Source: an uncultured SAR86 cluster bacterium
GTDB lineage: Bacteria > Pseudomonadota > Gammaproteobacteria > Magnimaribacterales > TMED112
Direction: 5' to 3'
Assembly: GCA_902535365.1 (NCBI GenBank)
Contig: CACATF010000001.1
Location: forward strand, 248,765 to 312,764
DNA: 64,000 bases
In this document: positions 1 through 64,000 of the stretch, piece after piece
Layout of the letters: each line of letters starts with the position of its first letter
Numbering within the stretch: the stretch's first letter is position 1
Position numbers and translations under genes: made by a program
Notes under the pieces: model-generated
The model's input: the letters and a program-made list of their open reading frames with translations, nothing else
The model's database searches: none
Told to the model about the DNA's origin: nothing

Positions 1-2946
1 TCTGTTTAATACATCAATACTGTATCCAGCAGATAAGAATAACAGCCCAAAGATTGTTGTGACTGTTGTTAGCAGAACAGGCCTTAATCTGCTCATGCAG
101 GTCTCAGTTATGAGTTCTTCGGTTGTTTTCTTTGGGAAATCTAATTTCAATTTATTAAAAGTATCAATCAACACTATATTATTGTTAACGACTATCCCAG
201 CAAGACCCACAACTGCCGTACCAGTCATAATTGTCGATGGTTCAGACCCTGTTACAGTTAGGCCAAGATATACTCCTGCTGTGGAAAAAAGGACAGACAC
301 TAATATAACTAAAGGTTGAAGGATGCTGTTAAATTGGGTCACAAGAATTATGAACATTAAGAAAAGAGCTCCAACGAATGCCTGCAGAAGGAAAGTAGTG
401 GCTTCATCTCCTCTTTGAGTTAGACCTCCAAATTTAACTTCCATACCTGGTTCAATAAAGTTGGTTTCTTCCATCCAATTGCTTATTTTGCCAATCTCAA
501 CTCCAAGGTTATAGTCAGGTTTATTAATTCCAGTGATTTCGTAATAAAATCTGCCATCTCTTCTAACCAAGCTTGTTGTATTTGGTCTAGCTTCTACATC
601 AACAAAGCTTGAAATAGGAACAGCTCCATTTCTAGTATTTACAGTAATCTCATCGAGGCTTGATAAAGTTCTTTTATCCTTTTGAAATCTAGCTCTTATA
701 TCAATTTCTTCTTTTGAATCATCAGGTCGATATTCGCCAAGCTTTATCCCTGATGTCACCATCTGGATAGCAGCACCAATATCAAATAAGCTTATGCCTG
801 ATTGAAACGCTCTTTCTTTATCGACATCAACTTTCCACTCAATCTTATATTTTGGAAGACTATCATCAATGCCGGTGATACCTTCAATATTTGATTCAAT
901 ATATGCTCTAAGTTCTTTTGTTTTTCTTTCAATTTGAGATAAATCATCACTATAAAGCTCAATTTCTACAGGTGAGTTGAACTGTCCAGGACCGTCTTGA
1001 ACCTCTTTGATATTTATGTTGTAACCGACAACGTCTGCCACTGACTCTCTTAAAAGTCTGAGCACTTCCCATCCAGAAATATCAAGTGTTTTTGGATCTT
1101 CAACAATAATATATCCCCTGCCAACACCATCTCCACCTCCTCGGGATGCAGATCTTACATCCATGAATAATTCATCAACACCTTTGATATCAAGCATCTT
1201 TTCTTCTGCATCTAAAGCAAATTCTCTTGCTTCATATGGGGATAAGTTGCCCCGTGCTTGTATGTCCGCATTTATGATCCAAGGGTCAATACTAGGGAAG
1301 TAAACAGAGTCCTTTCCATAGTTATTAACAATCCCGCTTGGACCTAAAATTAAAAACATTATTCCGAATGTGTAAGCAATTGTCTCTAGAGGGTTTCTTG
1401 ATGCAAAACCAATAGCTTTTCTATAGCCATTTTTTAATGGAGTATTTTCGTTGTCATTCTTTGCATCGTTTGACTTCTTCCTTCTTCCTAACAGTGAGCC
1501 TATTGCAGGGGCAAAAATAAGTGCATATGCCAGTGATGCCGCCAGAACTGCAAATACAGTTATTGGCAAGTACCTCATAAATTTACCTGATACACCAGGC
1601 CAAATCATAAGAGGTGAAAAAGCAGCCAATGTTGTAAGAACTGAAGCAAATACTGGAGCAAACATTCTTTGCGCCGCATTCATGTAAGCTTCTTTTCTCG
1701 TTTGACCCTCATCAATTAATTTATCTGCATATTCAACTACAACAATAGCTCCATCAATGAGCATGCCAAGTCCCAGCAACATGCCAAACATGACAAGGAA
1801 ATTAAACTCAAAGCCCATGAAGTACCACAGCACCCCAAAGGCAGTTAAAAATGAGAACGGTATCGCTATACCAACAATTAAACCATTTCTAAGTCCTAAT
1901 GCCGCAACAACAAGCAACATAACTAGGATCACTGCTGTAATGATATTGCCCTGCAGCTCGCTCACCATATCTGCAGCAAACTTCGTAGTATCAAGTCCTG
2001 GTGTTATAACCAATGAATCTGGGTATTCACTCTCTATAAGTGCTACTTCATTCTTCACAGCATTTGCAATATCAAGCTCATTAAAACCGACACGTTTGGT
2101 AATGTTTAGCGAAATTGAATCAAATCCATTGACTCTGGAGAAAGATGTAGGATCTTTGAATGTACGTTTTATATCTGCAACATCACCCAGGGTAACTACT
2201 TTTGACCCAGATGCCTTGATTGGTAAATTAAATACGTCTTGTCTTGTCTCAAAAATACTTGGAATTTCAACTGCAAACTTTCCAGACCCAGTATCTTGAA
2301 AGCCTGCTGGTATAAGAACATTATTATTCCTAACTGCTCCTGCTATTTCTCCAAGACTTACTCCCAAGCTTTCTAGCTTAGATTTTGAAACCTCAACTTC
2401 AAGAAGTTCCTCTGGGACACCACCAATTTCAACGCCCAATACTCCCGGTATTTTTTCAAATCGTTCTTGTATATCTTTGGCTATTGAGTAGCCAATTCTC
2501 AGGTTTGAAAACCCATACAAACTATAGACAAGTATAGGCATATCATTATCAGCTGCTTCACTTACCACAGGATCTTCAGCTTCAGGTGGTAGTTGATTTC
2601 TAACTTCACTTACTGCTCTTTCTACGTCCAATAAGGCTTGATCGATGTCATAGTCAACATCATATTGAATCTGCAGTGTTGTAAAGCTTTGAGAGTTTGT
2701 TGATCTAACTTCCTCAGCGCCTTCAAGTCTTAGAAATCTATTTTCCATTGGTTTGGCAACCAATCTAGACATATCTTCCGGAGATGCTCCTTCAAGAAAA
2801 ACACTTACAAAAACCCACGGGAAAGTAATATTTGGGTTGGAAGCAATTGGCATTGCTGCTCTTCCAAGTGAGCCCATTATCACAAGGAACACCATAATTA
2901 ATAGTGTTGTTCTAAATTTGCCTACTGCTGTTGAAACAATACCCAT
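1..2946 (-). CDS. RND efflux transporter permease subunit (AcrB/AcrD/AcrF family), 3' end runs off the window
   Basis: Not in the ORF track. Minus-strand ATG at 2946 reads MGIVSTAVGKFRTTLLIMVFLVIMGSLGRAAMPIASNPNITFPWVFVSVFLEGASPEDMSRLVAKPME, a typical AcrB N-terminus; TM4 motif GLGMLIDGAIVVVE near 1735-1775; follows the MFP gene. Confidence 0.93.
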   Translation of the reverse strand, partial: MGIVSTAVGKFRTTLLIMVFLVIMGSLGRAAMPIASNPNITFPWVFVSVFLEGASPEDMSRLVAKPMENRFLRLEGAEEVRSTNSQSFTTLQIQYDVDYDIDQALLDVERAVSEVRNQLPPEAEDPVVSEAADNDMPILVYSLYGFSNLRIGYSIAKDIQERFEKIPGVLGVEIGGVPEELLEVEVSKSKLESLGVSLGEIAGAVRNNNVLIPAGFQDTGSGKFAVEIPSIFETRQDVFNLPIKASGSKVVTLGDVADIKRTFKDPTSFSRVNGFDSISLNITKRVGFNELDIANAVKNEVALIESEYPDSLVITPGLDTTKFAADMVSELQGNIITAVILVMLLVVAALGLRNGLIVGIAIPFSFLTAFGVLWYFMGFEFNFLVMFGMLLGLGMLIDGAIVVVEYADKLIDEGQTRKEAYMNAAQRMFAPVFASVLTTLAAFSPLMIWPGVSGKFMRYLPITVFAVLAASLAYALIFAPAIGSLLGRRKKSNDAKNDNENTPLKNGYRKAIGFASRNPLETIAYTFGIMFLILGPSGIVNNYGKDSVYFPSIDPWIINADIQARGNLSPYEAREFALDAEEKMLDIKGVDELFMDVRSASRGGGDGVGRGYIIVEDPKTLDISGWEVLRLLRESVADVVGYNINIKEVQDGPGQFNSPVEIELYSDDLSQIERKTKELRAYIESNIEGITGIDDSLPKYKIEWKVDVDKERAFQSGISLFDIGAAIQMVTSGIKLGEYRPDDSKEEIDIRARFQKDKRTLSSLDEITVNTRNGAVPISSFVDVEARPNTTSLVRRDGRFYYEITGINKPDYNLGVEIGKISNWMEETNFIEPGMEVKFGGLTQRGDEATTFLLQAFVGALFLMFIILVTQFNSILQPLVILVSVLFSTAGVYLGLTVTGSEPSTIMTGTAVVGLAGIVVNNNIVLIDTFNKLKLDFPKKTTEELITETCMSRLRPVLLTTVTTIFGLLFLSAGYSIDVLNR

Positions 2947-2949
2947 AAT

Positions 2950-3948
2950 CTATCGTGAAACAGAATTTACTTCCTCTCCCTCTTTAACAAACCCTTGTCC
3001 AGCAACAACAATGTTGGCTTCTTCAGGCAAGCCAGTTACCCATGCACCAGCCACCGTATCTATTAAGATTTGGACCGTATAAATTCTAATCACACTGTTC
3101 AGCACAGTTGCCAAAGCAACATCACCATTATCTGCCAGAAGAAAGGCAGAAGTTGGAATGAAATGAGCTTTTTGACTATCTGTAAAAATTGTCATTTCTC
3201 CTGTCAAGCCATCTTTAACAGAGCTTTGCTCATTCGGTAATTCAGACTCAACTCTAAATGTTCTTGTTTGCGAATCAGCAGTGGATGCTACAAAAGTAAC
3301 AGCAGTTTCAAATTCCTCTCCTGAAATCAATTTAATTTTAACTGGTTGTCCTGGTTTTATTTTTGAAACCACAAGTTCAGAAACATTTCCAACGATTTTC
3401 AAAGGTGAAAGAGAAACCAGTGAGGCACAGATCTGTCCATTTTGAAGAAGTTGCCCCTCTTTTGCTAAATTATCAACAAAGCCACCAAAGGGCGCTGCAA
3501 TATTTGTTCGTTCGAGAGCAATGCGAGCTTGTTCAAAAGTTGTTTCTGCTGCCACTAATGATGATTGAGATGAAAGACCCTTTTTACTCAATTCTTTTGC
3601 AGAATTGAATCCAATTTCAGCTCTTTTAAAGTTTGCTAACCGTTCGCCTGAATCAAGCTTGCAAATTACCTCACCCTCGTTGACATAATCACCATCTTTG
3701 AAACCAATATTGACTACTTTCTCAGAGGTTTGTGATCTGATATCGACTTTTGAGAATGCCTTAGTTTCGCTTTTAACATTGATTGGTAAACTGAAATCAC
3801 TTGCAACTGATTCATTTACAACAACTGTCTGAATTTCTTTTGCTAGAACTTGAGGCTTTTCAGGTTGTGGAGCGAAATAACCCTGTATCCAGTAAAGAAC
3901 TACGATCGATAAAAGTAGTGCTGATGCCCTTAAATTTTTTTTATTCAT
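2950..3948 (-). CDS. RND efflux periplasmic adaptor (membrane fusion protein)
   Basis: N-terminal TM anchor, lipoyl-like half motifs (GDYVNEGEVICKLD, IAAPFGG), ADSQTRTFRVE; adjacent to RND permease. Confidence 0.92.
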   Translation of the reverse strand: MNKKNLRASALLLSIVVLYWIQGYFAPQPEKPQVLAKEIQTVVVNESVASDFSLPINVKSETKAFSKVDIRSQTSEKVVNIGFKDGDYVNEGEVICKLDSGERLANFKRAEIGFNSAKELSKKGLSSQSSLVAAETTFEQARIALERTNIAAPFGGFVDNLAKEGQLLQNGQICASLVSLSPLKIVGNVSELVVSKIKPGQPVKIKLISGEEFETAVTFVASTADSQTRTFRVESELPNEQSSVKDGLTGEMTIFTDSQKAHFIPTSAFLLADNGDVALATVLNSVIRIYTVQILIDTVAGAWVTGLPEEANIVVAGQGFVKEGEEVNSVSR

Positions 3949-3949
3949 T

Positions 3950-4768
3950 TTAAATCTTATATTTGTTTCTTAATTTTGATAACGCTGCATTATCACCTTT
4001 GTTTTCAGCCGTACCAGTCTCATCGTATGGGTTATAAAAGTCAAATTTTTGTGTATGTTCTTTTGATACATCTTCAAGGGTAAAGTTCGATTTTCTTTTG
4101 ATAAAATCAAGAAACTTTACATCCCACGACACGAATGCTCTGCCATCTTCCTTCCAATACAGGATAAATTCTGGCAAATATTGATCAACAAACTCCTTCT
4201 CTATGCCAGTCATTTGAATAATATCCATACAATCATCAGATGGGTACCAGCCACTATCAATGGTTGAAGGCTCATTTTTGGTGTGTATTTCAGCAGAATG
4301 TTGAGCCCATTTTAATCGGACATGCTCAATAAATTTTGAATTATAGGAGACCAATGTGCCTGGTCTCTCAGTCCAATAAACAATAAATTCTGGAATGAGC
4401 TCATTAATAAAATCCTCATTAATACCTGAACGAGTTAATATTTCGACAACATCTTCAGAAGGTTGCCAAGTGTTATCGATATTGGCTCGAGACGTTGTTT
4501 TATTGTTAATTTGCAAGACCTTTGATTTTGCATTTGATTCTTTAGAGATTCTTTTCTTATCAAGATCTACGTTTAATAGCCCTTTTTGATGTAAATCTAA
4601 GAGATGTGAAACTAAATCTGTCTCTGTCCAGAAGGGAAGTCCAGAAAAAACTTTTTCAAGCTTAATATAAGTTGCAGTTTCATTATCTTTGACCCATTGA
4701 AGAATAATTGCGCCTTCAATCCCAACTGATTCTGCAATCTCTTTTTCAAATTTATAATACTTATCCAA
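3950..4768 (-). CDS. DnaT-like ssDNA-binding domain protein (two tandem domains, N-terminal wHTH-like region)
   Basis: Internal repeat W.PS.D....L...GI...F....PEFI.YW...... KF occurs twice, resembling the DnaT DNA-binding domain. Confidence 0.65.
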   Translation of the reverse strand: MDKYYKFEKEIAESVGIEGAIILQWVKDNETATYIKLEKVFSGLPFWTETDLVSHLLDLHQKGLLNVDLDKKRISKESNAKSKVLQINNKTTSRANIDNTWQPSEDVVEILTRSGINEDFINELIPEFIVYWTERPGTLVSYNSKFIEHVRLKWAQHSAEIHTKNEPSTIDSGWYPSDDCMDIIQMTGIEKEFVDQYLPEFILYWKEDGRAFVSWDVKFLDFIKRKSNFTLEDVSKEHTQKFDFYNPYDETGTAENKGDNAALSKLRNKYKI

Positions 4769-5813
4769 TTTCTCTTCTTTGTTTTACTGACTGTGATAAG
4801 TTCAAAAGCAGTTCTTTTGTTTCATCCCAACAAATACATGCATCTGTAATGCTCTTTCCATACTCAAGTTCATCTGAAATCTTTTGATTGCCTGCTTTTA
4901 AATGGCTCTCAATCATTACTCCGGCAATATGTTTGTTACCTTCAGCTATTTGCTTACATACTGAATCACAAACGACTTTTTGATTTTCATGATTTTTCTT
5001 ACTGTTACCATGACTAAAATCAATCATTATGTTTTTATTTATCTCAGATGCATCTAGTTTCTCTATACATGCATTTACATCTTCTTTCTCATAATTTGGT
5101 TCTTTACCACCTCTAAGTATTATGTGTGTGTCATCGTTACCAGATGTTTTAAAGATGGCAACTTTCCCTTGTTTAGTGGTTCCTAAAAAGACATGTTGAT
5201 ATTGGGCTGATTTAATTGCATCTACGGCTACTTTCACATCACCATTAGTGGAATTTTTGATACCTATCGGACAGGATAAACCAGATGTAAGTTCTCTATG
5301 AACTTGGCTTTCAGCAGTTCTTGCACCAATGGCTCCCCAACTCACTAAATCTGAAACATATTGAGGTGATATTAAATCAAGAAATTCTGTGCCAGTAGGC
5401 AGGCCTATATCAGCAATGTCCTTGAGCAGTTTTCTTGAAATTCTTAAACCTTCATTGATTTTGAATGAGTTATCTATTCTTGGATCATTAATCAATCCTT
5501 TCCATCCAATTGTTGTGCGTGGTTTTTCAAAATAAACACGCATCACAATTACTATTTCATTTTCAACTTGGGTAGAAAACTCTTTCAACAGCTTTGCGTA
5601 CTCAATTGCAGATGCTGGGTCATGAATAGAACATGGACCAACTATCGCAATAATTCGATCGTCAAGGTTATGTAAGACTCTGCTAATGTTACGTCTAGCT
5701 CCAAAAATCAGCTTGGAAGATTCCTTATCAAGGGGGATTTCTTTTGTTATTTCTTCAGGTGTAGATAGCTCTTCACGAGAGAGAATTCTGCTGTTGTCTG
5801 TTATGTACATCAT
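4761..5813 (-). CDS. aroG: 3-deoxy-7-phosphoheptulonate (DAHP) synthase, class I
   Basis: GPCSIHD, MRVYFEKPRTTIGWKGLINDP, GAIGART, DFSHGNS and YGKSITDAC motifs; start moved to ATG 5813. Confidence 0.93.
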   Translation of the reverse strand: MMYITDNSRILSREELSTPEEITKEIPLDKESSKLIFGARRNISRVLHNLDDRIIAIVGPCSIHDPASAIEYAKLLKEFSTQVENEIVIVMRVYFEKPRTTIGWKGLINDPRIDNSFKINEGLRISRKLLKDIADIGLPTGTEFLDLISPQYVSDLVSWGAIGARTAESQVHRELTSGLSCPIGIKNSTNGDVKVAVDAIKSAQYQHVFLGTTKQGKVAIFKTSGNDDTHIILRGGKEPNYEKEDVNACIEKLDASEINKNIMIDFSHGNSKKNHENQKVVCDSVCKQIAEGNKHIAGVMIESHLKAGNQKISDELEYGKSITDACICWDETKELLLNLSQSVKQRREIG

Positions 5814-5908
5814 TTTTAAAATTTGAGCAGTCAATTTTACAACATAGTCACCCAAGTTATTAGCAAAATTTGGAAAGAAACAATATAAAAAAAACTATTG
5901 TGTTAAAA

Positions 5909-5956
5909 ACACAATATTTAGTATTTATTTTCATTTTTGGCTACAATATCTAGTGT
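5909..5956. promoter_or_regulatory. Tandem putative NrdR boxes overlapping the scpA promoter
   Basis: acacaatatttagtat (5909-5924) and ctacaatatctagtgt (5941-5956), 32 bp apart, match the acaCwAtATaTwGtgt consensus; the second contains -10 TACAAT. Confidence 0.55.
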
Positions 5957-6754
5957 ATGTCAGCATTACAAGAAATTGAGCTTCCGAAGGTAAAAGGGAA
6001 TCCAGTCGACCAATTACCTGAAAATTTGTATGTGCCTCCAAAAGCATTGTTGCTTTTGCTAGATGTATTTTCGGGCCCGATGGATTTCTTGTTATACCTA
6101 ATACAAAGAAAAAACCTAGATATTTTAGAAGTTAATCTTGTAGAAATTACTGATCAATACATTGCTTATATCGAATTAATGGATGATTTTGAGTATGAGC
6201 TTGCTGGTGATTATTTAGCAATGGCAGCTTATCTTGCAGAAATTAAATCCAGAATCCTTCTGCCAAGAGAGGAAGAAAATGAAGATGAAGAATCAGATCC
6301 AAAAGCAGAGCTCATAAGACGTTTGCAAGAATATAAAAGATTTAAAGAAGCTTCGATTACACTTGATGAGCTTCCTCGTATTGATAGGGATATTTTTTCA
6401 GCAAACGCAAAAATGCCTGAGTTTGAGCTTCCAAAACCTAAAAACAACTACAACAAAAATGATTTAGCTTTTGCATTGCAGTCAATGCTTGATGAAATGG
6501 TTCGTCTTTCAAGCCACAAAGTTAAGCTTGAAAATATTACCGTAGAGGCAAAAATGAAACTATTGCTAGACAGTCTTAAGGAAAGGGATTTTATTTCCTT
6601 GCCAGAATTAATTCTCAAGGGGGAGTCCAAGCTTGCAGTGTCTGTCATACTTTCGGCTGCATTGGAATTGAATAGAAAAGGTTATGTGGAAATTGTTCAA
6701 GCCGAACAATTTGGAGAGATTTATTTTAAAAGCTCAGAGGAGGTAGTTCACTAA
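5957..6754 (+). CDS. scpA: Segregation and condensation protein A (SMC kleisin)
   Basis: FSGPMDFLLYLI, DYLAMAAYLAEIKSRILLP, DPKAELIRRLQEY, Q.EQFGEI. Confidence 0.95.
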   Translation: MSALQEIELPKVKGNPVDQLPENLYVPPKALLLLLDVFSGPMDFLLYLIQRKNLDILEVNLVEITDQYIAYIELMDDFEYELAGDYLAMAAYLAEIKSRILLPREEENEDEESDPKAELIRRLQEYKRFKEASITLDELPRIDRDIFSANAKMPEFELPKPKNNYNKNDLAFALQSMLDEMVRLSSHKVKLENITVEAKMKLLLDSLKERDFISLPELILKGESKLAVSVILSAALELNRKGYVEIVQAEQFGEIYFKSSEEVVH

Positions 6755-7335
6755 TGGAACTAAAAAATAGAATTGAGGCAATACTTCTTGCAGCAAATAG
6801 AGCATTAACACTCAAAGACATATGTGAGCTACTTGAAATTGATAATAGTGAACATGAATCTGAGGTTATGAATTCAATATATAAGCTAAAGGATGAGTTT
6901 GCTGATAAACCTTATGACCTGGTTGAAGTTTCAAGCGGGTACCGTGTGCAAATACATCATGATTTTGCTGTAGATATAGCAAAACTTTGGGAAGTTAAGC
7001 CATTGAGGCTTTCAAGAGCAACTTTGGAAACTCTCTCCATTATTACTTACATGCAACCAGTAACCAGGGGTGATATTGAGGACATTAGAGGGGTTAATGT
7101 AGCTACGAATGTTATTAAACTATTGCTTGATCAGGGATGGATTAAAATTAAAGGCTATAGAGATGTGCCGGGTAGACCAGCACTTTTCATTACCACACAA
7201 AAATTCCTTGATGATTTTGCAATGAAAACTCTATCTGATTTACCAGAGCTGCCAGATTTGCCTGAGATTGAATCAATTACACCAGAACTTTCCCTGCAAA
7301 ATGAACCAGCAGAGCAAGAAGCTCCAAAATCCTAA
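6754..7335 (+). CDS. scpB: SMC-Scp complex subunit ScpB
   Basis: LSRATLETLSII.YMQPVTRGDIEDIRGV, DVPGRPALF.TT..FLDDF....LSDLP. Confidence 0.96.
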   Translation: MELKNRIEAILLAANRALTLKDICELLEIDNSEHESEVMNSIYKLKDEFADKPYDLVEVSSGYRVQIHHDFAVDIAKLWEVKPLRLSRATLETLSIITYMQPVTRGDIEDIRGVNVATNVIKLLLDQGWIKIKGYRDVPGRPALFITTQKFLDDFAMKTLSDLPELPDLPEIESITPELSLQNEPAEQEAPKS

Positions 7336-8068
7336 GGAAAAAGTTTCCAAATACCTTGCAAATATTGGTTTTGCATCAAGAAGAGGTATTGCAAACTTAT
7401 TCAGCGAAAAAACAATATTGCTGAATGGAAAAAAAGCGAAACAAACAGATCTTCTGACAGATGGCGATACCCTAACTATTGATGGTGAAGATCATATTGT
7501 TGACTTAAACCCTGAAACTGAAGTTCTTATATATCATAAGCCGACTGGGCAAGTCTGCTCAAATGTGCCGACAGAAAAAAATGATAGTGTTTTCAGCCAC
7601 ATACCCCCACGCAAAAAAGGCAAATGGATCATGGTGGGCCGTCTAGATGTAAATACTTCAGGTTTGTTAGTGTTTTCTAACAACGGTGATTTTGTGAATT
7701 TTCTATCTCATCCAAGCAGCAGAATTGATAGAGAATACCTGTGCAGAGTCTATGGAGACATCACAGATAAAAAAATTGAAAACGTTATGAAAGGCGTGAA
7801 TATCAATGGAGAAAAATCTTCTTTTTCAGACGTAGTGGCTGTAAAAAAGATTTCAAAATCAAAAAACCATTGGTTCTATGTTTGTTTATTTACTGGAAAG
7901 AATAGAGAAGTTAGAAAGATTTGGAGTTCCCAAAAATTAACTGTAAATAGACTAATGCGATTGAGATATGGGCCAATAATTATGCCAGAAAACTTAAAAC
8001 CAGGCGGGTGGAAAAAGTTTTCAAAAAATGAAGTTAATAAATTGCAAAACTTATTAAAAGTTCAATAA
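7301..8068 (+). CDS. rluB: 23S rRNA pseudouridine synthase (RluB/RsuA family)
   Basis: S4 domain (SRRG), GRLDVNTSGLL catalytic motif, GKNREVRK; conserved position after scpB. Confidence 0.88.
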   Translation: MNQQSKKLQNPKEKVSKYLANIGFASRRGIANLFSEKTILLNGKKAKQTDLLTDGDTLTIDGEDHIVDLNPETEVLIYHKPTGQVCSNVPTEKNDSVFSHIPPRKKGKWIMVGRLDVNTSGLLVFSNNGDFVNFLSHPSSRIDREYLCRVYGDITDKKIENVMKGVNINGEKSSFSDVVAVKKISKSKNHWFYVCLFTGKNREVRKIWSSQKLTVNRLMRLRYGPIIMPENLKPGGWKKFSKNEVNKLQNLLKVQ

Positions 8069-9069
8069 ATTTTTATTTCTGCAACAACAGGAAAGTGGTC
8101 GGACACACCATAAAGACCTTTTGCATTGAAACGTAATGGACTTCCATTATCTCTTGTTTGAATATCAGCTGTAATTATCTCAACACTGTCCTTAGTAAAT
8201 TTTGAATTTCTATTTTTTTTGAGCATTACTGCATCAAGAAAAGACCATCTATCATCTTGGAAGTAATAATTTGTGCCTTTGCATCCCGCACATTGATCTA
8301 AATGCGAAATATACCAATTTTTATTAAGTTTTCCATACAGATTCGCTTCAGCATCTTCAAGAGAGGTTATATTAAAATCGCCAAGGGCAATGTTTACTCT
8401 ATCATTGCTTGCTGATAGCTGGTTGAGAGTCGCCAAAGCATCTACCCTCATAAATCTTGGGTTGTAAGGAGCAGGAAAGTGAACATTGAAGATTGAAATT
8501 TCCTTATTACCAACATTAAAAACGCCTTCAAGGATTGGGCGAGTATCTCCTATCTGTTCTTTAGTGCCTCCAGTAAATTTTATGGGGTGTAGCTGAGAGC
8601 TGAGGATTTCATATTTTGAAATGAATGCATTATCTATGCCTCGTTTATCATTCCCTTCCACAAGAGCATAATATTTATAACCATGCGGCTCTAGAAGCTC
8701 AAAGAGACGTTTGAGAATGTTTAGATTTTCTATTTCTTGGAACCCAATTATGTCAGGACCGTGATCATTGAAAGAGAGGATGACTTCTGCTGTTGCGTTG
8801 AGCTTGTAGTTAATTACCTCATCATTCCAGTCCATTTGTAAGCAATCATCTCTCCATCTTTGATATCTCAATTTATTGCAATTGTTGATATGTGTCTTAG
8901 ATGTTTTCATTGAAACTGGTAGGTAAGTTTCATCTTCTTTGTTGGGATCATCTAAATTGTCGAACATATTTTCGACATTAAATGTCATAACGGTAAATGT
9001 CTTGGCAGCCAAGTTATCAGATGAAAGCAATGCAAAAAATATGAAAAATGTTTTTAGAAATTTACTCAT
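8062..9069 (-). CDS. Secreted endonuclease/exonuclease/phosphatase family protein
   Basis: Signal peptide; MTFNVENMFD, GFQEIEN, D.RGID, GDFN and SDHFPV EEP motifs. Confidence 0.88.
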   Translation of the reverse strand: MSKFLKTFFIFFALLSSDNLAAKTFTVMTFNVENMFDNLDDPNKEDETYLPVSMKTSKTHINNCNKLRYQRWRDDCLQMDWNDEVINYKLNATAEVILSFNDHGPDIIGFQEIENLNILKRLFELLEPHGYKYYALVEGNDKRGIDNAFISKYEILSSQLHPIKFTGGTKEQIGDTRPILEGVFNVGNKEISIFNVHFPAPYNPRFMRVDALATLNQLSASNDRVNIALGDFNITSLEDAEANLYGKLNKNWYISHLDQCAGCKGTNYYFQDDRWSFLDAVMLKKNRNSKFTKDSVEIITADIQTRDNGSPLRFNAKGLYGVSDHFPVVAEIKIY

Positions 9070-9301
9070 GTTCTATTTTCCACTCTGTAATTGTATCCGA
9101 TCTTATATCACGCCATGCATTCTTATCTAATGACCAAACCATTATGGTATCGCTGGTAGAATCAACATTTAGTGGATTAGTTACATTTGGAATCAGTTCA
9201 GGGTTAAGAGTTGATGGCATTACGCGAATTTCACCTGAATCTATCTTTCTAAATGAAATGATTACGACCCCTTTTTTAAGCGCTTCAATAAGTTTATTCA
9301 T
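9062..9301 (-). CDS. Small SH3/Sm-like beta-barrel protein (WYL_2/DUF2693-like)
   Basis: L..GVV.I.F.K..GE.R.M..TL....IP......VW.LDK..WR..R.D pattern; overlaps both neighbours in operon fashion. Confidence 0.6.
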   Translation of the reverse strand: MNKLIEALKKGVVIISFRKIDSGEIRVMPSTLNPELIPNVTNPLNVDSTSDTIMVWSLDKNAWRDIRSDTITEWKIEHE

Positions 9302-10037
9302 GATAATCAAACATAATACCAGTTTCAGTGCAGTTATCAGAGAGCAACCATAGATAATCAGATGAAATTTCAGCAGGTGTTTTTAGAGACGCTGGATCCT
9401 CAGCAGGAAATGCTTGTGCTCGCATGTTTGTTCTTGTTGGGCCAGGATTGTAAGAATTTATTCGCATATCATTTTCGTACTCATCAGCAAGGCATTGCAT
9501 GAGGCCTTCAACAGCAAATTTAGATATGGAATAACTTGTCCAAAAAGCTCTACCTTTTCTTCCAACACCAGAAGAAGTAAACACTACAGATGGATTATCC
9601 GATTGAAAAAGTAGCGGCAGTAAAAGTTGAGTTAAAAGAAAGTTGCTTTCAAAATTTATTTCCATTACAGATTTAAGTTGTTGCAAAGAAGTATTTATCA
9701 ACGGTGATAAGTAACCGAGCACGCCTGCGATGTGAGCAACACCATCAATACGATCATAGTTTTCATATAAGCTATCAGCTAATTGTTTGTAGTCTTTTTC
9801 TTTAGCTTTAGTGAAATCAAATTCTACAACAAGGGGTTCGATATTATTGTTTTGGACTATTTCATCTTGCAAGGCATACAATTTGTGAACATCTTTTGAT
9901 AACAAAATAAGATTTGCGCCTGCTTTTGCAGCATCGAGGGCAACTTGTTTTCCAATGCCTGAACCTGCACCAGTAATCAAGATGTTTTTACCTTTCAAGG
10001 TATCAGCATGGAACTCAAAATCTGGAACTTTCTTCAT
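9294..10037 (-). CDS. yciK: YciK family short-chain oxidoreductase
   Basis: TGAGSGIG, FTSSGVGRKGRAFW..YSISKFA, NPGPTRTNMRAQAFPAEDP; ubiG-gph-yciK synteny. Confidence 0.9.
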   Translation of the reverse strand: MKKVPDFEFHADTLKGKNILITGAGSGIGKQVALDAAKAGANLILLSKDVHKLYALQDEIVQNNNIEPLVVEFDFTKAKEKDYKQLADSLYENYDRIDGVAHIAGVLGYLSPLINTSLQQLKSVMEINFESNFLLTQLLLPLLFQSDNPSVVFTSSGVGRKGRAFWTSYSISKFAVEGLMQCLADEYENDMRINSYNPGPTRTNMRAQAFPAEDPASLKTPAEISSDYLWLLSDNCTETGIMFDYHE

Positions 10038-10681
10038 AAAATCTCAATAATGTCATCAATCTTATCAACTAAGAAATCAGCCTTCCAAAATTGAGGAGGT
10101 TTTTCGTAGTATCCATAAGTGCACCCAATTGTTTTAAGGCCAGCATTTATGCCTGTTTGAATATCTCTTTCATGATCACCAACGTAAAACGAGCTCTCTG
10201 GACAACCATCTAGTATTTCTAATGCTTTATAAATTCCTTCAGGACTTGGTTTTGCCTGTTTCAGGTAATCAGGACAGATCACAGCATTTGTCATTTTGTC
10301 CCAACCTAACTTATTAATGATAGGGTGGGTATATTTCTCTGGCTTGTTTGTCACAATCCCCCATGGAATTTCATTACTACCTAAAAACTCTATAAGTTCT
10401 TTAGCTCCGTCATATAAAACTAAATCATTTGTAAAAACGTCATTATATATATCTAAAAATTGGGATTTTAGGCGATCAATATCATTTTCATCTCTATCTG
10501 GAAAACAATTTTTCAGTATTAAAGTTGCCCCACGGGAAGAAAATTCACGCACTGGTTCAAAATCCACCAAAGGCTCTCCCTCAGTTTCTTTGAGCTGATT
10601 CACAATTTTATAGAAAGTTAAACCAGAATGTAAAAGAGTACCATCCAGATCGAATAGGACTGATTTATTTTTTTGTTGCAT
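10034..10681 (-). CDS. HAD phosphatase (phosphoglycolate phosphatase / MupP-like)
   Basis: FDLDGTL, VTNKP, KPSP and YVGDHERDI motifs; downstream of ubiG. Confidence 0.85.
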   Translation of the reverse strand: MQQKNKSVLFDLDGTLLHSGLTFYKIVNQLKETEGEPLVDFEPVREFSSRGATLILKNCFPDRDENDIDRLKSQFLDIYNDVFTNDLVLYDGAKELIEFLGSNEIPWGIVTNKPEKYTHPIINKLGWDKMTNAVICPDYLKQAKPSPEGIYKALEILDGCPESSFYVGDHERDIQTGINAGLKTIGCTYGYYEKPPQFWKADFLVDKIDDIIEIL

Positions 10682-11357
10682 GAATTATGTAGTTTACAGA
10701 CGAATCATCGGTTAATTTAACGATGTCAAAAAGTGGCAGATATGACATGCCTCTTACTTCTTCAAAATTAAGCGATGCATCATCTATGTATTTCTTTAAC
10801 TCTGAAGGTTTGATTAATTTATCGTAATCATGGGTTCCTTGAGGAAGGATATTCAATATATATTCTGCGCCTAGGATAGCAAACACAAAGGACTTAAGGT
10901 TTCTATTAATTGTGGAAAAGAATATATGGCCACCATCTTTAGTAAGCTTGGCACAATCCTTTACTATTTCCGCTGGGTCAGGAACATGTTCAAGCATTTC
11001 TAAGCAAGTAACAACATCATATTGTTCGCCCTCTTGTGCAAGTTCGCCTGAGCTTACTTTGCGATAGTTAATGCCTAATTGAGATTTTGTTTCCCTAATT
11101 CTGGCTACACTTAAAGGTCCATCAGCAAGATCTATTGCAGTGACATTGGCACCTTTTTTAGCTAGAGCCTCTGAAAGTATTCCGCCACCGCATCCGATAT
11201 CAAGTACCCTTGAATCTCTTAAAGCAACTTTTTTCTCAATATACTCTGCTCTAAGCGGGTTGATGAGATGCAATGGTTTAAATTTACCATTAGGATCCCA
11301 CCACTGATCAGCAAGTTCAGTAAATTTATCTAATTCTAATTGATCAAAATTTTCCAT
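10665..11357 (-). CDS. ubiG: Ubiquinone biosynthesis O-methyltransferase
   Basis: WWDPNGKFKPLHLINPLR, LDIGCGGGILSE, CLEMLEHVPDP, FSTINRN. Confidence 0.97.
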   Translation of the reverse strand: MENFDQLELDKFTELADQWWDPNGKFKPLHLINPLRAEYIEKKVALRDSRVLDIGCGGGILSEALAKKGANVTAIDLADGPLSVARIRETKSQLGINYRKVSSGELAQEGEQYDVVTCLEMLEHVPDPAEIVKDCAKLTKDGGHIFFSTINRNLKSFVFAILGAEYILNILPQGTHDYDKLIKPSELKKYIDDASLNFEEVRGMSYLPLFDIVKLTDDSSVNYIIHATKK

Positions 11358-11406
11358 CAGTTAAAGTATATCTTTAGAACGTATTTATTGTGTTTAAAAT
11401 AAAATT

Positions 11407-12525
11407 ATGATTTTAGGGGCCATTTCACCAAAAAGCGACAAAGATCGCAGAACAACCTTACACCCAAACAGCATAAAACCATTAAAAGATATGGGTATAG
11501 AAATCTTTTTTGAAAGAGGTTTAGGAACAGGCATTGATATAAGTGATGAAGAAATGCAAAAAAATGGTGCACTGCCAGCAAGTAGGGAAGATTGTCTATC
11601 ACGCTCGGATGTTATTTTTTCATCTGAACCTATTTCTTCTGACGAAATTGCAAGAATCAAAAAAAATGCCTTAGTTGTTGGGCTGCTTGAACCATTTTCA
11701 GAAAAAGAACAGCTTCATAATTTTGCTAAAGCAAATGTTTCTGCATTAAGCATGGAGTTTATTCCAAGAATAACCAGGGCTCAAAAAATGGATGTGCTTA
11801 GCAGTCAGTCAAACTTAGCCGGGTACGTTTCAGTCATAGAGTCAGCCAAACATCTTAAATCAGCATTACCAATGATGATGACAGCTGCGGGCACATTAAA
11901 GCCTGCAACAGTATTTGTTATTGGAGTCGGAGTAGCTGGCCTTCAAGCAATAGCAACAGCAAAAAGGCTGGGAGCAAAAGTAGAAGCTTTTGATACACGT
12001 CCTGTTGTGGAAGAACAGGTTAAATCCCTAGGCGCCAAGTTTGTAAAAATTGATCTTGGTGATACTGGTCAAACTGAACAAGGGTACGCGCAAGAATTGA
12101 CGGAAGATCAAATAAAAAAACAAAAAGATTTGCAAAGTGAAGTCTGCTCTAAATCAGATATTGTTATTACAACAGCGCAGCTCTTTGGCAGGCCTGCGCC
12201 ACGATTGATAGATAGCGCTACGATAAAAAAAATGAAACCAGGAAGTGTTATTTTTGATATGGCTGTTGAGAGTGGTGGAAATGTTGAAGGGTCGGTGCCT
12301 GATGAAATAGTAGAAACAAATGGCGTGAAAATTATTGGTTTAACTAACTTGGCTTCGTATGTTGCAGATCACGCCTCCTATGCTTTAAGCAATAACTTAG
12401 TTAATTTCATTACTGATTTTTATGACCAAGAAAAAAAATCAATGAATTTAGATATGTCAGATGAAATAATTAGTTCGGCACTATTAGTGCAGAATGGAGA
12501 GGTCATTAAGGAGATGTTCAAGTAA
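11407..12525 (+). CDS. pntA: NAD(P) transhydrogenase subunit alpha, part 1 (domain I)
   Basis: PRITRAQKMDVLSSQSNLAGY, GVGVAGLQAIATAKRLGA, GRPAP, GGNVEGS. Confidence 0.95.
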   Translation: MILGAISPKSDKDRRTTLHPNSIKPLKDMGIEIFFERGLGTGIDISDEEMQKNGALPASREDCLSRSDVIFSSEPISSDEIARIKKNALVVGLLEPFSEKEQLHNFAKANVSALSMEFIPRITRAQKMDVLSSQSNLAGYVSVIESAKHLKSALPMMMTAAGTLKPATVFVIGVGVAGLQAIATAKRLGAKVEAFDTRPVVEEQVKSLGAKFVKIDLGDTGQTEQGYAQELTEDQIKKQKDLQSEVCSKSDIVITTAQLFGRPAPRLIDSATIKKMKPGSVIFDMAVESGGNVEGSVPDEIVETNGVKIIGLTNLASYVADHASYALSNNLVNFITDFYDQEKKSMNLDMSDEIISSALLVQNGEVIKEMFK

Positions 12526-12797
12526 TGGAAATATATCTGCTTTTATTTTTTATTTTAATATTGGCAATTTTTTTAGGGTTGGAGTTAATCTCAAAAATAC
12601 CTAGCACTCTACATACTCCTTTAATGTCAGGAGCAAACGCTATTAGCGGCATAACATTAGTTGGTGCTTTGACATTGCAGACTGATGGTACCTTGCAAAT
12701 GGTTTTAGCTTTTTGCGCAATTGCATTCGCGTCGATAAATGTTTTTGGTGGTTATTTAGTGACGAACAGAATGTTAAAAATGTTTAAAAAGAAATGA
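12525..12797 (+). CDS. NAD(P) transhydrogenase subunit alpha, part 2 (membrane)
   Basis: LHTPLMSGANAISG, NVFGGYLVTNRMLKMF. Confidence 0.95.
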   Translation: MEIYLLLFFILILAIFLGLELISKIPSTLHTPLMSGANAISGITLVGALTLQTDGTLQMVLAFCAIAFASINVFGGYLVTNRMLKMFKKK

Positions 12798-14191
12798 TGG
12801 ATTTTGATTTCACAATGCTACAACAGATAGGCTACATAGCTTCTGCAATCCTTTTTATTTATGGATTGAAGATGCTTTCTAGTGAATCATCTGCAGCTAA
12901 AGGGAATATGGTTTCTTCCTTTGGTATGTTGTTGGCGATTTTGGTTACCCTAATTGATGTAATTAATCCTGTGCTGATGTTAAGCGCTATATTGGTTGGT
13001 GGTTCAATAGGTGCGATCTTTGCTTTGCGAGTGAAAATGACATCGATACCAGAAATGGTGGCATTATTTAATGGCTTTGGAGGATTATCATCATATTTCT
13101 TAGCTTGGTCAGAGTTTAATAACCAAACTGAAATTTCATTAGTAATGACTCTTACCTATTTAACAATATTTATTGGCGGGATAACTTTTTCAGGTAGTTT
13201 AATTGCATTCTTTAAGTTGTCTGAAGTTTTAAAAAATACAAGCAACTTTGTCAACTCTGCTTCAAGATGGATGTTAATTTTTGGATGTTCATTTGCACTG
13301 CTATGCATTCTGCAGATAGTTCTTAACGTATCAGGTTTACTGATACTTGAGATGGATTTAATAAGAATAATTTTTGTCTGCTTTTTAATTGCTTCACTAA
13401 TTACTGGTCTTGCATTTGTTTTACCAATTGGTGGTGGTGATATGCCAGTAGTCATATCCTTACTCAACTCATTATCAGGGATTGCTGCAGCACTAGCAGG
13501 TATTATCATCACTAATACTGCGCTGATCGTTGCAGGTTGTCTGGTTGGAGCTTCAGGTCTAGTCCTAACTCTAATAATGGCCAAATCAATGAACAGAACA
13601 CTCTATAATATTTTCTTCGTTGGATATGCAGCAAGCGGTAGCTCTGATGCAGAAATTGAGGGAGAAATTAAACCAATAACAGCTGAAGATGCGTTTCTTG
13701 TTATTGAAGCAGCTAGATCTGTATTAATCGTTCCAGGGTACGGAATGGCAGTTGCTCAAGCGCAACATGTTGTTAAAGAACTTGGTGATTTGCTTGAGAA
13801 TAATGATTGCGAAGTCAGCTATGGAATTCACCCAGTTGCTGGAAGGATGCCAGGTCATATGAATGTGCTGCTTGCTGAAGCAAATGTCTCTTATGACAAT
13901 CTACTTGAGCCTAAAGATATTAACCCAAAGATGGATATTGTTGATGTGGCAATTGTGATTGGAGCAAATGACGTTGTTAACCCTTCAGCTACTGAGCAAC
14001 CAGGAAGTCCAATATATGGAATGCCAATTCTGGAAGTCTACAAAGCTAAAACTGTGATGGTTTTAAAGCGTTCAATGTCATCTGGATTCGCTGGGGTACA
14101 AAACCCATTATTCTTTAAAGAAAATTCAAGAATGCTTTTTGGTGATGCCAAAGAAAGTATCTCCAAATTAGTTGCAGAATTTAAGGAATAA
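12794..14191 (+). CDS. pntB: NAD(P) transhydrogenase subunit beta
   Basis: IGGGDMPVVISLLNS, VPGYGMAVAQAQH, HPVAGRMPGHMNVLLAEA, GANDVVNP. Confidence 0.97.
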   Translation: MMDFDFTMLQQIGYIASAILFIYGLKMLSSESSAAKGNMVSSFGMLLAILVTLIDVINPVLMLSAILVGGSIGAIFALRVKMTSIPEMVALFNGFGGLSSYFLAWSEFNNQTEISLVMTLTYLTIFIGGITFSGSLIAFFKLSEVLKNTSNFVNSASRWMLIFGCSFALLCILQIVLNVSGLLILEMDLIRIIFVCFLIASLITGLAFVLPIGGGDMPVVISLLNSLSGIAAALAGIIITNTALIVAGCLVGASGLVLTLIMAKSMNRTLYNIFFVGYAASGSSDAEIEGEIKPITAEDAFLVIEAARSVLIVPGYGMAVAQAQHVVKELGDLLENNDCEVSYGIHPVAGRMPGHMNVLLAEANVSYDNLLEPKDINPKMDIVDVAIVIGANDVVNPSATEQPGSPIYGMPILEVYKAKTVMVLKRSMSSGFAGVQNPLFFKENSRMLFGDAKESISKLVAEFKE

Positions 14192-14214
14192 TAGGCGATT
14201 TCAGCAAGTTGCTG

Positions 14215-14229
14215 TGATAAAATATCTCG
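14215..14229 (+). promoter_or_regulatory. Extended -10 promoter (TGnTAAAAT) for gyrA, probably leaderless
   Basis: TGA TAAAAT at 14215-14223, 6 nt before GTG 14230; no Shine-Dalgarno. Confidence 0.55.
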
Positions 14230-16770
14230 GTGCAAGAGTTTGCTAAAGAAGTCCTTTCTGTTGACATCAAAGATGAGTTAAAAAAGTCCTATTTGGACTA
14301 CGCTATGAGCGTGATCATCGGTCGTGCTTTGCCTGATGCAAGAGATGGAATGAAGCCAGTTCATCGAAGAATTCTTTATGCAATGCATAAACTTTCTAAC
14401 ACTTACAATAAACCAAATAAAAAGTCCGCCAGAGTCGTTGGCGATGTCATTGGTAAATACCATCCACATGGTGATACTGCTGTGTATGATGCCATTGTTC
14501 GTATGACCCAAGACTTCTCTTTGAGATACCCATTAATACAGGGACAAGGTAATTTTGGAAGCATTGATGGTGATTCAGCTGCTGCTATGAGATATACCGA
14601 AATCAGAATGCAAAAAATTACTGATCAAATCCTTGCTGACATTGAAAAAGAAACAGTTACATACTCACCTAATTATGATGGCACAGAAGATATACCCGAT
14701 GTTCTTCCAACAAGGATACCCAACTTACTTATAAATGGTTCTTCAGGGATCGCAGTTGGAATGGCAACCAATATTCCTCCTCACAATCTAACCGAGGTCT
14801 TAGATGCATGTTTGCATATTCTCGATAATCCAGAAACCACAGTTGATGACTTGTTAAAAATAGTCAAAGGACCAGATTTTCCATTAGGTGGAATTATTAC
14901 TGGGATCGATGGCATTGAGCAGGCATATAGAACTGGTCAAGGAAAAGTTTATGTAAGAGGAAAGACATCAATTGAAGAGGTAAAAGGGGGCAAAGAAGCC
15001 ATCATAATTACCGAGATACCATTTATGGTAAACAAAGCCAGAATGCTTGAACGAATTGCAGAACAAGTCAAAGAGAAAAAACTTGAAGGAATAGGCGAAA
15101 TAAGAGATGAGTCAGACAAAGACGGCATGAGAGTAGTTATAGAGCTAAAGAAAGGTGAAGTTGCAGAAGTTGTGCTTAACAACCTAATAAAAAATTCACA
15201 GCTTGAGCAGGTTTTTGGAATTAATAATGTTGTGCTGGTGGATGGGAAGCCTCAGATATGTAATCTACAACAACTATTAAATATTTTTCTTGATCATCGT
15301 AAGGATGTAATAACTAATCGATCTCTTTATGAGTTAAGACAAGCAAAAGAAAGAGGGCATATTGTAGAAGGACTGATTGTAGCTATTGCAAATATTGATG
15401 AAGTGATAGAGATAATTAAGAAATCTGAAAATACAAAAGTTGCAGCGGATAAGCTTTGTGAGCGCAATTGGTCTGCAGCAACAATCAAACCACTTCTAGA
15501 TAAAGTTGCTGATCCAGACATATGCAAACCTGAAGGCTTAGAAGATGGTTTTGGTCTTCAAGGAAAGGATTACAAGTTATCTCTTGTACAAGCAAAAGCA
15601 ATTTTAGAATTAAGATTAAGCAGATTAACAGCACTAGAGACAGATAAACTAAACGAAGAATATCAAGAACTGGTTGAACAGATCAAAGCACTACAAGAAA
15701 TTCTGTCTAATAAGGAGCGATTAACTGAAGTTGTCAAAGAAGAGCTTGAAGAAGTCAAAGAAAATTTTGGTGATGAAAGAAGAACTGAAATAATCGAAAA
15801 ACGATTAACTATCGATGACGCTGATCTGATCCCAGAAGAAGAAAGGGTCTTTACTATTTCTAATAATGGTTTTGTCAAAACCCAGCAGCTTGCTGAATAC
15901 AGATCACAAAGACGAGGTGGTGTAGGTAAAACAGCCTCCGCTCTTAGAGATGAAGACTTCATTAAACAAGTTTTAGTATTAAATACTCATGTTCAGGTGC
16001 TTTGTTTTACGACAAAAGGAAAAGTTCATTGGTTAGAGATTTATAAATTACCTGTGATGTCCAGGACTGCCAAAGGCAGACCAATTTCAAATGTTTTGCC
16101 TTTAGATGAAGATGAAAAAGTAACATCCTTCTTGCCAGTAGACGAATATAAGGATGGTCATTTCATAATTATGGCAACACGTAATGGCGTTGTGAAAAAG
16201 ACAGCATTGAAAGCTTTTGAGAAGAGATATGCTCCTGGTTTAAGAGCAATTAATTTAGATGAAGGTGATAAGTTGATAGGAACGATCATTACAGATGGAA
16301 AAGATGAGGTATGTCTCGCATCCGAGTCAGGAAAAGCAATAAGATTTTCAGAGGGTGACGTACGACCAATGGGAAGATCAACAAGAGGTGTTAGGGGAAT
16401 GAATATTGGTAAAGAGGACAAAGTAATCTCTGTTATAAAAGTGAATCCAGAATCAAAACTTCTAACACTCAGTGCCAATGGCTATGGTAAAAGAACAAAT
16501 ATTTCTGAGTTTAGTGGGCAGAAAAGAGGTGGAAAGGGTGTTATTGCTCTAAATACCTCACCAAGGAATGGAAAAATGGTTGCGGCAGTTCAGGTAGTCG
16601 ATGGAGACGAAGTAATGCTCATTGGAAACAGAGGCACACTAATTAGAACCCAAGTAGATCAAATAAGCGTTATTGGCAGAAACACACAGGGGGTCAAAGT
16701 TGTTTCACCTAGAGAGGATGAAAAATTGGTTGACGCCGTAGGCTTTAAAGAAAGTCTAGATGAAGAATAG
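14230..16770 (+). CDS. gyrA: DNA gyrase subunit A
   Basis: [31 protein letters not shown], GyrA box QRRGGVG, C-terminal pinwheel repeats. Confidence 0.98.
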
Positions 16771-17842
16771 AGTTTTTAATTTTAGTGCTGGTCCAGCAAC
16801 TTTGCCCGAAGATATTCTTAATGAGATAAAAGACGAGCTTTTGGATTTCAATGGCATAGGTTCTTCTATTATTGAAATAAGTCATCGTGACAAGATCTTT
16901 ATTGAGGTTGCTCAAAAAGCAGAACAGCAAGTCAGAAATCTCTTATCAGTGTCCGATGATTATGATGTTCTTTTCTTGCAGGGAGGGGCAACCTTACAAT
17001 TCTCAATGATCCCATTAAATTTTAAACATTTAGGAGCAACAGCTAGTTATGCAGAAGTAGGATCTTGGTCAGCAAAAGCAATAAAAGAAGCATCAAAAAT
17101 TTGTGATTTAAGAATCTGCTCTTCATCAAAAGCAAATAATTTTACAAACATTGATGACTTCTCAGAATGGAGCATAGATCAGAATGATGCCTATGTTCAT
17201 TACTGCAAGAATGAAACTATTCAAGGCATTCGTATTACTCAATCACCAAGCTTTGGAAAACCTGCATTTGTTGATATGTCATCTTGTCTTTTCTCTGAAA
17301 AAATTGATATTGACCAATATGATTTTATTTACGCATGTGCACAAAAAAACTTTGGACCATCAGGCATTACCTTGGTTATTGCAAAAAAAGAGCTTCTAGC
17401 TCAATCAAGTACAGAGCTCCCTAATATTCTGAAATACAATGCTCATGCGGCAGAAAATTCTATGCTTAATACTCCTAATACTTTTGGGTGGTATGTTGCC
17501 GGAAAAATGTTTGATTGGTATGAAGCCAATGGTGGCGTCGATAAAATGGAAGAAAGAAGTATCAACAGAACAAATTCAGTCTATAAAGTAATTGATGGAA
17601 GTGATTTCTATACTAACCCAGTAAATCCAGAGCAAAGATCAATATGTAATGTTGTTTTCACCATTGATGATCCTGATTTGGAGACCAAGTTCATGAGTGA
17701 AGCGGCAGAACATGGTCTTCAATATTTAAAAGGTCATAGATCAGTAGGTGGGATGCGAGCAAGTATATATAATGCACTACCAGATGATGCGGTTTCGACC
17801 TTAGTTGAATTTATGAAAGACTTTGAGAAAAAAAATGGATGA
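16760..17842 (+). CDS. serC: Phosphoserine aminotransferase
   Basis: FNFSAGPA, AQKNFGPSG, SMLNTP, KGHRSVGGMRASIYNA. Confidence 0.97.
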   Translation: MKNRVFNFSAGPATLPEDILNEIKDELLDFNGIGSSIIEISHRDKIFIEVAQKAEQQVRNLLSVSDDYDVLFLQGGATLQFSMIPLNFKHLGATASYAEVGSWSAKAIKEASKICDLRICSSSKANNFTNIDDFSEWSIDQNDAYVHYCKNETIQGIRITQSPSFGKPAFVDMSSCLFSEKIDIDQYDFIYACAQKNFGPSGITLVIAKKELLAQSSTELPNILKYNAHAAENSMLNTPNTFGWYVAGKMFDWYEANGGVDKMEERSINRTNSVYKVIDGSDFYTNPVNPEQRSICNVVFTIDDPDLETKFMSEAAEHGLQYLKGHRSVGGMRASIYNALPDDAVSTLVEFMKDFEKKNG

Positions 17843-18098
17843 TGAGAAAGCTTTACTTTTTATTAGAGAGGAAATTGACTCAATTGATTCAGAACTGATA
17901 TCTCTTTTGGAATCAAGACTTAATCTCTCTCTTCAAATTGGAAAATTAAAGAAGAAAATGGACAAAGATCTCTATGATGAGGAAAGAGAAGCAGAAATAT
18001 TAAAAAAAATAGATGAGCTCGCTCTCATTTACCCAAAAGAAGATCTTAAATCTATTTTCATGGAAATAATGAAAACCTCACTTAATCAACAAAAATGA
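17835..18098 (+). CDS. Monofunctional chorismate mutase (AroQ type II)
   Basis: IREEIDSID.ELI.LL..R......IGKLK......YD.ERE..I; sits in the pheA position but has no prephenate dehydratase domain. Confidence 0.85.
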   Translation: MDDEKALLFIREEIDSIDSELISLLESRLNLSLQIGKLKKKMDKDLYDEEREAEILKKIDELALIYPKEDLKSIFMEIMKTSLNQQK

Positions 18099-18820
18099 AA
18101 GTCTTAATTATTGGTTCCGGATTTATGGGAACATCTCTTGCGCTTAAATTAAAGCAAAAGAATAGTGAAGCTTCTGTATCATGTATTGAGCAGAATCCCT
18201 TAGCAAAAGCAGAAGTTGACCAAAGTGATATCTATGATGAGACTTACCATGAATTTAATGAAGTAAGCGACAGCTACGATGCAGTGATTGTTTGCACCAA
18301 TATTGCAGAAGTAAAAAACAATGTTGAAAAGTGCCAAGAAAAATTTTCCTCTTCAACACTTATTACAGACATCTCTAGTACCAAAAAACATATATCAACA
18401 CTGATAAATGAAGGATATGTTTCATCTCATCCAATTTGTGGAAGTGAACAATCTGGCCCAACAACAGCAAATGCAGATGTATTTGATGGTGCGCGGGTAG
18501 TTGTAGTGGGACATGATGCTGAGAGAGTTATAAACTTTTGGCAAAGTCTGGGCTGTTCTATATTTGAGATGGATGCTAAAACTCATGATAAGTTTTTTGG
18601 ATATCTTAGCCACCTGCCACACTTGATGGCATTTGCATTTGATAAATTAACCAAGTCAATACCTCATAGAGATGACCTTATGCCGGAGAGCTCACGCGAG
18701 CTGCTTCGTCTTGGAAAATCTAATGAAGATTTATGGAACGAAATATTTAAAGATAACAAAGAAATATTGGATGAGTCTGTAATTGAGTTTGTGAAGCACC
18801 TAACTAATATTAAAAATTAA
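18095..18820 (+). CDS. tyrA: Prephenate/arogenate dehydrogenase
   Basis: IIGSGFMGTS, TDISSTK, HPICGSE.SG, HD......SHLPH. Confidence 0.9.
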   Translation: MKVLIIGSGFMGTSLALKLKQKNSEASVSCIEQNPLAKAEVDQSDIYDETYHEFNEVSDSYDAVIVCTNIAEVKNNVEKCQEKFSSSTLITDISSTKKHISTLINEGYVSSHPICGSEQSGPTTANADVFDGARVVVVGHDAERVINFWQSLGCSIFEMDAKTHDKFFGYLSHLPHLMAFAFDKLTKSIPHRDDLMPESSRELLRLGKSNEDLWNEIFKDNKEILDESVIEFVKHLTNIKN

Positions 18821-20067
18821 TGCCAGTAAAAGTCTCATTTAAAAGTAATCATGGAATTCAAGGCTCGTACGAAGTTCCGCTAGACAAATCAATTGCACAA
18901 CGATCAGCTATTTTAGGTCTATCAACAAATCCTGGAGTTGAAGGTGAAGATATAGTTTCAACTAAAAAAGCAGCAAAGCAAATACTATCAGGTGCAGATA
19001 ATTTATGTTTGGATATGGGTAATTCAGGCACTGGGATGAGATTGATGGCTGGTTTTATAGCTGGTCTAGGTATTGATGCAGAACTTGTTGGCGATGAATC
19101 ACTATCTAATCGTCCTATGGAAAGAATTGCTAAGCCTCTTAGAGAAATGGGTGCAGAAATTTATCTTAAAGAGGGCAAGCCTCCAATCAAAATAGCTAAA
19201 AGCGATATAGCAGATGAATTTATCTATGATTTAGAGATTCCTAGTGCACAAATAAAAAGTTGTTTGCTTCTTGCGGCTCTAAGTGCGGGAACCAAGATCA
19301 AAATCATCGAAAAGGAAACAACCAGAAATCATACCGAACTTTTACTGCAACATCTCGACGCGGATCTTGCAGTAAAAAAATCTAATGGAGAAACTGAAAT
19401 CACTCTTGATGCCACAAAACCAATAACGGCAAAAGATGTTTTTGTTCCTGGTGATTTTTCTTCAGCAGCGTTTCTTATTGGTGCTGCATTAATTTCGAAA
19501 GATGCTGATATATGCATAGAAAATGTTGGCATCAATCCCACAAGAATTGGATTTTTGGAAGTTTTAAAAGAAATGAATGCAAATATAAAAATAGAAAATG
19601 TAAGAGAAGCTAACAATGAGCAAATTGGTGATATACATGTTAAATATTCTCCTTTAAAAAGCGTTATATTGGCTAAAGATATTATCCCTAACATTATCGA
19701 TGAGCTTCCATTGCTATCAGTTCTGGCTTGTTTTGCCGAGGGTGAGACAAAAGTTTCTGGTGCAAAAGAATTAAGAGTAAAAGAATCAGACAGATTGTCA
19801 GCCATTGAGTTAATGTTAAAAAATATAGGTGTTGAATTTGACGTCTTTGAAGATGGTTTCAACATCATTGGCAAGGGCGCTAACTATCAGTTTTCCTCAG
19901 GTAATTTTGTCTCCTTAGGAGACCATAGGATTGCTATGTGCTCAGCTCTTTGTGCATTAAAGGCAACTGAAAATATTTTCATTGATAACGTTCAAAGTGT
20001 TACGACCTCTTTTCCTAATTTTTTTGAAATTTTAGAACAAATGGGATTTACAATAGAAGAAGCATGA
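18820..20067 (+). CDS. aroA: 3-phosphoshikimate 1-carboxyvinyltransferase (EPSP synthase)
   Basis: DKSIAQR, GNSGTGMRL, SAQIKS, ELRVKESDR, DHRIAM. Confidence 0.96.
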   Translation: MPVKVSFKSNHGIQGSYEVPLDKSIAQRSAILGLSTNPGVEGEDIVSTKKAAKQILSGADNLCLDMGNSGTGMRLMAGFIAGLGIDAELVGDESLSNRPMERIAKPLREMGAEIYLKEGKPPIKIAKSDIADEFIYDLEIPSAQIKSCLLLAALSAGTKIKIIEKETTRNHTELLLQHLDADLAVKKSNGETEITLDATKPITAKDVFVPGDFSSAAFLIGAALISKDADICIENVGINPTRIGFLEVLKEMNANIKIENVREANNEQIGDIHVKYSPLKSVILAKDIIPNIIDELPLLSVLACFAEGETKVSGAKELRVKESDRLSAIELMLKNIGVEFDVFEDGFNIIGKGANYQFSSGNFVSLGDHRIAMCSALCALKATENIFIDNVQSVTTSFPNFFEILEQMGFTIEEA

Positions 20068-20705
20068 TTCCAGTTGTAACAATTGATGGCCCCTCAGGCT
20101 CTGGCAAAGGAACAATATCAAAGGCATTAGCCATTCATTTAGGTTGGAATTATCTTGATAGTGGTCTTATCTATAGATGTTTTGCATATTTGACTATGAT
20201 TGGGACAATCGATATCCCAAAAGCTATTAAAGAAATTGAGCATAATTTTGATCTAAACAAAGAGGAAATTTTATTTAATGGCGAAAATATAACTTCAGCA
20301 ATAAGAGGTACAGAAGTGACAATGTTATCTTCTGAATTATCGCAAAAACCTGAAGTAAGATCACAGTTAATTGAAATTCAAAAAACCTTCAGAGAACATC
20401 CAGGTTTAGTGGCTGAAGGAAGAGATATGTCTTCTAAACTATTTCCTGATTCATTGGTGAAAATTTATTTGACGGCAGACCTTGAAGAAAGAGTAAACAG
20501 AAGAGCAAATCAGTTGAGAAATGATGGACAAAAGGTTAATATCTCTGAACTTAAAAGCGAGATTGAAGAGAGAGACCTCCGAGATACACAAAGAGAACAC
20601 TCCCCATTGGTCAAAACTGATGATTCAATCTTAATTGATAATACGGGAAAAGAAGTCAAAGAGACTTTAGAATTTATAGAAAAATTAGTAAATGAAAAAT
20701 ACTGA
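20064..20705 (+). CDS. cmk: Cytidylate kinase
   Basis: TIDGPSGSGKGT, LDSGLIYR, VAEGRDM. Confidence 0.96.
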   Translation: MIPVVTIDGPSGSGKGTISKALAIHLGWNYLDSGLIYRCFAYLTMIGTIDIPKAIKEIEHNFDLNKEEILFNGENITSAIRGTEVTMLSSELSQKPEVRSQLIEIQKTFREHPGLVAEGRDMSSKLFPDSLVKIYLTADLEERVNRRANQLRNDGQKVNISELKSEIEERDLRDTQREHSPLVKTDDSILIDNTGKEVKETLEFIEKLVNEKY

Positions 20706-22005
20706 CAATACATTACAAGACTTACTAGATAAAAGCTTCACAGAGTTTAATCTAGTGCAAGGATCACTTATCAAAGCCAATGTTGTTGAAGTTGGAAAAA
20801 AATGGGTAACCTTAGATATTGGATTTAAATCAGATGGACTTGTCTCAATCGAAGAGTTTCAAGACCATGCCAATAAAGTAATTGTTACCGTAGGGGATGA
20901 AGTCGAAGTAATCCTTGACGCACTTGATGATGGTTTTGGTGAAATTAGACTTTCTAGAGAAAAAGCAAGAAAACAAGAAACTTGGGACAGTCTTGAATCC
21001 GCTCACAGTGATGGCACTTACGTTGAAGGCAAAGTAGTCAATAAGGTTAAAGGTGGCTTCACAGTATTTATTGATGTTGTGAAAGCATTTCTACCCGGCT
21101 CGCTAATTGATCCTAAGGGCGGCAAAGATTATCCAGACCTTACTGGTGAAACACTTGAATTCAAAGTGATGAAATTCGATAAGAAGAGATCAAACATTGT
21201 CCTTTCAAGAAAAGCAGTGCTTCAGGAGCAAAACTCTGAAGAACGCGAAAGATTGATGGGCATTATTAAAGAAGGTGAAAAGATCGAAGGTACAATCAAA
21301 AACCTAACAGACTATGGGGCATTTGTTGATCTTGGTGGTCTTGATGGGCTCCTTCACATTACTGATCTTTCTTGGAAGCGAGTAATGCATCCAAAAGAAG
21401 TTCTTAATGTCGGCGATAAAATGGATTTCATGGTTCTATCCTTCGATGCTGAAAAAATGAGAGTATCACTGGGCTTAAAACAATTGTCTGAAGATCCATG
21501 GAAAGATATCGAAAGCAAATACCACGTTGGTCAGGTCGTCAACGGTGAAGTAGCCTTAACTACAGATTATGGTTGTTTCGTAAAACTTGATGATGATATT
21601 GAAGGTTTGGTCCACATTACAGATTTAGACTGGAAAAATAAAAACATTAACCCTGCGTCTATTCTGGAAAAGGGTGACAAAATTGATGTCAAAATCATGG
21701 AAATAGATCTTGAAGAAAGAAAAGTTTCCTTAAGTAAAAAACATACAACTGAAAATCCATGGAAAGAGTTCGAAGATAAGCATAACAATGGCGATATCCT
21801 CGAAGGCTTGAAAATCAAATCAGTTACAGATTTTGGTGTATTCGTTGAGTTAGATGGCGGTATTGACGGTCTTATCCATCATTCAGAAATCGATGTTGGC
21901 ACACAGACCATTCAAGATATGTATCAAGTTGGCGAAGAAGTTACTGTATCAATAAGTGGGATGGATTCCGAAAGAGAAAGGATTTCATTGTCACTTGTCT
22001 CCTAG
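20692..22005 (+). CDS. rpsA: 30S ribosomal protein S1 (five S1 domains)
   Basis: KNLTDYGAFVDLGGLDGLLHITDLSW and related repeats; cmk-rpsA synteny; 437 aa. Confidence 0.95.
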   Translation: MKNTDNTLQDLLDKSFTEFNLVQGSLIKANVVEVGKKWVTLDIGFKSDGLVSIEEFQDHANKVIVTVGDEVEVILDALDDGFGEIRLSREKARKQETWDSLESAHSDGTYVEGKVVNKVKGGFTVFIDVVKAFLPGSLIDPKGGKDYPDLTGETLEFKVMKFDKKRSNIVLSRKAVLQEQNSEERERLMGIIKEGEKIEGTIKNLTDYGAFVDLGGLDGLLHITDLSWKRVMHPKEVLNVGDKMDFMVLSFDAEKMRVSLGLKQLSEDPWKDIESKYHVGQVVNGEVALTTDYGCFVKLDDDIEGLVHITDLDWKNKNINPASILEKGDKIDVKIMEIDLEERKVSLSKKHTTENPWKEFEDKHNNGDILEGLKIKSVTDFGVFVELDGGIDGLIHHSEIDVGTQTIQDMYQVGEEVTVSISGMDSERERISLSLVS

Positions 22006-22038
22006 TAAAAATAGACTGTTTTCACTACAATTTCTGAT

Positions 22039-22695
22039 ATGTCCACAAAAAAGCTAATAGTTGCTTTAGATTTCAGCAATTCTGAAGAAGTTTCTCAGAT
22101 TATCAATTTCTTGAATCCAGAAAAATGTATTCTAAAAGTTGGGTTACAGCTTTACTTAGCAGAAGGGAAAAGTATTCTTGATCTGCTCACAAACAAGGGG
22201 TTTGAAATTTTCTTGGATCTCAAGCTGCATGACATCCCAAACACAGTCAATAAAGCAGTTGAAGAGATTGCTCAATTTAATATTTTGATGACAACTATCC
22301 ACTTGCAAGGTGGTGCAGAAATGATTGAGGCAGCAAAATCAGCCGCAGGCAATACAAAAATCCTTGGTGTTAGTCTACTTACCAGTTTAGATGAAAATGA
22401 TACATCAGAACTTTATGGCAATTCCTTTGATGACCAATTTATGAAACTCATAACCCTAGCAAAATCATCAAGTGTTGATGGCATTGTTTGCAGCCCAAAA
22501 GAATTAATATCTCTTCATGATCTCAACAAAATAAAAGTAGTCCCTGGCATCAGAAATACTCAAACCAATGATGATCAAAAAAGAACCATGACATCTCAAG
22601 AAGCTTATGCTCAAGGTGCTGATTACATAGTGGTCGGCAGACCTATTACGCAAGCAAACAATATTGAAGCTGCAATAGAGGAGTATCTAGTATGA
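22039..22695 (+). CDS. pyrF: Orotidine 5'-phosphate decarboxylase
   Basis: LIVALD, FLDLKLHDIPNTV, VPGIR, DDQKR, VVGRPI. Confidence 0.97.
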   Translation: MSTKKLIVALDFSNSEEVSQIINFLNPEKCILKVGLQLYLAEGKSILDLLTNKGFEIFLDLKLHDIPNTVNKAVEEIAQFNILMTTIHLQGGAEMIEAAKSAAGNTKILGVSLLTSLDENDTSELYGNSFDDQFMKLITLAKSSSVDGIVCSPKELISLHDLNKIKVVPGIRNTQTNDDQKRTMTSQEAYAQGADYIVVGRPITQANNIEAAIEEYLV

Positions 22696-24023
22696 AATTT
22701 ACTGATCTAATAATGAAGGCGCAAAATATCTCGGCAAAGGGAAATAAAGATTTGCATATAAGTTGCAATAAATTATCTGCGGATCAGAGTGCGTTCAATT
22801 TTTCAGATCAGGCTATTAGTTTGTTTGAAACGTATATCGAGGAAAATAAGTTTATTAAAAAGTTTCAGAATATTCGCAATGGACAGCTATGCAACTTAAC
22901 AGAAAATAGATCAGCATCACATTTCCAATATCGAGATCGTAAATCTAACCTTTATCAAAAAAATATTGAGGTCCTTAGCAATATCGTTGAGCAAATAAAT
23001 AATAATTATGAGGAGGTAATCTTTTTTGGCATAGGAGGTTCATTTTTAGGTCCTATGCTGTTAAATGATGCCTTTAGTACCAATGGTAAAAAAGTTATTT
23101 TTGTTACAGGTAGCGACCCCAATGAATATATGGGATTAATGGATACTGATTTATCTAAAACCGCATTTGTGTTGGCCTCCAAGTCTTTTTCAACCATTGA
23201 AACACTTTCAAGCTATGAGCATATAACCTCTGGGCAGCATTTAGACAATACATTTGCAATAACTGCCTCAGCTACAAAGGCACAAGATTATGGCATCAAA
23301 GAAAACCATATACTTCCTTTGGATGTTAATACAGGTGGTCGTTTCTCTATCTGGAGCGCTATTAATTTAGCATTTTGCTTGTGTCATGGGCTTGATGCAT
23401 ATAAAGCTTTCCTTGAAGGCGGGGCTGCTGCAGACAAGAATGCTACAAACAAGCTCTCAGAAAACTTAGCGCTATCTTTGTCTATGCAAGACGTATATGC
23501 CAACAATGTTCTGGGTATGGAAACATCATTGCTACTAAATTACGATTGGAACTTAAGAAATTTTTATCAATATGCCCAGCAGCTTGATATGGAATCTTTA
23601 GGCAAATCAGTCAATCAACATGATGGAACTGCTTTGGATTATCAAACCGGCATGATCGTCTGGGGTGGATATGGGCCTAGATCTCAGCATTCATTTTATC
23701 AGCACGTCTTTCAGGGCACGAAAGATAGTAATTTATACTTAATTTCCACAAAAAATGACCATTTAAACTACAAGCAGTTTCTTGGGCAAACAAAATCTTT
23801 GCGGGATGGTAATGATTTTGAAAATGACACACACAAACAAGTTAATAAACGTAAATTTACTACTATTTTGCTTGATGATATCTCTCCTGAATCAATAGGT
23901 GAGCTAATCGCAGTTTGGGAGAATAAAACTATATTCAATAGTATGTTTTGGGATATTAATCCTTTTGACCAGTGGGGAGTTGAGCTCGGCAAGATAAATA
24001 CCAAAGCTGAACTTGAAAAATAA
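22692..24023 (+). CDS. pgi: Glucose-6-phosphate isomerase (short form)
   Basis: GIGGSFLGP, ASKSFSTIET, GGRFSIWSA, QQLDMESLGK, INPFDQWGVELGK. Confidence 0.93.
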   Translation: MKFTDLIMKAQNISAKGNKDLHISCNKLSADQSAFNFSDQAISLFETYIEENKFIKKFQNIRNGQLCNLTENRSASHFQYRDRKSNLYQKNIEVLSNIVEQINNNYEEVIFFGIGGSFLGPMLLNDAFSTNGKKVIFVTGSDPNEYMGLMDTDLSKTAFVLASKSFSTIETLSSYEHITSGQHLDNTFAITASATKAQDYGIKENHILPLDVNTGGRFSIWSAINLAFCLCHGLDAYKAFLEGGAAADKNATNKLSENLALSLSMQDVYANNVLGMETSLLLNYDWNLRNFYQYAQQLDMESLGKSVNQHDGTALDYQTGMIVWGGYGPRSQHSFYQHVFQGTKDSNLYLISTKNDHLNYKQFLGQTKSLRDGNDFENDTHKQVNKRKFTTILLDDISPESIGELIAVWENKTIFNSMFWDINPFDQWGVELGKINTKAELEK

Positions 24024-25758
24024 CTTAAAAGACCAAACCCTCCTTTTTCCTAACGACCCAGGAATTTATAAGTTCTTCAATGATGAAGAAATTCTATATA
24101 TTGGCAAAGCCAAAAATCTAAAAAAAAGAATTAATAGCTATTTTTCTGGCCAACAAACTTACAAGACCCAAAGACTCATTTCATTAGCTAATAAACTTGA
24201 ATATGTAACAACCAACAATGAAGTGGATGCATTGTTGCTTGAGCAGAATCTCATTAAATCTGAAAAACCAAGGTTTAATATCCTTTTGCGTGATGATAAA
24301 AGCTATCCTTTTATTCATTTAGACGAATCACATGCATATCCAAGAATAGCCTCAAAAAGAGTACTAAAAGGACATGATGGTTTGTATGGTCCCTATACCA
24401 GCGCCTACGCCACACGCATAGCAGTTAATCAAATTCAAAAAGTATTTCAACTTCGAACTTGTACAGACAGTTTCTTCAAAAATAGGTCAAGGCCTTGTAT
24501 GGAGCATCAAATTGGCCGGTGCACAGCTCCTTGCGTTGGTGCAATTTCTGAAAGTGATTACAAGAAGGATGTGGATAGTGCAAAATCCATACTCAAAGGC
24601 AATTTCAAGAAGCTAGAGCAAAAAATGCATAGTGAGATGTTGATTGCTTCTGATAAAGAAGAATATGAACAAGCTGGCAATATCAGAGATCGCTTACAGC
24701 AACTAGAAAAAATCAATCAAAAACAAATGGTCTTTTCCAAAGGCAGCAAAACTAGAGTTATAGCCATTGAGACCAATGAAAAAAATATTTCTGCTGCTGT
24801 TATACAAATTGAGTCCGACCGCTTTATAAATCTACAAAAATTTCTATTTAAAAATCATTTGCAAAAAGACAACTATGCTGCTTTTCTAGAATTCATTCCA
24901 AGTTTGATGCAAAAATATCCATCGGTGACGAAAATTGTTAGTGAATTTAATGTTGCAAGGAATGATATCTTTGGCAATGTTCAGTTTGAAAGGCCAAAAC
25001 GAGGTAAGAAATTAGATTGGGTAAAACTTGCTCAGAAAAATGCTTTAGAAGGCCTGCTTAAGCAAGAGCAAAAATATCAAAAATATGCTCAATCTCTAGA
25101 TTTCTTAAACCGAAATTTAGAAATAGACAAGGAACCCATCGTTGTTGGGTTTGATGTGAGTGGCGCAGCAGGTGATATTAAGACTGTATCCTGCGTTAGT
25201 TTCAATTCTGATGGTCCAGATAAGACCAAATATCGGTTTTTTAGAGTTCCTGTAGATGTTGCTAATTCAGATCTAGATTCGTTGGTCTTCGGTGTTAAGA
25301 AGTATCTAAAATCAATAGGTGATGTGGATTTGCTTTTGATTGATGGCGGTAAAACACATATGAATTATGTCAGAGAGCATTTGCATGAGGACATCGAGTG
25401 TATTGCTGTCTCAAAAGGAGCTAAGCGTAAGTATGGTCTTGAAACTTTGCATACAAAACATGGTTCTTATGATTTTAGAAACTCTGAAGATATTTCTAAG
25501 CTATTTCTTGATATCAGGGACGAAGCTCACCGCTTTGCATTAAAAAACTATAGAACTAAAAAAAGCAAAGACCTTAAACAGCACTTTTTGTTGGACCTAA
25601 AAGGGGTTGGGCCAAAGATAGTGCAGAAGATCTATAAGGAATTTAAATCGCTTAAGCCATTAGCAAATCTAGAAATTAAAGAGATCTCAAAAACCATTTC
25701 AATCAATGAAGATTTGGCAAAAAAAATACAAAAAGCCATCAAAGGTATTTATAATTGA
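24013..25758 (+). CDS. uvrC: Excinuclease ABC subunit C
   Basis: GIY-YIG (PGIY...YIGKAKNLKKR), LRDDKSYP, LIDGG, RDEAHRFA, HhH GVGPK. Confidence 0.96.
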   Translation: MKNNLKDQTLLFPNDPGIYKFFNDEEILYIGKAKNLKKRINSYFSGQQTYKTQRLISLANKLEYVTTNNEVDALLLEQNLIKSEKPRFNILLRDDKSYPFIHLDESHAYPRIASKRVLKGHDGLYGPYTSAYATRIAVNQIQKVFQLRTCTDSFFKNRSRPCMEHQIGRCTAPCVGAISESDYKKDVDSAKSILKGNFKKLEQKMHSEMLIASDKEEYEQAGNIRDRLQQLEKINQKQMVFSKGSKTRVIAIETNEKNISAAVIQIESDRFINLQKFLFKNHLQKDNYAAFLEFIPSLMQKYPSVTKIVSEFNVARNDIFGNVQFERPKRGKKLDWVKLAQKNALEGLLKQEQKYQKYAQSLDFLNRNLEIDKEPIVVGFDVSGAAGDIKTVSCVSFNSDGPDKTKYRFFRVPVDVANSDLDSLVFGVKKYLKSIGDVDLLLIDGGKTHMNYVREHLHEDIECIAVSKGAKRKYGLETLHTKHGSYDFRNSEDISKLFLDIRDEAHRFALKNYRTKKSKDLKQHFLLDLKGVGPKIVQKIYKEFKSLKPLANLEIKEISKTISINEDLAKKIQKAIKGIYN

Positions 25759-25761
25759 TCA

Positions 25762-26187
25762 ATGAGTTCAACATTTCATCTTGCAATTCCAGTCACAAGT
25801 ATTGAAGAAGCCGAGAAGTTTTATTGTGATCTACTGGGGTGCAAAAAAGGTAATTACGAAGAAGGCAAATGGCAGGACATCAACTTCTGGGGCAACGAAC
25901 TAACTCTTCATGAAGCAGATCATGCTCTACCGAATGAAAGACATCACGTCGATATGGGGCAAGTTTGTGTTCCACATTTCGGCATTCACCTTACCAGAGA
26001 TGTTTTTGACTCCATCAAAGAAAAAATTGAAACCCATGACGAGTTCAAATACCTAGATGAGCCTTACTTGCGTTTCAAAGATGATGAGCAAGAACAAGAG
26101 ACATTCTTCATCAAAGATCCTTCCGGCAATGTCATTGAAATTAAAACAATGCGGACACCGGAACTTCTTTGGGCAGATAACTCTTGA
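25762..26187 (+). CDS. VOC/glyoxalase family protein
   Basis: FHLAIPV..., FYCDLLGC, VPHFG, TFFIKDPSGNVIEIK. Confidence 0.88.
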   Translation: MSSTFHLAIPVTSIEEAEKFYCDLLGCKKGNYEEGKWQDINFWGNELTLHEADHALPNERHHVDMGQVCVPHFGIHLTRDVFDSIKEKIETHDEFKYLDEPYLRFKDDEQEQETFFIKDPSGNVIEIKTMRTPELLWADNS

Positions 26188-26288
26188 TAATCGCGCTTAA
26201 TGGTATATTATTTGTGTTCTATGACTTTCAATAAAGATTTTTCACAGTGCTAATTCTATGCACCTAATATCTATTACCCAATTTTAAT

Positions 26289-26825
26289 TTGAGACCACAA
26301 AGAAGAAGAAGACCACCTCAAGCGCCTGTTAATAAATGGGTTAAAGCTGCAAGATTAACTGTAATCTCTGAGACAGGGGAGAAGCTTGGCGAGTTTTCAA
26401 AAGAAGAAGCTCTTAATTTAGCAGGTGAAAAAGGTCTTGATCTATTGCAAATAACTTTTGATAAAGAACCATGCGTAGCCAAGATTCTTGATTATGGCAA
26501 ACATAAATTTGATATGAAGAAAAAACAATCTGCTGCAAAAAAGAAACAGCAGAAGATTGAGCAAAAAGAGATCAAAATGCGCCCAAATATCGATATTGGC
26601 GACATCAACACAAAATTAAAGAAAATAGCTAAATTTATTGAAAAGAGAGCAAACGTCAAAGTTTCTGTTACTTTCAGAGGAAGAGAGCTTGGAAACACTA
26701 GTTTTGGTAAAACTTTACTTGACAGAATCATCAAAGAAACGGAAGATATTGCATCTGTGTTAGTGGAGCCAAAGTTCGAAAATAGAACATATAGCGCTCT
26801 GTTAACACCAAAGAAAATAAAATGA
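26289..26825 (+). CDS. infC: Translation initiation factor IF-3 (TTG start)
   Basis: AKILDYGK.KF, KEIKMRPNID..D, VTFRGRE; upstream of rpmI-rplT. Confidence 0.95.
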   Translation: MRPQRRRRPPQAPVNKWVKAARLTVISETGEKLGEFSKEEALNLAGEKGLDLLQITFDKEPCVAKILDYGKHKFDMKKKQSAAKKKQQKIEQKEIKMRPNIDIGDINTKLKKIAKFIEKRANVKVSVTFRGRELGNTSFGKTLLDRIIKETEDIASVLVEPKFENRTYSALLTPKKIK

Positions 26826-27013
26826 GCAAATTAAAAAATCACTCTGGTGCAAAAAAGAGATTTAAAGCTACTGGTTCTGGTCTTAAAATGAGATCAGCAA
26901 ACAGAAGTCATATATTGTCTAAACATACGACAAAGAAGAAAAGGCAAGCCAGAGGTACAAGCAACTTGGAAGGTGCAAACCTAAAAGTTGTTAATAAATT
27001 ATTGGAGGCATAA
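26822..27013 (+). CDS. rpmI: 50S ribosomal protein L35
   Basis: [20 protein letters not shown]. Confidence 0.96.
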
Positions 27014-27360
27014 TGCCAAGAACAACAAAGGGTAACTTAGCTGCAAAAAAACATAAAGCTGTCTTAGCTAGAACAAAGGGCCATTATGGTGCTCGCTCTA
27101 GATTATTTAAAACAGCTAAGCAATCTCTGATTAAATCTTTGCAGTACGCTTACAGGGACAGAAAAAATAGAAAAAGAGACTTCAGAAGACTTTGGATCAC
27201 CAGAATTAATGCTGAAGTTAGAAACCTTGGATATACCTATTCTAAGTTCATAGCTGGGTTACATAAAAACAGCATAGAACTTGACAGAAAGATGTTGTCA
27301 GAGTTAGCTATACAGGATAAAGCAGCTTTTGAAAAAGTTGTAAAAACTGCTATAGATTAA
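27013..27360 (+). CDS. rplT: 50S ribosomal protein L20
   Basis: [34 protein letters not shown]. Confidence 0.97.
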
Positions 27361-28082
27361 TGACGGCACCGAAAGATATTTTTTTACCACCACTGAACCG
27401 TGAAATTGGTTCAAGTCACCCTATCAATCAAGTTAAAGCAGAACTAACAGAACTTTTAACTTCGTTTGGCTTTTCTGTAGCTGAAGGCCCAGAAGTTGAG
27501 ACCGAAGAGTACAATTTTGATAAGCTCAATATCCCAGCAACGCACCCAGCGCGTGAAATGCATGACACATTCTATGTTAACAATAAGTCTCAAGTACTTC
27601 GGACACATACCTCACCAGTCCAGGTCAGAACTATGTTGGGATCTAAACCACCTATAGCTGTAGTTTCACCTGGTAAGGTATACCGCAAAGACGATGATGC
27701 TACGCACTTACCAATGTTTCATCAAATTGAAGGCTTATACGTCGATGAAGATGTAAATTTTGCGCATTTGAAAGACTTAATTTATAAAATTTGTCACTCA
27801 TTGTTTGGTGAAGAGGCTCAACTGCGTTTTCGACCATCATATTTTCCATTTACTGAACCTTCAGCAGAAGTTGATGTCTTGTTTGGTGATAAATGGTTAG
27901 AGATACTGGGGTGTGGAGTGGTCAATCCAAAAGTTTTAGATAATTGTGGCATCGACCCAAAGCAATACTCAGGTTTGGCTTTTGGTTTAGGGATTGAAAG
28001 GATTGCTATGCTCAAATACAAAGTCAATGACATTAGAGATTTCTACAAATCTAACCTGGATTTCTTGAGGCAATTCAAATGA
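27360..28082 (+). CDS. pheS: Phenylalanine-tRNA ligase alpha subunit (N-terminally reduced)
   Basis: HPAREMHDTFY, LRTHTSPVQVR, FRPSYFPFTEPS, AFGLGIERIAML. Confidence 0.96.
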   Translation: MTAPKDIFLPPLNREIGSSHPINQVKAELTELLTSFGFSVAEGPEVETEEYNFDKLNIPATHPAREMHDTFYVNNKSQVLRTHTSPVQVRTMLGSKPPIAVVSPGKVYRKDDDATHLPMFHQIEGLYVDEDVNFAHLKDLIYKICHSLFGEEAQLRFRPSYFPFTEPSAEVDVLFGDKWLEILGCGVVNPKVLDNCGIDPKQYSGLAFGLGIERIAMLKYKVNDIRDFYKSNLDFLRQFK

Positions 28083-30013
28083 AGATTGTTTACTCACATT
28101 TACTCAACCTCCTAGAGCAACAACCGAAGCTTGAAGAGCTATCAGAGTTATTGTTTCAATTAGGTCATGAGCATGAAATAGATGGCGAAGTGCTGAATAT
28201 GGAAATCACTCCTAATCGCGGCGATTGTTTATCGCTCAAAGGCCTAGCTCGAGATCTTAATTATTTCTATCAGGCTAAAGAGTTGCCAAAAAGTGATATG
28301 GAAATGCCAGCATTGGATCTGCAGTTTGACAATAAAGCTCAAGAACTATGTCCTAACATCTCTTTCATGGAGATTGAAATTGAAAAAGTGCCAACCAAAT
28401 ACAAACCATACTTGGAGTCATATTTTGCGGACTTAGGTATCAACAAAAATAATTTTTTCACTGACATTTCTAATTACTTAGCTTACGAATCAGGCCAACC
28501 CACGCACTGCTTTGATCAGAGCACTATGCAAGGTCATTTTACTTTGGCTAAGAAAGAGCTTAAAACAAAGTTCAAAACCTTGTTAGATACTGAAATTGAA
28601 TTAACCGATGAAAATTTGGTTTTCTCATTAGATGATGAAGTTATCAGTCTAGCAGGCACTATGGGTGGGGCCAGCACTGCTTGTTCAGCGAACACAACTA
28701 AGGTGCTGGTTGAGTGTGCTTACTTCCAGCCAGAAGAAATTTTAGGTAAAGCTAGAAAATATAACTTAAGCTCAGAGGCAGCTTATAAGTTTGAGCGTGG
28801 CGCAGATTATCTCTGCCAAGAAGATGTCTTACGCAGATTTTTACACATTGTTTCTGAGCATACTGAAATTAAGACGGTTGCTTTTTATAGCGAACAAAAT
28901 AAAACAACATTAGCAGAAGTGCCTTTTGATCCTAACAGACTTAATGCAGTGGTTGGGATCAACATTACTGAAAAAGAACAATTGGGCTACTTAAGTGCCT
29001 TAGGCTTTGTAGCTGGCAAAAACATGACTGTACCAGCCCATAGATCAGATGTAGATCAGCTCAATGATCTGGCCGAGGAAGTTACCAGAATGATTGGCTA
29101 TAATAATATTCCATCGCAAGTTCTGGCACTGCCTGTCATGGCCAAACAAAACAAACGCTCTATTGAAGATCAAGTTGGGCGTTACTTAATTAATCAAGGC
29201 TGCTTCGAAGTTATCAACAACCCCTTCACTGATTTTGAAGGTAAGGATGCCATTGCTGTTGATAATCCCTTGGACAAACAACGTGCCATGTTACGTACCT
29301 GCTTGATGAATTCAATTAGAACTAATATTGCCTACAACCAAAATAGGCAAAAAGACTCTATCAAGTTTTTTGAGTTTTCTGATATTTATAAAACTTCTGG
29401 CACCGAACGACGCTTTGCTTTGGCCGTTTCAGGTCGCGTTAATAAAAATGCCAAAGAGTTCAATGCTCAGCTTGATTATGGTTACCTTAAAGGCTTGGTC
29501 AATAGTATTTGCACTGACATCATAAAAATACAGCCAACTTACGAGTTAGCTGACAAGCGCGGTTACGATTTTTACGAGGCCTTAAAATTAAATGGTAGCA
29601 AAATTGGCGGTCTGGGTAAGATTAGTAAAGAGACCATTGATTCCAAGATAAAAACACCAGTTTTTGCGTGTGAATTGACTATTGGTGATCTTGAAGTACC
29701 TGACAATAGCTTTATTCCAATATCAGATTTTCCTGCCTCATATCGTGATTTGTCTTTTAGTTTAAGCAATCTAGATAAAGTTGGGATTTTGACAGAACTA
29801 GTAAATACGACCACAGAGAACCATGACCTCTTAACAGAAAGTTTTATTTTTGATTTTTTTCAAAACAAAAAATTAAACCTCTTAAAACTTGGTTTCAGGT
29901 TTAAGTTCCAAGCTGCAGATAAAAGCTTAACTGATGAAGAGATTGATCAAATTATGGACAAGCTTATCAGTGATTCTATGGCATTGGATGGCATTTCCAT
30001 TGAGGGTTTGTAA
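28079..30013 (+). CDS. pheT: Phenylalanine-tRNA ligase beta subunit (lacks B2 domain)
   Basis: [34 protein letters not shown]-terminal FP...RDLS anticodon-binding domain. Confidence 0.93.
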
Positions 30014-31134
30014 TGTCTTATATTTTTACATCTGAATCAGTATCAGCTGGCCATCCTGATAAAATCTGTGATCAGATTTCCGACGCAATCCTTGATGCTT
30101 GTCTTGGCCAAGATAAAAACTCACGAGTGGCCTGTGAAACCATGGTTAAAAACAATAATGTTATCTTGGGAGGCGAAATTACCACTACTGCTAAAATTAA
30201 TTATGAACAGATTGCCCGCAGTGTGGTGAAAGACATTGGCTACGATCATGAGGCACTCGGTTTCAGTTACGATTCGTTTAATTTTACTAACTATATTTCA
30301 GAACAAAGCCAAGATATTAGGGAAGGGATTACTCAAGGGAACCAGTTGGGATCAGGTGACCAAGGTATTATGTTTGGCTATGCCTGTCGGGAAACTCCAG
30401 AGTTGATGCCATTACCCATTGCTTTAGCTCATAAGCTGACACTCAAACATGAAGATCTGCGACAAGATAGAAGTCTCATGCTTAGACCAGATGCTAAATC
30501 TCAAGTGGCTGTTGAATACAATGATAACTACCAACCACAACGTATTGATTCTATTGTTTTTTCTAGCCAGCACGATCCAGATTTATCCCTAAAACAATTG
30601 CGTGAATTTATACGAGAAGAAATTATTAATAAAACGCTTCCGGAAGATCTTATTGATAACAAAACAAAATTTTTTATAAACCCAGCTGGACGTTTTGAAA
30701 TAGGTGGCCCGGTTGGTGACTGTGGTTTGACTGGTCGCAAAATTATAGTTGATACTTATGGTGGGATGGCGCGCCATGGTGGTGGAGCTTTTTCTGGTAA
30801 AGATCCAACCAAAGTTGATCGATCCGCAGCATATGCCTTAAGGCATGTAGCTAAATCTTTAGTAGCTGCAGATCTTTGTGATTACTGTGAGATTCAAGCA
30901 TCCTATGCTATTGGTATTGCTAAGCCAACTTCAATTTTCATTAATAATTTTGAATCAGAAAAGAAATCAATAACAGAAATTGAGCAAACTGTAATAGAAA
31001 ATTTTGATTTGACACCCTATGGAATTATTCAATCTCTAGCATTATTAACTCCTAATTATAGAAAAACTTCATCATACGGTCATTTTGGCAGGGAAGATCA
31101 GGGGTTTACTTGGGAAAAATCAAAAAAACTTTAA
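30013..31134 (+). CDS. metK: S-adenosylmethionine synthetase
   Basis: [49 protein letters not shown]. Confidence 0.98.
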
Positions 31135-31157
31135 ACTATCCTGTTAAAATAAAACAC

Positions 31158-31934
31158 ATGAAAATTTCAGTAGTTAGTGGCGGTTTTGATCCTATCCATT
31201 CTGGCCACATTAGTTATATTAATGCTGCAAAAAAGTATGGTGAATATTTAATTATTGCTCTTAATAGTGATAAATGGCTTGTAGGAAAAAAAGGCAAAGC
31301 TTTTATGCCATTTGAAGAGCGCAAAGCTATTCTTGAAAATCTAAAGAGTGTAGATGAGGTGATTGATTTTGCTGATGATGGTAAGGGGAGTGCCATGAAT
31401 GCACTTCACAAAGTAAAAGATAAATATCCAGACGCTCAAATTACATTTTGTAATGGGGGCGATCGAGGTAAGGACAACATTCCTGAAATGGAAGTTGAAG
31501 GCATTAATTTTGAGTTTAGTGTTGGTGGTGATGATAAGAAAAACTCAAGCAGTTGGATTCTTAAAGAATGGCAATATGAAAGTGAAGAGAGAATATGGGG
31601 AAAGTTTTATAATCTATTCACTGATAACAAGGTTAAGCTTAAAGAACTGATTATCACTCCCGGCAAAGGCATGAGCTTGCAAAAGCATTTTTATAGAGAT
31701 GAAATATGGTTTATTTCACAAGGGGAATGCGTTGTTAATTTTTCTAAAGAAAGCCCAGAACAAATCAAAGAATTTCATTTGAAGAAACATGATAGTTTTA
31801 GTGTCAAAAAAAATGAATGGCACCAGATTACTAATCCTTTTAATGAAGTATGCAAAATCATTGAAGTTCAGTATGGTGAAAAAACTGACGAGGACGATAT
31901 TGAGAGGCATAGTTATTACAAAAACAATGAGTAA
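31158..31934 (+). CDS. Cytidylyltransferase-like (HxGH) domain fused to a mannose-6-phosphate-isomerase-type cupin
   Basis: [26 protein letters not shown], then R.WG.F, SLQKH..R.E.W, IIEVQYG....EDDIER; ATG 31158 follows TGnTAAAAT. Confidence 0.85.
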
Positions 31935-33285
31935 TTTTACAGATTATAAAGTCAAAGATATCTCTCTTGCAGAGTTTGGCAGACAAGAAATCCTGTTAGC
32001 ACAAGATGAGATGCCTGCACTTATGCAGCTTAGAGAAAAGTACCGAGCTGAGCAGCCTCTAAAAGGTGCAAAAATTATGGGGTGTATTCATATGACCATC
32101 CAAACAGCAGTGTTGATTGAAACCTTGATTGATCTTGGTGCTGAAGTAAGGTGGTCATCCTGCAATATCTTTTCAACTCAAGATCATGCTGCTGCAGCTA
32201 TTGCTGCCAAAGGCATTTCTGTTTTTGCCTGGAAAGGCGAAACAGAAGAGGAATATGAGTGGTGTTTAGATCAAACCATCAATAAAGATGGTAAACCTTG
32301 GGATGCCAACATGATTCTTGACGATGGCGGTGATTTAACCATTAAAGTACATAAAGAATACCCAGATATGCTTGAGCATATTCATGGGATTTCTGAAGAA
32401 ACCACAACTGGCGTTAAACGCCTTAAAGAAATGCTTAATAATGGCGAGCTCAAAGTACCAGCTATTAATGTGAATGACTCTATTACTAAATCAAAAAATG
32501 ATAATAAGTACGGATGCCGACACGGACTTGATGATGCAATTAAACGTGGTACAGATATGCTACTTTCAGGCAAGAAAGCTTTAGTAATTGGTTATGGGGA
32601 TGTTGGTAAGGGCTCAGCAGATTCATTAATGCAGCAAAAAATGATTGTGGACGTAACAGAAGTAGATCCAATCTGTGCTATGCAAGCCTGTTTTGATGGA
32701 TATTCAGTCGTTTCAGCTTACAAAGATGGAGATGTGGATGATAAAGGCAACAATATAGACTCAGAACTTCTTAAAAAATACGATCTTGTTGTCACAACTA
32801 CAGGAAATGTAGATGTTTTAGATAAGTTTATGCTTGATGCGCTTCGATCTGGATGTGTAGTCTGTAATATTGGTCACTTTGATAACGAAATTGACATCAA
32901 ATACCTAAGAACCTTTGATTGGTATGAAGTGAAACCTGGTGTTCACAAAGTTATTAAACCAAATGGAGATTATTTAATACTTTTGGGCGAGGGCCGTTTG
33001 GTTAATTTAGCCTTAGCAACAGGCCACCCAAGTAGAGTTATGGATGGTTCTTTCTGTAATCAGGTTTTAGCTCAAATTATGTTATTTAAAGATGGGTTCG
33101 CTAATAAACCAGAAGCTTACAAGAAACTTTATGTAAAAGTCTTGCCAAAAAAATTAGACGAAGAAGTGGCAACTCTAATGGTTAAGGGCTTTGGTGGAAC
33201 GCTAACCAAACTTACAAAACAACAGCAAGACTATATATCTGTTGAAGAAGATGGCCCATTCAAAGGTGATTCTTATAGCTATTAG
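31927..33285 (+). CDS. ahcY: Adenosylhomocysteinase
   Basis: [60 protein letters not shown]; true start ATG 31927. Confidence 0.97.
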
Positions 33286-33303
33286 TTTAAAATAAAAAAT
33301 TCA

Positions 33304-33377
33304 GGCTGAGTGGCAGAGTGGTTATGCAGCGGACTGCAACTCCGTGTACATCGGTTCGATTCCGTTCTCAGCCTCCA
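33304..33377 (+). tRNA. tRNA-Cys (GCA)
   Basis: GGCTGAG acceptor pairs with CTCAGCC; anticodon arm GCGGA-CTGCAAC-TCCGT; GGTTCGATTCC T-loop; encoded CCA. Confidence 0.96.
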
Positions 33378-33382
33378 TTATT

Positions 33383-34327
33383 ATGAGAATTTTTGTTACA
33401 GGTTCTTCAGGTTTCATTGGTTTTCATTTAGTTAAAAAGTTACTAAATGATGGTCATAGTGTTGTTGGGATAGATGATCACAACGACTATTACAATCCAG
33501 CGTTAAAATTCAAAAGACTTTCTCTTCTAAATTCAAATAACTTTACATTTTATGAAACTGACATAAAAAGCCTCAATATAAAGGAATCTAATTTTGATTT
33601 AGCAATTAATTTAGCCGCCCAAGCCGGGGTTAGAGCACCACAAGAAAAACAACACCTATACAAACATTCAAATATTGATGGTTTTAAATCCTTTTGTAAT
33701 TTTTGCAAAAAAAATAATATAAAAAAGATCTTATATGCATCCAGCAGTTCAGTATATTCAGAGATTAAAGAAGGGAAATTTTGTGAGGCAACAACTCCAC
33801 TCAAACCTAAATCAAAATATGGTGAATCAAAACTTTCAAATGAAATTTATGCCTCTAATTTTATTAAATCATACGATGCATCAATCATAGGTCTAAGGTT
33901 TTTTTCTGTTTATGGGCCATTTGGTAGACCTGACATGGCGTATTATGCTTTTTCCAAAGCAATAAAAGACAAAGAAATAATTAATCTTAATAATAACGGC
34001 AACATGTACAGAGATATGACTTTCATAGATGATATTATTGACGGAATATTTGGAGCAATTGATTACGTTTATAGTGTTCAAAATAAAAATGAAATCTTTA
34101 ATTTAGGCAATGACAAACCAATTAAGACAAGTGACTTATTGAATAGAATTGAACAAATAATTGGCAAAAAAGCTTTAATTAAGCCTAATAAGACAGAAAA
34201 CGAAGCATTTAAAACGCACGCTGATATTACTAAAGCAAAAAATTTATTAGGATATGACCCTAAAGTTTGTTTTGATGTAGGTATTGAAAGGTTTCTAGAT
34301 TGGCATAGGCATTATGAGAATATATAA
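33383..34327 (+). CDS. NAD-dependent epimerase (UDP-glucuronate 4-epimerase-like)
   Basis: VTGSSGFIGFH, NLAAQAGVR, YASSSSVY, YGESK, RFFSVYGPFGRPDMAY; start corrected to ATG 33383 after the tRNA. Confidence 0.9.
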   Translation: MRIFVTGSSGFIGFHLVKKLLNDGHSVVGIDDHNDYYNPALKFKRLSLLNSNNFTFYETDIKSLNIKESNFDLAINLAAQAGVRAPQEKQHLYKHSNIDGFKSFCNFCKKNNIKKILYASSSSVYSEIKEGKFCEATTPLKPKSKYGESKLSNEIYASNFIKSYDASIIGLRFFSVYGPFGRPDMAYYAFSKAIKDKEIINLNNNGNMYRDMTFIDDIIDGIFGAIDYVYSVQNKNEIFNLGNDKPIKTSDLLNRIEQIIGKKALIKPNKTENEAFKTHADITKAKNLLGYDPKVCFDVGIERFLDWHRHYENI

Positions 34328-35177
34328 AAAATTAAAATTAGGAATAGTTGGCCATGGTTTTGTAGGGAAGGCTACAGATTGGGGATTTAATAAACGAATA
34401 AGTAAATTTATTGTGGATCCTTTGCTAGATACTAGTGTTAGTGATTTAAAAGATTTTGAACCAGAAATAGTATTTATATGTGTGCCAACACCCATGGGCG
34501 CTGATGGCAGTCAAGATTCATCAATTATTGAAAAGGTAATTAGAGAACTGATCCTGTATTGTCCAAATGCTATCAAGGTTGTAAAAAGCACAGTTTTGCC
34601 GTCTCTTCTAGGTAAGTTGCATAAATTAGATTCAAAACTAATTTATAACCCAGAATTTTTAAGAGAAAAACATGCGAACATCGATTTTATAAACTCTGAT
34701 ATGATTATTTTTGGTGGTGACAGAAATATTTCATCGCAAGTTTCAAATGCATACTTAAGACACTCAAGATGTAAAACAAAAGAGCATATTTTTACTGATC
34801 TTAAGACAGCATCTCTGATTAAGTATTCCATCAATACTTTCTTAGCTTCAAAGGTGATATTTTTTAATGAGCTACATTCAATTTATGAAAAACTTGATGT
34901 AAAAGATAGTTGGGAATCAGTTGTTAATATAATTTCTCGTGATAATAGAGTAGGTGATAGTCATATGGATGTCCCTGGTCATGATGGTAGGAAAGGTTTT
35001 GGTGGTGCATGTTTCCCAAAAGATAGCTTAGCTTTAATTAAATTTGCTGAAAGCATGAATGTTGATTTAAATTCATTAATAGCGACTGTAAAGATAAATA
35101 ATAAAATTAGATCAGAATATGAGGAATTAGATTCAAGAGAATCAGAGCAAAATGTATCATTCGATGATAAAATTTGA
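34314..35177 (+). CDS. UDP-glucose/GDP-mannose dehydrogenase family protein (short, no C-terminal domain)
   Basis: GIVGHGFVG, CVPTP, KSTVLP, NPEFLRE, GFGGACFPKD; 287 aa. Confidence 0.88.
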   Translation: MRIYKKLKLGIVGHGFVGKATDWGFNKRISKFIVDPLLDTSVSDLKDFEPEIVFICVPTPMGADGSQDSSIIEKVIRELILYCPNAIKVVKSTVLPSLLGKLHKLDSKLIYNPEFLREKHANIDFINSDMIIFGGDRNISSQVSNAYLRHSRCKTKEHIFTDLKTASLIKYSINTFLASKVIFFNELHSIYEKLDVKDSWESVVNIISRDNRVGDSHMDVPGHDGRKGFGGACFPKDSLALIKFAESMNVDLNSLIATVKINNKIRSEYEELDSRESEQNVSFDDKI

Positions 35178-35184
35178 CGCTATT

Positions 35185-35271
35185 GCCCAGGTGGTGAAAT
35201 TGGTAGACACAAGGGACTTAAAATCCCTCGAAGGAAACTTCGTGCCGGTTCAAGTCCGGCCCTGGGCACCA
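35185..35271 (+). tRNA. tRNA-Leu (TAA)
   Basis: GCCCAGG/CCTGGGC acceptor stem, AGGGA-CTTAAAA-TCCCT anticodon arm, long variable arm, GGTTCAAGTCC, CCA end. Confidence 0.96.
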
Positions 35272-35275
35272 TGAT

Positions 35276-35752
35276 ATGAGAAAACAGCAAAATTTAGTTA
35301 AATTACAAAGAATAGCTCATATGTTTTATAAAATTAGATATTTGCGCTTCATTGCAAGATTAATCGAAATTTTTATAAGGATAATTTTTTCAGCAAGAAT
35401 ACCTGCAAAAATTGATTTGCCGAAAACAACCTTTTTTGCCCATAGTGCTCTAGGTGTAGTTATTAATGATAATTGTGAAATAAGAGATAATGTTTATATT
35501 GGAACTCATGTTGTAATTGGAGGTAACTCAAAAAGCATTGATGTTCCAATAATCAAGAGCAACTCAATAATTCATACTGGCTCAAATATCCTTGGACCTA
35601 TAACTATTGGTGAGGGTTCGGTAATTGCTCCAAATTCAGTAGTTACTAATAATGTTGCGGCCAGTTGTCTAATGGCTGGTTCCCCAGCAATTATAAAAAA
35701 AGAAAACATTAAATATGAGGACTACAGCCCATTTAGACAAATTGAGATTTAA
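35276..35752 (+). CDS. Serine-acetyltransferase-like hexapeptide-repeat (LbH) acetyltransferase
   Basis: HSALGVVI, P.I.....I..GS.ILGPITIG.GS.IA.NSVV..NV......AGSPA. Confidence 0.85.
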   Translation: MRKQQNLVKLQRIAHMFYKIRYLRFIARLIEIFIRIIFSARIPAKIDLPKTTFFAHSALGVVINDNCEIRDNVYIGTHVVIGGNSKSIDVPIIKSNSIIHTGSNILGPITIGEGSVIAPNSVVTNNVAASCLMAGSPAIIKKENIKYEDYSPFRQIEI

Positions 35753-35758
35753 ATTTGT

Positions 35759-36952
35759 ATGAATGTTAGTTTCAAGTTAAAGTGCTTCATAATCAAAATC
35801 CTTAGTAATTCAGAAAGCATTGAGGATATAAGTTCATTCTCCAAACAAGAAATTAAAGACTTAATTAAAATCATTGTATTCAACAGGCTGGAAAGCTATT
35901 TTTATAATTATCTGAGTATTACTGAGGCTTGTAAAAATTCAATCTTAATAAAAAAAGAAATAAAAAAACCCCTTTTCAAAAGAAATATATGTACATTTAA
36001 AACCCTTGGTGCATCTATAGGTATTTATAAACAGCTTAATAATGAAGGTATCAATTTTAGAATATTGAAGGGAGCATATTTGATAAATAAATTTAATTTA
36101 AAGCACAGGCAAATTAGAGATTTAGATATCTTGGTTGATCCTTCAGATTTAGAGCAAACAATTTCTTGTGCAAAAAAAGCTGGGTATTATTTTTATGAAA
36201 AACAATCAAAGGATGAATACCTTGATTTAGACCATAGGTATGCTTTACCTATGATGATTGATAAAGAAAACAACATTTTGGAAATTCACCATAGAATTAC
36301 AGATCCTAAGATATTTCAAAAATGCAGCATTTCTGAACTAATTATGAAGGATCGAGAATGCCTTAGATTTAAAGATTATGAAATTCAGCATTCATCAATA
36401 GAGGCAAATTTTTGTCATATTCTATACCATGGCATCGGTAAGCAATTTATGGATTGCGGACCACAGTTTATAAATGATTTGATTCTACTATCTGGAGGCA
36501 TCAATGATGGCGGTAAAAAACTTCAAAAGTTCATTCATCATGCAAAATTAGAAAAAGAGTTTTCATTGTTTGGTGCAATCTTGCAAAGATTTTCTGGATT
36601 AAAAATGGATTTGTATATGTCTCAATCAAATGTGCCAAAGCAAATCCTTGATGATGCCGCAAGTTTACTTATTTATAACGACTATAATCATAAAATGCTT
36701 GACTTATTTTTAAATAGATCAAACAAAGGCATCATTTTTCAAACTGCTCAAAAAATTTTCTCCAAATCATCAACCCAATCTCGTTATATGGTTAAATTAG
36801 ATAAAAGAAATTATTTTAGCTTTACAATCAAAAGGGTATTAGAACAAATAAAACACTATTCAATACCTTTTTTAAGATTATTTATGATGAATTTAACAAC
36901 CAACAAAATAAAAAAATATTCTCTAATTAAACATTTTTTAAATAATGATTGA
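35759..36952 (+). CDS. Nucleotidyltransferase family protein (NTP_transf_5 type, lasso-cluster associated)
   Basis: ILKGAYL...R.IRDLDILV...LEIH pattern of the uncharacterised nucleotidyltransferase family. Confidence 0.8.
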   Translation: MNVSFKLKCFIIKILSNSESIEDISSFSKQEIKDLIKIIVFNRLESYFYNYLSITEACKNSILIKKEIKKPLFKRNICTFKTLGASIGIYKQLNNEGINFRILKGAYLINKFNLKHRQIRDLDILVDPSDLEQTISCAKKAGYYFYEKQSKDEYLDLDHRYALPMMIDKENNILEIHHRITDPKIFQKCSISELIMKDRECLRFKDYEIQHSSIEANFCHILYHGIGKQFMDCGPQFINDLILLSGGINDGGKKLQKFIHHAKLEKEFSLFGAILQRFSGLKMDLYMSQSNVPKQILDDAASLLIYNDYNHKMLDLFLNRSNKGIIFQTAQKIFSKSSTQSRYMVKLDKRNYFSFTIKRVLEQIKHYSIPFLRLFMMNLTTNKIKKYSLIKHFLNND

Positions 36953-37595
36953 ACTAGTTAATGTAAAAAAAAGTTTTGTAGATTTTAAGCTAAAAAATAT
37001 TCTCATTGCACCAAAACAAAGAACCATACTTTCAAATATCAGTATAAAAATTGAAAACAATAAAGCTTATATTTTGCAAGGTAAAAATGGATCTGGCAAA
37101 ACCACTCTTCTCAAATTAATAGCTGGTTTATTAAAGCCTGATGATGGAACTATTGAAACAGATAAAGATTATATATCTTCATATGTTTCTACTTCTGAAC
37201 GTAGTTTTTTTTGGAGATTAACAGTTCTTGAAAACTTAATTTTTTTTAACAACCTAAATAAAAATGAAAACGTACAAAAAGAAATTATTTATGAACATTT
37301 AAACAAATATGGGTTGTCAAAATATTCAAATATTGAATTTATGAAATTGTCATCTGGCCAAAAAAGAAAAGTTTCAATCATAAGAGCATTGCTAAAAGAT
37401 CCAGATTTATATTTATTTGATGAAGTCTCAAATTCGCTCGATAAAGAATCAAAAGAAGACCTTATGCAATTTGTTAATGAAGCTTTAATTATTAATCAAA
37501 AGAAAACAATAATTTGGGCCACACACGACTCCCAAGAAGAAAAAATAATTAATGGTGAAATTATCAAAATAAAGAAGGGATTTATACAACAATGA
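36945..37595 (+). CDS. ABC transporter ATP-binding protein
   Basis: Walker A GKNGSGKTT, signature LSSGQKRK, Walker B LYLFDE, ERSFFWRLTV.ENL.FF. Confidence 0.93.
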   Translation: MIELVNVKKSFVDFKLKNILIAPKQRTILSNISIKIENNKAYILQGKNGSGKTTLLKLIAGLLKPDDGTIETDKDYISSYVSTSERSFFWRLTVLENLIFFNNLNKNENVQKEIIYEHLNKYGLSKYSNIEFMKLSSGQKRKVSIIRALLKDPDLYLFDEVSNSLDKESKEDLMQFVNEALIINQKKTIIWATHDSQEEKIINGEIIKIKKGFIQQ

Positions 37596-38428
37596 AGCTA
37601 GATATTAAAAGAGAGACAAATGAGTTATTTGCATTTCTTAAAAAAGACATGCTTATTTCAATAAGTTATAAAGCAAATATATTAAATTTTATTATATTTA
37701 GTATTTTTATAATAAGTTTTATTTCTTTTTTTTCATCGGGTATTGAAACCTTGATTCCTTTTGAAACTTCAAACCAAAAAATAAGTATTTTTGGTTTCTT
37801 CTTAAGTGGAGCAATTATAGTTGAAACCTCACTCAGGTTAGTGAGCAGCATGACAGCTACAGTCCGTTTTTATCAAATGAGTGGAATAGTGGAAGAAATA
37901 TTTTCTGAGAAAGATAGAAATGTGAGAAGAATCATTTATTCATCAACTTATAGTTCTTTGATAGCTCTCTCAAGAGTTATTTTTTATCTTTTGCTTGCAA
38001 TTTTTATTGAAAAAGAGCTTTTTTCAAGTTTGGATCTTTACTCTTTATTAGCTAGCTGCTTATTTATAGTTGTTACATATTTTGGGCTAACTGGTATAGG
38101 CCTTATTGCTTGTAGTTATACAATATTATTCAAGCAAGGTAATTTAGTAATAACTATGTTCTTGATCGTCTCATTATTCTTTTCAAATAGTTTTTTTCTT
38201 GTTGATCAACTCCCGCCACAAATACAATTTGTTAGATACTTAAGCCCAATTTCATACCTACTTGATTATTTTAGAGATATAGATAAATTTGTTAGTATTC
38301 CGGCTAATTTCAATGAAATATTTTTTCAAATCTTATTCATGAATATGATTTATTTTATTTTTGGAGTTATTAGTGTTAAAAAGGCAATTAATATTGCAAA
38401 AGTAAGAGGCAACTTAATTTTTTATTAA
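37592..38428 (+). CDS. ABC-2 type exporter permease
   Basis: About six TM segments, LP...Q....LSPISY..D..R C-terminal ABC-2 pattern; overlaps the ATPase gene. Confidence 0.8.
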   Translation: MKLDIKRETNELFAFLKKDMLISISYKANILNFIIFSIFIISFISFFSSGIETLIPFETSNQKISIFGFFLSGAIIVETSLRLVSSMTATVRFYQMSGIVEEIFSEKDRNVRRIIYSSTYSSLIALSRVIFYLLLAIFIEKELFSSLDLYSLLASCLFIVVTYFGLTGIGLIACSYTILFKQGNLVITMFLIVSLFFSNSFFLVDQLPPQIQFVRYLSPISYLLDYFRDIDKFVSIPANFNEIFFQILFMNMIYFIFGVISVKKAINIAKVRGNLIFY

Positions 38429-38434
38429 TACATT

Positions 38435-38695
38435 ATGAAATATAAAATATCTCCACAAATATTAATGACCAGTATGGATGGTGAGTCTATTATTTTAAAT
38501 CGAGATACTGGGCAATATATAGCGCTAAATATTACAGCATCAACAATTTTTGAATGTATAAATGATGGCGTATCTGAGACCGCGTTATTAGAAAAATTAA
38601 AAAAAATATTTAAAGTTTCTAATAGCGATATCGAACAAGATACAAAAAACTTCCTAAAAGAATGTATCGAAAAAAAGATAGTATTTGTTGAATGA
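38435..38695 (+). CDS. PqqD-family RiPP recognition element (lasso B1)
   Basis: 86 aa: DGESIILN..TGQY.ALN.TA..IFE......L...L...F.V.......D...FL; adjacent to B2 and C genes. Confidence 0.9.
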   Translation: MKYKISPQILMTSMDGESIILNRDTGQYIALNITASTIFECINDGVSETALLEKLKKIFKVSNSDIEQDTKNFLKECIEKKIVFVE

Positions 38696-39069
38696 ATGTA
38701 TTTTTAATTAAAATACAAATTTTTTTATATATTATTCTTACATCAATTTTTTTACGCATTCTCAGTTACCAACAATTAAATAAATTTATCAAAGGAAGTC
38801 CTTTTTTTATGAGTAGATCCAACCTATGTCAAAATGAATACTCAAAAATAGTTGAAAGACTTTCAAAAAAAATTAATGTAAACAAATGCTTTGTTAAGAG
38901 CATTGTTCTTTTTAAAGCACTAAAAAAAAATGGTTTTTGTCCACGTCTTATTGTTGGTGGCAGGTTTGTTGATTCAATTTACCATTCGCACTCATGGGTT
39001 GAACTGAAAGAGCAAAACTTGATATATCAAAACAAAGATGATTTTAAAGAAGTAATCAGATATACATGA
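38692..39069 (+). CDS. Lasso peptide leader peptidase B2 (transglutaminase-like)
   Basis: KCFVKSIVL (catalytic Cys), L.VG and HSHSWVE (HAWVE-type His motif); 125 aa. Confidence 0.9.
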   Translation: MNVFLIKIQIFLYIILTSIFLRILSYQQLNKFIKGSPFFMSRSNLCQNEYSKIVERLSKKINVNKCFVKSIVLFKALKKNGFCPRLIVGGRFVDSIYHSHSWVELKEQNLIYQNKDDFKEVIRYT

Positions 39070-40988
39070 ACACCTTTTTCTTACATAGATCAAAAAATAG
39101 CCATCCGAATAAAGAAAGTTTTGATATTGAGCAGAAAAAAATCTTTGCTTATAGGGAGTATGATGAATTCTTCTCGTTTACACACAAAAAAACTTATGCA
39201 TCATCATTTAAAAATTTAACAAAGAATAATGACAAAAAAAGATCAATTAATCAGATCTATAAGAGTGAAAATCTCATAGTTTTTTGCGATGCAGTTATAG
39301 AAAATTTAGATTTTATACTTGAACTTTTAAAGATTGATAAGTTGCTATCAAATGAAGAAATCTTTTTTTTGTTGTATAAAAAATATGACCAAGATTTTAT
39401 AAAATATATTAAGGGTTCGTTTAATTTTCTAATAGCTGATCTCAAAAAAGATGAATATATTTTTGGGTCTGACAGGTTTTGCACTAAACCATTATTTTTC
39501 TCAGTTCAAAATAATAATTTTTTTATTTCAACAGAAATTAAATCTTTCAAAAACCTAAGTATTTTTAATAAGTCACTTAATTATAAGACACTCTACAACC
39601 AGCTAGTGGTATCATTTCAAAAGCCAGGGGAAACCTATTTCAAAGATATTTCTAAAGTTGAAAAAGCAACAGTATATGTATATAAAGATGGATTATTAAA
39701 TTCAAAAAAATACTACAAGCTTTCCTCCTTGGGAAAAACACAATTACCCTACAAGCAAACAATTGATAAAACTAGGGAATTATTTTTAAAAAGTGTCAAA
39801 GCAAATTGTTACAGCAATACAAATGTAATTTCATCTATCACTAGTGGTGGCCTAGACTCATCGTCAATTACTGCTGCGTTATCTTATATTGACAGCAAAG
39901 AAATTAATTCTTATTCGGTAAACTTCTCAGGCATTAGTAAGGAGGACTTTTTAAAAAGTGATGAAAGAAAATACATAAATGAAATAGCAAAATTTAAAAA
40001 TGTATATCATGAATTTTGTATTGCACATGAGGATGGTCCTTTTAGCTTTCAAGAGAGATTTGATCATGATCTTGACCAGCCACTTTTAAACGGCAATTAT
40101 TTTTTTACAGATTATATTTACCCTAAGGTCCGCCAAAATGGTGGAAGAATATTACTTGAAGGAATAGATGGAGACACTGTCCTCTCATATGGATTTGGTC
40201 ATTTGATCGAATTGGGTAGAAGATTAGAATTTTTTTCGGCATTCAAAAATTATCAAAAACTTTGCAAAGGAAGAAAAAGAAAGCCTACTGTATATGACTT
40301 TTTAAAAAGCATAATTATAAAGCCAAATTTGCCTAGAAATGTAAATCAATTTCTAAGAAAAATTTTTGGGAAAGATACTTGGGAAGAAAGAAACCTTAAA
40401 AGGCTAAAAAAATCATATCATCCAAAAAATTTACAATCATTAATTGACCATACATATGGTTATAAAAGAGGAATATTTATAAATTCTCAACAAAATCATT
40501 TAAACGAGATTAATTCAAATATATGGGAATATATATTTTCATTCTCGTATGAAATTGCATGCTCATATGGTATTGAAGTAAGATTACCTTATTTCAATCA
40601 AGATTTAATTGAGCTTTCATTATCCCTTCCTTCAAATCTAAAATTTTCAGATGGTGTTGATAGGTATATTTTTAGAGAAGCGATGAAAGGTATTGTGCCT
40701 TTAAGTATTTTGAAAAAAACATCGAAGGCAGATTTAAGCTCATTAGGCAGAAATGATTTAAGAAAACATTCTAAAACCCTAATGAATTATTTTTCGAGCA
40801 ACTCTTATAAATTATATGGTGTAGTAGATAAAATATATATTGATAAATGCCTAAAATTTTTAACAAATGACAAGAATGGACATTTATATACATCTGTTTT
40901 GGCAGATCTTTATGCAATTGAAAAGTGGCTTTCCAAAGAGGGTTTTGATATTGATATAGAAGAATTTTCAAAGTGCTCAAAAATATGA
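39066..40988 (+). CDS. Lasso peptide cyclase C (asparagine synthetase-like)
   Basis: DRF..KPLF, SGGLDSS, G.DGD, EVRLPYF..DLIE, RYIFREAMKGIVP; no N-terminal Cys of a glutaminase-active AsnB; flanked by B1, B2 and precursor. Confidence 0.9.
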   Translation: MNTFFLHRSKNSHPNKESFDIEQKKIFAYREYDEFFSFTHKKTYASSFKNLTKNNDKKRSINQIYKSENLIVFCDAVIENLDFILELLKIDKLLSNEEIFFLLYKKYDQDFIKYIKGSFNFLIADLKKDEYIFGSDRFCTKPLFFSVQNNNFFISTEIKSFKNLSIFNKSLNYKTLYNQLVVSFQKPGETYFKDISKVEKATVYVYKDGLLNSKKYYKLSSLGKTQLPYKQTIDKTRELFLKSVKANCYSNTNVISSITSGGLDSSSITAALSYIDSKEINSYSVNFSGISKEDFLKSDERKYINEIAKFKNVYHEFCIAHEDGPFSFQERFDHDLDQPLLNGNYFFTDYIYPKVRQNGGRILLEGIDGDTVLSYGFGHLIELGRRLEFFSAFKNYQKLCKGRKRKPTVYDFLKSIIIKPNLPRNVNQFLRKIFGKDTWEERNLKRLKKSYHPKNLQSLIDHTYGYKRGIFINSQQNHLNEINSNIWEYIFSFSYEIACSYGIEVRLPYFNQDLIELSLSLPSNLKFSDGVDRYIFREAMKGIVPLSILKKTSKADLSSLGRNDLRKHSKTLMNYFSSNSYKLYGVVDKIYIDKCLKFLTNDKNGHLYTSVLADLYAIEKWLSKEGFDIDIEEFSKCSKI

Positions 40989-40995
40989 GTTTTTC

Positions 40996-41031
40996 TTGCA
41001 CTTTTCTTAAATTGCTGTAACATTTGACAAT
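40996..41031 (+). promoter_or_regulatory. Putative sigma70 promoter for the precursor gene
   Basis: TTGCAC (40996-41001), 16 nt spacer, TAACAT (41018-41023), 8 nt before ATG 41032. Confidence 0.4.
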
Positions 41032-41172
41032 ATGAAATGGGAAAAACCAGAAATTAGTTATTTAGGAAGTCTGCAAGAGCTCACAAACATGCCATCTGGC
41101 GAGGGCGACACAAAAGACTTCGGATTCAATGATGGAGAAGTATTTTCAGGTAATCCTATTGGTTCAACATAA
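41032..41172 (+). CDS. Lasso peptide precursor A (46 aa), not in ORF track
   Basis: MKWEKPEISYLGSLQELTN-MPSGEGDTKDFGFNDGEVFSGNPIGST: WxxP RRE-binding motif, LG, Thr at -2, Gly/Asp-rich core; fills the gap between cyclase and kinase. Confidence 0.9.
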   Translation: MKWEKPEISYLGSLQELTNMPSGEGDTKDFGFNDGEVFSGNPIGST

Positions 41173-42060
41173 TTGCTAAACCATCATTATAGGCACCTCG
41201 GTTTAAAAATAACCTCAGATTCAAAGCTTCTTTTTCTTGAAGAAGGCAATCATTGTAGTTCAGGTGCTCAAATCATCATATTAAATAAGGAAAATCTTAA
41301 AAGTAAAAGAAAAAACAATACATCTACGTGGGTATTCACTGCAAATCACAAAAAGATAGAAATTTACAAGAAGGGCATATGCTTTATAGAAATAATTAAT
41401 GGCAGGGAGATCCACTACAAAAAATTAGGCAAATTTAATAATATTGATTTTTCTAAATTTATAGCAAATTTAGTTTTTGGCTATCTTCTTTTTCAAAGAA
41501 AAGAAATTGTACTGCATGCATCATGTGTTTCTAAAAATGGAAAAGCAATATTATTTTGTGGTCCTAGTGGAAGTGGAAAGTCAACTTTGGCTGCCCAACT
41601 TTTGTCAAAATTCAGTTTTATGTCTGAAGACTTATCATATTTAATAAAAAAGAAGAACCAAATTTATGTATCATCTTCTATCCCGTTCATAAAATTGGAC
41701 CCTAAAATCTCTAGCTTCATAGAATGTCAAAATAAGTATATTTTGCAGAGCGATCAGTATAAAAGAGATTTTTGTGAAGTTTCTAGCCATCATTCAAAAA
41801 ATACTGCAGAAGTAAATAAAATTATTTTCTTAAAATGGGGAACAAAAGACAAATTTTATAAACCGTCAATTAAGGAAGCTTTAATACTCTTCATTAATAA
41901 TACATTTAAAAAAATTCCCTATTCCCCAAGTTCTGAACATTCCATAAAAATATTTCACTTCTTCAAAAAACTGAATGAATCATCTGAACTTTATGTTCTA
42001 ATGCGAAAAAAGGAAGAAAAAATAGCAAATGGAAATGATTTTTTTGATACAATGATTTAA
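41173..42060 (+). CDS. HPr-kinase-like protein (putative lasso peptide kinase)
   Basis: VLHASCV..NGKAILFCGPSGSGKSTLA......FMSED; TTG directly after the precursor stop. Confidence 0.85.
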   Translation: MLNHHYRHLGLKITSDSKLLFLEEGNHCSSGAQIIILNKENLKSKRKNNTSTWVFTANHKKIEIYKKGICFIEIINGREIHYKKLGKFNNIDFSKFIANLVFGYLLFQRKEIVLHASCVSKNGKAILFCGPSGSGKSTLAAQLLSKFSFMSEDLSYLIKKKNQIYVSSSIPFIKLDPKISSFIECQNKYILQSDQYKRDFCEVSSHHSKNTAEVNKIIFLKWGTKDKFYKPSIKEALILFINNTFKKIPYSPSSEHSIKIFHFFKKLNESSELYVLMRKKEEKIANGNDFFDTMI

Positions 42061-42120
42061 CCTAAGGTATCCTAAAACATGTTTTTAATAAAAACATTTT
42101 AGAGAAGAAATTTAAAATTA

Positions 42121-44184
42121 ATGAATGTTCACCAAATCTCTAGTTCAAATGAAAAGAGTAGTCTTAAAATACTAGTTAAAACCCTTCTTACAAATATCTA
42201 TTTTATCTGTGCTTCACTATTTATTGCAGGTAGTCTTTGGGCTATTTATTACTTCTACTCACCAAAGGTATATAGATTAGAATCAATTATACAGATAGAT
42301 AAATCCAACAGCTCCAGCAGTCCACTTGATTCATCAATATTTGGTGGCCAGCAAAATATAATTTTAGAAGAAGAGGTAAAAATAATCATGTCAAGATCAA
42401 GTCTTGATAAGTTAATTGATGACCTTCAAATAGATATTTCTGTAAATAATAATCAACTTAATCTAAGTGAAAATAAAAATATTGAATTTAGCTTCTATGA
42501 AAAGAAATTTGATACAGAAGAAGAAGATATAGATATTTATCTCAAAAAATCAGGAAAAAATATTGAGTTATATGATTCTGAAAAAAATTTTATTAAAAAC
42601 GTAAATTTAGATGAGTCGGTAAATTATAAAGGCTCTCAGTTTGCCATATCAAACATCAAAGCTGAGGAAAATAAATATGTATATGTCAGTTTTAAAAATA
42701 GAAAAAATTTATATCAATATTTAAGTAATATGGTAGATGTAAAGGAATATATTACAGCACGAAATATGTATCAAAAGCTTTCTCTGGTGTCTTTGACTTA
42801 TGATTCAGCAAATATTGATTTTGCAAAAAAACTCCTGGATTCGCTAACATCAATTTACATACAAAGAAGTATTGAAACTAACATAAAGGAAGCCTCACAA
42901 TCCCTATTATTCATCACTGAGCAAACGAAGAATGTGCAAGAAAAATTAGCACAGAGTGAAATAAATTTAAATGATTTCAAAAGTGAAAACATTTCTATAG
43001 ACATAGATTTAGAGGTCGAGTCTTATTTTAATGAATTAAATTTTCTTTCGTCTGAGATAAAGAAAATAGAACTTAAGTTAGCAGAAGCAAGTCAATTATA
43101 TAGCAGCTCAAACCCACTAGTTAAATCACTAGAATCGCAAAGAAATACACTTATAACTGAACAAAGAGGCCTGCAAGAAAGTGTGTCTTTACTTCCAACT
43201 GAACAGCAAAAGTATATCGCACTGTACCGAGATTTTGAGGTTAATCAAGGCCTTTATGAAGACTTATTAAGAAGGCAGCTAGAATTGGCTCTTTTAGAAG
43301 CTTCAACTATCTCTGATATTTCAACAATTGACAAGGCTTACGTAACTAAAAAAGTCTCTCCAAGAGGTTTTTCGGCTCTGCTTTCCATGTTATTTATTTT
43401 TGGGGCACTTGCATATTCTATTGCTTTAGTTAGGACTTTATTCTTTTCTCCAGTGAGGGTTCCAACAGATATACATGAAATGACAGATGCAAAAATTCTA
43501 GGATTTATTCCCAAAGTCGAGACTGAAGAAGACATATCCGAGGGAAATTTAGACATGATTGAGAGCCTTGTTACAAATTTTCTAATTACAGTAGAAAGCA
43601 AAAAGGTTGTAATGGTAACAGGACCTGTCCCTTTAGTCGGAAAATCATTTTCTTCATCAATGCTAGCAAAATATTCTGCTAGTCGTGGAAAAAAAGTTTT
43701 ATTAATTGACTTGGATTACAAAAGGGGCGATCTCCATAAGAGATTTAATATTGAAAGAGTAAATTTTAAGGAAATTCTACAAAGCGACTTTAGTAAATTT
43801 AATGTGGAAGAGAACCTGTTTGTTATTCCAAGGGCTAAAAAAAGCTCGCGCTCATCTTTAACTTTATTTGATTCTGAAGCTTTTGCAGAATTTTTAGAAC
43901 GGGCAAAGAATGAATTTGATTTAATAATATTTGATACACCACCAATATTATCTGTTTCAGACGCAATTCTTCTATCCAAATATAGTGACATGTGTTTTGT
44001 TGTTGTGAGACAAGATTTTTCAGTTGAAAGAGACATACTTTCAACACTAGAAATTATGCAAAATATCCAAAAAGGCAATCAGATAATATTCAATTGTTTT
44101 TCAAAACCACGAGGATATTACTACGACTACTACACTTACAAATACTATGGAAACTATAAATATTATCAATATGAAACTGACTAA
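42121..44184 (+). CDS. wzc: Polysaccharide co-polymerase / BY tyrosine kinase
   Basis: Wzz-like N-terminal TM, coiled-coil periplasmic region, GPVPLVGKS Walker A, LIDLDYKRG, FDTPPIL.VSDA, Tyr-rich C-tail. Confidence 0.92.
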   Translation: MNVHQISSSNEKSSLKILVKTLLTNIYFICASLFIAGSLWAIYYFYSPKVYRLESIIQIDKSNSSSSPLDSSIFGGQQNIILEEEVKIIMSRSSLDKLIDDLQIDISVNNNQLNLSENKNIEFSFYEKKFDTEEEDIDIYLKKSGKNIELYDSEKNFIKNVNLDESVNYKGSQFAISNIKAEENKYVYVSFKNRKNLYQYLSNMVDVKEYITARNMYQKLSLVSLTYDSANIDFAKKLLDSLTSIYIQRSIETNIKEASQSLLFITEQTKNVQEKLAQSEINLNDFKSENISIDIDLEVESYFNELNFLSSEIKKIELKLAEASQLYSSSNPLVKSLESQRNTLITEQRGLQESVSLLPTEQQKYIALYRDFEVNQGLYEDLLRRQLELALLEASTISDISTIDKAYVTKKVSPRGFSALLSMLFIFGALAYSIALVRTLFFSPVRVPTDIHEMTDAKILGFIPKVETEEDISEGNLDMIESLVTNFLITVESKKVVMVTGPVPLVGKSFSSSMLAKYSASRGKKVLLIDLDYKRGDLHKRFNIERVNFKEILQSDFSKFNVEENLFVIPRAKKSSRSSLTLFDSEAFAEFLERAKNEFDLIIFDTPPILSVSDAILLSKYSDMCFVVVRQDFSVERDILSTLEIMQNIQKGNQIIFNCFSKPRGYYYDYYTYKYYGNYKYYQYETD

Positions 44185-44983
44185 AATATCTTGCTTTCTA
44201 ATTGCCTATTTGTTGTCAGGATGTTCAATAATTCCAGGCATGGGAATGCCCGGAGAATATTCTTTTTCGGAAGGCCGAATATTTGAAACACAAACAGGAA
44301 AATACATAAATGTTGAAAAGGTTGATTTTGAGAAAATCAAAACATTGAACAATCGGAAAATACAAAAGCAATATACTGTGTCTCCTGGCGATGTTATAAC
44401 AGTCGTAATTTGGGGTCAGCAAGAATTTTTCTCAATGCAAAGCTATTACAATTCAAACAACCCTATGAATTCTCGAACAATAGATGCAGATGGGACAATA
44501 TTTTTCCCGTTTGTTGGAATTATAAATGTAGAGGGCTTCACAGTCAGTGAAGTTCGAGATGTTATAACATCAAAACTTTCTGAAAATTTTATAGATCCAC
44601 AGGTTGATGTAACTGTTACTAAATATAATAAGAATAGGAATATTTATCTTGTTGGAGAGTTTGTTCAACCAAAAACCATGACTATCGGCATAGAAGAAAT
44701 AACACTTGCAGATGCAATTGCAGATGCAAAAGGGCTAAGAGAAACGACTGCAAGATCTGATAAAGTATTTATCATACGTCTTAAGGATCCTAGTGAACCT
44801 AAGATTTATGAAATAGATCTTAGCAAAGGTGATAAAATGATACTTGCCAGTGAGTTTTTTCTAGAGCCTAAAGATATAATTTATGTAGGCCCAGCAGATG
44901 TCACAAAATGGAATCGAGTAATAAGTCAATTCTTTCCATTTGCCTCATTCTTAAATCAGGTTGAGCAGATTGGAACAAATTAA
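44171..44983 (+). CDS. wza: Polysaccharide export outer-membrane lipoprotein
   Basis: Lipobox LLSGC, Y.VSPGDVI.V.IW, DGTIFFPFVG, L.PKDIIYV, KWNRVISQ; start ATG 44171. Confidence 0.9.
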   Translation: MKLTKISCFLIAYLLSGCSIIPGMGMPGEYSFSEGRIFETQTGKYINVEKVDFEKIKTLNNRKIQKQYTVSPGDVITVVIWGQQEFFSMQSYYNSNNPMNSRTIDADGTIFFPFVGIINVEGFTVSEVRDVITSKLSENFIDPQVDVTVTKYNKNRNIYLVGEFVQPKTMTIGIEEITLADAIADAKGLRETTARSDKVFIIRLKDPSEPKIYEIDLSKGDKMILASEFFLEPKDIIYVGPADVTKWNRVISQFFPFASFLNQVEQIGTN

Positions 44984-45413
44984 ATCAGTACTATTTGTTT
45001 GCATTGGTAATCATTGTCGTAGTCCTGTAGCTCAACATCTTTTAATGAGCTTGAACAATAACATTAATGTTAGTTCTGCAGGGATAAGCCCTTTATTTTC
45101 AAATGATATGCATCCTTTATCAAGAGAATTTCTTGACTCTAAAAATATAAATCATGCAGTACATCATCCTAGGAAATTTGATGTTAGTGATTTTGATAAA
45201 TTTAATTACATTATTGTGCTTGACGATATAATTGGTGCGCAGCTTTTAAGAAAATATAGTCAGCATTCATCAAAAATATTTAAAATAAATCACTTTACAC
45301 CCTCGATTTATACTCCTGACCCTTTTAAATTAAGTGAGATAAAATATAATCAAATTATGTGTAATATTGATACATTAGTGAGTAATTGGAATAATTTTTT
45401 AGTAGGGAAGTGA
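44961..45413 (+). CDS. wzb: Low-molecular-weight protein-tyrosine phosphatase
   Basis: VLFVCIGNHCRSPVA P-loop, SAG, DPF; start may be TTG 44970. Confidence 0.9.
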   Translation: MSRLEQIKSVLFVCIGNHCRSPVAQHLLMSLNNNINVSSAGISPLFSNDMHPLSREFLDSKNINHAVHHPRKFDVSDFDKFNYIIVLDDIIGAQLLRKYSQHSSKIFKINHFTPSIYTPDPFKLSEIKYNQIMCNIDTLVSNWNNFLVGK

Positions 45414-45414
45414 A

Positions 45415-46659
45415 GTGAATATTGGAGTTGTTGGATTAGGTTATGTAGGCATTGTGTCTTTAGCTTGTTTGTCAAAAATGGGGTTTAAGGTAACAGGAAT
45501 TGATACTGATCAAAAAAAAGTTGATGCATTGAAAAATGGATGCTCGTATATTTATGAACCAGGGGTAGATAAGCTAATTAAAGATGGATTAAAAAAGGGC
45601 AAAATTTTTTCATCAAATAAAATTAATAGTTCGATAAATGATTTAGATTTATTCTTAGTTTGTGTTGGCACGCCAAGCAAAGCAGATGGCTCCCATGATT
45701 ACTCTTACATTGAAAATGTAACAAAAGAAATTGCAATTTGCTCCAAAAAACTCAAACATAAAAAAGTTACAGTTGCGTTTCGATCAACATTTCAACCAGG
45801 TACGATTGATAAAGTAATATTGCCAATTCTTGATAAGTATAAGGCCACAAATGTTGATGTTGTTTATAATCCAGAATTTTTAAGGGAATCCACTGCGATT
45901 GATGATTTTTTTATGCCCTCCAGGATTGTTGTAGGAACATCTGATGGTTCAGCATCAAAACATATGAATCAAATATATAAATCATTTGATGCAAAAATAT
46001 TTCTTACAAAATTCAAGGAAGCAGAAATAACTAAACTTATTGATAACACTTGGCATGCGCTTAAAGTTTCATTTATGAATGAAATTGCTCGAATCTCAGA
46101 AACCAATGAAATTAATATATCCAAGATATATGATATTTTTGTTGCAGATAATATTTTGAATATTTCAAAACATTATTTGAGGCCTGGAGGTCCGTTTGGG
46201 GGCTCTTGTTTGCCAAAAGATCTCAGGGCATTAGAGTCTCTTTCAAAGCTTCATAAATTAAATAACCCAATTATAGAAAACATATCTTTATCAAATGCCA
46301 ACCATCAGGAATATTTAGTGAATAAAATTTTACATAGAACTGGTAAAAATAAAAAAATACTTTTTTGCGGTGTTACGTTCAAAAGAAATACTGATGATCT
46401 CAGAGAAAGCCCATGGTTATCAATTGCTAACGTTCTAAAAGAACAAAATTTAGACTTTGATATTTATGATTCATATTATTCATCGAATAAAACCAACAAA
46501 GAAAAAAATACTTTTCTCGGTCCAATAAGTGAGAATATCGTATCTATTAATGATGTAAGAAACTCAAAATATGATCTTTACATAAATGCAAACAACTCAA
46601 TTGTTGATCTGGGCTTAAAATCAACAAATACTGTATTAGATCTTAATAGATTAGATTAA
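45415..46659 (+). CDS. Nucleotide-sugar dehydrogenase (GDP-mannose/UDP-glucose 6-dehydrogenase family)
   Basis: GLGYVG, CVGTPS, YNPEFLRE, FGGSCLPKD, FK.NTDDLRESP. Confidence 0.92.
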   Translation: MNIGVVGLGYVGIVSLACLSKMGFKVTGIDTDQKKVDALKNGCSYIYEPGVDKLIKDGLKKGKIFSSNKINSSINDLDLFLVCVGTPSKADGSHDYSYIENVTKEIAICSKKLKHKKVTVAFRSTFQPGTIDKVILPILDKYKATNVDVVYNPEFLRESTAIDDFFMPSRIVVGTSDGSASKHMNQIYKSFDAKIFLTKFKEAEITKLIDNTWHALKVSFMNEIARISETNEINISKIYDIFVADNILNISKHYLRPGGPFGGSCLPKDLRALESLSKLHKLNNPIIENISLSNANHQEYLVNKILHRTGKNKKILFCGVTFKRNTDDLRESPWLSIANVLKEQNLDFDIYDSYYSSNKTNKEKNTFLGPISENIVSINDVRNSKYDLYINANNSIVDLGLKSTNTVLDLNRLD

Positions 46660-46660
46660 T

Positions 46661-47860
46661 TTGATGGCATCTCTAAACAAAAAAAAAGTTCTTATCATAG
46701 TTGAGAATTTGCCAGTACCTTTTGATAGGCGTGTTTGGCTAGAGGCAAATACATTAAAAAAAAATGGAGCGTCTGTTTGTGTTATTTGTCCAAAAAAACC
46801 TGGATATGAAAAATCATACGAGGAAATTAATGGAATTAAAGTTTATAGACATAGTCTTCGAGAAGCATCATCTAAATTAGGATATTTCTTTGAATACTCT
46901 CAAGCGCTACTGAATCAGTTTTTTCTATCTTGGAAAATTTTCTTTAAGCATGGATTTCACATCATTCATGCTTGCAATCCTCCAGACCTAATTTTTCTTG
47001 TGGCTATCCCATTTAAACTCTTTGGAGTGAAATTTATATTCGATCACCATGACATAAATCCAGAATTATATTTTGCTAAGTTTGGGAAACAAGGCGTTTT
47101 TTGGCATTTATTAATCTTTTTTGAAAAGATGTCTTTCCTTTTTTCCGATATAGTAATTTCCACAAACGAAAGTTATAAAGAGATAGCTATAACTAGAGGG
47201 AGAAAAAATGACAAATCTGTCTTTGTTGTCAGATCTGGTCCTGATGTTAACAAGCTAATATATAGTTATAATGAAAAGCATAAGAATAAAAAGGCATACC
47301 TGGTTTCATACGTAGGGGTAATGGGTGAGCAGGAAGGAATTGACTTATTGCTTCAATCAATACAATTTATAATTACCACTAAGAAAAGAACGGATATCCA
47401 TTTTAAGATTATTGGAGGTGGGCCTGCATATCAAAGCCTAGTGAAAACTGCTAGAGATATGAATCTTACTGAGCATGTTGAATTTACAGGCCGTGTTTCT
47501 GATGAAGAATTATTTGAGACATTAAATTCCTCAGATGTATGTGTTAATCCTGATAAGCCTAATGAGATGAATGATAAATCTACTATGAACAAAATTTTAG
47601 AGTATATGGCCTTTTCAAAACCAATCGTTCAGTATGATCTATTGGAGGGCAGAAGATCAGCAAGTTCGAGCTCTTTGTATGCTATAAATGGTGATACAGA
47701 AGATTTTGGAGCAAAGATATTGCAACTATTAGATAATAGAGAACTCCGTATATCAATGGGTAAAATAGGTAAAGAAAGGTTATATAATGAACTTTCTTGG
47801 GAACATCAGGAAGACTCACTATTAGCAGCTTACAAAGCAGCTTTAAAAAATTATTTATGA
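46661..47860 (+). CDS. GT4 family glycosyltransferase
   Basis: ENLPVPFDRRVW.EA, HACNPPD, FDHHD..PE, KILEYMA..KPIV. Confidence 0.9.
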   Translation: MMASLNKKKVLIIVENLPVPFDRRVWLEANTLKKNGASVCVICPKKPGYEKSYEEINGIKVYRHSLREASSKLGYFFEYSQALLNQFFLSWKIFFKHGFHIIHACNPPDLIFLVAIPFKLFGVKFIFDHHDINPELYFAKFGKQGVFWHLLIFFEKMSFLFSDIVISTNESYKEIAITRGRKNDKSVFVVRSGPDVNKLIYSYNEKHKNKKAYLVSYVGVMGEQEGIDLLLQSIQFIITTKKRTDIHFKIIGGGPAYQSLVKTARDMNLTEHVEFTGRVSDEELFETLNSSDVCVNPDKPNEMNDKSTMNKILEYMAFSKPIVQYDLLEGRRSASSSSLYAINGDTEDFGAKILQLLDNRELRISMGKIGKERLYNELSWEHQEDSLLAAYKAALKNYL

Positions 47861-49074
47861 ATATAGCTAATTCAGCAATTAGCTTAACATTGGCAAAAAT
47901 TATTGGCATTGGGTGTCAATTCATCTCAATATCTATAATCACTAAAAATTTATCTTTAGATAATGTAGGAACCTTCCTCCTTTTCTTAACATTCACTTTA
48001 TTAGCAAGGTTTTTATCAAGTTTTGGGTTTGATCAAATATTAATTCGGGAAATATCTAGAGAAAAAGAAAACAAAAAATCCTTTGGCAATACCTTTATTG
48101 TTTCACTAATATTCAATTGTTTGATTTCATCAATAATCTATTTGATTTATATAAATTTCTTCGATTTTAGCCTTCAAATAAATAACTTATTAATATTTTT
48201 GAGTTTTATTATGCAAGGAATTTTTGGCTCTTGTATTGGTTTGATAAGAGGGTTTGGAAAAAATCTAAAGGCACAAATTCCTGAAGGGTTGTTAATGCAT
48301 TTATTTTTTCTGGTTTTAATAATTATTCATAGCAACATAGAAATAATCAGTCTAAAAACATTATTTTTAAATTATTTTTTATCCTCAACAGTTGTATTTT
48401 TAGTTTATTTTTCTTTGATAAAAGATATGAGGTTGAATTTTAAAGGTTCGCTAAAAAAAGATTTTGTAAAGTATTTTAAATCAGCAGGGCAAATTATTAT
48501 TATACTTGCATCCACCTATGCAATTATAAAAAGCCCAACACTAATAGCAGCAATTTTTTTAGATATTCAAGAGGTCGCTTTAATAGACATCGCGTTAAAA
48601 GTAGCAAGTATCCCAATTATTCTAATTTCTAGCATTGGAGCAACTTATGCTGGTGTCTTTTCGAATTTAAAGGGAATGGGTTTTAAATCTAATTTTAATG
48701 CCTTGTCTCAGGCGGTTCTTTTAGGATTTATTCCATCATTGATATGGACAATCTGCTTAGTTTTTTTTGGAAAAGACATTATTAAAATTCTTTTTGGTGA
48801 TCTATATCTAGAGGCGTATCCTAGTTTGATAATTTTATCTATATCATATTTATTAATATCGATAGGATCTGTATCAAGTGTTATGTTAATTCATCAAGAT
48901 AACGAATCAATCCTTTTAAAATTGAGTACTTTTTCAATTCTGGTGTTATCATTTTCAGCGGCATTGTTAGACCTCAATTTAATTAAAATATCTTTGATAT
49001 TTATGATTAGCATCATAATCAGAGATATTGGCAGTTTACTTTATGCCATGAATATACATTTGAGAGCTTCATGA
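47857..49074 (+). CDS. Wzx-like oligosaccharide flippase
   Basis: About 12 TM segments, flippase-like N-terminus (L....VG.F...FG.D..LIRE), ILFG..Y..A; start ATG 47857. Confidence 0.78.
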   Translation: MNIANSAISLTLAKIIGIGCQFISISIITKNLSLDNVGTFLLFLTFTLLARFLSSFGFDQILIREISREKENKKSFGNTFIVSLIFNCLISSIIYLIYINFFDFSLQINNLLIFLSFIMQGIFGSCIGLIRGFGKNLKAQIPEGLLMHLFFLVLIIIHSNIEIISLKTLFLNYFLSSTVVFLVYFSLIKDMRLNFKGSLKKDFVKYFKSAGQIIIILASTYAIIKSPTLIAAIFLDIQEVALIDIALKVASIPIILISSIGATYAGVFSNLKGMGFKSNFNALSQAVLLGFIPSLIWTICLVFFGKDIIKILFGDLYLEAYPSLIILSISYLLISIGSVSSVMLIHQDNESILLKLSTFSILVLSFSAALLDLNLIKISLIFMISIIIRDIGSLLYAMNIHLRAS

Positions 49075-50330
49075 TTAAAAGTTTTGATTTAAAAAATATT
49101 CTCTTTACTTACTTTTTAGGCATATTTATTTTTGGGGCATTAAATAAAATCTTCACAGCACAAAACTCAAGTTATTTTGATGAAATTTTTATTCTTATTG
49201 TGGTCCCTTTTGCCCTCTATTTTTTAATACGTAATATTTTTAATTTTAAACTAGCAATAATATTCCTAATACTTCATATAGCAGTGTATTTAATTTCATC
49301 CTTGCAAACTATTTACGATGGTAGAATTACCGCTCAACTTACATTATTAAGCCTTTTCCTTGAGTTTAAATACTTCTTATTATTTCTCTTTTTAGCCCTC
49401 TCAATCCAAAAAAGTAAAATCTCTTTTGAATCACTTCATAAGGCATTAAGTAATTTATTTATTTATATAACAATCCTAAATGCTCCATTTGTTTTTTTTG
49501 ATATCCTGATTAGCGATTATTCAATTTTAGGATTTCCATTGCAGTCAAATAACTTCTTAAACATTAATGCTGCACAGGGGCTTTTTGTGCATAAGTTCTA
49601 TCTCGCTTTATGTTCTGTACTTTCAGCAATATTTTGCTGCATAAATTATCTAGTAACAAATTCAAAAAAATATCTCACTCTTTTCCTTCTTAGTTTATTA
49701 ATTCTCTTTTTGTCATATAGTCTCAAAGAGCTAGCAATCGGGCTCTTTTGCCTCGCATTAATTATTTATCAAAAACTAAGGAATCATAGAATCTTTTCAT
49801 TAATCATTTTTGTAGCTACTATTTTAATAATACCTTTAGGCTTAATATTTTTTTTAGGAGAAAGATCATATTACTTTACTGATATTACAGTTCGTGGTCT
49901 CTTTTATTCTTCATCAGTTGATATTGCAAATAACTATTTTCCTTTTGGAGCTGGGACAGGAAAATTTGGAAGCACAGTAGCATCTGATTATGCATACAGT
50001 GAGCTATATTTCCAGTATGGGATTGCATATATATATGGAGGAACAACAACCTATGGACAATATTTGACTGATGTTGGATATGCAAAGTATCTCGGTGAAT
50101 CAGGCTGGATTGGCATTGCTTTTTTATTGTTTGCATTTATAACTCCAATTTTTTCAGCATATGAAAAGTCTCACCTGTTTTCATTGAAGTTTCTTACAAT
50201 ATTGCTTCTTGGGCTCCTTATTATTACCAATAATTTTGCTTCAACTATTCAGAACTCTGATTTTGGTTCCATGCTCGTTGCATTATACTTCGCAATATAT
50301 AGCTCCACATTCCAACCTCATGAAAAATAA
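49071..50330 (+). CDS. Wzy-like polysaccharide polymerase / O-antigen ligase-like membrane protein
   Basis: Polytopic membrane protein with periplasmic loop R..FY.....A..YFPFGAG.G.FGS and LGESGWIG; next to wzx. Confidence 0.72.
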   Translation: MIKSFDLKNILFTYFLGIFIFGALNKIFTAQNSSYFDEIFILIVVPFALYFLIRNIFNFKLAIIFLILHIAVYLISSLQTIYDGRITAQLTLLSLFLEFKYFLLFLFLALSIQKSKISFESLHKALSNLFIYITILNAPFVFFDILISDYSILGFPLQSNNFLNINAAQGLFVHKFYLALCSVLSAIFCCINYLVTNSKKYLTLFLLSLLILFLSYSLKELAIGLFCLALIIYQKLRNHRIFSLIIFVATILIIPLGLIFFLGERSYYFTDITVRGLFYSSSVDIANNYFPFGAGTGKFGSTVASDYAYSELYFQYGIAYIYGGTTTYGQYLTDVGYAKYLGESGWIGIAFLLFAFITPIFSAYEKSHLFSLKFLTILLLGLLIITNNFASTIQNSDFGSMLVALYFAIYSSTFQPHEK

Positions 50331-51399
50331 TAGTAGAAGTAGCCTCATATTTATTGGTCCTATAGCATTAAAGGGTAAAGCAGCTCTTGGTGGTTTCGAG
50401 AGTGCTAATCGGAATATGATTGATTTTTTAGAAAGAAATAATATCGAAGTCAAAGAAAAAAGGTATCCTGATGCAAGAAGCAATATTCTTAAAAAATTAA
50501 GCCAATATTTGCTTAGGTACCTTAATATCTATATAAGTTGCATCCTGATGAGAAAGAAGGATATCTTGTGCGCAACTCCTATGAATAGAAGATTTATTTT
50601 TTTGGAATTGATTTATTTCATAATTGCAAAATTTAAGAAAAATAAAATAATTATAATAATGAAAGGTGGTAGACAGATTGATGATTACAATAGGTTTAGC
50701 TCAATTTACAAATTACTTTATAGGTTTATCATAAGGTCTGCCAACTTAGTTTTTTATGAAATAAAAGATTATTCATATTTTGAAAAATACAAAAGTAATG
50801 GTGCAAAATTTATCTACCTTCCAAATTGTTCAGAGCACATACACCATAAAAACAATAAACAAAGCCATTCCTTCTTATACGTGGGCTTGATAAATGAAGA
50901 CAAAGGTTGCCTTCATGCAATAAATACCTTCAAAAAAATAAAGAATTCATTAATAAATGCTGAATTAAATTTTGTTGGAAGATGCAGTAGAGGTATGCAA
51001 GAAAAAATAAATCAAAATAAACATCTTGATATAAATTATCTTGGAGAAAAAAGTGTGCATGAGCTTAAAGATATTTATGCAAAACATCAGTTCTTTATTT
51101 TTTTATCAAAGTACTATGGAGAAGGCCAGTCAGTAGCTCTTACTGAATCACTAAACTATGGCTGCATACCAATTGTAACAATCCATAGAGGAAATGCTGA
51201 TGTTATAGGAGAATATGGAATTGCATTTGAGGATAGAGATAATTTTGAACAAAATTCAAAACAAATAATAAATTATATAAAGACTAGTAATTTACATGAA
51301 CAAAAAGAATATTACATTAACCATTTTAAAAAAAATTACTCTAATGATTTCGTATTAAAAAGATTCTTGGATGGCTATAAAATATTAGTTAAAGATTGA
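50320..51399 (+). CDS. GT4 family glycosyltransferase
   Basis: FLYVG.I...KG, EGQSVALTES...G..PI; start ATG 50320. Confidence 0.85.
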   Translation: MKNNSRSSLIFIGPIALKGKAALGGFESANRNMIDFLERNNIEVKEKRYPDARSNILKKLSQYLLRYLNIYISCILMRKKDILCATPMNRRFIFLELIYFIIAKFKKNKIIIIMKGGRQIDDYNRFSSIYKLLYRFIIRSANLVFYEIKDYSYFEKYKSNGAKFIYLPNCSEHIHHKNNKQSHSFLYVGLINEDKGCLHAINTFKKIKNSLINAELNFVGRCSRGMQEKINQNKHLDINYLGEKSVHELKDIYAKHQFFIFLSKYYGEGQSVALTESLNYGCIPIVTIHRGNADVIGEYGIAFEDRDNFEQNSKQIINYIKTSNLHEQKEYYINHFKKNYSNDFVLKRFLDGYKILVKD

Positions 51400-51405
51400 G
51401 ATAAT

Positions 51406-53205
51406 GTGATGAAAAAAGTTCTTTGGTATTTATACAGAATAAGATCCATGTCTTTTTTTGAAATAATTCACAGATTCAAAGAAATTGCTTTTAGGCAGTT
51501 ATTTAAATCGAACTTCATGAGAAAGAATCTTTCATCTTCTTTTGTGTTCATTAATAATGCGAAATTTAGGGATTTATTTGTTTCACTCCCATTAGAAAAA
51601 AAAAATAAATTAATAGAACGGGCTGAGGGAATTATAGAGGGTAAATTTGATTTTCTTGGCATTGATATTGATTTAAACAGTTATGAAAGCTTAGAAGTAA
51701 ATGATTTGTGGTTCTATGATTTTATCCATAATAAAAAACACACTCATCAGACGGCAACTAATAAGATAAATTATAAAAATAGAGATGACATATGTGATAT
51801 GAAGTTTATCTGGGAAGTGCATCGCCTTTATATTGTTCAAGATTTAAGTGTTGCCTATTTTCTAACAGGCAATGAAAAATTTTTAAAAAATGCTACAACA
51901 TATGTAAAAAGCTGGTTATCAAATAATAAAGTAAATTTTGGACCAGGATGGAATTCAGGCATTGAGATCTCAATCAGATCAGTTTCACTCCTCATTTTTT
52001 TATCATTATGTGAGAAAAAAATTGAAAAAAAACTTTTAACTAAAGTTTTTAACTGCTTAGAATATTCAAGATTATATCTTAACTTATTCCCCTCTCTTTT
52101 TTCTTCAGCTAATAATCATTTAGTTGCTGAAATTGTCGGCAAGTTAGCAATTGAAAGCTTTACAGATTATGATCAGCTTAAAACAAAAAAACTGTTTTGT
52201 GATTTAGATAATGAAATTTCTAAACAAATACTATGTGATGGTGTCCCAGCTGAACAATCGCCTACTTATGGAGCATTCACATTAGAGTTTTATTGGTTGG
52301 CTCATCACTTATTCGGAAAAAATATATCTGTTAAGAACAATATAGTTAACTTCAAGAATTTTATTTTTAACATTCGGCAAGGAAGTAAAACAGCATCAAT
52401 TGGAGATGATGATGAGGGATATGTTCTTTCTTTTAACAGGTCAACAGATTATGCTGCTGAAATTTGTAATTTATTCAGTACGGAAACGAAAAAATCATCC
52501 ATAAAGACTTTTGAGGAAGGGGGTTATTCTGTAGTTCATAATCAAGGTTGGGATATCATTTTTGATCATGGACCACTTGGTTACTTGTCAATTTGTGCTC
52601 ATGGTCATTCTGATGCTCTTTCACTACTAATGAGTTATAACCATAAAAATGTACTCATTGATGCGGGGACATATCTTTACCATGGTGGCGGGAATATTCG
52701 TAATAAATATAGAAGTACCGCAATGCATAATACCTTAAATATAAATAATGAAAGTCAAAGCACAATATCAGGACATTTTAATTGGAGTAAAAAAGCAAAA
52801 TCGTTTTTAGTAGCGTCTAAAGCTATGGAAGATGATTGGTTTTTTGTTGCTCAGCAAAATGGCTATAAAAAGAAATTTAAAGTTACCCATGAAAGAAAGC
52901 TGAGCATGCAAAATAACTCTATTTTCGTTGAAGATAGGTTTCTGGAGGATATTGATGTAACAAGCAATATTAATTGGTTATTATCACCGGAAGTTATTAT
53001 TGAAAAGCATACAGACTTTCTTATCCTCATTATTGAGGGAGGTCAGAAAATAAAGGTAGAATTTCCAAATTCTGGAACAATAAATATCAATAAAACTTAT
53101 TTCTCACCATCCTTCAATAAACAAGTCTCCACCACTCAAATTTCATGGACAGGACAGGTAGGATCCACATATATTTCTACAAAATTCACTCCTATATATG
53201 AATAA
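51406..53205 (+). CDS. Heparinase II/III family protein
   Basis: WE.HR, E.SIR, SANNHL.AE, EQS..Y, GD.D.G, HGHSDALS, DAGTYLY, RST.MHNT. Confidence 0.88.
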   Translation: MMKKVLWYLYRIRSMSFFEIIHRFKEIAFRQLFKSNFMRKNLSSSFVFINNAKFRDLFVSLPLEKKNKLIERAEGIIEGKFDFLGIDIDLNSYESLEVNDLWFYDFIHNKKHTHQTATNKINYKNRDDICDMKFIWEVHRLYIVQDLSVAYFLTGNEKFLKNATTYVKSWLSNNKVNFGPGWNSGIEISIRSVSLLIFLSLCEKKIEKKLLTKVFNCLEYSRLYLNLFPSLFSSANNHLVAEIVGKLAIESFTDYDQLKTKKLFCDLDNEISKQILCDGVPAEQSPTYGAFTLEFYWLAHHLFGKNISVKNNIVNFKNFIFNIRQGSKTASIGDDDEGYVLSFNRSTDYAAEICNLFSTETKKSSIKTFEEGGYSVVHNQGWDIIFDHGPLGYLSICAHGHSDALSLLMSYNHKNVLIDAGTYLYHGGGNIRNKYRSTAMHNTLNINNESQSTISGHFNWSKKAKSFLVASKAMEDDWFFVAQQNGYKKKFKVTHERKLSMQNNSIFVEDRFLEDIDVTSNINWLLSPEVIIEKHTDFLILIIEGGQKIKVEFPNSGTININKTYFSPSFNKQVSTTQISWTGQVGSTYISTKFTPIYE

Positions 53206-53255
53206 AAATTACACCTAAATAGTATTGAGATCAAAAGCGCTTTATAATTAAAGCT

Positions 53256-54515
53256 GTGCGATTGTTTGGTGTCATTCATTTCTTTAGTGTTTTGCTAGTT
53301 TTTGGGTTGGTGCTGTATGCCTATGTTGAGTTAAACAATTTTTACATTCTTTTGCTTTCATTAATGTTCCCAGTAATGTTCACAGCCCATATTTTCTTTC
53401 AACCTTACAAGACTTCTCATGCGGTTGGTAATAAATTATTACGTGCAATATCATCATGGGCCACTATATACCTTTTCATTGTTCTAGTATTCTTCTTATC
53501 AAAGACAGGATCAGAGTTTTCAAGAATTGGTGTTACAACAAGTTTTATTTTTGCCGCTTTTTTTGATTTTGTTTTAATTATTCTGCGAGATTATATAGGC
53601 AAACATAATTTAGATTCTGTTTTAATTATTTCTAATGATAAAGAAAAGTATCAAAGACTAAATAAATCTTTTTATGGTTTAAAGGTTTTGGATATTCTTG
53701 AGCCAGATGAAGAACTAAATATTGAAAATATTGTAAGTAGCTATGCGCCGGATAAGTTAATTATAGATGCCAAAAAAAACTTCCTTAATAGGGTTTCTCA
53801 CGATCTTCTTGATTTAAGGTGCGAAGTAATTGTTGTCCCAAGCTTTCTTGATGATATTTATACAAACAATAGAACAACAAAAATTTTTGGCATGTTTGCT
53901 TTCCAAACAACTAAACCAAGTTACAGAAATGTAGACGAACTTTTGTTGAAGAGGTTTTTTGATATTTTAACAGCTCTAGTGCTTTTAATTCTTTTTTCAC
54001 CCTTATTTGTTCTTGTATCTTTCCTGATAAAAATTACCTCTTATGGCCCCATATTGTTTATTCAACAAAGGCATGGAAAAAATGGAAGAATTTTTAATTT
54101 ATATAAGTTTAGATCAATGAAAGTTGAGAAGGATGATAAATTTTCACAAGCTAGGCGCCATGATCCAAGAGTAACTCTAGTTGGAAGGTTCATTAGAAGA
54201 ACATCCATTGATGAATTGCCACAATTATTCAATATCTTAAAAGGCGATATGTCATTGGTTGGTCCAAGACCACATGCAATTGAACATAATCAGATGTATG
54301 CAAATAAGATAAGGAATTTTATGAGTAGACATAATGTAGTTCCAGGAATGACCGGCCTTGCACAAATACGAGGGCAAAGAGGAGAAGCCAATGAAGAGAA
54401 TATGAAGAATAGATTTAATTCTGACATGGAATACATTCAGAATTGGTCACTATTCCAAGATATCAAAATACTATTTTTAACAATACCATCGCTTTTTAAC
54501 AAAAATATATATTAA
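53256..54515 (+). CDS. Undecaprenyl-phosphate sugar phosphotransferase (WcaJ-like priming transferase)
   Basis: KRFFD, YKFRSM, DPRVTLVGRFIRRTSIDELPQLFNILKGDMSLVGPRP, PGMTGLAQ. Confidence 0.93.
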   Translation: MRLFGVIHFFSVLLVFGLVLYAYVELNNFYILLLSLMFPVMFTAHIFFQPYKTSHAVGNKLLRAISSWATIYLFIVLVFFLSKTGSEFSRIGVTTSFIFAAFFDFVLIILRDYIGKHNLDSVLIISNDKEKYQRLNKSFYGLKVLDILEPDEELNIENIVSSYAPDKLIIDAKKNFLNRVSHDLLDLRCEVIVVPSFLDDIYTNNRTTKIFGMFAFQTTKPSYRNVDELLLKRFFDILTALVLLILFSPLFVLVSFLIKITSYGPILFIQQRHGKNGRIFNLYKFRSMKVEKDDKFSQARRHDPRVTLVGRFIRRTSIDELPQLFNILKGDMSLVGPRPHAIEHNQMYANKIRNFMSRHNVVPGMTGLAQIRGQRGEANEENMKNRFNSDMEYIQNWSLFQDIKILFLTIPSLFNKNIY

Positions 54516-54526
54516 ATAAATTCAAT

Positions 54527-56491
54527 ATGAGTATCAGATCATTTTTTACTTCTAGGAATTTTACAGTCTTAGTTCTTTTATTGAGCAAAATTATATTTGG
54601 TAATGCAGAAACCATTAACAATATGGGGACTGTGGGGCTTTCAAATAATCCCACTGCAAGATTTCACTCTGAAGGTTCAGTATCCATGCATCTTGTTAGA
54701 CAGCAGGAATTCTCAAGAATAAACATTGTTGCACAACCTTATGAATGGGCGGAATTCTCCATATTTTATGCAGATGTATTTGAAGGAGAATATCCAGCAT
54801 CTATAAATCAATCTTACAAAGATAAGGGCTTTAACATGAAATTAAGACTTTATGAAGAGACTGAAAATATGCCACAAATTGCTCTAGGATTTTCAGATTT
54901 TGCAGGAACAGGACTGTTTTCAGGTGAATATATTGTCGCGAGCAAGAGATTTGGTAATTTTGATATATCTGGGGGTATTGGATGGGGCATATATGCCAAT
55001 GGAATTAAATTTGATAATCCACTAATTGAGCTTAGCAAGAGTTTTAAGACAAGAAATTTTTTATATGACTCAGTTGGAGAATTTGATGCCGATGATTACT
55101 TTTCTGGCAGTGATAGTTCAATATTTCTATCAGCCTCTTATCATTTTGGTAAAAACCTTATTTTTGTTGAATTAGATTCTGTAGGGTATAAGTTCAATAA
55201 ACTTAACGAGCTACAAGATTACTCTGATTATAAATTTGGATATAAAAACACTGATTTTTTTGGAGCAATTTTGGGCCTAGAAGTTGATGACAAAGGTAAA
55301 GTTAACTTTCAAATTGAATCTACCTTCAATATATCTAAATTAAATACTAATGCACCCAACATAAGCAAAAAAAATGATTCAAGGCTTATTAATTTTTTAA
55401 TTAATACCCAGGATAATAATATTTCTGTCAATGAAATAGAATCAAATGCTAAAGATCAACTAATTGTATCTATCAGGCAAAAATCTTATTCAAATATAAG
55501 TGATGCAAATGATGTTATTTTAAAGTCACTTGAAAATTCGAACATTCATGAATTTAACGAAATAATTGTAAAAAACTATCTCTTAGGGAAAGAAATAACA
55601 AAAGACTTCTATACAGACGAAACTAAAGGTTTTTATGAACAGGCTGTTTTAGGCAAAAATAAAATATTTAAGAGACCAAATGAATATCCATTTTTTACTG
55701 GAAGATTTTCTCCTGATCTAAGGTTGTTATTGGGTGCAAGAGAAGGTTTTTTATACCAAGGCCTATTTTTAAAATATGACTCAGAATTATTTTTTAATGA
55801 AAATACCTTTATTGACACAACTTTAAGACTATCTTTATCTAATAATTTTGATGGTCTGTTTATACCACCTGTCACAACTTATCCTGAACAGGTAAGATCA
55901 GATGTTAAAGAGTATCTAAAAGGATTTAATGATGGTTTAGCAGTTTCAAAGTTATTAATATCAAATTTCCAAAAATATCAAGATAACTACTTTCTTTTTA
56001 ATGCAGGGCTTTATGAAGAAATGTTTGGTGGATTTGGTTTTGAATACCTTAATTTTTCTAGAAAAAGAACTTTTGCATATGGTTTAGAAATACATAAAGT
56101 AAAAAAAAGAGCATATGACCATAGATTTGAGTTTTTAGATTACAAGACAACAACAGGGCATTTAAATCTTTACCATCATTACCAACCCCTCAATCTTGTA
56201 ACACATATTTCTTGGGGGCAGTATTTAGCTGGCGATGAAGGCCTAACATTTGACATGCATAAAAGATTTAAAAATGGAGCCAAGATTGGAGCATACTTCT
56301 CTTTAACAGACGTAAGTTTTGAAGATTATGGAGAAGGCTCTTTCACAAAAGGGGTTTACATTTCAGTACCATTTGATCCATTTGGTTTTGGCACTTCTAC
56401 AAATTTTAATTGGACACCTTTAACAAAAGATCCTGCACAAAAGCTATTAGTCAATAGAATCTTTAATTATATAGATAGATATGCTTTTTAA
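54527..56491 (+). CDS. YjbH/GfcD family exopolysaccharide outer-membrane protein
   Basis: G.VGL...PTARF, YKDKG...KLRL..E....PQIA.G..D.AGTG.F.GEYIVASK, EEMFGG.G.E, GQYLAGD.G, YGEGSFTKG.YIS.PF. Confidence 0.9.
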   Translation: MSIRSFFTSRNFTVLVLLLSKIIFGNAETINNMGTVGLSNNPTARFHSEGSVSMHLVRQQEFSRINIVAQPYEWAEFSIFYADVFEGEYPASINQSYKDKGFNMKLRLYEETENMPQIALGFSDFAGTGLFSGEYIVASKRFGNFDISGGIGWGIYANGIKFDNPLIELSKSFKTRNFLYDSVGEFDADDYFSGSDSSIFLSASYHFGKNLIFVELDSVGYKFNKLNELQDYSDYKFGYKNTDFFGAILGLEVDDKGKVNFQIESTFNISKLNTNAPNISKKNDSRLINFLINTQDNNISVNEIESNAKDQLIVSIRQKSYSNISDANDVILKSLENSNIHEFNEIIVKNYLLGKEITKDFYTDETKGFYEQAVLGKNKIFKRPNEYPFFTGRFSPDLRLLLGAREGFLYQGLFLKYDSELFFNENTFIDTTLRLSLSNNFDGLFIPPVTTYPEQVRSDVKEYLKGFNDGLAVSKLLISNFQKYQDNYFLFNAGLYEEMFGGFGFEYLNFSRKRTFAYGLEIHKVKKRAYDHRFEFLDYKTTTGHLNLYHHYQPLNLVTHISWGQYLAGDEGLTFDMHKRFKNGAKIGAYFSLTDVSFEDYGEGSFTKGVYISVPFDPFGFGTSTNFNWTPLTKDPAQKLLVNRIFNYIDRYAF

Positions 56492-56494
56492 TCA

Positions 56495-56528
56495 TTAAAA
56501 AAATGGGCATGAATGCCCATTTTTTTAA
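56495..56528. terminator. Bidirectional rho-independent terminator
   Basis: Perfect inverted repeat TTAAAAAAATGGGCAT-GA-ATGCCCATTTTTTTAA between convergent genes, T-tract on both strands. Confidence 0.9.
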
Positions 56529-56540
56529 GTAATTGATTGT

Positions 56541-56795
56541 TTAATTAGTTGTTGCTGTTCCAGTTCCTGAATCTGATGAGACAGATGATAACAAGGCTAT
56601 GCCTACACCCCATACTAAAAAAGGAGTTAAATCTTCTGCTTCCAATTCATCAAAGTCTATTAGCACTCCATCATCTTCAGATTCTTGAGTCATAGATTCG
56701 GTTTCAATTTCCTGAGATTCAACTGTTTCAGCTTCTTCTGAAAACATGAAAAAACTCAGTAGAAATACAACTGGTATTAAAAGTAATTTATTCAT
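56541..56795 (-). CDS. Small exported acidic protein with Ser/Thr-rich tail (YjbE/GfcA-like)
   Basis: Signal peptide, Glu/Asp-rich middle, hydrophobic stretch, then SSVSSDSGTGTATTN; own promoter TTGAAA-17-TACTAT; convergent with the yjbH-like gene. Confidence 0.6.
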   Translation of the reverse strand: MNKLLLIPVVFLLSFFMFSEEAETVESQEIETESMTQESEDDGVLIDFDELEAEDLTPFLVWGVGIALLSSVSSDSGTGTATTN

Positions 56796-56830
56796 AACAT
56801 AATAGTAAGCATCTTTTTAAGCAATTTCAA
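56796..56830 (-). promoter_or_regulatory. sigma70 promoter, probably leaderless
   Basis: Minus strand TTGAAA (56830-56825), 17 nt, TACTAT (56807-56802), 6 nt, ATG 56795. Confidence 0.65.
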
Positions 56831-56928
56831 ATAAAAAACTAATGTCTAGCAGCATTTATCTTCTATTAAAACAAACTAAAAACACTTCATTTAAACATAA
56901 ACATTTATATTTTTAATATAATGCTCCT

Positions 56929-59538
56929 ATGAAACATCAACCAGATAAACAAGATGACCTTATTGATTGGATTGATGCGCTAGAAAACTTAATCCTGTTC
57001 AATGGTGAAAAAGATGCAAGCAGAATAGTTAATGAATTCATTTCTTATGCTAGCAACCAAGGTCTTGTTGATAACCAAAGTCAATATTTGCCATTTGAGA
57101 ATACGATATCTTCTAGCTCTGAGGTTCCCTATCCTGGTGATTTTGACATTGAAACAAAGATAAGGCATTACATTCGATGGAATGCTTTAATAACAGTTCT
57201 TAAGGCTAACAATAACGATGATTTAGGTGGGCATATTTCAACTTATTCATCAGCTGCAACCTTATATGAAACAGGATTCAACCATTTTTTTAAAGGTTAT
57301 GGAAAAGGATTGGGAGATTTAATCTATTATCAAGGCCACTCTTCTCCAGGGATATATGCACGTTCTTTTCTTGAAGGAAATTTAACCGAAGAGAATTTAG
57401 ATAATTTTAGGAGAGAGATAAATGGAAATGGATTGTCATCTTACCCTCATCCCTGGTTGATGCCAAAATATTGGCAATTCCCAACAGTTTCTATGGGTTT
57501 GGGTCCAATAATGTCAATTTATCAGGCACATGTAATGAAGTATCTTGAATCGAGAAAATTATTAAAATATGAAAATCGTAAAATATGGATGTTCTGTGGT
57601 GATGGAGAAATGGATGAACCAGAGTCACTTGGAGCAATATCTTTGGCAGCTAGAGAAAACTTAGATAATCTAATTTTTGTTATAAATTGCAATTTACAAC
57701 GTTTAGATGGGCCTGTAAGAGGCAATTCAAGAATTGTTACTGAATTGGGAGAGATTTTTCAAGCTGCTGGCTGGAATGTAATAAATCTCATATGGGGAAG
57801 AAAATGGGATGATTTGTTGGAGCGAGATGTAACTGGAGCTCTTAGATGGGTAATGAATAATACTGTAGATGGGGAATATCAAAACTTCAAAGCAAAGGGA
57901 GGAGCATATACTAGGAAACATTTCTTTGGTAAACATCCAGAGGCATTGAAGCTTGTAGAGCATATGACAGACAAAGAAATTGAAGAACTTAATAGGGGTG
58001 GACATGACCCAATCAAAGTTTTTAACGCATATAAAAAAGCTTATGAAACAAAAGGCAAGCCTTCGGTTATTCTTGCCTTCACGATTAAAGGTTATGGTAT
58101 CGGCTCAAGGCAAGCTGACAATACGACTCATCAAGTAAAAAAATTGAGTCAAGAAAATTTAAAATCCTTCATCAATAACTTTAATTTGCCAATTGAAGAA
58201 AATGATCTTGATGATTTGCCATATTTAAAATTCGAAAAGGATTCAGCTGAGTTTAAATATCTTATTAGACAAAGACAAAATCTTGGAGGCTTCTTACCAA
58301 TACGACCTAATGAAAATAAGACGCTGTCATTAAACAGCAATGAACATTTCAAAGAATTTAATACTGAAACCAAAAGAGAAATGTCCACAACAATGGTTTT
58401 TGTTCGTTTATTAACTTCTTTATTACGAGATAAGAATTTAGGCCAATATGTTGTTCCAATTGTTCCCGATGAGGCGCGAACATTTGGGATGGATGGTCTT
58501 TTTAGACAATTTGGTATTTATAGCTCTGAGGGGCAAAAATATACTCCAGAGGATGCTGATAAGGTTATGTGGTATCGTGAATCAAAAGATGGAGTAATGT
58601 TAGAAGAGGGTATAAATGAGGCAGGGGCCTTTTCTGCATGGCTTGCATTAGCAACGTCTTATTCAACAAATAAGTTGCCAATGATCCCTTTTTATATTTA
58701 TTACTCAATGTTTGGTTTTCAAAGGATTCACGACTTAGCATGGGCAGCAGGAGATGCGCGAGCAAGAGGTTTTTTGCTTGGAGCAACATCAGGCAGAACG
58801 ACATTGAACGGTGAGGGCTTGCAGCATCAAGATGGACATAGTCACTTGCTAGCTCAAACTATACCCAATTGTAAATCTTATGATCCATGCTTTTCGTATG
58901 AGCTAGCAACAATAGTGCAAGAAGGCATAGAAGACATGTATGGTAAAAATAACGATAACTATTATTACTTGACATTAATGAATGAAAACTATCATCACCC
59001 TGAAAGACCAAAAAAAGCTACAAATGAAGCAATTATGTCTGGAGGTTATAAGTTTCTAGATGCAAAAAAACCTTCAGTAAGATTGCTAGCTTCTGGTGTA
59101 ACTTTGAGATTTGCATTGGAAGCATCAGTAATTTTAGAAAAAATGGATATTAGTTGCGAAGTTTGGAGTATAACAAGTTTTAATGAGCTTGCTAGAGGGG
59201 GCTTAGCTGCTGAAAGAAGCCGTTACATGAATAATAGTAATGATTTATCATACGTTGAGAAGTGCTTCTCAGATGAATTGCCAACAATAGCTGTATCTGA
59301 ATATATGAGAAATTATCCAGAACAAATTAGAAGATTTATTAATGGGAATTATATATGCCTTGGAACTGATGGTTTTGGCAGAAGCGACACCAGAGAAAAC
59401 CTAAGGCAGTTTTTTGAAATCGATAAAGACAATATTGTGTATGCATCATTAATTGCTTTGAGAAATACGAAATTGGCAAAAAGTTATGCTGAAGAGAATG
59501 AATTGGCTTTAAATAAGGACCATCCATGGCAGAAATAA
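56929..59538 (+). CDS. aceE: Pyruvate dehydrogenase E1 component (homodimeric)
   Basis: GGHISTYSS, SSYPHPWLMP.YWQFPTVSMGLGP, GDGEMDEPES, RTTLNGEGLQHQDGHS. Confidence 0.98.
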   Translation: MKHQPDKQDDLIDWIDALENLILFNGEKDASRIVNEFISYASNQGLVDNQSQYLPFENTISSSSEVPYPGDFDIETKIRHYIRWNALITVLKANNNDDLGGHISTYSSAATLYETGFNHFFKGYGKGLGDLIYYQGHSSPGIYARSFLEGNLTEENLDNFRREINGNGLSSYPHPWLMPKYWQFPTVSMGLGPIMSIYQAHVMKYLESRKLLKYENRKIWMFCGDGEMDEPESLGAISLAARENLDNLIFVINCNLQRLDGPVRGNSRIVTELGEIFQAAGWNVINLIWGRKWDDLLERDVTGALRWVMNNTVDGEYQNFKAKGGAYTRKHFFGKHPEALKLVEHMTDKEIEELNRGGHDPIKVFNAYKKAYETKGKPSVILAFTIKGYGIGSRQADNTTHQVKKLSQENLKSFINNFNLPIEENDLDDLPYLKFEKDSAEFKYLIRQRQNLGGFLPIRPNENKTLSLNSNEHFKEFNTETKREMSTTMVFVRLLTSLLRDKNLGQYVVPIVPDEARTFGMDGLFRQFGIYSSEGQKYTPEDADKVMWYRESKDGVMLEEGINEAGAFSAWLALATSYSTNKLPMIPFYIYYSMFGFQRIHDLAWAAGDARARGFLLGATSGRTTLNGEGLQHQDGHSHLLAQTIPNCKSYDPCFSYELATIVQEGIEDMYGKNNDNYYYLTLMNENYHHPERPKKATNEAIMSGGYKFLDAKKPSVRLLASGVTLRFALEASVILEKMDISCEVWSITSFNELARGGLAAERSRYMNNSNDLSYVEKCFSDELPTIAVSEYMRNYPEQIRRFINGNYICLGTDGFGRSDTRENLRQFFEIDKDNIVYASLIALRNTKLAKSYAEENELALNKDHPWQK

Positions 59539-60725
59539 AAGAGATTGAATTAAAAATACCAAACCTAGGAGAAGCTGATGATACTGAAATTATTGAACTG
59601 TCAGTAAAGCCTGGTGACATAGTCAAAACAAATGATCCCTTAATTGTTCTTGAATCAGAAAAGGCAGCTATGGAAGTACCATCCGATTTTGATGGTGAAA
59701 TAATCTCGTTAAATGTTTCTGAGGGCGATAGCGTCAAAGAGGGCATGGTTTTTGCAACAATAAAAACTGAGACTAAAGATATAAAAGTCTCAAATCCAGA
59801 GCCTGAGATTCCAGAGCCAACCAAAGTTAATGAGACTTCTCCAAAAAATGAGAGAGTTTTAAATTTTGATGGTATAAATGCTGGTCCAGCTGTCCGAAAA
59901 ATAGCTCGTGAACTTGAAATTGATTTACATAAAATAAGTGGCACTGGCAAAAATAGCTTAATAACCAAAGAAGATTTAAAAAACTTTGTACATTCTTCAA
60001 AACCACCATCTGAAGATTATTATCCTCAAGAGAAGTTAATTGAATTTGGCGATTATGAACTAGTCAAGCAGACAAAAATCCGTGCTCTTGGTGCAAAAAA
60101 TTTGCAACAATCATGGCAAACCATACCGCATGTTACCCATTTCGAAGAGGCTGATTTAACAAATATTGAACTTTCAAGGAAAATAATTAATGAGAGTTCT
60201 CAGGTTAAAGTCACGCCGCTAGCTTTCATTATCAAATCTGTATCTGAAGCTCTAAAAGAATTCCCTATCTTTAACTCATCCTTAGTTGGTGATGGTGAGA
60301 TATTCATGAGGAAATATATAAATATTGGTGTGGCAGTGGATACTGATGCTGGGCTTATAGTGCCGGTGATAAAAGATGCAGATAAATTATCAATTACAGA
60401 TATTGCCTCAAATATTATAGATTTGTCCACAAAAGCTAAAAGTAAAAAACTTTTGGCAAAAGATCTTGCTGGGGCCACTTTTACCATCTCAAGTCTTGGC
60501 CCAATGGGTGGAACGGGCTTCACGCCAATTATCAATCCTCCTGAAGTTGGCATAATAGGTGTTTCAAGATCAAAAGAAGAGATTTATCTTGATGAGGGAA
60601 ATGTATTAACTAAAAAGGTACTTCCACTGACTCTATCTTATGACCACAGAGTGATTAATGGTGCAGATGCAGGAAAATTTATGCTCTTCCTAAAGAATCA
60701 TTTGGAACAAAACAGCAAGAAATGA
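59526..60725 (+). CDS. aceF: Dihydrolipoamide acetyltransferase E2 (single lipoyl domain)
   Basis: LESEKAAMEVPS lipoyl-like site, AGPAVRKIARE, FTPIINPPE, SYDHRVINGA. Confidence 0.93.
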   Translation: MAEIKEIELKIPNLGEADDTEIIELSVKPGDIVKTNDPLIVLESEKAAMEVPSDFDGEIISLNVSEGDSVKEGMVFATIKTETKDIKVSNPEPEIPEPTKVNETSPKNERVLNFDGINAGPAVRKIARELEIDLHKISGTGKNSLITKEDLKNFVHSSKPPSEDYYPQEKLIEFGDYELVKQTKIRALGAKNLQQSWQTIPHVTHFEEADLTNIELSRKIINESSQVKVTPLAFIIKSVSEALKEFPIFNSSLVGDGEIFMRKYINIGVAVDTDAGLIVPVIKDADKLSITDIASNIIDLSTKAKSKKLLAKDLAGATFTISSLGPMGGTGFTPIINPPEVGIIGVSRSKEEIYLDEGNVLTKKVLPLTLSYDHRVINGADAGKFMLFLKNHLEQNSKK

Positions 60726-61720
60726 AAAAAATACTTATAACAGGGTGTGCTGGATATATTGGAGGCACATTTTGCTATGAGGCACTAAAAAAGAATTATG
60801 AGGTTTTAGGTATTGATAATTTCATTAACTCTACAGACAAAAATATTAAATATTTTAAAAAAAACTTTTCAAAATTTAGGTTTGTTGATTTAGATCTCTC
60901 AATTTCGGGTGAAAAAGTAAAAGACATCTTTAATGATTTTGCGCCAGATTATGTCGTTCATTTTGCCGGTTTAAAAGCAGTTGGCGAATCTGAAACTAAA
61001 CCAGATCTTTATTGGCAGAATAATGTTTTATCAACAATGAATATTATGGAAGCATGTTTGTCAGGCACAAGGTTAATATTTTCATCATCAGCAACTGTGT
61101 ATGGTGAAAGCGTAATACAACCTATTAGTGAAAAATGCGCGATTAAATCAGAATCAGTTTATGGAAGTACAAAAATTTCTTCTGAGTTGTTAATCAAAGA
61201 CTATTCAAGGACAAAGAATATAGAAGCTATTTGCCTGAGATACTTTAACCCAGTTGGCAGTCATAAAGATGGTATTGTTGTTGAGGACTATACAAACAAA
61301 CCTAATAACTTGATGCCTAAACTAATTGAGGTAATAAAAAATAAAAGCAACGAAATATCAGTTTTTGGAAACGACTATAACACCCAAGATGGGACTGGCG
61401 AGCGAGATTATATACATATCTCAGATTTAGTAGCGGGACATTTTTCTGCTATTGAGTACATATATGATAATGAAGAAAACCTTTTTAAAACATATAACCT
61501 TGGCACTGGTAAGGCGACCAGTGTTCTTGAATTGGTAGAATCATTTAATAGGGTAAACAGTACAAACATAAAGATTGATTTTACTGACAGAAGAAAGGGA
61601 GATGTTGAGGTATGTTATGCCGACCCACATCTGGCAAATTGTGAATTAAAATGGAAAGCAGTTTACAGTATTGACGAAATGTGTAGAGACGCATGGAATG
61701 CAGTTAAAAATGATACTTGA
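60722..61720 (+). CDS. galE: UDP-glucose 4-epimerase
   Basis: TGCAGYIG, HFAGLKAVGES, FSSSATVYG, LRYFNPVG, PNNLMP, DGTGERDYIH. Confidence 0.95.
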   Translation: MKKILITGCAGYIGGTFCYEALKKNYEVLGIDNFINSTDKNIKYFKKNFSKFRFVDLDLSISGEKVKDIFNDFAPDYVVHFAGLKAVGESETKPDLYWQNNVLSTMNIMEACLSGTRLIFSSSATVYGESVIQPISEKCAIKSESVYGSTKISSELLIKDYSRTKNIEAICLRYFNPVGSHKDGIVVEDYTNKPNNLMPKLIEVIKNKSNEISVFGNDYNTQDGTGERDYIHISDLVAGHFSAIEYIYDNEENLFKTYNLGTGKATSVLELVESFNRVNSTNIKIDFTDRRKGDVEVCYADPHLANCELKWKAVYSIDEMCRDAWNAVKNDT

Positions 61721-62429
61721 AGATTTAAGTAAGATTGCCATCTTAGCAGCAAAAAAAGCTGGCACCTTTTTGATCTCAAAACAAAAAGAGAAAAAGGAGA
61801 TCCTCTCAGAAGTTGGAAGAGATATAAAGCTTGAGATTGATAGGGATGCGGAGCTTATTATACGAAAAGAGCTTGAAGCTACTGATATTACAATAATGGG
61901 TGAAGAATATGGCGGCAAGATTATTGATGATTCTTTTTGGGTTGTTGATCCACTGGATGGAACGGCCAATTATTTTCGTGGCCTGGATCAATGTTGTATT
62001 TCTATAGGACTAATGAAAGATAATGAAAGCGTTATTGGGGTTATTTATAATTTTAATAGTGATGAACTTTATACTGCAGTTAAAGAAAAAGGAGCATATT
62101 TAAATGGAGAGAGGATCACTGTCTCAAGTATAAATTCAAAGAATAAAGCTTCTTTAACTACGGGATTTCCTGCTTCCGAGACCATAGACTCTTCATTTAA
62201 ATATCTTGATAGTTTGAGAGAGTGGAAAAAAATCAGAATGTTTGGAAGTGCTGCTTTATCATGTGCGTACATTGCATCAGGAAAATGCGATTGCTATGCT
62301 GAGAAAGGCGTTTATCTTTGGGACTTTGCTGCTGGAATTTGCTTGGTAAATGAGGCTGGAGGAAAAGCAAATTATAAAAGAATTTCAGATCAAACTTATG
62401 AAGTAAATTTCACAAATAATTTACTATGA
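61710..62429 (+). CDS. Inositol monophosphatase family protein
   Basis: GEE, WVVDPLDGTANY, GSAAL, WDFAAG..LV.EAGG; start ATG 61710. Confidence 0.9.
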   Translation: MILEDLSKIAILAAKKAGTFLISKQKEKKEILSEVGRDIKLEIDRDAELIIRKELEATDITIMGEEYGGKIIDDSFWVVDPLDGTANYFRGLDQCCISIGLMKDNESVIGVIYNFNSDELYTAVKEKGAYLNGERITVSSINSKNKASLTTGFPASETIDSSFKYLDSLREWKKIRMFGSAALSCAYIASGKCDCYAEKGVYLWDFAAGICLVNEAGGKANYKRISDQTYEVNFTNNLL

Positions 62430-63373
62430 AAATAGCAATTGTTGCAGATAAAAAAGCGGGCCACTTAAGTCAGTGTTTAGGTCTTCGAGAAATTATTCAA
62501 AAATATAATAAAGAAAAAGATGTATTTATTCTTGGAAAGGATCTCTATTTTTTACCTGGTTTCATTGAACGTATATTTACCCTGATTTCTGAGAAGCTTT
62601 ATTTATTTTTAATGAAGTTAATGAATCCAAGTGTGGTGGATTTTAACTATGATTTTGTTTTATGTTCAGGCTCACGAACTGTAATCCCAGCTTATCTGTT
62701 AGCAAAATCATCAGGAGCTAAAGTAATTTATATTGGCACACCAAAATTTAGATTAATGAAAAAATTTGATGGCATTGTTTCCACAAAAAAAGATATAAGC
62801 AATGTGTACAAGATCATATCAACGGATTTACCACCAACCAAATTTTCACCATACAGTGAGAAAAAATCAGCTATAAAGCAAAGCCTGATTTTGATTGGCG
62901 GCGATGGAAGTGGGTACGATTATGGCGAAAGTGACTGGTACAGGTTGGCCTTTGAGTTTAAAAATATTAATACTACATTTGTAAACTCTAGACGAACACC
63001 AAAATTTGCATGGGATAACCTCAAAGAAAATTCTGGACCAAACCAGACCTTTCTTGATTTAGAGGATACGCCTTTCGAAAAACTACAAGATGCAATTGAT
63101 ACGCATAGCCACATCTTTGTTACCGCTGACAGCACCAGTATGATTGTTGAGATTCTAACTAGAGGGTATTTTGTTAATGTCATTGAGCTTCGTGGTCCAA
63201 TTAAAAGGGAGCACCACCATGAAATTATCTCTTCATTCGAGGATAAAGGTCTGTTGAGAATCCTTAGGCTTAATCAACTTCATTTATCAGAAGACAAATA
63301 CCAAGAAAAAGTTAAAGAATTTGTTGTAGCTGAGCGAGATGCCCTTAAATCAAAGGTACTAGATTTATTATGA
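62426..63373 (+). CDS. ELM1/GtrOC1 family putative glycosyltransferase
   Basis: D.KAGH.SQ..GL, LILIGG, SRRTP, IFVTADS.SMI.E....G. Confidence 0.8.
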   Translation: MKIAIVADKKAGHLSQCLGLREIIQKYNKEKDVFILGKDLYFLPGFIERIFTLISEKLYLFLMKLMNPSVVDFNYDFVLCSGSRTVIPAYLLAKSSGAKVIYIGTPKFRLMKKFDGIVSTKKDISNVYKIISTDLPPTKFSPYSEKKSAIKQSLILIGGDGSGYDYGESDWYRLAFEFKNINTTFVNSRRTPKFAWDNLKENSGPNQTFLDLEDTPFEKLQDAIDTHSHIFVTADSTSMIVEILTRGYFVNVIELRGPIKREHHHEIISSFEDKGLLRILRLNQLHLSEDKYQEKVKEFVVAERDALKSKVLDLL

Positions 63374-64000
63374 GATCAATTTGTTGGTTTAGGAACGATT
63401 TGCGTGTCCTTGATAATCCTGCTTTGCATAATGCCTGCTTGAATAGTCAGGAAGTTATAGGCGTATATTTAACAACATTCAAGCAATGGGAAATGCAGAA
63501 TGATGCTAAAACAAAAATTAATTTCTGGTTTCGTAATTTAGAGAATCTTAAAACTGAATTGGAAAAACTTAATATTCCGCTTGTTGTGCTTGATGCTGAG
63601 ACTTTTGCTAATTCCCCAAAGGTTTTATGGAATTTTATTCAAGAAAATGATGTTAAGTCGCTTTACTTTAATAACGAATACCCTTTCTATGAATTAGAGC
63701 GTGATAGACAGATATATCATGATTTTAGAGAAAATGGCGTTGGCATTTTTAACTACCATGATCAGGTCATTCACCAACCAGGCAGCTTAAAAACTACAAC
63801 CGGTAACAATTTTTCTGTTTATAGCCCATTCAAGAAAAAATGGTTTGCTGAATTAGATGATAAGCAGCTTGAACTTCTGCCTATTCCCGAGCCTAAGTCT
63901 GAATTAAGTATTAAAAGTTCTGATCTTGGCAAATACTTGGCTGAAACTAAAGTCAGTCAAGCAAAATATTGGGAATCAGGTGAAGACTTTATCAGGAATC
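63370..64000 (+). CDS. phrB: Deoxyribodipyrimidine photolyase (partial, runs off window)
   Basis: ATG 63370: MRSICWFRNDLRVLDNPALHNAC..., later NEYPFYELERD and F.VYSPFKKKW. Confidence 0.92.
   Translation, partial: MRSICWFRNDLRVLDNPALHNACLNSQEVIGVYLTTFKQWEMQNDAKTKINFWFRNLENLKTELEKLNIPLVVLDAETFANSPKVLWNFIQENDVKSLYFNNEYPFYELERDRQIYHDFRENGVGIFNYHDQVIHQPGSLKTTTGNNFSVYSPFKKKWFAELDDKQLELLPIPEPKSELSIKSSDLGKYLAETKVSQAKYWESGEDFIRN

Follow-up and report, generated by a model that had tools for sequence, protein, structure and literature searches.

A kinase/nucleotidyltransferase-class lasso peptide cassette beside a Wzx/Wzy-dependent exopolysaccharide locus in a SAR86 cluster bacterium: probably two separable modules of one flexible-island lineage

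Introduction

Lasso peptide clusters of the kinase/nucleotidyltransferase class have already been published (paeninodin, pseudomycoidin and BsfA). The pseudomycoidin (psm) cluster of Bacillus pseudomycoides comprises psmC, A, K, B1, B2, N and D; PsmK phosphorylates the peptide and PsmN, described as an uncharacterised nucleotidyltransferase, then adds one or two hexoses (PMC6993621). The lasso cluster bsf, from the Gram-negative Bradymonas sediminis, includes K, N and D genes, and its BsfK phosphorylates Ser3 of a precursor with Ile(-2) (PMC10368454). In the paeninodin (pade) system of Paenibacillus dendritiformis, an HPr-kinase homologue phosphorylates a precursor serine before folding (PMC9266682, PMC8498205). 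NCBIfam also defines an HPr-rel-A system (kinase A, TIGR04352, with the PqqD-family TIGR04353), for which our literature search found no paper.

The surface polysaccharide system most similar to the one described here is the group-1-type capsule and colanic-acid export of Escherichia coli, in which Wza, Wzb and Wzc operate with Wzx/Wzy.

Results and Discussion

Organization of the island between tRNA-Leu and aceE

We analyzed a window of 64,000 nucleotides from an uncultured SAR86 cluster bacterium (features in Table 1). A low-GC flexible island lies here between tRNA-Leu and aceE. The GC content falls past the tRNA, from 0.361 upstream to 0.275 in the lasso part and 0.303 in the exopolysaccharide (EPS) part, and is 0.348 downstream. 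Metagenome contigs diverge immediately after 35272, and the 3' end of the tRNA has no repeat elsewhere in the window. In another study, a 22,213-nt DNA contig covers 35243–55100 with 281 differences, which excludes an assembly chimera as the source of the arrangement.

The open reading frame list and Pfam scans gave 20 genes in an unbroken plus-strand series from the tRNA to the end of yjbH, in agreement with the first-pass annotation. Its 60-nt distance between the lasso kinase and wzc also agrees with the gene coordinates. This spacer has no significant structure (its best fold, at −7.3 kcal/mol and z = −0.62, does not exceed that of shuffles) and no terminator-like fold or site; in one metagenome contig a single base is inserted into it, after 42113. 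The first clear terminator, previously placed at 56495, corresponds to a strong hairpin that none of 200 shuffles matched in folding. A and T runs flank it, and it could act in both directions. The consensus terminator scanner missed this hairpin, which was called from its fold energy relative to shuffles, and reported only two weak sites inside the island versus 7.2 expected by chance. Transcriptional read-through from the cassette into wzc is predicted to be likely in this genome.

Table 1. Features of the island, with positions in the window and supporting matches.
Feature	Coordinates	Strand	Evidence or remark
tRNA-Leu(taa)	35185..35271	+	Left border of the low-GC island; ARAGORN and Rfam
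Hexapeptide-repeat acyltransferase, EpsC/CysE-like	35276..35752	+	Pfam Hexapep 46.3 bits
N, NTP_transf_5 nucleotidyltransferase	35759..36952	+	PF14907, 73.3 bits (cut-off 31.2)
ABC ATPase of split ABC exporter	36945..37595	+	ABC_tran 90.7 bits
ABC-2 permease of split ABC exporter	37592..38428	+	ABC2_membrane 36.5 bits
B1, PqqD-type leader-recognition protein	38435..38695	+	PF05402, 45.3 bits (cut-off 23.4)
B2, transglutaminase-like leader peptidase	38692..39069	+	Transglut_core3 23.5 bits (cut-off 26)
C, lasso macrolactam cyclase, Asn-synthase fold	39066..40988	+	Asn_synthase 105.5 bits
Precursor peptide A	41032..41172	+	46 codons: 19-residue leader and predicted 27-residue core; translation
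K, HPr-kinase-related P-loop kinase	41173..42060	+	Weak matches: Hpr_kinase_C 18.1 bits, HprK_rel_A 35.5 bits (cut-off 200)
K-wzc spacer	42061..42120	+	60 nt, no significant structure
Wzc, PCP-2a tyrosine autokinase	42121..44184	+	Wzz, GNVR and AAA_31 domains
Wza, OPX channel	44147..44983	+	Poly_export, SLBB_2, Wza_C
Wzb, LMW phosphotyrosine phosphatase	44961..45413	+	LMWPc
UDP-glucose/GDP-mannose dehydrogenase	45415..46659	+	Pfam scan
GT4 (first)	46661..47860	+	Pfam scan
Wzx flippase	47797..49074	+	Pfam scan
Wzy_C-like polymerase	49071..50330	+	24.9 bits, below cut-off 31.7
GT4 (second)	50209..51399	+	Pfam scan
Heparinase II/III-like protein	51406..53205	+	Pfam scan
Bac_transf priming transferase	53256..54515	+	Pfam scan
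YjbH-family outer-membrane EPS protein	54527..56491	+	PF06082, 390 bits; last gene of the island
Intrinsic terminator hairpin	56496..56527		−21.3 kcal/mol, z = −4.83

A self-contained lasso cassette

The genes from 35759 to 42060 form a complete, self-contained lasso cassette of the kinase/nucleotidyltransferase class. Searching 266 genomes of the order with an HMM built from K homologues recovered 13 positive genomes, all with the cassette. N was detected in 13/13 and has an Asp-x-Asp motif near residues 121–123, by analogy a putative PsmN-like enzyme. B1 scores 42 bits with the NCBIfam model lasso_PqqD_Bac (cut-off 80). Both B2 family matches are sub-threshold (27 bits with NF033537, cut-off 33), and Cys66, His100 and Trp102 are invariant among 11 cassette homologues. 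In NCBIfam, C matches the lasso cyclase model NF033535 best, with 235 bits (under the cut-off of 525); its PP-loop residues Ser260, Gly261, Gly262, Asp264 and Ser265 are likewise invariant among 11 homologues. In K, eight homologues share His115, Gly130, Gly135, Lys136 and Ser137, which include the Walker A residues. An ABC gene was detected in 12 of the 13 cassettes and both subunits in 11; the G042 locus is cut by a contig end, and the truncated G067 locus showed none.

The leader of precursor A carries Trp(-17), Pro(-14), Ile(-12), Gly(-8) and Thr(-2), and its predicted core has Ser3, Asp7 and a terminal Ser-Thr. In all 13 cassettes, C and K flank an open reading frame of 42–60 codons whose leader has W/Y(-17), P(-14) and I/V(-12). 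An acidic residue occupies core position 7–9 in 9/13 and a Ser or Thr lies among the last three residues in 13/13, in cores that are hypervariable from genome to genome. The bsf leader has YxxPxL at −17 to −12, and the window's predicted core shares Ser3 with it (PMC10368454). The Ile/Val at −2 of 12 of the 13 relatives matches bsf, whereas the window precursor has the classical Thr(-2); the predicted ring would join residue 1 (Met) to Asp7, compared with Gly1-Asp8 in BsfA (PMC10368454). In the text available for bsf, no EPS neighborhood is mentioned.

The cassette shares with psm a cyclase, a precursor, an HPrK-family kinase, split B1/B2, a nucleotidyltransferase and an ABC exporter, and the chemistry expected in both is phosphorylation followed by addition of a hexose to the phosphate (PMC6993621). 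Relative to psm, the window differs in its split ABC-2 pump, its gene order (N first, K last), a peptide ending in Ser-Thr rather than Ser, and its nesting in an EPS island. Furthermore, its host is of the Gram-negative type, with outer-membrane genes for Wza, YjbH and a TolC-like channel. Reviews of pade describe a Firmicute system without an N gene, whose target is strictly the C-terminal Ser (PMC9266682, PMC8498205). The window and the HPr-rel-A system both group an HPrK-like kinase, a PqqD-like protein and an NTP_transf_5-type gene. Scores of 35.5 (cut-off 200) for K and 19.3 bits (cut-off 35) for B1 place the window outside that system, and B2, a lasso-type cyclase and a recognizable precursor set it further apart.

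Given the gene content, conserved catalytic residues and precursor architecture observed here, we infer the lasso chemistry as follows. B1 would bind the YxxPxL-type leader and K would phosphorylate a precursor Ser or Thr, at Ser3 or in the C-terminal Ser-Thr pair. B2 would cleave after Asn19, C would close the ring from residue 1 to Asp7, and N may glycosylate the phosphate. Export would then fall to the ABC-2 pump, for which the genome offers a TolC-type channel at another locus. The product is probably a phosphorylated, sugar-decorated lasso peptide. The first-pass annotation had proposed phosphorylation of the lasso tail and nucleotidyltransferase-dependent glycosylation; the pseudomycoidin precedent (PMC6993621) and the matching gene set favor this part, and the joint peptide-glycan system built upon it is unsupported.

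An ordinary Wzx/Wzy-dependent EPS locus

The genes from 42121 to 56491 encode an ordinary Wzx/Wzy-dependent EPS/capsule pathway, with Wzc, Wza and Wzb for export and regulation. The Pfam scan recovered the set named earlier (dehydrogenase, two GT4s, flippase, polymerase-like protein, priming transferase and export proteins). Like the E. coli group-1-type system, the locus combines a PCP-2a autokinase, whose C terminus bears a tyrosine cluster (12 of the last 30 Wzc residues are Tyr), and an LMW phosphatase with an OPX channel, a flippase, a polymerase-like protein and a priming transferase. It differs in the order wzc-wza-wzb and in including YjbH-family and heparinase II/III-like genes; wzi is absent from the window locus and present in G042. 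YjbH also closes alternative EPS islands in five congeners.

The acyltransferase upstream of N (top NCBIfam match serine O-acetyltransferase EpsC, 93 bits, under the cut-off of 150) is absent beside the other 12 cassettes and has a homologue in the EPS island of G013. It more likely belongs to the EPS gene set than to the lasso cassette, and we probably should count it in the EPS module.

Distribution of the cassette and of Wzc

Within the genus alone the cassette sits in five different contexts. It follows tRNA-Leu in G000, separates ahcY from an epimerase in G001 and metK from a cytidylyltransferase-like gene in G008, and lies among amidohydrolases and RNase PH in G017; in G013, where it is 21 kb past aceE, its flanks are a tail-specific protease and a DUF305 gene. 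The flanks of the G013 cassette also occur in G002, G005 and G024, and housekeeping genes flank the cassettes of G108, G170 and G067. The first-pass annotation had proposed one dedicated peptide-glycan system and named three outcomes that would speak against it, two of them genomic patterns: cassettes apart from EPS loci and related EPS islands without the cassette. Both patterns were largely found: glycan genes adjoin only 4 of the 13 cassettes in the order (eight have none and one is ambiguous), no Wzc/Wza/Wzb lies within ~10 kb at 16 of 17 loci outside it, and G002, G005 and G013 have wzc-wza-wzb directly by aceE with no cassette between.

The link it had drawn between lasso and EPS genes is nevertheless non-random. 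Window-type Wzc occurs in 7 of the 266 genomes, all among the 13 kinase-positive ones, so that the cassette is in 7/7 genomes with this Wzc versus 6/259 others (Fisher 1e-10, uncorrected for kinship). In genus g8 (1/25) and genus g4 (1/8), only one genome has the cassette, and the same genome alone has window-type Wzc. Where the aceE-proximal island was assembled, the cassette accompanied 5/5 wzc-type islands, 1/5 YjbH plus long-OPX islands and 0/5 genomes with no island (5/5 versus 1/10 overall, p = 0.002, with G001 scored as wzc-type from a wzb-wza cut at a contig end). Ten genomes have a second subtype of Wzc that goes with a short Wza, and 0/10 carry the cassette. An association confined to the window's subtype is better explained by a shared island lineage than by dependence on Wzc-type machinery. 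Window-type wzc, wza and wzb were not detected in 5 of the 13 lasso genomes, which are 60–82% complete.

The pairing recurs in G042, from another family, as a same-strand cassette-wzi-wzc-wza-wzb series. In the unrelated family of G373, a partial module reads wzb-wza-wzc-acyltransferase-B1-B2-N on the same strand, and in G235 a 28-kb one-strand glycan locus starts with wzc and ends with the cassette. G603 has a bona fide HprK-related kinase A and NTP_transf_5 directly after an XrtA/PEP-CTERM-system EPS amidotransferase (355 and 1081 bits, both above cut-off), an independent case of an HPr-rel-A-like module inside an EPS locus. At least two glycan matches were found at 8/30 kinase-module loci versus 0/20 control regions (p = 0.011).

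Sequence identities of Wzc, Wza and Wzb correlate among themselves (rho 0.92 and 0.87), and the three thus co-vary as a unit. They did not correlate with those of K, C and N (rho −0.29 to +0.16, 15–36 pairs), in a low-powered test because lasso-protein identities span a narrow range (23–44%). The histories of the two modules therefore appear decoupled. The lasso proteins of G001 and G042 are closest to each other (34% identity) and their Wzb proteins are related (52%), as would be expected if a linked pair had been transferred together.

Separate products or a shared pathway

We favor, with moderate confidence, two separate products from two separable modules, arranged head to tail and linked in one flexible-island lineage. 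The lasso and EPS genes are not an obligate hybrid operon because cassette contexts vary, EPS occurs without the cassette and the module histories look decoupled. A TolC-like channel in 9 of 10 lasso-positive genomes tested, G000 included, makes Wza unnecessary as the peptide exit. In the hybrid of the first-pass annotation, a phosphorylated or nucleotidylated lasso tail would be covalently attached to polysaccharide as primer, anchor or decoration. The one-strand layout, the short spacer and the nesting of the cassette between an EPS-type acetyltransferase and wzc agree with it, as does an exporter of the ABC-2 type, a family that also moves capsule and O-antigen polymers. There is also a precedent for a lasso tail that bears a hexose linked through phosphate (PMC6993621). 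However, the EPS locus has its own Bac_transf priming transferase, flippase and polymerase, so a peptide primer is unneeded. The five contexts within the genus, the wzc-type islands with no cassette between and the loci outside the order also argue against the hybrid, and hypervariable cores typify competition peptides, not a structural anchor. Our literature search found no description of a lasso peptide-glycan conjugate, and we regard this reading as very improbable.

Non-covalent coupling, in which the cassette depends or acts on the Wzc-type EPS pathway, is a less remote alternative, albeit a doubtful one. The nucleotidyltransferase could draw activated sugars from neighboring sugar-nucleotide genes, the modified peptide could signal or regulate EPS production, or the two could be a weapon-plus-shield pair co-expressed from one promoter. 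The co-occurrence across the order and at the aceE hot spot, the spacer without a terminator, and the kinase/nucleotidyltransferase modules within EPS loci of G373, G433 and G603 suggest such coupling, as does the nucleotidyltransferase end of the cassette, which faces sugar-nucleotide or capsule genes in G001, G008, G042 and G235. The psm authors also allow that a separate glycosyltransferase may use a PsmN product as its substrate, yet the psm cluster in E. coli gives a hexosylated peptide, with no dedicated EPS locus mentioned in the available text (PMC6993621). The cassettes with no glycan neighbor, the five lasso genomes in which window-type wzc, wza and wzb were not found, the second Wzc subtype and the decoupled histories weigh further against coupling. 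Least probable of all is a decaying or silent passenger whose small open reading frame is not a real precursor. B2, K and C do fall under curated family cut-offs, and the predicted core begins with Met, which is unusual for lasso peptides. But none of the nine genes is disrupted and their starts and stops overlap or follow closely, the catalytic residues of B2, C and K are invariant, the leader spacing is canonical, and a 98.6% identical copy in a second study's metagenome has no reported frame breaks within the cassette.

The data show both that the cassette is mobile relative to the EPS genes and that it co-occurs with them at the genome level. We attribute this co-occurrence to shared descent within one island lineage and to transfer in that lineage at a recombination hot spot, in preference to a shared product. 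Co-selection of two 'social' surface traits possibly reinforces it.

Organization and borders of the island

All sizeable ORFs of the island lie on the + strand. By Pfam searches, the series before wzc opens with a hexapeptide acyltransferase and continues with an NTP_transf_5 nucleotidyltransferase (N), an ABC ATPase, an ABC-2 permease, a PqqD protein (B1), a transglutaminase-like protein (B2) and an Asn-synthase-like cyclase (C), followed by a 46-codon ORF (the precursor, A) and a P-loop protein with weak HPr-kinase similarity (K). The EPS side encodes Wzc, Wza, an LMW phosphotyrosine phosphatase (Wzb), a nucleotide-sugar dehydrogenase, a GT4, Wzx, a Wzy_C-like protein (below cut-off) and a second GT4, and ends in a heparinase II/III-like protein, a Bac_transf priming transferase and YjbH. 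The gap between K and wzc (60 nt) folds no better than shuffled sequence (z = -0.62). Past yjbH stands a strong terminator hairpin (-21.3 kcal/mol, z = -4.83), which a consensus terminator scan overlooked, the terminator calls resting on folding. The first-pass annotation had described this gene order, strand, gap and terminator exactly throughout, as judged from ORFs, Pfam matches, folding and an independent contig. The latter, a 22,213-nt metagenome contig from another study, matches the stretch at ~98.6% identity. The stretch is present in seawater and marine metagenomes, and an AceE search of genome contigs gave eight distant loci (46–58% identity). Contigs from RNA libraries (two runs) cover parts of the island and none spans 42060-42121; such libraries may contain DNA, and contigs of this kind cannot show transcripts. 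The genome (G000) has 0.93 Mb in 16 contigs and is 87% complete.

GC content is 0.361 before the island, 0.275–0.303 inside it and 0.348 past position 56929. We rejected an integrative element as its origin: no second tRNA-Leu 3' end was found within 3 mismatches, and none of the annotated genes of the island resembles an integrase. In several metagenome contigs, the match stops at the tRNA-Leu end (35272) and unrelated sequence follows, and co-existing strains thus carry other content there; further loose contig ends cluster at ~38603-38614, inside B1. Upstream of the island, PheT is 94.7% identical between G000 and its congener G002 (loci L024/L025), whereas AceE, just downstream, is only 74% identical, a mosaic suggesting that the island and one flank were replaced by recombination. 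The conserved dehydrogenase-like gene before tRNA-Leu encodes 287 residues with the N-terminal and central domains only, without the UDP-binding domain, and its product is 85–86% identical in the congeners G001 and G005. Between the terminator and aceE, an 84-codon ORF encodes a hydrophobic N-terminus and a very acidic middle.

Coordinates of features in the window and in loci fetched from compared genomes
Feature	Sequence	Coordinates	Strand
PheT	window	28079-30013	
UDP-glucose/GDP-mannose-dehydrogenase-like gene	window	34314-35177	
tRNA-Leu(taa), island starts after	window	35185-35271	
Island, sizeable ORFs	window	35276-56491	+
Span of the 22,213-nt metagenome contig	window	35243-55100	
Lasso cassette (N to K)	window	35759-42060	
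EPS module (wzc to yjbH)	window	42121-56491	
RNA-library contigs	window	41077-41245, 43348-43538, 43780-44112, 45134-45302	
Terminator hairpin	window	56496-56527	
84-codon ORF	window	56541-56795	-
AceE	window	56929-59538	
Extra phosphatase-family or oxygenase genes at cassettes	L013 (L014 same layout)	4125-5561	
Same two gene types	L011	13520-14413	
Same two gene types	L012	5955-6755	
Same two gene types	L032	14875-15480	
TolC-like outer-membrane efflux gene	L033 (G108)	7110-8426	
Tandem precursor genes	L044 (G293)	9009-9406	
HPr-rel-A members	L056 (G603)	6539-11477	
HPr-rel-A members	L057 (G332)	9182-11472	

A complete lasso cassette of a published class

Judged by its predicted gene content, the lasso half forms a complete cassette, and one that belongs to a published class. 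B1 matches PF05402 at 45.3 bits (cut-off 23.4) and the lasso-specific NCBIfam model at 42 (cut-off 80), B2 scores just under cut-off in Pfam (23.5 vs 26) and NCBIfam (27 vs 33), and C matches PF00733 at 105.5 bits and the lasso cyclase model at 235 bits vs a cut-off of 525. K is a distant HPr-kinase match that stays under the cut-offs of both Hpr_kinase_C (18.1 bits) and HprK_rel_A (35.5 bits). The best NCBIfam models are those of the lasso cyclase for C, lasso B2 for B2, lasso PqqD chaperones for B1 and HprK-related kinase A for K, and scores under the strict cut-offs are as expected for a distant lineage. Cys66, His100 and Trp102 of B2 are invariant in 11 homologues, with the gene position also conserved, as are the PP-loop of C among cassette homologues and, in the alignment, the Walker A residues and His115 of K, which always adjoins the precursor. 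N matches PF14907 above cut-off (73.3 bits) and has an Asp-x-Asp motif, a putative metal-binding Asp pair. It is a candidate PsmN-type nucleotidyltransferase.

The 46-codon ORF carries Trp(-17), Pro(-14), Ile(-12), Gly(-8) and Thr(-2), that is, a YxxPxL-type leader (-17 to -12), with motif and spacing as defined in PMC10368454. This spacing is kept in 13/13 cassettes of the order. The predicted core has 27 residues, with Ser3, Asp7 and a C-terminal Ser-Thr. Asp7 is the predicted ring-closing residue via the leader spacing; an acid stands at core positions 7–9 in nine of the 13 relatives and is absent in four congeners (G002, G005, G013 and G024). Candidate phospho-acceptors are Ser3 or the C-terminal Ser-Thr, the final residue being Thr, not Ser.

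For such a gene set, the expected chemistry is known. The C-terminal Ser of pseudomycoidin receives a phosphate from the kinase, onto which one or two hexoses are added in a step that requires the nucleotidyltransferase-like PsmN, as the primary report and two reviews describe (PMC6993621; PMC9266682, PMC8498205). The kinase of the Gram-negative bsf cluster phosphorylates Ser3, and the leader there has Ile at -2 (PMC10368454). By analogy, the first-pass proposal of a lasso tail that is phosphorylated and then glycosylated is reasonable, but it is not new. The cassette differs from the HPr-rel-A system (TIGR04352/TIGR04353) in its scores (K, 35.5 vs 200 bits; B1, 19.3 vs 35), which place it outside that system. 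True members, with an HprK-related kinase A, a PqqD-like protein and an NTP_transf_5-type gene, occur in two other genomes (G603 and G332; see table). The system is in a curated database but is apparently unpublished.

Several cassettes have further genes nearby. Those of G013, G024, G005 and G002, which lie between a tail-specific protease and a DUF305 gene (site D), include an extra endonuclease/exonuclease/phosphatase-family gene, and a 2OG-Fe(II) oxygenase adjoins the cassette in G013, G024 and G235. These may be further tailoring enzymes, such as a phosphodiesterase or a hydroxylase. The site-D precursors are the same four that have no acid at core positions 7–9. Closely similar cores of 20–21 residues are encoded between C and K in G008 and G017 (family f1) and in G108 and G170 (f3) (loci L015, L019, L031 and L033), and all other cores differ widely; these genomes are also four of the five lasso genomes that have no window-type Wzc. 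The cassette of G293, a genome of the class in a different family, has a tandem pair of near-identical precursor genes between C and K, with the lasso leader motif and a C-terminal Ser. In G108, a TolC-like gene lies three genes from the kinase end of the cassette, and its product is a possible dedicated exit for that peptide.

The EPS export and synthesis module

Wzc has Wzz, GNVR and AAA_31 domains and 12 Tyr in its last 30 residues, which identify it as a PCP-2a tyrosine autokinase. Poly_export, SLBB_2 and Wza_C domains identify Wza as an OPX channel, and LMWPc identifies Wzb as an LMW phosphatase. The flippase Wzx (Polysacc_synt, 42.7 bits) and the priming transferase (Bac_transf, 229 bits) score above cut-off; the polymerase call is weaker (Wzy_C, 24.9 vs a cut-off of 31.7). 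An alternative type of EPS island, with YjbH and a Poly_export protein of 750–877 residues and without Wzc or Wzb, occupies the stretch upstream of aceE in other genomes (loci L086, L092, L093, L095 and L096 of G022, G010, G008, G014 and G003, respectively). Long-type Poly_export proteins are widespread in the order, in which 160/266 genomes have a Poly_export match.

Mobility of the cassette and separate histories of the two modules

A kinase HMM built from eight homologues was positive in 13 of the 266 genomes of the order: eight in the window's genus, two each in families f2 and f3 and one in f4. ORF maps, from our own ORF calling with a 70-codon minimum and with several loci stopping at contig borders, show the same gene set in all 13 and a leader-motif ORF between C and K. 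The position is not fixed, and five contexts occur within the one genus: after tRNA-Leu in G000; between metK and a cytidylyltransferase/mannose-6-P-isomerase-like gene in G008; between ahcY and a sugar epimerase in G001; among amidohydrolases and RNase PH in G017; and at site D in the four congeners named, which in G013 is 21 kb past aceE. Housekeeping genes flank the cassettes of G108, G170 and G067. Glycan genes clearly adjoin four of the 13 cassettes (G000, G001, G042 and G235); G008 is ambiguous and eight are without. In G042 (f2), cassette, wzi, wzc, wza, wzb and an AT3/SGNH acyltransferase follow on one strand. G235 has a glycan locus of 28 kb, all on one strand, with wzc-wza-wzb at its start and the cassette at its end; among the genes of this locus are NeuB, two CMP-sugar synthetase-like genes and a DegT aminotransferase. 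The fusion in the window is one arrangement among several.

The export genes have a history of their own. Across genome pairs, the identities of Wzc, Wza and Wzb rise and fall together (rho 0.92 and 0.87), whereas against K, C and N they give rho of -0.29 to +0.16, a comparison of low power, as lasso identities are only 23–44%. In this low-power test, we found no correlation of the kind that would indicate inheritance of both modules as a single unit. In G005 (f1), the wzc-wza-wzb genes resemble those of G042 (51%, 63% and 52%) more than those of congeners (L026/L018), whereas the G005 cyclase is nearest that of G002 (44%). The export module has passed between families. Wzb is 73% identical between G005 and G001 (L035), and G001 and G042 have both related lasso proteins and related Wzb in common.

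The first-pass annotation proposed a dedicated hybrid of the two modules and named among the evidence against it that homologous cassettes would usually lie away from EPS loci and that related islands would carry the same EPS genes without the cassette. Both are largely what we found: the cassette is mobile and mostly lies away from EPS genes, wzc-wza-wzb stands directly beside aceE with no cassette in between in G002, G005 and G013, and the identities are uncorrelated. This speaks against modules placed and inherited together, although their co-occurrence in genomes is still strong.

Co-occurrence with one Wzc subtype

The window Wzc as query matched 17/266 genomes of the order, in two groups. 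Group 1 (E <= 1.7e-56) comprises G000, G002, G005, G013, G042, G235 and G067, the last with a Wzc cut by a contig end of which only residues 311–684 align. The ten genomes of group 2 (E 2e-39 to 1e-23) align only from about residue 180–220 onward. The lasso cassette is present in 7/7 genomes of group 1 and 0/10 of group 2 (Fisher 1e-10 and 5e-5, uncorrected for kinship, in genomes that are incomplete and relatives that are not independent). Thus, the suggested link across genomes held for all seven window-type-Wzc genomes, but only for that subtype. In genera g8 (25 genomes) and g4 (8), the sole lasso genome is the sole genome with a window-type Wzc. G001 is an eighth case: the last genes of its island are wzb and a wza truncated at the contig border. 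The lasso genomes without the module (G008, G017, G024, G108 and G170) are 60–82% complete, and neither a short Wza nor a convincing Wzb was found in them.

As a survey against assembly artefact, we located aceE in 17/30 genus genomes and read 20 kb upstream in 11 further genomes (G006 ran off its contig after 619 bases, and partial aceE matches of G009 and G015 were left out). Lasso cassettes occur in 5/5 genomes with a wzc-type island upstream of aceE (G000, G002, G005, G013 and G001), in 1/5 with the alternative YjbH island and in 0/5 without an island (G004, G007, G016, G019 and G029), an association of island type with p = 0.002.

Related kinase loci outside the order

When 400 evenly sampled genomes of the class were searched with the kinase HMM, 66 matched at E <= 1e-6, mostly through the P-loop only, and the 17 best loci of these genomes were mapped with HMMs from in-order proteins and phmmer. 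Wzc, Wza and Wzb are absent within ~10 kb in 16/17. The exception, G373, has wzb-wza-wzc-acyltransferase-B1-B2-N on one strand and, facing these genes in convergent orientation, K and an ABC gene. We downgraded it as a third full cassette–EPS case: neither a cyclase nor a leader-motif ORF was found within ~10 kb, its best cyclase-like gene lying on a separate contig. L049, L051 and L056 each have at least two glycan-type genes nearby; in the last, from G603, the HPr-rel-A genes directly follow the amidotransferase of an XrtA/PEP-CTERM EPS system. For a baseline, 20 control regions were taken from these genomes at round coordinates. At least two glycan matches were found at 8/30 kinase loci vs 0/20 controls (p = 0.011; one match in 2/20 controls) and, for the outside-order loci alone, at 4/17 vs 0/12 (p = 0.10); the query set was the families already annotated here, which makes the locus counts floors. 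In a literature search, no paper was found that connects capsule or EPS loci with lasso or HprK-related modules; neighbours may be shown in the cluster maps supplementary to PMC10368454 and PMC6993621, which lie outside this search.

Two products, linkage or a functional tie

We read the island as probably encoding two products, given the several arrangements, the EPS locus's own priming transferase, flippase and polymerase, the hypervariable cores and the TolC-like channel. An OEP/TolC-like gene is present in 9/10 lasso genomes (not found in G235, 67% complete), on which ground we rejected Wza as the sole outer-membrane exit. A covalent peptide–polysaccharide conjugate has no specific support, and the same complement of EPS synthesis enzymes argues against it. 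The co-occurrence is too strong to ignore, yet it holds for one Wzc subtype only, and every case that can be resolved is no more than ~30 kb from the same hot spot upstream of aceE. Linked transfer within one island lineage would give this pattern of a single subtype, the same hot spot and the sharing between G001 and G042.

A minority reading that we still entertain is a functional tie, through sugars provided to the nucleotidyltransferase, through co-expression or through regulation. In its full form, the cassette and the window-type Wzc-Wza-Wzb would be a functional pair, in which the phosphorylated tail is glycosylated with sugars supplied or transferred by EPS enzymes to give a glyco-lasso kept with, or regulating, the capsule; more broadly, modules of an HPrK-like kinase, PqqD and NTP_transf_5, including HPr-rel-A in XrtA/PEP-CTERM loci, would be widespread peptide partners of EPS systems. 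We consider this improbable alongside two linked products.

Implications for SAR86 and for lasso peptides

Genomes of ~1 Mb rarely keep accessory chemistry. With this cassette, a Gram-negative-type marine lineage whose genomes reach only this size joins the known phospho/glyco-lasso class, and relatives of the cassette supply 13 natural precursor variants (12 with Ile or Val at -2, four with non-canonical acid positions) that lend themselves to studies of leader recognition and ring size. The comparison is the most useful result, in that it makes a testable statistic of a one-genome anecdote: although physically mobile, the cassette is present in all genomes of the order that have one Wzc-Wza-Wzb subtype, and related kinase/nucleotidyltransferase modules recur inside EPS loci of other families. 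Were the link functional, lasso peptides would have a cell-surface role besides antibiosis, and a curated, unstudied gene system would gain a function. If the cassette is hitchhiking, the island would be a clear example of recombination hot spots bundling unrelated 'social' traits in streamlined genomes.

Follow-up and report, generated by a model that had tools for sequence, protein, structure and literature searches.

A probable tailored lasso-type peptide cassette with kinase and nucleotidyltransferase genes in a low-GC island of a SAR86 genome

Genes and features of the cassette

The window analysed here, a stretch of 64,000 nucleotides from an uncultured SAR86 cluster bacterium, holds at 35759–42060 eight densely packed ORFs, all on the + strand and in the order N-D1-D2-B1-B2-C-A-K, with neighboring genes overlapping by 4–8 nt or else separated by gaps of 6–43 nt:

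35185–35271, +, tRNA-Leu(taa), context outside the cassette (ARAGORN and Rfam)
35759–36952, +, N, PsmN/BsfN-like nucleotidyltransferase, 397 aa (PF14907 73.3 bits, cut-off 31.2)
36945–37595, +, ABC transporter ATPase, exporter subunit, 216 aa (ABC_tran/PF00005 90.7 bits)
37592–38428, +, ABC-2 type permease, exporter subunit, 278 aa (ABC2_membrane/PF01061 36.5 bits)
38435–38695, +, B1, PqqD-like RiPP recognition element (leader-binding chaperone), 86 aa (PF05402 45.3 bits, cut-off 23.4)
38692–39069, +, B2, transglutaminase-like Cys-His leader peptidase, 125 aa (PF13471 23.5 bits, cut-off 26; NF033537 27 bits, cut-off 33)
39066–40988, +, C, asparagine-synthetase-like macrolactam (lasso) cyclase, 640 aa (NF033535 235 bits, Asn_synthase 105.5 bits)
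41032–41172, +, A, precursor, whole ORF, 46 aa
41032–41088, +, A leader, 19 aa, MKWEKPEISYLGSLQELTN, with W(-17), P(-14), I(-12), G(-8) and T(-2)
41089–41172, +, A predicted core, 27 aa, MPSGEGDTKDFGFNDGEVFSGNPIGST, plus stop, placed by the leader register
41173–42060, +, K, HPr-kinase-like peptide kinase, 295 aa (invariant residues, profile and fold)

The sequence-only reading of this DNA had listed eight contiguous same-strand genes, and an ORF check of the window found each of them at these coordinates; a scan for promoter and terminator signals found none above shuffles. Its PqqD and nucleotidyltransferase calls likewise stood, B1 and N both scoring above the Pfam cut-offs; among NCBIfam families, B1 matches a pair of lasso PqqD models best, at 42 and 38 bits, each below its cut-off. 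In N, residues K104, G105, R117, D121, D123, H177, H224 and D240 are invariant (13 homologues), and D121-x-D123 corresponds in kind to D134/D136, the pair mutated in PsmN (PMC6993621). A homologue of the ABC ATPase adjoins the lasso genes in 11/12 other loci (locus L026 ends at a contig edge), accompanied in related loci by the ABC-2 permease.

B2 carries the predicted peptidase motif, C66...H100-S-W-V-E, with C66, H100 and W102 invariant among homologues. The expected relationship to transglutaminase-like lasso profiles held for the family, 12/12 homologues matching PF13471 and NF033537 only (best E 4.6e-13 and 1.2e-14); the window's own B2 falls short of the two curated cut-offs by 2.5 and 6 bits. 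The best structural neighbors of its AF2 model (pLDDT 89.8) are transglutaminase-like Cys proteases, at Z-scores of only 5.1–6.4. The cyclase begins MNTFF and, as had been read from the sequence, lacks Cys2; its PP-loop (S260-G-G-L-D-S265) is invariant, and among NCBIfam families it scores best against the lasso cyclase model NF033535, below the cut-off of 525 bits but above its score for asn_synth_AEB (160.7). Cyclases of related clusters share only 25–29% identity. An N-terminal Cys2 (MCG start) occurs in 5/5 SAR86 polysaccharide AsnB examples checked and in 0/12 SAR86 cluster cyclases, and in a quick IQ-TREE phylogeny of 35 rows a branch with 100% support sets 10/10 Cys2 AsnB-like rows (5 from SAR86 polysaccharide loci) against the window and 11 SAR86 cluster cyclases; the enzyme stands apart from the Cys2-bearing AsnB enzymes of SAR86 polysaccharide loci, whereas a grouping with capsule-amidating AsnB enzymes would have counted against the sequence-only reading.

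The kinase gives only weak, P-loop-centered domain matches (PF07475 18.1 bits, TIGR04352 35.5 bits), and PF07475 is found in 11–18% of the members of its Atlas neighbors. H115, S117, G130, G135-K136-S137 and E152-D153 are invariant (8 homologues), a family profile recovers HPr(Ser) kinases as its top PDB matches (3tqf, E 5.6e-5), and Foldseek searches with the AF2 model (pLDDT 80.3) recover PEPCK (E 1.8e-7) and HPrK/P (E 2.4e-6); both the modeled fold and the profile match HPrK/PEPCK-type kinases. B1 (against the NCBIfam lasso models), B2, the cyclase and the kinase all lie below curated NCBIfam cut-offs, and B2 below that of Pfam too.

Complex prediction of B1 with the precursor scored 0.41 (best of three controls 0.02), with at least 95% contact agreement between runs and a partner pLDDT of at least 52. 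The mark used is reached by 58/80 solved complexes and 2/110 mismatched pairs, and passes at or below 0.60 comprise 7 of the 80 solved complexes and both passing mismatches; the pass may also reflect likeness, because RRE-leader complexes have already been solved, and the model weakly suggests that B1 binds the window precursor.

Twelve further genomes of the order carry this gene set, each with a small ORF at the position of A; this recurrence, together with the precursor-profile matches given below, makes the assemblage more than chance. The split B1/B2 with C and A, and catalytic residues conserved over 12–13 homologous clusters, support the lasso pathway that had been proposed, and 35759–42060 is very probably an intact cassette, organized like an operon, for the biosynthesis of a tailored ribosomal peptide of the lasso type.

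The precursor family and its ring

Across the family the cores are hypervariable and the leaders conserved at W/Y(-17), P(-14), I/V(-12) and T/I/V(-2). The register (with T/I/V/M at -2) fits 95/95 distinct cores, and the motif is kept in 13/13 genomic homologues and 120/120 listed database matches; a search of 5.8 billion sequences with the precursor profile retrieved 205 small proteins at E≤10, the best 120 of them at E≤2e-10. The window leader agrees with the YxxPxL(-17..-12)/Thr(-2) rule given in PMC10368454. That automatic annotation would miss such a precursor proved true only in part, since homologues appear in some sources under the label 'hypothetical protein'.

The window core has Met1/Asp7 or Lys9/Asp15 as candidate ring residues, and Ser3, Ser26 and Thr27 as candidate phosphosites. 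Met1 occurs in 1/95 distinct cores, the window's own alone; Met is not known as a usual lasso N-terminus, and together with Thr(-2) it makes this precursor an outlier among the 95. Met1 and Asp7 are compatible with a 7-residue ring.

The long-class cores, the window's included, complicate the canonical reading: as 44/57 have no Asp/Glu at positions 7–9 (only 13/57 do) and a K-x2-G-x2/3-D block is fixed in all 57 distinct sequences, behind a pre-Lys segment varying from 5 to 9 residues, their ring chemistry may be non-canonical. On this explanation, which we consider unlikely, the pathway would still be of lasso type, but the long-class ring would not be an N-terminus-to-Asp/Glu(7–9) lactam. 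One option joins the Lys side-chain amine (window Lys9) to the invariant Asp that follows it by six residues (window Asp15), giving a 26-atom ring, as large as that of a lasso closed by Glu at residue 8, with a free N-terminal stub; others are a 6-residue ring, a 12–17-residue ring or a shifted cleavage site. The closest relative of the window precursor, L030 (core ANEQGDTKDLGAFDGERFAGQNIGS), has its G-D-T-K-D block one residue closer to the cleavage site, so the two peptides share no conserved Asp at positions 7–9, yet both keep the Lys-Asp i+6 spacing. Kinase-linked metagenome precursors from L031 (two), L032 and L037 likewise have K at i and D at i+6 and no acid at 7–9, and the G243 cluster is intact (582-aa cyclase, no internal stop) with core acids only at 3, 11 and 17. 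In the short class, by contrast, a G-x-G-D motif ends at Asp9 in 38/38 cores, the sole possible acceptor for several, and Lys falls within positions 1–9 in only 1/38; cyclases of the two classes form separate clades (long 97%, short 93% support).

Against this stand the conserved catalytic Cys/His of B2 and the near-invariant Gly1 of the long classes, both as expected when the new alpha-amine acts as nucleophile. The window has a usable Asp7, moving the cleavage site by one residue would provide classes 2 and 3 with an Asp7, and the sequences are kin, so that the counts overstate independence. Lasso cyclases are not known to use a Lys side chain, and a full-text literature search for such chemistry gave only general reviews. 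Canonical rings are described for the characterized kinase-type peptides: Ala1-Glu9 in pseudomycoidin (PMC6993621) and a predicted Gly1-Asp8 in BsfA (PMC10368454).

Genomic setting and distribution

The genome (927,839 bases, 86.6% completeness) had been read as SAR86-like, and its GyrA agrees, with 92% identity to a protein labeled Gammaproteobacteria bacterium TMED112 and 90% identity to another labeled SAR86 cluster bacterium. Other genomes also carry this cluster type: the kinase profile matches in 13/266 species genomes of the order, namely 8/30 in genus g1 (including the window's genome), 1/50 in f2, 2/139 in f3 and 2/47 in f4. The same partner genes accompany all 13 loci (L026 being cut by a contig end), the gene set has six or more insertion points in the order, and related cassettes with fast-changing peptides are scattered over SAR86 genomes and ocean metagenomes.

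In four other genomes (G245, G247, G255, G251) the window's anchor of tRNA-Cys, a short UGDH and tRNA-Leu recurs and is followed by unrelated genes; by this sequence comparison the tRNA-Leu is a conserved anchor, after which a strain-variable low-GC island starts. GC is 26–31% over about 34 to 56 kb of the window and 34–38% in the flanks. The low GC of the cassette itself (26–29%), the scores below curated cut-offs and the outlying Met1 and Thr(-2) could be taken as marks of an inactive relic of horizontal transfer whose product is no longer made; this is improbable, as low GC belongs to the entire 22-kb island, all eight frames are open and equal in length to their homologues with catalytic residues retained, and a 98%-identical cyclase lies on 3 further contigs, with 3 members in its cluster at 90% identity.

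The cassette is embedded in a Wzc/Wza/Wzb polysaccharide locus that includes glycosyltransferases; ABC-2 transporters and AsnB-like amidotransferases are common in loci of this kind, and Cys2-bearing AsnB homologues are present in other SAR86 polysaccharide regions. One might accordingly read the genes as serving surface-polysaccharide synthesis: the AsnB-like enzyme would amidate a sugar acid, the nucleotidyltransferase would activate a sugar, the ABC-2 system would export the polymer, and the small ORF would be fortuitous. We regard this as very improbable: the cyclase lacks the glutaminase Cys and is separated from the Cys2 enzymes with 100% branch support, PqqD, Cys-His peptidase, kinase and a small ORF accompany it in 13 loci, the leader of that ORF family is strongly conserved, and four loci (G243, G257, G260, G240) are flanked by genes for a tail-specific protease and a DUF305 protein and lie apart from polysaccharide genes. 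Anti-phage defense, suggested by a strain-variable island of the kind often holding defense genes and by a nucleotidyltransferase, kinase and ATPase in one cassette, is hardly credible, since PADLOC models match none of N, permease, B1, B2, C and A, give only generic P-loop matches to the ABC ATPase and one weak 17-bit match to the kinase, and every part has a closer lasso-pathway counterpart.

We hold with high confidence, jointly with the tailored-lasso reading, that the cassette belongs to the strain-variable content of a low-GC island lying downstream of tRNA-Leu, within the surface-polysaccharide locus of a SAR86 (TMED112-like) genome of roughly 1 Mb. The likeliest role for the cassette would be antagonism between close relatives.

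Proposed pathway and comparison with known systems

By analogy with characterized homologues, B1 would bind the 46-aa precursor via its W-x-x-P-x-I leader and K would phosphorylate a precursor Ser/Thr in a leader-dependent manner, at Ser26/Thr27 (the C-terminus) or Ser3. B2 (Cys66/His100) would cleave after Thr(-2)-Asn(-1), and C would adenylate an Asp side chain and close an isopeptide ring, canonically from the Met1 alpha-amine to Asp7; for the core less 18.011 Da a monoisotopic mass of 2743.171 was computed, or 2823.137 if it bears one phosphate. N would then attach a further group to the phosphate (a hexose in pseudomycoidin), and the two-gene ABC-2 exporter would secrete the product and probably give self-protection.

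A literature search for the kinase-plus-nucleotidyltransferase lasso class in SAR86 found no report. The glutamine-dependent AsnB-like amidotransferases (e.g., TIGR03108 type) share Asn_synthase and GATase-like domains and a polysaccharide-island location with the window cyclase, but those of polysaccharide loci retain Cys2, on the opposite side of the fully supported branch. Paeninodin (pade, Paenibacillus dendritiformis, C-A-K-B1-B2-D) is likewise a kinase-tailored split-B lasso pathway, in which the kinase modifies the precursor prior to maturation (PMC5067487, PMC9266682); in that Bacillota cluster there is no nucleotidyltransferase and the phosphosite is a C-terminal Ser, whereas the window has N and ends Ser-Thr. 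Of the paeninodin-type phosphorylation cited by the sequence-only reading, the kinase is present and the C-terminal Ser is not. The window kinase also has E-D in place of the D-D reported for lasso kinases (PMC9266682, PMC10368454).

In Bradymonas sediminis and its relatives, the bsf cluster (A, B1, B2, C, D, K, N) is, like the window's, a proteobacterial-type cluster with K and N. Its leader resembles that of the window (YxxPxL at -17 to -12), BsfK phosphorylates Ser3, a residue also found in the window core, and the Ile/Val(-2) typical of kinase clusters is matched by I or V at -2 in 93/95 SAR86-family cores (PMC10368454). The window differs in Thr(-2), Trp(-17) and its candidate rings. By the authors' account in that source the mature Bsf lasso was never detected (PMC10368454), so the K/N class with Ile(-2) is without a solved product and bsf gives no product precedent.

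Pseudomycoidin (psm, Bacillus pseudomycoides, C-A-K-B1-B2-N-D) shares with the window the split B1/B2, the Asn-synthetase-like cyclase, the HPr-kinase-like kinase, an ABC exporter and an uncharacterized PF14907-type nucleotidyltransferase with a catalytic D-x-D (PMC6993621). In that system the C-terminal Ser is phosphorylated by PsmK, and the hexose (+162 Da) carried by the phosphate depends on PsmN (PMC6993621), so the link between this enzyme pair and pseudomycoidin is as the sequence-only reading stated it. The two differ in host (Bacillota versus Gammaproteobacteria), in gene order, in the window's separate ATPase and ABC-2 permease, and in the peptide: PsmA ends in Ser and forms Ala1-Glu9, whereas the window peptide starts with Met, has Asp7 and ends Ser-Thr (PMC6993621). 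The window cassette adds a new member to the kinase-plus-nucleotidyltransferase lasso class already known from pseudomycoidin and Bradymonas bsf.

Organization and genomic setting of the cassette

The sequence-only reading had named eight ORFs, and all are present on the + strand of the window at 35759-42060, where they form an operon-like arrangement, since neighboring ORFs either overlap by 4-8 nt or lie at most 43 nt apart. The source genome comprises 927,839 bases in 16 contigs and is 86.6% complete. Its proposed affiliation to SAR86 is borne out by GyrA, for which a protein labeled Gammaproteobacteria bacterium TMED112 shows 92% identity and one labeled SAR86 cluster bacterium 90%; GTDB divides SAR86 into four families, TMED112 among them (PMC11582366).

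Features of the window that concern the cassette and its surroundings
14230-16767: GyrA
31110-31934: manC-like gene
31789-33285: AdoHcyase ORF
34314-35177: short (287-aa) UDP-glucose/GDP-mannose dehydrogenase-like gene
35185-35271: tRNA-Leu
35276-35752: hexapeptide-repeat acetyltransferase
35759-42060, + strand: cassette of eight genes (6.3 kb) in the order N (nucleotidyltransferase), D1 (ABC ATPase, 90.7 bits in Pfam), D2 (ABC-2 permease, 36.5 bits in Pfam), B1 (PqqD/RRE), B2 (Cys-His peptidase), C (Asn-synthetase-like cyclase), A (candidate precursor), K (HPr-kinase-like kinase)
41032-41172, + strand: precursor ORF A (46 aa)
45415-46659: full-length UDP-glucose dehydrogenase (UGDH)
49071-50330: 419-aa ORF
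51406-53205: heparinase II/III-like protein

The cassette lies within a low-GC part of the window (26-31% at about 34-56 kb versus 34-38% outside), and this stretch is a surface-polysaccharide locus flanked by metK/ahcY on one side and pyruvate dehydrogenase on the other. It opens with an epimerase, the short UGDH-like gene, tRNA-Leu, the hexapeptide acetyltransferase and the cassette, continues with Wzc, Wza, Wzb, UGDH, glycosyltransferases and a flippase, and ends with the heparinase II/III-like gene, an initiating sugar transferase and YjbH. Four cassette-free genomes of the same genus (G245, G247, G255, and G251) retain an anchor made up of ahcY, tRNA-Cys, the short UGDH and tRNA-Leu, downstream of which they carry unrelated genes; therefore, the cassette is cargo of a strain-variable island. 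A promoter scan returned 36 promoter-like sites versus 42.9 expected, a terminator scan 0 terminators versus 2.2 expected, and PADLOC matched no signature protein. Two RNA runs contained next to none of the sequence words of this stretch.

Several neighboring genes are noteworthy in themselves. The hexapeptide acetyltransferase is EpsC/CysE-like (NF041874, 93 bits, under the cut-off) and ends 6 nt before the N gene. We rejected it as a cassette member, given that the other 12 loci yield a single weak SAT-like match, situated about 2.7 kb beyond the cassette of that locus (L020); the acetyltransferase is probably carried as part of the island cargo and not for lasso tailoring. The short dehydrogenase has a partial N-domain and a central domain, lacks the C-terminal UDP-binding domain, and is kept (38-86% identity) beside tRNA-Leu in same-genus relatives. 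The heparinase II/III-like protein (PF07940, 153.6 bits; PF16889, 41.4 bits) is unusual company for the glycosyltransferases and flippase of a polysaccharide synthesis locus. The 419-aa ORF, which has no Pfam match at E≤1e-5 and sits between the flippase and a glycosyltransferase, could by its position be a candidate polymerase. Finally, the AdoHcyase ORF opens some 50 codons ahead of its family match and overlaps the manC-like gene, and its true start is probably further downstream.

Relatives and phyletic distribution

With the cyclase as query, 18 of the order's 266 species genomes were recovered at E≤1e-20, and 13 of these 18 were inspected. Eight possess all the partners, as established by blastp and inspection (the window's own genome, G198, G240, G243, G244, G249, G257, and G260), two (G008 and G125) were later confirmed as clusters, and three (G022, G139, and G087) contain only AsnB-like genes with the N-terminal Cys2. 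Five further loci (G214, G008, G238, G125, and G059) code for N, the ABC pair, B1, B2, C, a small ORF and K, with that of G008 cut by a contig end. A kinase profile found matches in 13/266 genomes of the order: 8/30 in the window's own genus (g1, the window's genome included), and 1/50, 2/139 and 2/47 in the groups f2, f3, and f4, respectively. Only one of the 57 high-quality genomes has such a match, and absences across the 266 are soft because many of the genomes are incomplete.

Even within the genus, the window cyclase is only 25-29% identical to its relatives, and the cassettes occupy several insertion points:

Insertion points of the cassette
Window: after tRNA-Leu
G244: between ahcY and an epimerase
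G249 and metagenome contig L030: between metK and a manC-like gene
G198: adjoining a manC-like gene
G214: adjoining wzc/wza
G243, G257, G260, and G240: between a tail-specific protease and a DUF305 gene

Beyond the 266 genomes, the nearest cyclases are 98% identical (three contigs), followed by a marine-metagenome group at 36-38%; more distant homologues are named "asparagine synthase (glutamine-hydrolysing)" by some sources. A metagenome scan yielded 80 loci, L030 being the single close one among them, and a pattern search of genome contigs with the cyclase alignment gave 125 pattern matches and no relative.

Some of these loci have additional genes. A small 2OG-Fe(II) oxygenase (PF13640), absent from the window, abuts the cassette in two differing genomic contexts (L018:5010-5561 in G260 and L015:12842-13477 in G198), and could serve as a further tailoring enzyme such as a hydroxylase. 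In three clusters, all at the protease/DUF305 site, the ABC and nucleotidyltransferase genes have an Exo_endo_phos (PF03372) gene between them or next to them (L016:13514-14410, L017:5458-6291, and L018:4128-4943). Downstream of tRNA-Leu in the cassette-free genome G251 (L113, G251:C2:7000-26999), about 18 kb of coding-like DNA contain no ORF of ≥160 aa; numerous frameshift errors in the assembly, and not a biological cause, are the probable explanation.

SAR86 bacteria, whose genomes measure about 1 Mb, rank with the most abundant lineages in surface waters of the ocean, and at this genome size an eight-gene pathway for a predicted secreted and decorated peptide is a large investment. Its patchy presence in the order and the genus, at several insertion points in strain-variable islands, combined with a conserved leader and a hypervariable core in the precursor, is what antagonism or recognition at the strain level would be expected to produce. 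To our knowledge, almost nothing is known of such interactions in streamlined oligotrophs.

Precursor family and predicted functions of the enzymes

The precursor ORF has no family match, and every cluster locus has a 42-50-aa ORF between C and K. We built a profile from 13 of these sequences and searched a collection of 5.8 billion proteins with it, retrieving 205 small proteins at E≤10; the best 120 of the 205 have E≤2e-10, and a few of these 120 bear the name "hypothetical protein." Pooling the best 120 of the 205 with the 13 genomic precursors gave 95 distinct cores. In the window, the leader residues W3-x-x-P6-x-I8 and T18 stand exactly at the published distances for recognition by B1, the rule for lasso leaders being Y-x-x-P-x-L at -17 to -12 and Thr (or Ile/Val) at -2 (PMC10368454). 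This register is constant in 95/95 distinct cores, with Trp (61) or Tyr (34) at -17, Pro at -14, Ile, Val or Leu at -12, and Ile (88), Val (5), Met (1) or Thr (1) at -2. The single Thr(-2) case, with the classical residue, is the window precursor itself. The family register is the published one in the Ile/Val(-2) variant, which was described for kinase-associated lasso clusters (PMC10368454). Cleavage is predicted after Thr18-Asn19, and would release a 27-aa window core, MPSGEGDTKDFGFNDGEVFSGNPIGST. The monoisotopic mass computed for this core is 2761.181 in linear form, 2743.171 after one dehydration, 2823.137 with phosphate and 2985.190 with hexose in addition. Ser or Thr occurs within the last three residues of 93/95 cores; in the window core, the candidate phosphosites are Ser3, at the position used in the Bradymonas sediminis (Bsf) type, and Ser26-Thr27 at the C-terminal end, where paeninodin-type precursors have their phosphorylated Ser.

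Several family assignments of the window proteins rest on scores under the model cut-offs, backed by conserved residues and well-scoring homologues. The identification of B1 as a PqqD protein holds outright (PF05402, 45.3 bits versus a cut-off of 23.4); its best NCBIfam matches are lasso PqqD models, under their cut-offs (42 versus 80 and 38 versus 70). A predicted complex of B1 with the precursor scored 0.41 versus 0.02 for the best control, with the runs agreeing in at least 95% of contacts and a partner pLDDT of at least 52. This passes a mark reached by 58/80 solved complexes and 2/110 mismatched pairs, and lends weak support to the predicted complex: scores of ≤0.60 include only 7 of the 80 solved complexes along with both passing mismatches, and the pass may stem from likeness to complexes already solved.

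For B2, the score for the family proposed from the sequence fell short: the 125-aa window protein matches only Transglut_core3 (PF13471, 23.5 bits versus 26, E = 5e-5) and NF033537 (27 versus 33, E = 5e-6), both under the cut-off. All of 12/12 B2 homologues likewise match these two models and nothing else, with best E-values of 4.6e-13 and 1.2e-14. The C66...H100-S-W-V-E motif is present as described, with C66, H100 and W102 invariant among the 12 homologues and no invariant third acidic residue. The AF2 model of B2 (pLDDT 89.8) has transglutaminase-like Cys proteases as neighbors (3kd4, PeiP, TglA, 3isr, and LapG) at Z 5.1-6.4, a range prone to chance matches; Foldseek with this model found no match at E≤0.001, and the B2 profile none among solved structures at E≤1.

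The 640-aa cyclase, an Asn-synthase homologue, does start with MNTFF and lacks Cys2, as had been claimed. Its best NCBIfam match is the lasso cyclase model NF033535 (235 bits, cut-off 525), ahead of the runner-up asn_synth_AEB (160.7 bits), and its PP-loop SGGLDS (260-265) is invariant. Cys2 occurs in 0/12 cyclases of the SAR86 clusters, and AsnB-like genes taken from polysaccharide loci elsewhere in SAR86 begin with MCG in 5/5 cases. The window cyclase does not group with capsule-amidating AsnB enzymes in a quick IQ-TREE phylogeny of 35 rows, where a branch with 100% support separates it from the 10 Cys2 rows.

The 295-aa kinase has a P-loop and weak HPr-kinase matches under the cut-offs (PF07475, 18.1 bits; TIGR04352, 35.5 bits). 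The best solved relatives of its family profile are HPr(Ser) kinases (E = 5.6e-5 to 6e-4), and its AF2 model (pLDDT 80.3) matches PEP carboxykinases (E = 1.8e-7, TMq 0.54-0.60) and HPrK/P (E = 2.4e-6), two families that share a fold; among the Atlas neighbors of the kinase, PF07475 is found in 11-18% of members. Residues H115, S117, G130, G135-K136-S137 and E152-D153 are invariant in eight aligned kinases, and G133 is also present. The SAR86 kinases accordingly carry the lasso kinase motif H-G-G-G-K-S-D-D, spaced as H...G-x2-G-x-G-K-S...D-D (PMC10368454, PMC9266682), with Glu replacing the first Asp in 8/8 aligned sequences. The assignment of N to PF14907 is secure (73.3 bits, cut-off 31.2). 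Its K104-G105, R117, D121-x-D123, H177, H224 and D240 are invariant in 13 sequences, and a D-x-D double mutant of PsmN, from the pseudomycoidin cluster of Bacillus pseudomycoides, is inactive (PMC6993621); a comparison of N with the PDB gave no meaningful match.

Gene content, motifs and the comparative pattern are observed; for all the catalytic steps, we infer by analogy with characterized systems a pathway in which B1 would bind the leader, K would phosphorylate the precursor, B2 would remove the leader, C would close an isopeptide ring, N would add a group onto the phosphate, and the ABC-2 pair would export the product. Precedents include the phosphorylation of a C-terminal Ser with a hexose on the phosphate (PMC6993621), and a Ser3 phosphorylation dependent on the leader and B1 (PMC10368454).

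Ring closure and comparison with known systems

The cores fall into two classes, short (38 distinct) and long (57 distinct, including that of the window), whose cyclases form separate clades in the quick 35-row tree (97% support for the long class and 93% for the short). A 9-residue ring fits all 38 short cores because they share the pattern x5-G-x-G-D9; unusually, they begin with Asp, Asn, Ser or Ala. The long cores have 5-9 extra residues, then a Lys, and then the same G-x-x-D motif six residues on (seven in one subclass). Just 13/57 have an Asp or Glu at positions 7-9, and 44/57 have none there. Such counts do not amount to independent trials because the sequences share ancestry. The window core satisfies the letter of the "Asp/Glu at 7-9" rule with Asp7, but its position 1 is Met. 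In L030, the nearest relative, the G-D-T-K-D block lies one residue nearer the cleavage site, placing the acids at Asp6 and Asp9 versus Asp7 and Asp10 in the window, with an identical Lys-to-Asp spacing. In G243, whose cluster and cyclase ORF are intact, acids occupy core positions 3, 11, and 17 and no others.

Three readings of the long cores remain. The first is a canonical N-terminal ring on the first acid, which would span seven residues in the window and six in two large subclasses; a 6-residue ring would be smaller than any known to us. The second moves the cleavage site by one residue for some subclasses. In the third, the ring is closed on the invariant Asp by the side chain of the Lys, with the Asp six (rarely seven) residues downstream. 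By atom count such a ring has 26 atoms, the same as an 8-residue ring closed on Glu, and the constancy of the K-to-D spacing beside a variable N-terminal segment speaks for it; however, the conserved B2 and a near-invariant Gly1 argue for the α-amine as the nucleophile. We consider it improbable that the long-core peptides, including that of the window, are non-classical lassos in which the cyclase joins the conserved Lys amine to the invariant Asp, leaving N- and C-terminal tails, with a phospho-glycosyl plug installed by K and N. If true, the lasso-sized Lys-Asp ring would represent a new macrocyclization chemistry for Asn-synthetase-like cyclases and give rise to a new peptide topology, in a bacterium that ranks with the most abundant in surface waters of the ocean. 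Across the family, the core variants break with the "Asp/Glu at 7-9" rule, and, being natural and numerous, they offer a ready data set on the substrate tolerance of kinase/nucleotidyltransferase-type lasso enzymes. The SAR86 cassette is of ecological interest.

Searches of the main texts of open-access papers for SAR86 together with lasso peptides, RiPPs or biosynthetic gene clusters, and for Magnimaribacter, found no description of such clusters among the papers listed; the supplementary tables of ocean-wide surveys of biosynthetic gene clusters may nonetheless contain them. In architecture, the cassette matches the kinase-tailored split-B lasso clade, which is recognized in Proteobacteria and Bacillota (PMC5067487). 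The form of this clade with both K and N is represented by pseudomycoidin and the bsf clusters of Bradymonadales, and the SAR86 cassette likewise combines the two; it differs from them in its gene order, its two-gene ABC-2 exporter, the Trp at -17, the Glu-Asp in the kinase motif, and the anomalies of its core.

What the first reader, a model, noticed from the sequence alone, without database searches (positions are those of the whole stretch)
41032..41172. Uncalled 46-aa lasso precursor with an atypical core (Met1, candidate Met1-Asp7 ring, acidic, C-terminal Ser-Thr)
Seen: MKWEKPEISYLGSLQELTN|MPSGEGDTKDFGFNDGEVFSGNPIGST. The leader has WxxP, LG and Thr(-2). The Thr(-2) rule gives a 27-residue core starting with Met. 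Established: most characterised cores start with Gly/Ala/Ser/Cys and close rings of 7-9 residues. Inference: the only acceptor in that range is Asp7 (Glu5 and Asp10 fall outside), giving a 7-residue ring with Pro2 and a long 20-residue loop/tail; Phe11, Phe13 and Phe19 are possible plugs. Five acidic residues against one Lys argue against a typical cationic antibiotic. Cyclisation at Asp10 would be an oversized ring.
Basis: partly seen in the sequence, partly recalled or inferred. Interest (0 to 1): 0.85.

Follow-up and report, generated by a model that had tools for sequence, protein, structure and literature searches.

The report
Real lasso precursor, ring reassigned
This small gene is a genuine precursor of a phosphorylated lasso-type peptide in a tiny marine bacterium, but its relatives point to a different ring-closing aspartate than first proposed and hint at an unusual way of closing the ring.

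Summary
The 46-aa ORF at 41032-41172 (+) is there exactly as quoted. It lies between a lasso cyclase homologue (C) and an HPr-kinase-like gene (K). Upstream are a PF14907 nucleotidyltransferase, ABC exporter genes, a PqqD RRE (B1) and a B2 protease.

The same layout, with a small leader-bearing ORF between C and K, recurs in 12 relatives' loci. The peptide family has 104 representative clusters. It is a real precursor of the paeninodin/pseudomycoidin/Bsf kind.

The proposed Met1-Asp7 ring is not supported.

In 44 of 44 representatives without Lys at D-6/-7, the invariant Asp is at core position 9. All 46 with it at 11-18, the window included, have that Lys.

My reading: a small ring closed at Asp34 on the K28-x-x-G31-x-x-D34 module, with MPSGEG outside the ring. 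Closure through the Lys28 side chain is possible but untested.

The parts
35759..36952 (+). N: PF14907 nucleotidyltransferase (PsmN/BsfN-like tailoring enzyme)
   Evidence: Pfam NTP_transf_5, E 2.9e-20, 73.3 bits against a cut-off of 31.2. Found by tblastn in 12 of 12 related loci. No PDB relative by sequence.
36945..38428 (+). D: ABC exporter, ATPase (36945-37595) and ABC-2 permease (37592-38428)
   Evidence: Pfam ABC_tran E 1.6e-25 and ABC2_membrane E 4.8e-9. ATPase found in 10 of 12 related loci.
38435..38695 (+). B1: PqqD-type RiPP recognition element
   Evidence: Pfam PqqD E 1.1e-11, 45.3 bits against a cut-off of 23.4. NCBIfam lasso_PqqD_Bac 42.1 bits, below its cut-off of 80. Complex prediction with the precursor gave weak support only: score 0.41 against best control 0.00.
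38692..39069 (+). B2: transglutaminase-like leader peptidase
   Evidence: Pfam Transglut_core3 23.5 bits, below the cut-off of 26. NCBIfam lasso_biosyn_B2 27 bits, below 33. The Cys motif ([KS]C[FL].[KR]S) and the His motif (H[SA]W) are conserved in the window and 5 relatives.
39066..40988 (+). C: Asn-synthetase-like macrolactam synthetase (lasso cyclase)
   Evidence: Pfam Asn_synthase E 6e-30. The best NCBIfam hit is NF033535, lasso isopeptide cyclase, E 1.7e-69, 235 bits, below the cut-off of 525. In a tree of 12 cyclases it groups with the cyclases of the Lys-type precursors (97/94 support).
41032..41172 (+). A: 46-aa precursor (stop included)
   Evidence: Family membership.
41032..41088 (+). 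Leader, residues 1-19 (W3, P6, I8, G12, T18 = -17, -14, -12, -8, -2)
   Evidence: Read from the sequence. Spacing rule from PMC10368454. An HMM built from the 84 Lys-free short-type sequences aligns exactly residues 3-19.
41089..41112 (+). Residues 20-27 (MPSGEGDT): variable spacer or stub between the canonical cleavage site and the conserved module
   Evidence: BLASTP against P0139 opens a 6-residue gap at MPSGEG. This segment is 2-10 residues long within the subfamily.
41113..41133 (+). Conserved module K28-D-F-G31-F-N-D34, with the proposed ring-closing Asp34
   Evidence: K28, D34 and G35 are invariant and G31 nearly so in the subfamily. Asp occupies the invariant column in 192 of 199 unique family sequences, and the window's Asp34 is in that column. 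A leave-one-out HMM aligns K28, G31 and D34 to the K, G and D states.
41134..41169 (+). Tail GEVFSGNPIGST, with Ser45 (41164-41166) as the likely kinase site
   Evidence: The tail is homologous to ...DGvtFnGnPIGeS[STGN] of the relatives. Ser or Thr occurs in the last three residues of 85 of 94 representatives.
41173..42060 (+). K: HPr-kinase/PEPCK-fold P-loop kinase, with a TTG start directly after the stop of A
   Evidence: NCBIfam HprK_rel_A E 5.8e-9, 35.5 bits, below the cut-off of 200. H115, G130, G135, K136, S137, E152 and D153 are invariant in 9 homologues. The AF2 model has pLDDT 82.6. Foldseek top hits are PEPCK (E 3.5e-8) and HPr kinases 1knx and 3tqf. TTG at 41173 is the only start codon in the first 80 codons.

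Best explanation
The ORF encodes the precursor (A) of a kinase- and nucleotidyltransferase-tailored lasso-family RiPP, in the gene order N-D-D-B1-B2-C-A-K.

Shown here: gene content, synteny, family conservation and the canonical leader spacing.

Inferred pathway:
1. B1 binds the WEKPEI leader.
2. K phosphorylates a near-C-terminal hydroxyl, most likely the conserved penultimate Ser45. N may then add a sugar or nucleotide to that phosphate, as reported for pseudomycoidin.
3. B2 removes the leader at the canonical site after Asn19.
4. C adenylates the family-invariant Asp34, not Asp26 or Asp29, and closes a small ring on the conserved K28-x-x-G31-x-x-D34 module.
5. The variable segment MPSGEG(DT) therefore lies outside the ring.

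Two sub-variants remain open:
(a) Closure by the Lys28 side-chain amine after canonical cleavage. This leaves an N-terminal stub and gives a ring of 26 atoms, the same as a Gly1-Glu8 lasso ring. I put this at about 0.30.
(b) A second or displaced cleavage that exposes Asp26 (9-residue ring) or Lys28 (7-residue ring) as the new N-terminus. I put this at about 0.33.

The product is probably exported by the ABC pump. Its target is unknown. It is acidic, and the characterised relatives paeninodin and pseudomycoidin showed no antibacterial activity in the tests reported.
For: Cluster identity.

Synteny: by tblastn at E<=1e-3, C, K and N are found in 12 of 12 related loci, and an A-like ORF lies between C and K in 12 of 12.

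Family size: 205 proteins at E<=10 among 470 candidates, and 104 representatives at E<=0.001.

Asp34 as the homologous acceptor:
- Invariant in the 13-sequence alignment and in the 10-sequence subfamily alignment, together with K28 and G35.
- It falls in the column that is Asp in 192 of 199 unique family sequences.
- BLASTP against the short relative P0139 gaps out MPSGEG and aligns D34 with that peptide's only possible acceptor, D9.
- An HMM built without the window aligns K28, G31 and D34 to the conserved K, G and D states.
- The resulting 12-residue tail fits the family mode: tails of 9-13 residues in 167 of 192 sequences.

Dichotomy among the 94 of 104 representatives that could be placed:
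- 44 of 44 representatives without Lys at D-6/-7 have the invariant Asp at core position 9.
- 46 of 46 with the Asp at 11-18 have that Lys.
- No representative has the Asp at position 10.
- Only 26 of these 46 have any Asp or Glu at positions 7-9.
- 8 of the 46 have no acidic residue at all before the invariant Asp.
So a canonical ring of 7-9 residues from the canonical N-terminus cannot be the general rule for this type.

The cyclases of the Lys-type and Lys-free loci separate on one branch with 97/94 support (6 against 6).

Canonical cleavage is favoured for two reasons. I/V/T at -2 is kept in the long types as well. PMC10368454 reports that the RRE helps form the pocket for the -2 residue.
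Against: - No chemistry was observed. Everything about the ring is inferred from conservation.
- For the window taken alone, the canonical reading gives a legitimate 7-residue ring (Met20-Asp26).
- The first 9-sequence alignment put Asp26 in the invariant column.
- No lasso cyclase is known to use a Lys side chain. My searches listed none, but they cover open-access papers only.
- No conserved residues precede the module that could mark a second cleavage site.
- Lys is also conserved at position 3 in the short EAK... forms, where the alpha-amine is available. The Lys may therefore serve another role.
- The Lys-type appears to be one lineage, so 46 of 46 is not 46 independent events.
- B2, K and C all score below the curated NCBIfam cut-offs.
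Confidence: 0.62

Rival explanations
1. Canonical cleavage after Asn19, then a 7-residue Met20-Asp26 ring with a 20-residue loop and tail plugged by Phe residues. Asp34 and Lys28 would be conserved for another reason, such as target binding.
For: - The canonical leader spacing and Thr(-2) put Met20 at core position 1 (rule).
- Asp26 is the only acid at positions 7-9.
- 26 of the 46 long-type representatives have an acid at positions 7-9.
- Gly-rich N-termini such as GGNEGSD and GLGAGKE look like lasso rings.
- The alignment supports Asp26.
Against: - Asp26 aligns with residue 1 of the short relatives.
- The closest relative, P0199, has this Asp at position 6 and the next Asp at position 9. The two peptides would then use non-homologous acceptors.
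- The two most populous long types I examined have the equivalent Asp at position 6.
- 8 representatives have no acid before the invariant Asp.
- A 20-residue tail is an outlier.
Confidence: 0.15
2. Canonical cleavage, then head-to-side-chain closure of Met20 onto the invariant Asp34. This gives a 15-residue macrolactam that is probably not threaded. Ring size would vary from 9 to 18 across the family.
For: - It uses canonical cleavage and the invariant Asp.
- Gly is strongly preferred at core position 1 in the long types: 89 of 104 sequences and 31 of 50 Lys-type representatives. That would suit a nucleophile.
Against: - It does not explain the universal Lys at a fixed distance from the Asp.
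- It does not explain the absence of 10-residue forms.
- Ring size would vary from 9 to 17 within one closely related subfamily.
- Known lasso rings are 7-9 residues.
Confidence: 0.1
3. Canonical cleavage with an oversized 10-residue Met20-Asp29 ring.
For: In P0199 the homologous Asp is at position 9 after a canonical T(-2) and Ala1.
Against: The position is F, Y, V or G in 6 of the 9 other subfamily members, and F or W in 33 of the 37 short EAK-type cores.
Confidence: 0.04
4. A chance ORF or a decayed, non-functional precursor.
For: - No RNA holder was listed.
- No promoter or terminator signal stands out above shuffles: 38 promoter-like sites against 45.8 expected, and 0 terminators.
Against: - Syntenic conservation in 12 of 12 loci.
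- 104 representative clusters.
- Identical peptide in a second strain whose upstream sequence differs.
- All seven neighbouring biosynthetic ORFs are open.
Confidence: 0.03

Closest known systems
Paeninodin (pade cluster, Paenibacillus dendritiformis) and ThcoA/SyanA: C-terminally (poly)phosphorylated lasso peptides
   Same: C-A-K adjacency, split B1/B2 and an ABC exporter. An HPr-kinase homologue acts on the precursor before leader removal. The core is acidic. (Passages of PMC8498205; PMC6993621; PMC9266682.)
   Different: - The known kinases need Ser as the very last residue. Here Ser is penultimate and Thr is last.
- The known rings run from Ala1 to an inner Asp. Here the invariant Asp is 15 residues from the canonical cleavage site.
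- The host is a Gammaproteobacterium of about 1 Mb, not a Firmicute.
Pseudomycoidin (psm cluster, Bacillus pseudomycoides)
   Same: It has both the kinase and a nucleotidyltransferase-like gene (PsmN), which adds hexose to the phospho-Ser. The bulky C-terminal modification is proposed to hold the thread in place.
   Different: - Gene order differs: N lies between B2 and D there, but at the 5' end here.
- The ring is canonical.
- Homology of the window's PF14907 protein to PsmN itself was not tested.
BsfA/Bsf cluster (Bradymonas sediminis; PMC10368454)
   Same: A marine proteobacterial cluster with A, B1, B2, C, D, K and N. Most of the present family has Ile or Val at -2, as BsfA does: 72 of 94 representatives. 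BsfK phosphorylates Ser3 of the core, and the window's canonical core also has Ser3.
   Different: - The window itself has Thr(-2).
- BsfA is predicted to form a Gly1-Asp8 ring and ends in Asp.
- No mature Bsf lasso peptide has been observed either.
Omega-amide RiPPs made by ATP-grasp ligases (microviridin type). Chemistry analogue only, recalled and not taken from any call.
   Same: Side-chain Lys to Asp/Glu isopeptide macrocycles.
   Different: The enzyme family is unrelated. Here the only candidate ligase is an Asn-synthetase-type lasso cyclase.

Membership tests
Lasso peptide biosynthetic cluster | Asn-synthetase-like ATP-dependent macrolactam synthetase (C) | tested here: met
   Pfam Asn_synthase at 105.5 bits, above the cut-off of 21. 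The best NCBIfam model is the lasso cyclase NF033535, E 1.7e-69, but its 235 bits are below the curated cut-off of 525.
Lasso peptide biosynthetic cluster | PqqD-type RRE (B1) | tested here: met
   Pfam PqqD at 45.3 bits, above the cut-off of 23.4. B1-precursor complex score 0.41 against best control 0.00, which is weak support. That mark was reached by 58 of 80 solved complexes and 2 of 110 mismatched pairs. The runs agree in at least 84% of contacts and the partner's pLDDT is at least 51. The result may reflect likeness to solved RRE-leader complexes.
Lasso peptide biosynthetic cluster | Transglutaminase-like Cys protease (B2) with catalytic Cys and His | tested here: inconclusive
   Scores are just below the cut-offs: Pfam 23.5 against 26, and NF033537 27 against 33. 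The Cys and His motifs are conserved in 6 of 6 homologues aligned by eye.
Lasso peptide biosynthetic cluster | Precursor leader with Y(-17)xxP(-14)xL(-12) and Thr(-2) | tested here: met
   W3, P6, I8 and T18 have exactly this spacing (rule from passages of PMC10368454).
Lasso peptide biosynthetic cluster | Ring-forming Asp/Glu at core position 7-9 counted from the leader cleavage site | tested here: inconclusive
   Asp26 is at position 7, but the family-invariant Asp is at position 15. Only 26 of 46 long-type representatives have any acid at positions 7-9.
Lasso peptide biosynthetic cluster | Threaded lariat topology | not testable with these tools
   Needs MS/MS, carboxypeptidase or thermal tests, or NMR.
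C-terminally phosphorylated lasso peptides (paeninodin/pseudomycoidin type) | HPr-kinase homologue encoded next to the precursor | tested here: met
   TIGR04352 E 5.8e-9. A profile of the kinase hits PDB HPr kinases at E about 1e-3. The AF2 model matches PEPCK and HPr-kinase folds.
C-terminally phosphorylated lasso peptides (paeninodin/pseudomycoidin type) | Conserved His-Lys-Asp-Asp catalytic motif of lasso kinases (PMC9266682; PMC10368454) | tested here: inconclusive
   H115, K136 and S137 are invariant. The acidic pair is Glu152-Asp153 rather than Asp-Asp in all 9 homologues.
C-terminally phosphorylated lasso peptides (paeninodin/pseudomycoidin type) | Ser as the last residue of the precursor | tested here: not met
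   The window ends ...G-S-T. In the family the last residue is Ser in 44 of 94 representatives and Thr in 8 of 94. Ser or Thr occurs in the last three residues in 85 of 94.
C-terminally phosphorylated lasso peptides (paeninodin/pseudomycoidin type) | Nucleotidyltransferase-like tailoring gene (PsmN type) | tested here: inconclusive
   A PF14907 protein is present. Its homology to PsmN itself could not be tested because that sequence is not held.
Bsf-type ring-phosphorylated lasso peptides | Ile/Val(-2), Gly1-Asp8 ring, Ser/Thr3 as phospho-site | tested here: not met
   The window has Thr(-2), Met1 and no acid at position 8. Only Ser3 matches (one search compared).

The most novel reading that the evidence does not exclude
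In the Lys-type half of this marine family, the window included, the lasso cyclase closes the ring through the side-chain amine of the conserved Lys (Lys28) onto the invariant Asp (Asp34), not through the new N-terminus.

The ring would have 26 atoms when Lys is at D-6 and 29 atoms when Lys is at D-7. That is within the range of canonical lasso rings (8-mer closed on Glu = 26 atoms, 9-mer closed on Asp = 28).

An N-terminal stub of free length (2-11 residues) would remain, so the peptide would have two tails. This would be a new topology and a new nucleophile for lasso cyclases.
Probability: 0.3. Interest if true: 0.88.

Novelty: new variant of a known kind. Interest (0 to 1): 0.68.

Why it matters
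1. A complete tailored lasso cluster sits in a streamlined marine gammaproteobacterial genome of about 1 Mb. It lies inside a low-G+C cell-surface polysaccharide island. Such genomes are usually thought to carry almost no secondary metabolism.

2. The precursor belongs to a large marine family: 104 clusters at 50% identity, many from ocean metagenomes. It matches no Pfam or NCBIfam precursor model, and I found no paper describing it.

3. About half of that family breaks the textbook lasso rule of a ring acid 7-9 residues from the cleavage site, and it does so in a regular way. A Lys lies at a fixed distance from the invariant Asp, and the segment before it is free in length.

4. That regularity gives a sharp and cheap test of whether lasso cyclases can use a side-chain amine or tolerate displaced cleavage. 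Either result would widen genome-mining rules such as position-1 and ring-size filters, and would bear on lasso engineering.

5. Core position 1 is Asn or Asp in 26 of the 44 short-type representatives. To my recollection these are not among the first residues of characterised lasso peptides.

Tried and rejected
- **Expression.** The look-up of sequencing runs: no RNA holder listed. Two metatranscriptome runs of the same sample held next to none of the words. I did not lay reads.
- **Promoter and terminator scan.** 38 promoter-like sites against 45.8 expected from shuffles, and 0 terminators. Uninformative.
- **The search for related loci with alignments A2, A4 and A5.** I used the genome search with the profile, a single protein and a degenerate DNA pattern instead.
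- 10 loci with distant kinase relatives (Glaciecola, Alteromonas and others). My motif scan found no family-type precursor in them.
- 16 pattern matches. None is a precursor. The Salegentibacter match lies inside a 481-aa gene on the other strand.
- **B1 covariation.** I looked for a B1 residue that covaries with Thr or Ile at -2. The candidate Tyr (GxY[IF]xLN) is present in 5 of 6 relatives' B1 regardless of the -2 residue, so there is no signal.
- **Entropy of spacer against module.** Spacers are about as variable as leaders (0.51-0.57 bits) in two types and invariant in a third. This does not decide between the models.
- **Sequence search of N against the PDB.** Nothing meaningful.
- **B1-precursor complex.** Weak support only. 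No contacts were given, so the scissile bond could not be read.
- **Papers.** PMC4919450 (paeninodin, JBC) and PMC5391289 (RODEO) are not held. The supplements of PMC10368454 (precursor alignments S2 and S3) could not be seen. They may already show some of these precursor types.
Full report
**Observation.** The window holds ATG at 41032 and TAA at 41170-41172. The next ORF (41173-42060) starts with TTG directly after that stop, and TTG is the only start codon in its first 80 codons. The two genes are therefore probably translationally coupled.

**Context.** The plus-strand ORFs form one block:
- 35759-36952: PF14907 nucleotidyltransferase (73.3 bits).
- 36945-37595 and 37592-38428: ABC ATPase and ABC-2 permease.
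- 38435-38695: PqqD (45.3 bits).
- 38692-39069: transglutaminase-like. Pfam 23.5 bits is below the cut-off of 26, and NF033537 lasso B2 at 27 bits is below 33.
- 39066-40988: Asn synthase. The best NCBIfam model is the lasso isopeptide cyclase NF033535, E 1.7e-69, 235 bits, below its cut-off of 525.
- The 46-aa ORF.
- 41173-42060: a P-loop protein whose best model is HprK-related kinase A (E 5.8e-9, 35.5 bits, cut-off 200).

Support for the kinase:
- H115, G130, G135, K136, S137, E152 and D153 are invariant in nine homologues.
- Its AF2 model (pLDDT 82.6) matches PEPCK and HPr-kinase structures (E 3.5e-8 to 1.3e-6).
- The profile reaches PDB HPr kinases only weakly, at E about 1e-3.

For B2, the Cys and His motifs are conserved in the window and five relatives.

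This is the gene set of the phosphorylated lasso clusters pade, psm and bsf. It includes the C-A-K adjacency (PMC6993621 sections read; PMC10368454 sections; passages of PMC8498205 and PMC9266682).

**Host.**
- The genome has 927,839 bases in 16 contigs and is 86.6% complete.
- The best named GyrA relative is 'Gamma proteobacterium SCGC AAA168-P09' at 62% identity. I recall that record as a SAR86 single-cell genome. That label comes from no call.
- The cluster lies in a stretch of 26-31% G+C (34-56 kb) against about 36% in the flanks.
- That stretch also carries Wzz/Wza, glycosyltransferase, heparinase-II/III-like and YjbH genes.

**Is the ORF real?**
- A cyclase search in 41 relatives' genomes matched 17 (Asn-synthase paralogues included).
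- In eight of the loci a small ORF with a W/YxxPx[IV]xxLG leader follows the cyclase.
- tblastn with the window's proteins at E<=1e-3 found the following in those eight loci: C, K and N in 8 of 8, the ABC ATPase in 7, the permease in 6, B2 in 5 and B1 in 4. Weaker B1 matches appear in two more.
- A kinase profile matched 8 of 30 genomes of the family and 14 of 266 of the order.
- Four of the new loci again carry the precursor next to K, with C and N alongside.
- The exact peptide alone found only itself and a 58-aa form from another strain. That form is identical over the 46 residues but differs upstream.
- A 13-sequence profile found 205 proteins at E<=10 among 470 candidates.
- In the word-free search it found 104 representative clusters at E<=0.001, of which 9 are at E<=1e-10. 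Many come from ocean metagenomes.
- Pfam and NCBIfam have no model that hits the peptide.
- B1-precursor co-folding gave weak support: score 0.41 against best control 0.00. That mark was reached by 58 of 80 solved complexes and 2 of 110 mismatched pairs. The runs agree in at least 84% of contacts and the partner's pLDDT is at least 51. RRE-leader complexes have been solved, so this may reflect likeness only.

[quoted passage not shown] It also reports that the RRE helps form the pocket for the -2 residue. The window has W3, P6, I8, G12 and T18, which are positions -17, -14, -12, -8 and -2 if cleavage follows Asn19. An HMM built from the 84 Lys-free short-type sequences aligns exactly residues 3-19. 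Across 94 representatives the -2 residue is Ile in 59, Thr in 22 and Val in 13.

**Ring.** I took all 225 family proteins held at that point.
- 8 failed my leader regex and were dropped.
- The rest reduced to 199 unique leader-to-end sequences, which I aligned with MAFFT.
- One column is Asp in 192 of the 199. The other 7 look truncated, frameshifted or divergent.

The window's residue in that column is Asp34, core position 15. Other evidence gives the same placement:
- The 13-sequence alignment: invariant P6, G31, D34.
- The 10-sequence subfamily alignment: invariant W3, P6, G12, K28, D34, G35.
- BLASTP against P0139, which gaps out exactly MPSGEG (E 6e-8).
- An HMM built without the window.

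Against this, the first 9-sequence alignment put Asp26 in the invariant column.

Other points on the candidate acceptors:
- Asp29 is not conserved.
- In the abundant short relatives (EAKF.GFSDGvtF.G.PIGeS., 37 of 56 unique subfamily cores) the residue aligned with Asp26 is the first residue after the canonical site. The only acid at positions 7-9 in those peptides is the one aligned with Asp34.
- The closest relative, P0199 (56% identity), has the three Asp residues one position earlier (6, 9, 14). A 7-residue ring in the window would therefore have no counterpart there.

**Family-wide pattern.** Of the 104 representatives, 94 could be placed and 10 could not (truncated, or the leader regex failed).
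- All 44 representatives without Lys at D-6/-7 have the invariant Asp at core position 9.
- Their first residue is Asn (16), Asp (10), Ala (9), Ser (5) or Gly (4).
- The Asn1 and Asp1 forms include sequences with a canonical Thr(-2), such as P0217, P0218 and P0180.
- All 46 representatives with the Asp at positions 11-18 have Lys at D-6 or D-7.
- Four more (the EAK group) have both Asp at position 9 and Lys at position 3.
- None has the Asp at position 10.
- Only 26 of the 46 have any acid at positions 7-9.
- Eight have no acid before the invariant Asp.
- In the redundant set the counts are 104 of 104 long sequences with the Lys against 4 of 88 short ones.
- Within the window's own subfamily the segment before the Lys is 2, 4, 5, 6, 7, 8 or 10 residues long, while the Lys-to-Asp distance is constant and the tail clearly homologous.
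- The cyclases of six Lys-type and six Lys-free loci separate on one branch with 97/94 support. The Lys-type is therefore probably one lineage, and these counts are not independent events.
- That tree does not follow genome taxonomy, which suggests exchange between families of the order.

**Interpretation.** A ring of 7-9 residues counted from the canonical N-terminus cannot be the rule for the Lys-type. I conclude, with confidence about 0.6, that the acid used is Asp34. The ring is then built on the K28-x-x-G31-x-x-D34 module, and MPSGEG lies outside it. How the amine is supplied is open.

- Canonical cleavage is favoured because the -3 to -1 residues are conserved alike in short and long types.
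- After canonical cleavage, the Lys side chain is the simplest nucleophile at a fixed distance.
- By my count such a ring has 3m+5 atoms for m residues spanned: 26 or 29. Canonical Asp-closed rings have 3n+1 atoms and Glu-closed rings 3n+2. A Lys-closed ring would therefore match an 8-mer closed on Glu or fall just above a 9-mer closed on Asp.
- This would explain the Lys, the free stub length and the missing 10-residue class. I put it at 0.30.
- It has no precedent. Two searches of the open literature listed none.
- The alternative is a displaced or second cleavage exposing Asp26 or Lys28, at 0.33.
- In favour of that alternative, the residue eight before the invariant Asp is usually Asp, Gly, Ala, Ser, Asn or Glu (62 of 104 long sequences). 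That is the same set as position 1 of the short types.
- Against it, no conserved residues precede that site.

**Tailoring (inferred).**
- The subfamily ends in ...IG(x)S followed by 0-1 residue.
- By my reading, 10 of the 56 unique cores end in Ser-Thr like the window.
- Ser or Thr lies in the last three residues of 85 of 94 representatives, but Ser is the last residue in only 44.
- Known lasso kinases act on the terminal Ser, or on Ser3 in Bsf.
- I therefore propose Ser45 as the site, with Thr46 or core Ser3 (Ser22) as alternatives.
- The PF14907 protein may then add a sugar or nucleotide, as PsmN does.
- The kinase's acidic pair is Glu-Asp rather than the reported Asp-Asp (one search compared).

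**Novelty.** Searches for lasso peptides together with SAR86, with HPr kinase and with marine Gammaproteobacteria, kinase and nucleotidyltransferase listed no description of this family. The searches cover open-access papers and bioRxiv only. I could not read the paeninodin JBC paper, the RODEO paper or any supplements. The cluster type is known. The host, the size of the marine family, the Asn1/Asp1 cores and above all the Lys-type architecture are new to my knowledge.

Noticed in passing
window 34000-56000: A low-G+C island (0.265-0.316 against about 0.36 in the flanks). It holds the lasso cluster together with capsule/EPS genes: Wzz-type tyrosine kinase, Wza, UDP-glucose dehydrogenase, group-1 glycosyltransferase, heparinase II/III-like and YjbH. 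The relative's locus L028 also has Wza/Wzz next to N-K-C.
   Followed up: partly
loci L022-L029, L152-L154 (cyclase tree): The cyclase phylogeny does not follow genome taxonomy. For example, L028 (family f2) pairs with L027 (f1), and L152/L154 (f3) pair with L029 (f1). Within one genus the cyclases are only 23-29% identical to the window's. This suggests exchange of whole clusters between lineages.
   Followed up: partly
window 34314-35177: A 287-aa ORF matches only positions 76-299 of the 413-position nucleotide-sugar dehydrogenase model. A full-length UDP-glucose dehydrogenase lies at 45415-46659. It may be a truncated copy at the island's edge.
   Followed up: no
proteins P0098, P0101, P0119, P0031, P0254, P0267: Some family members carry 15-40 extra hydrophobic residues after the normal C-terminus. 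These may come from stop-codon loss or assembly errors. If real, the C-terminal Ser would no longer be terminal.
   Followed up: no
protein P0208: One 81-aa ORF contains two leader motifs in tandem (…FAKPRVTDLGD… and …FVKPRVRDIGD…). It is either a fused double precursor or two genes read through.
   Followed up: no
proteins P0148, P0226, P0276, P0179, P0180, P0203, P0215: Several cores carry two Cys, one before or inside the conserved module and one in the tail, as in GVCDxK...DGC. This suggests disulfide-bridged variants. In the GVC forms the first Cys lies in the 'spacer', which would argue that the spacer stays in the mature product.
   Followed up: no
window 41170-41175: The stop codon of the precursor (TAA) is directly followed by the TTG start of the kinase gene. 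Relatives show the same arrangement with TTG, GVG-type or ATG starts within 0-3 codons.
   Followed up: partly
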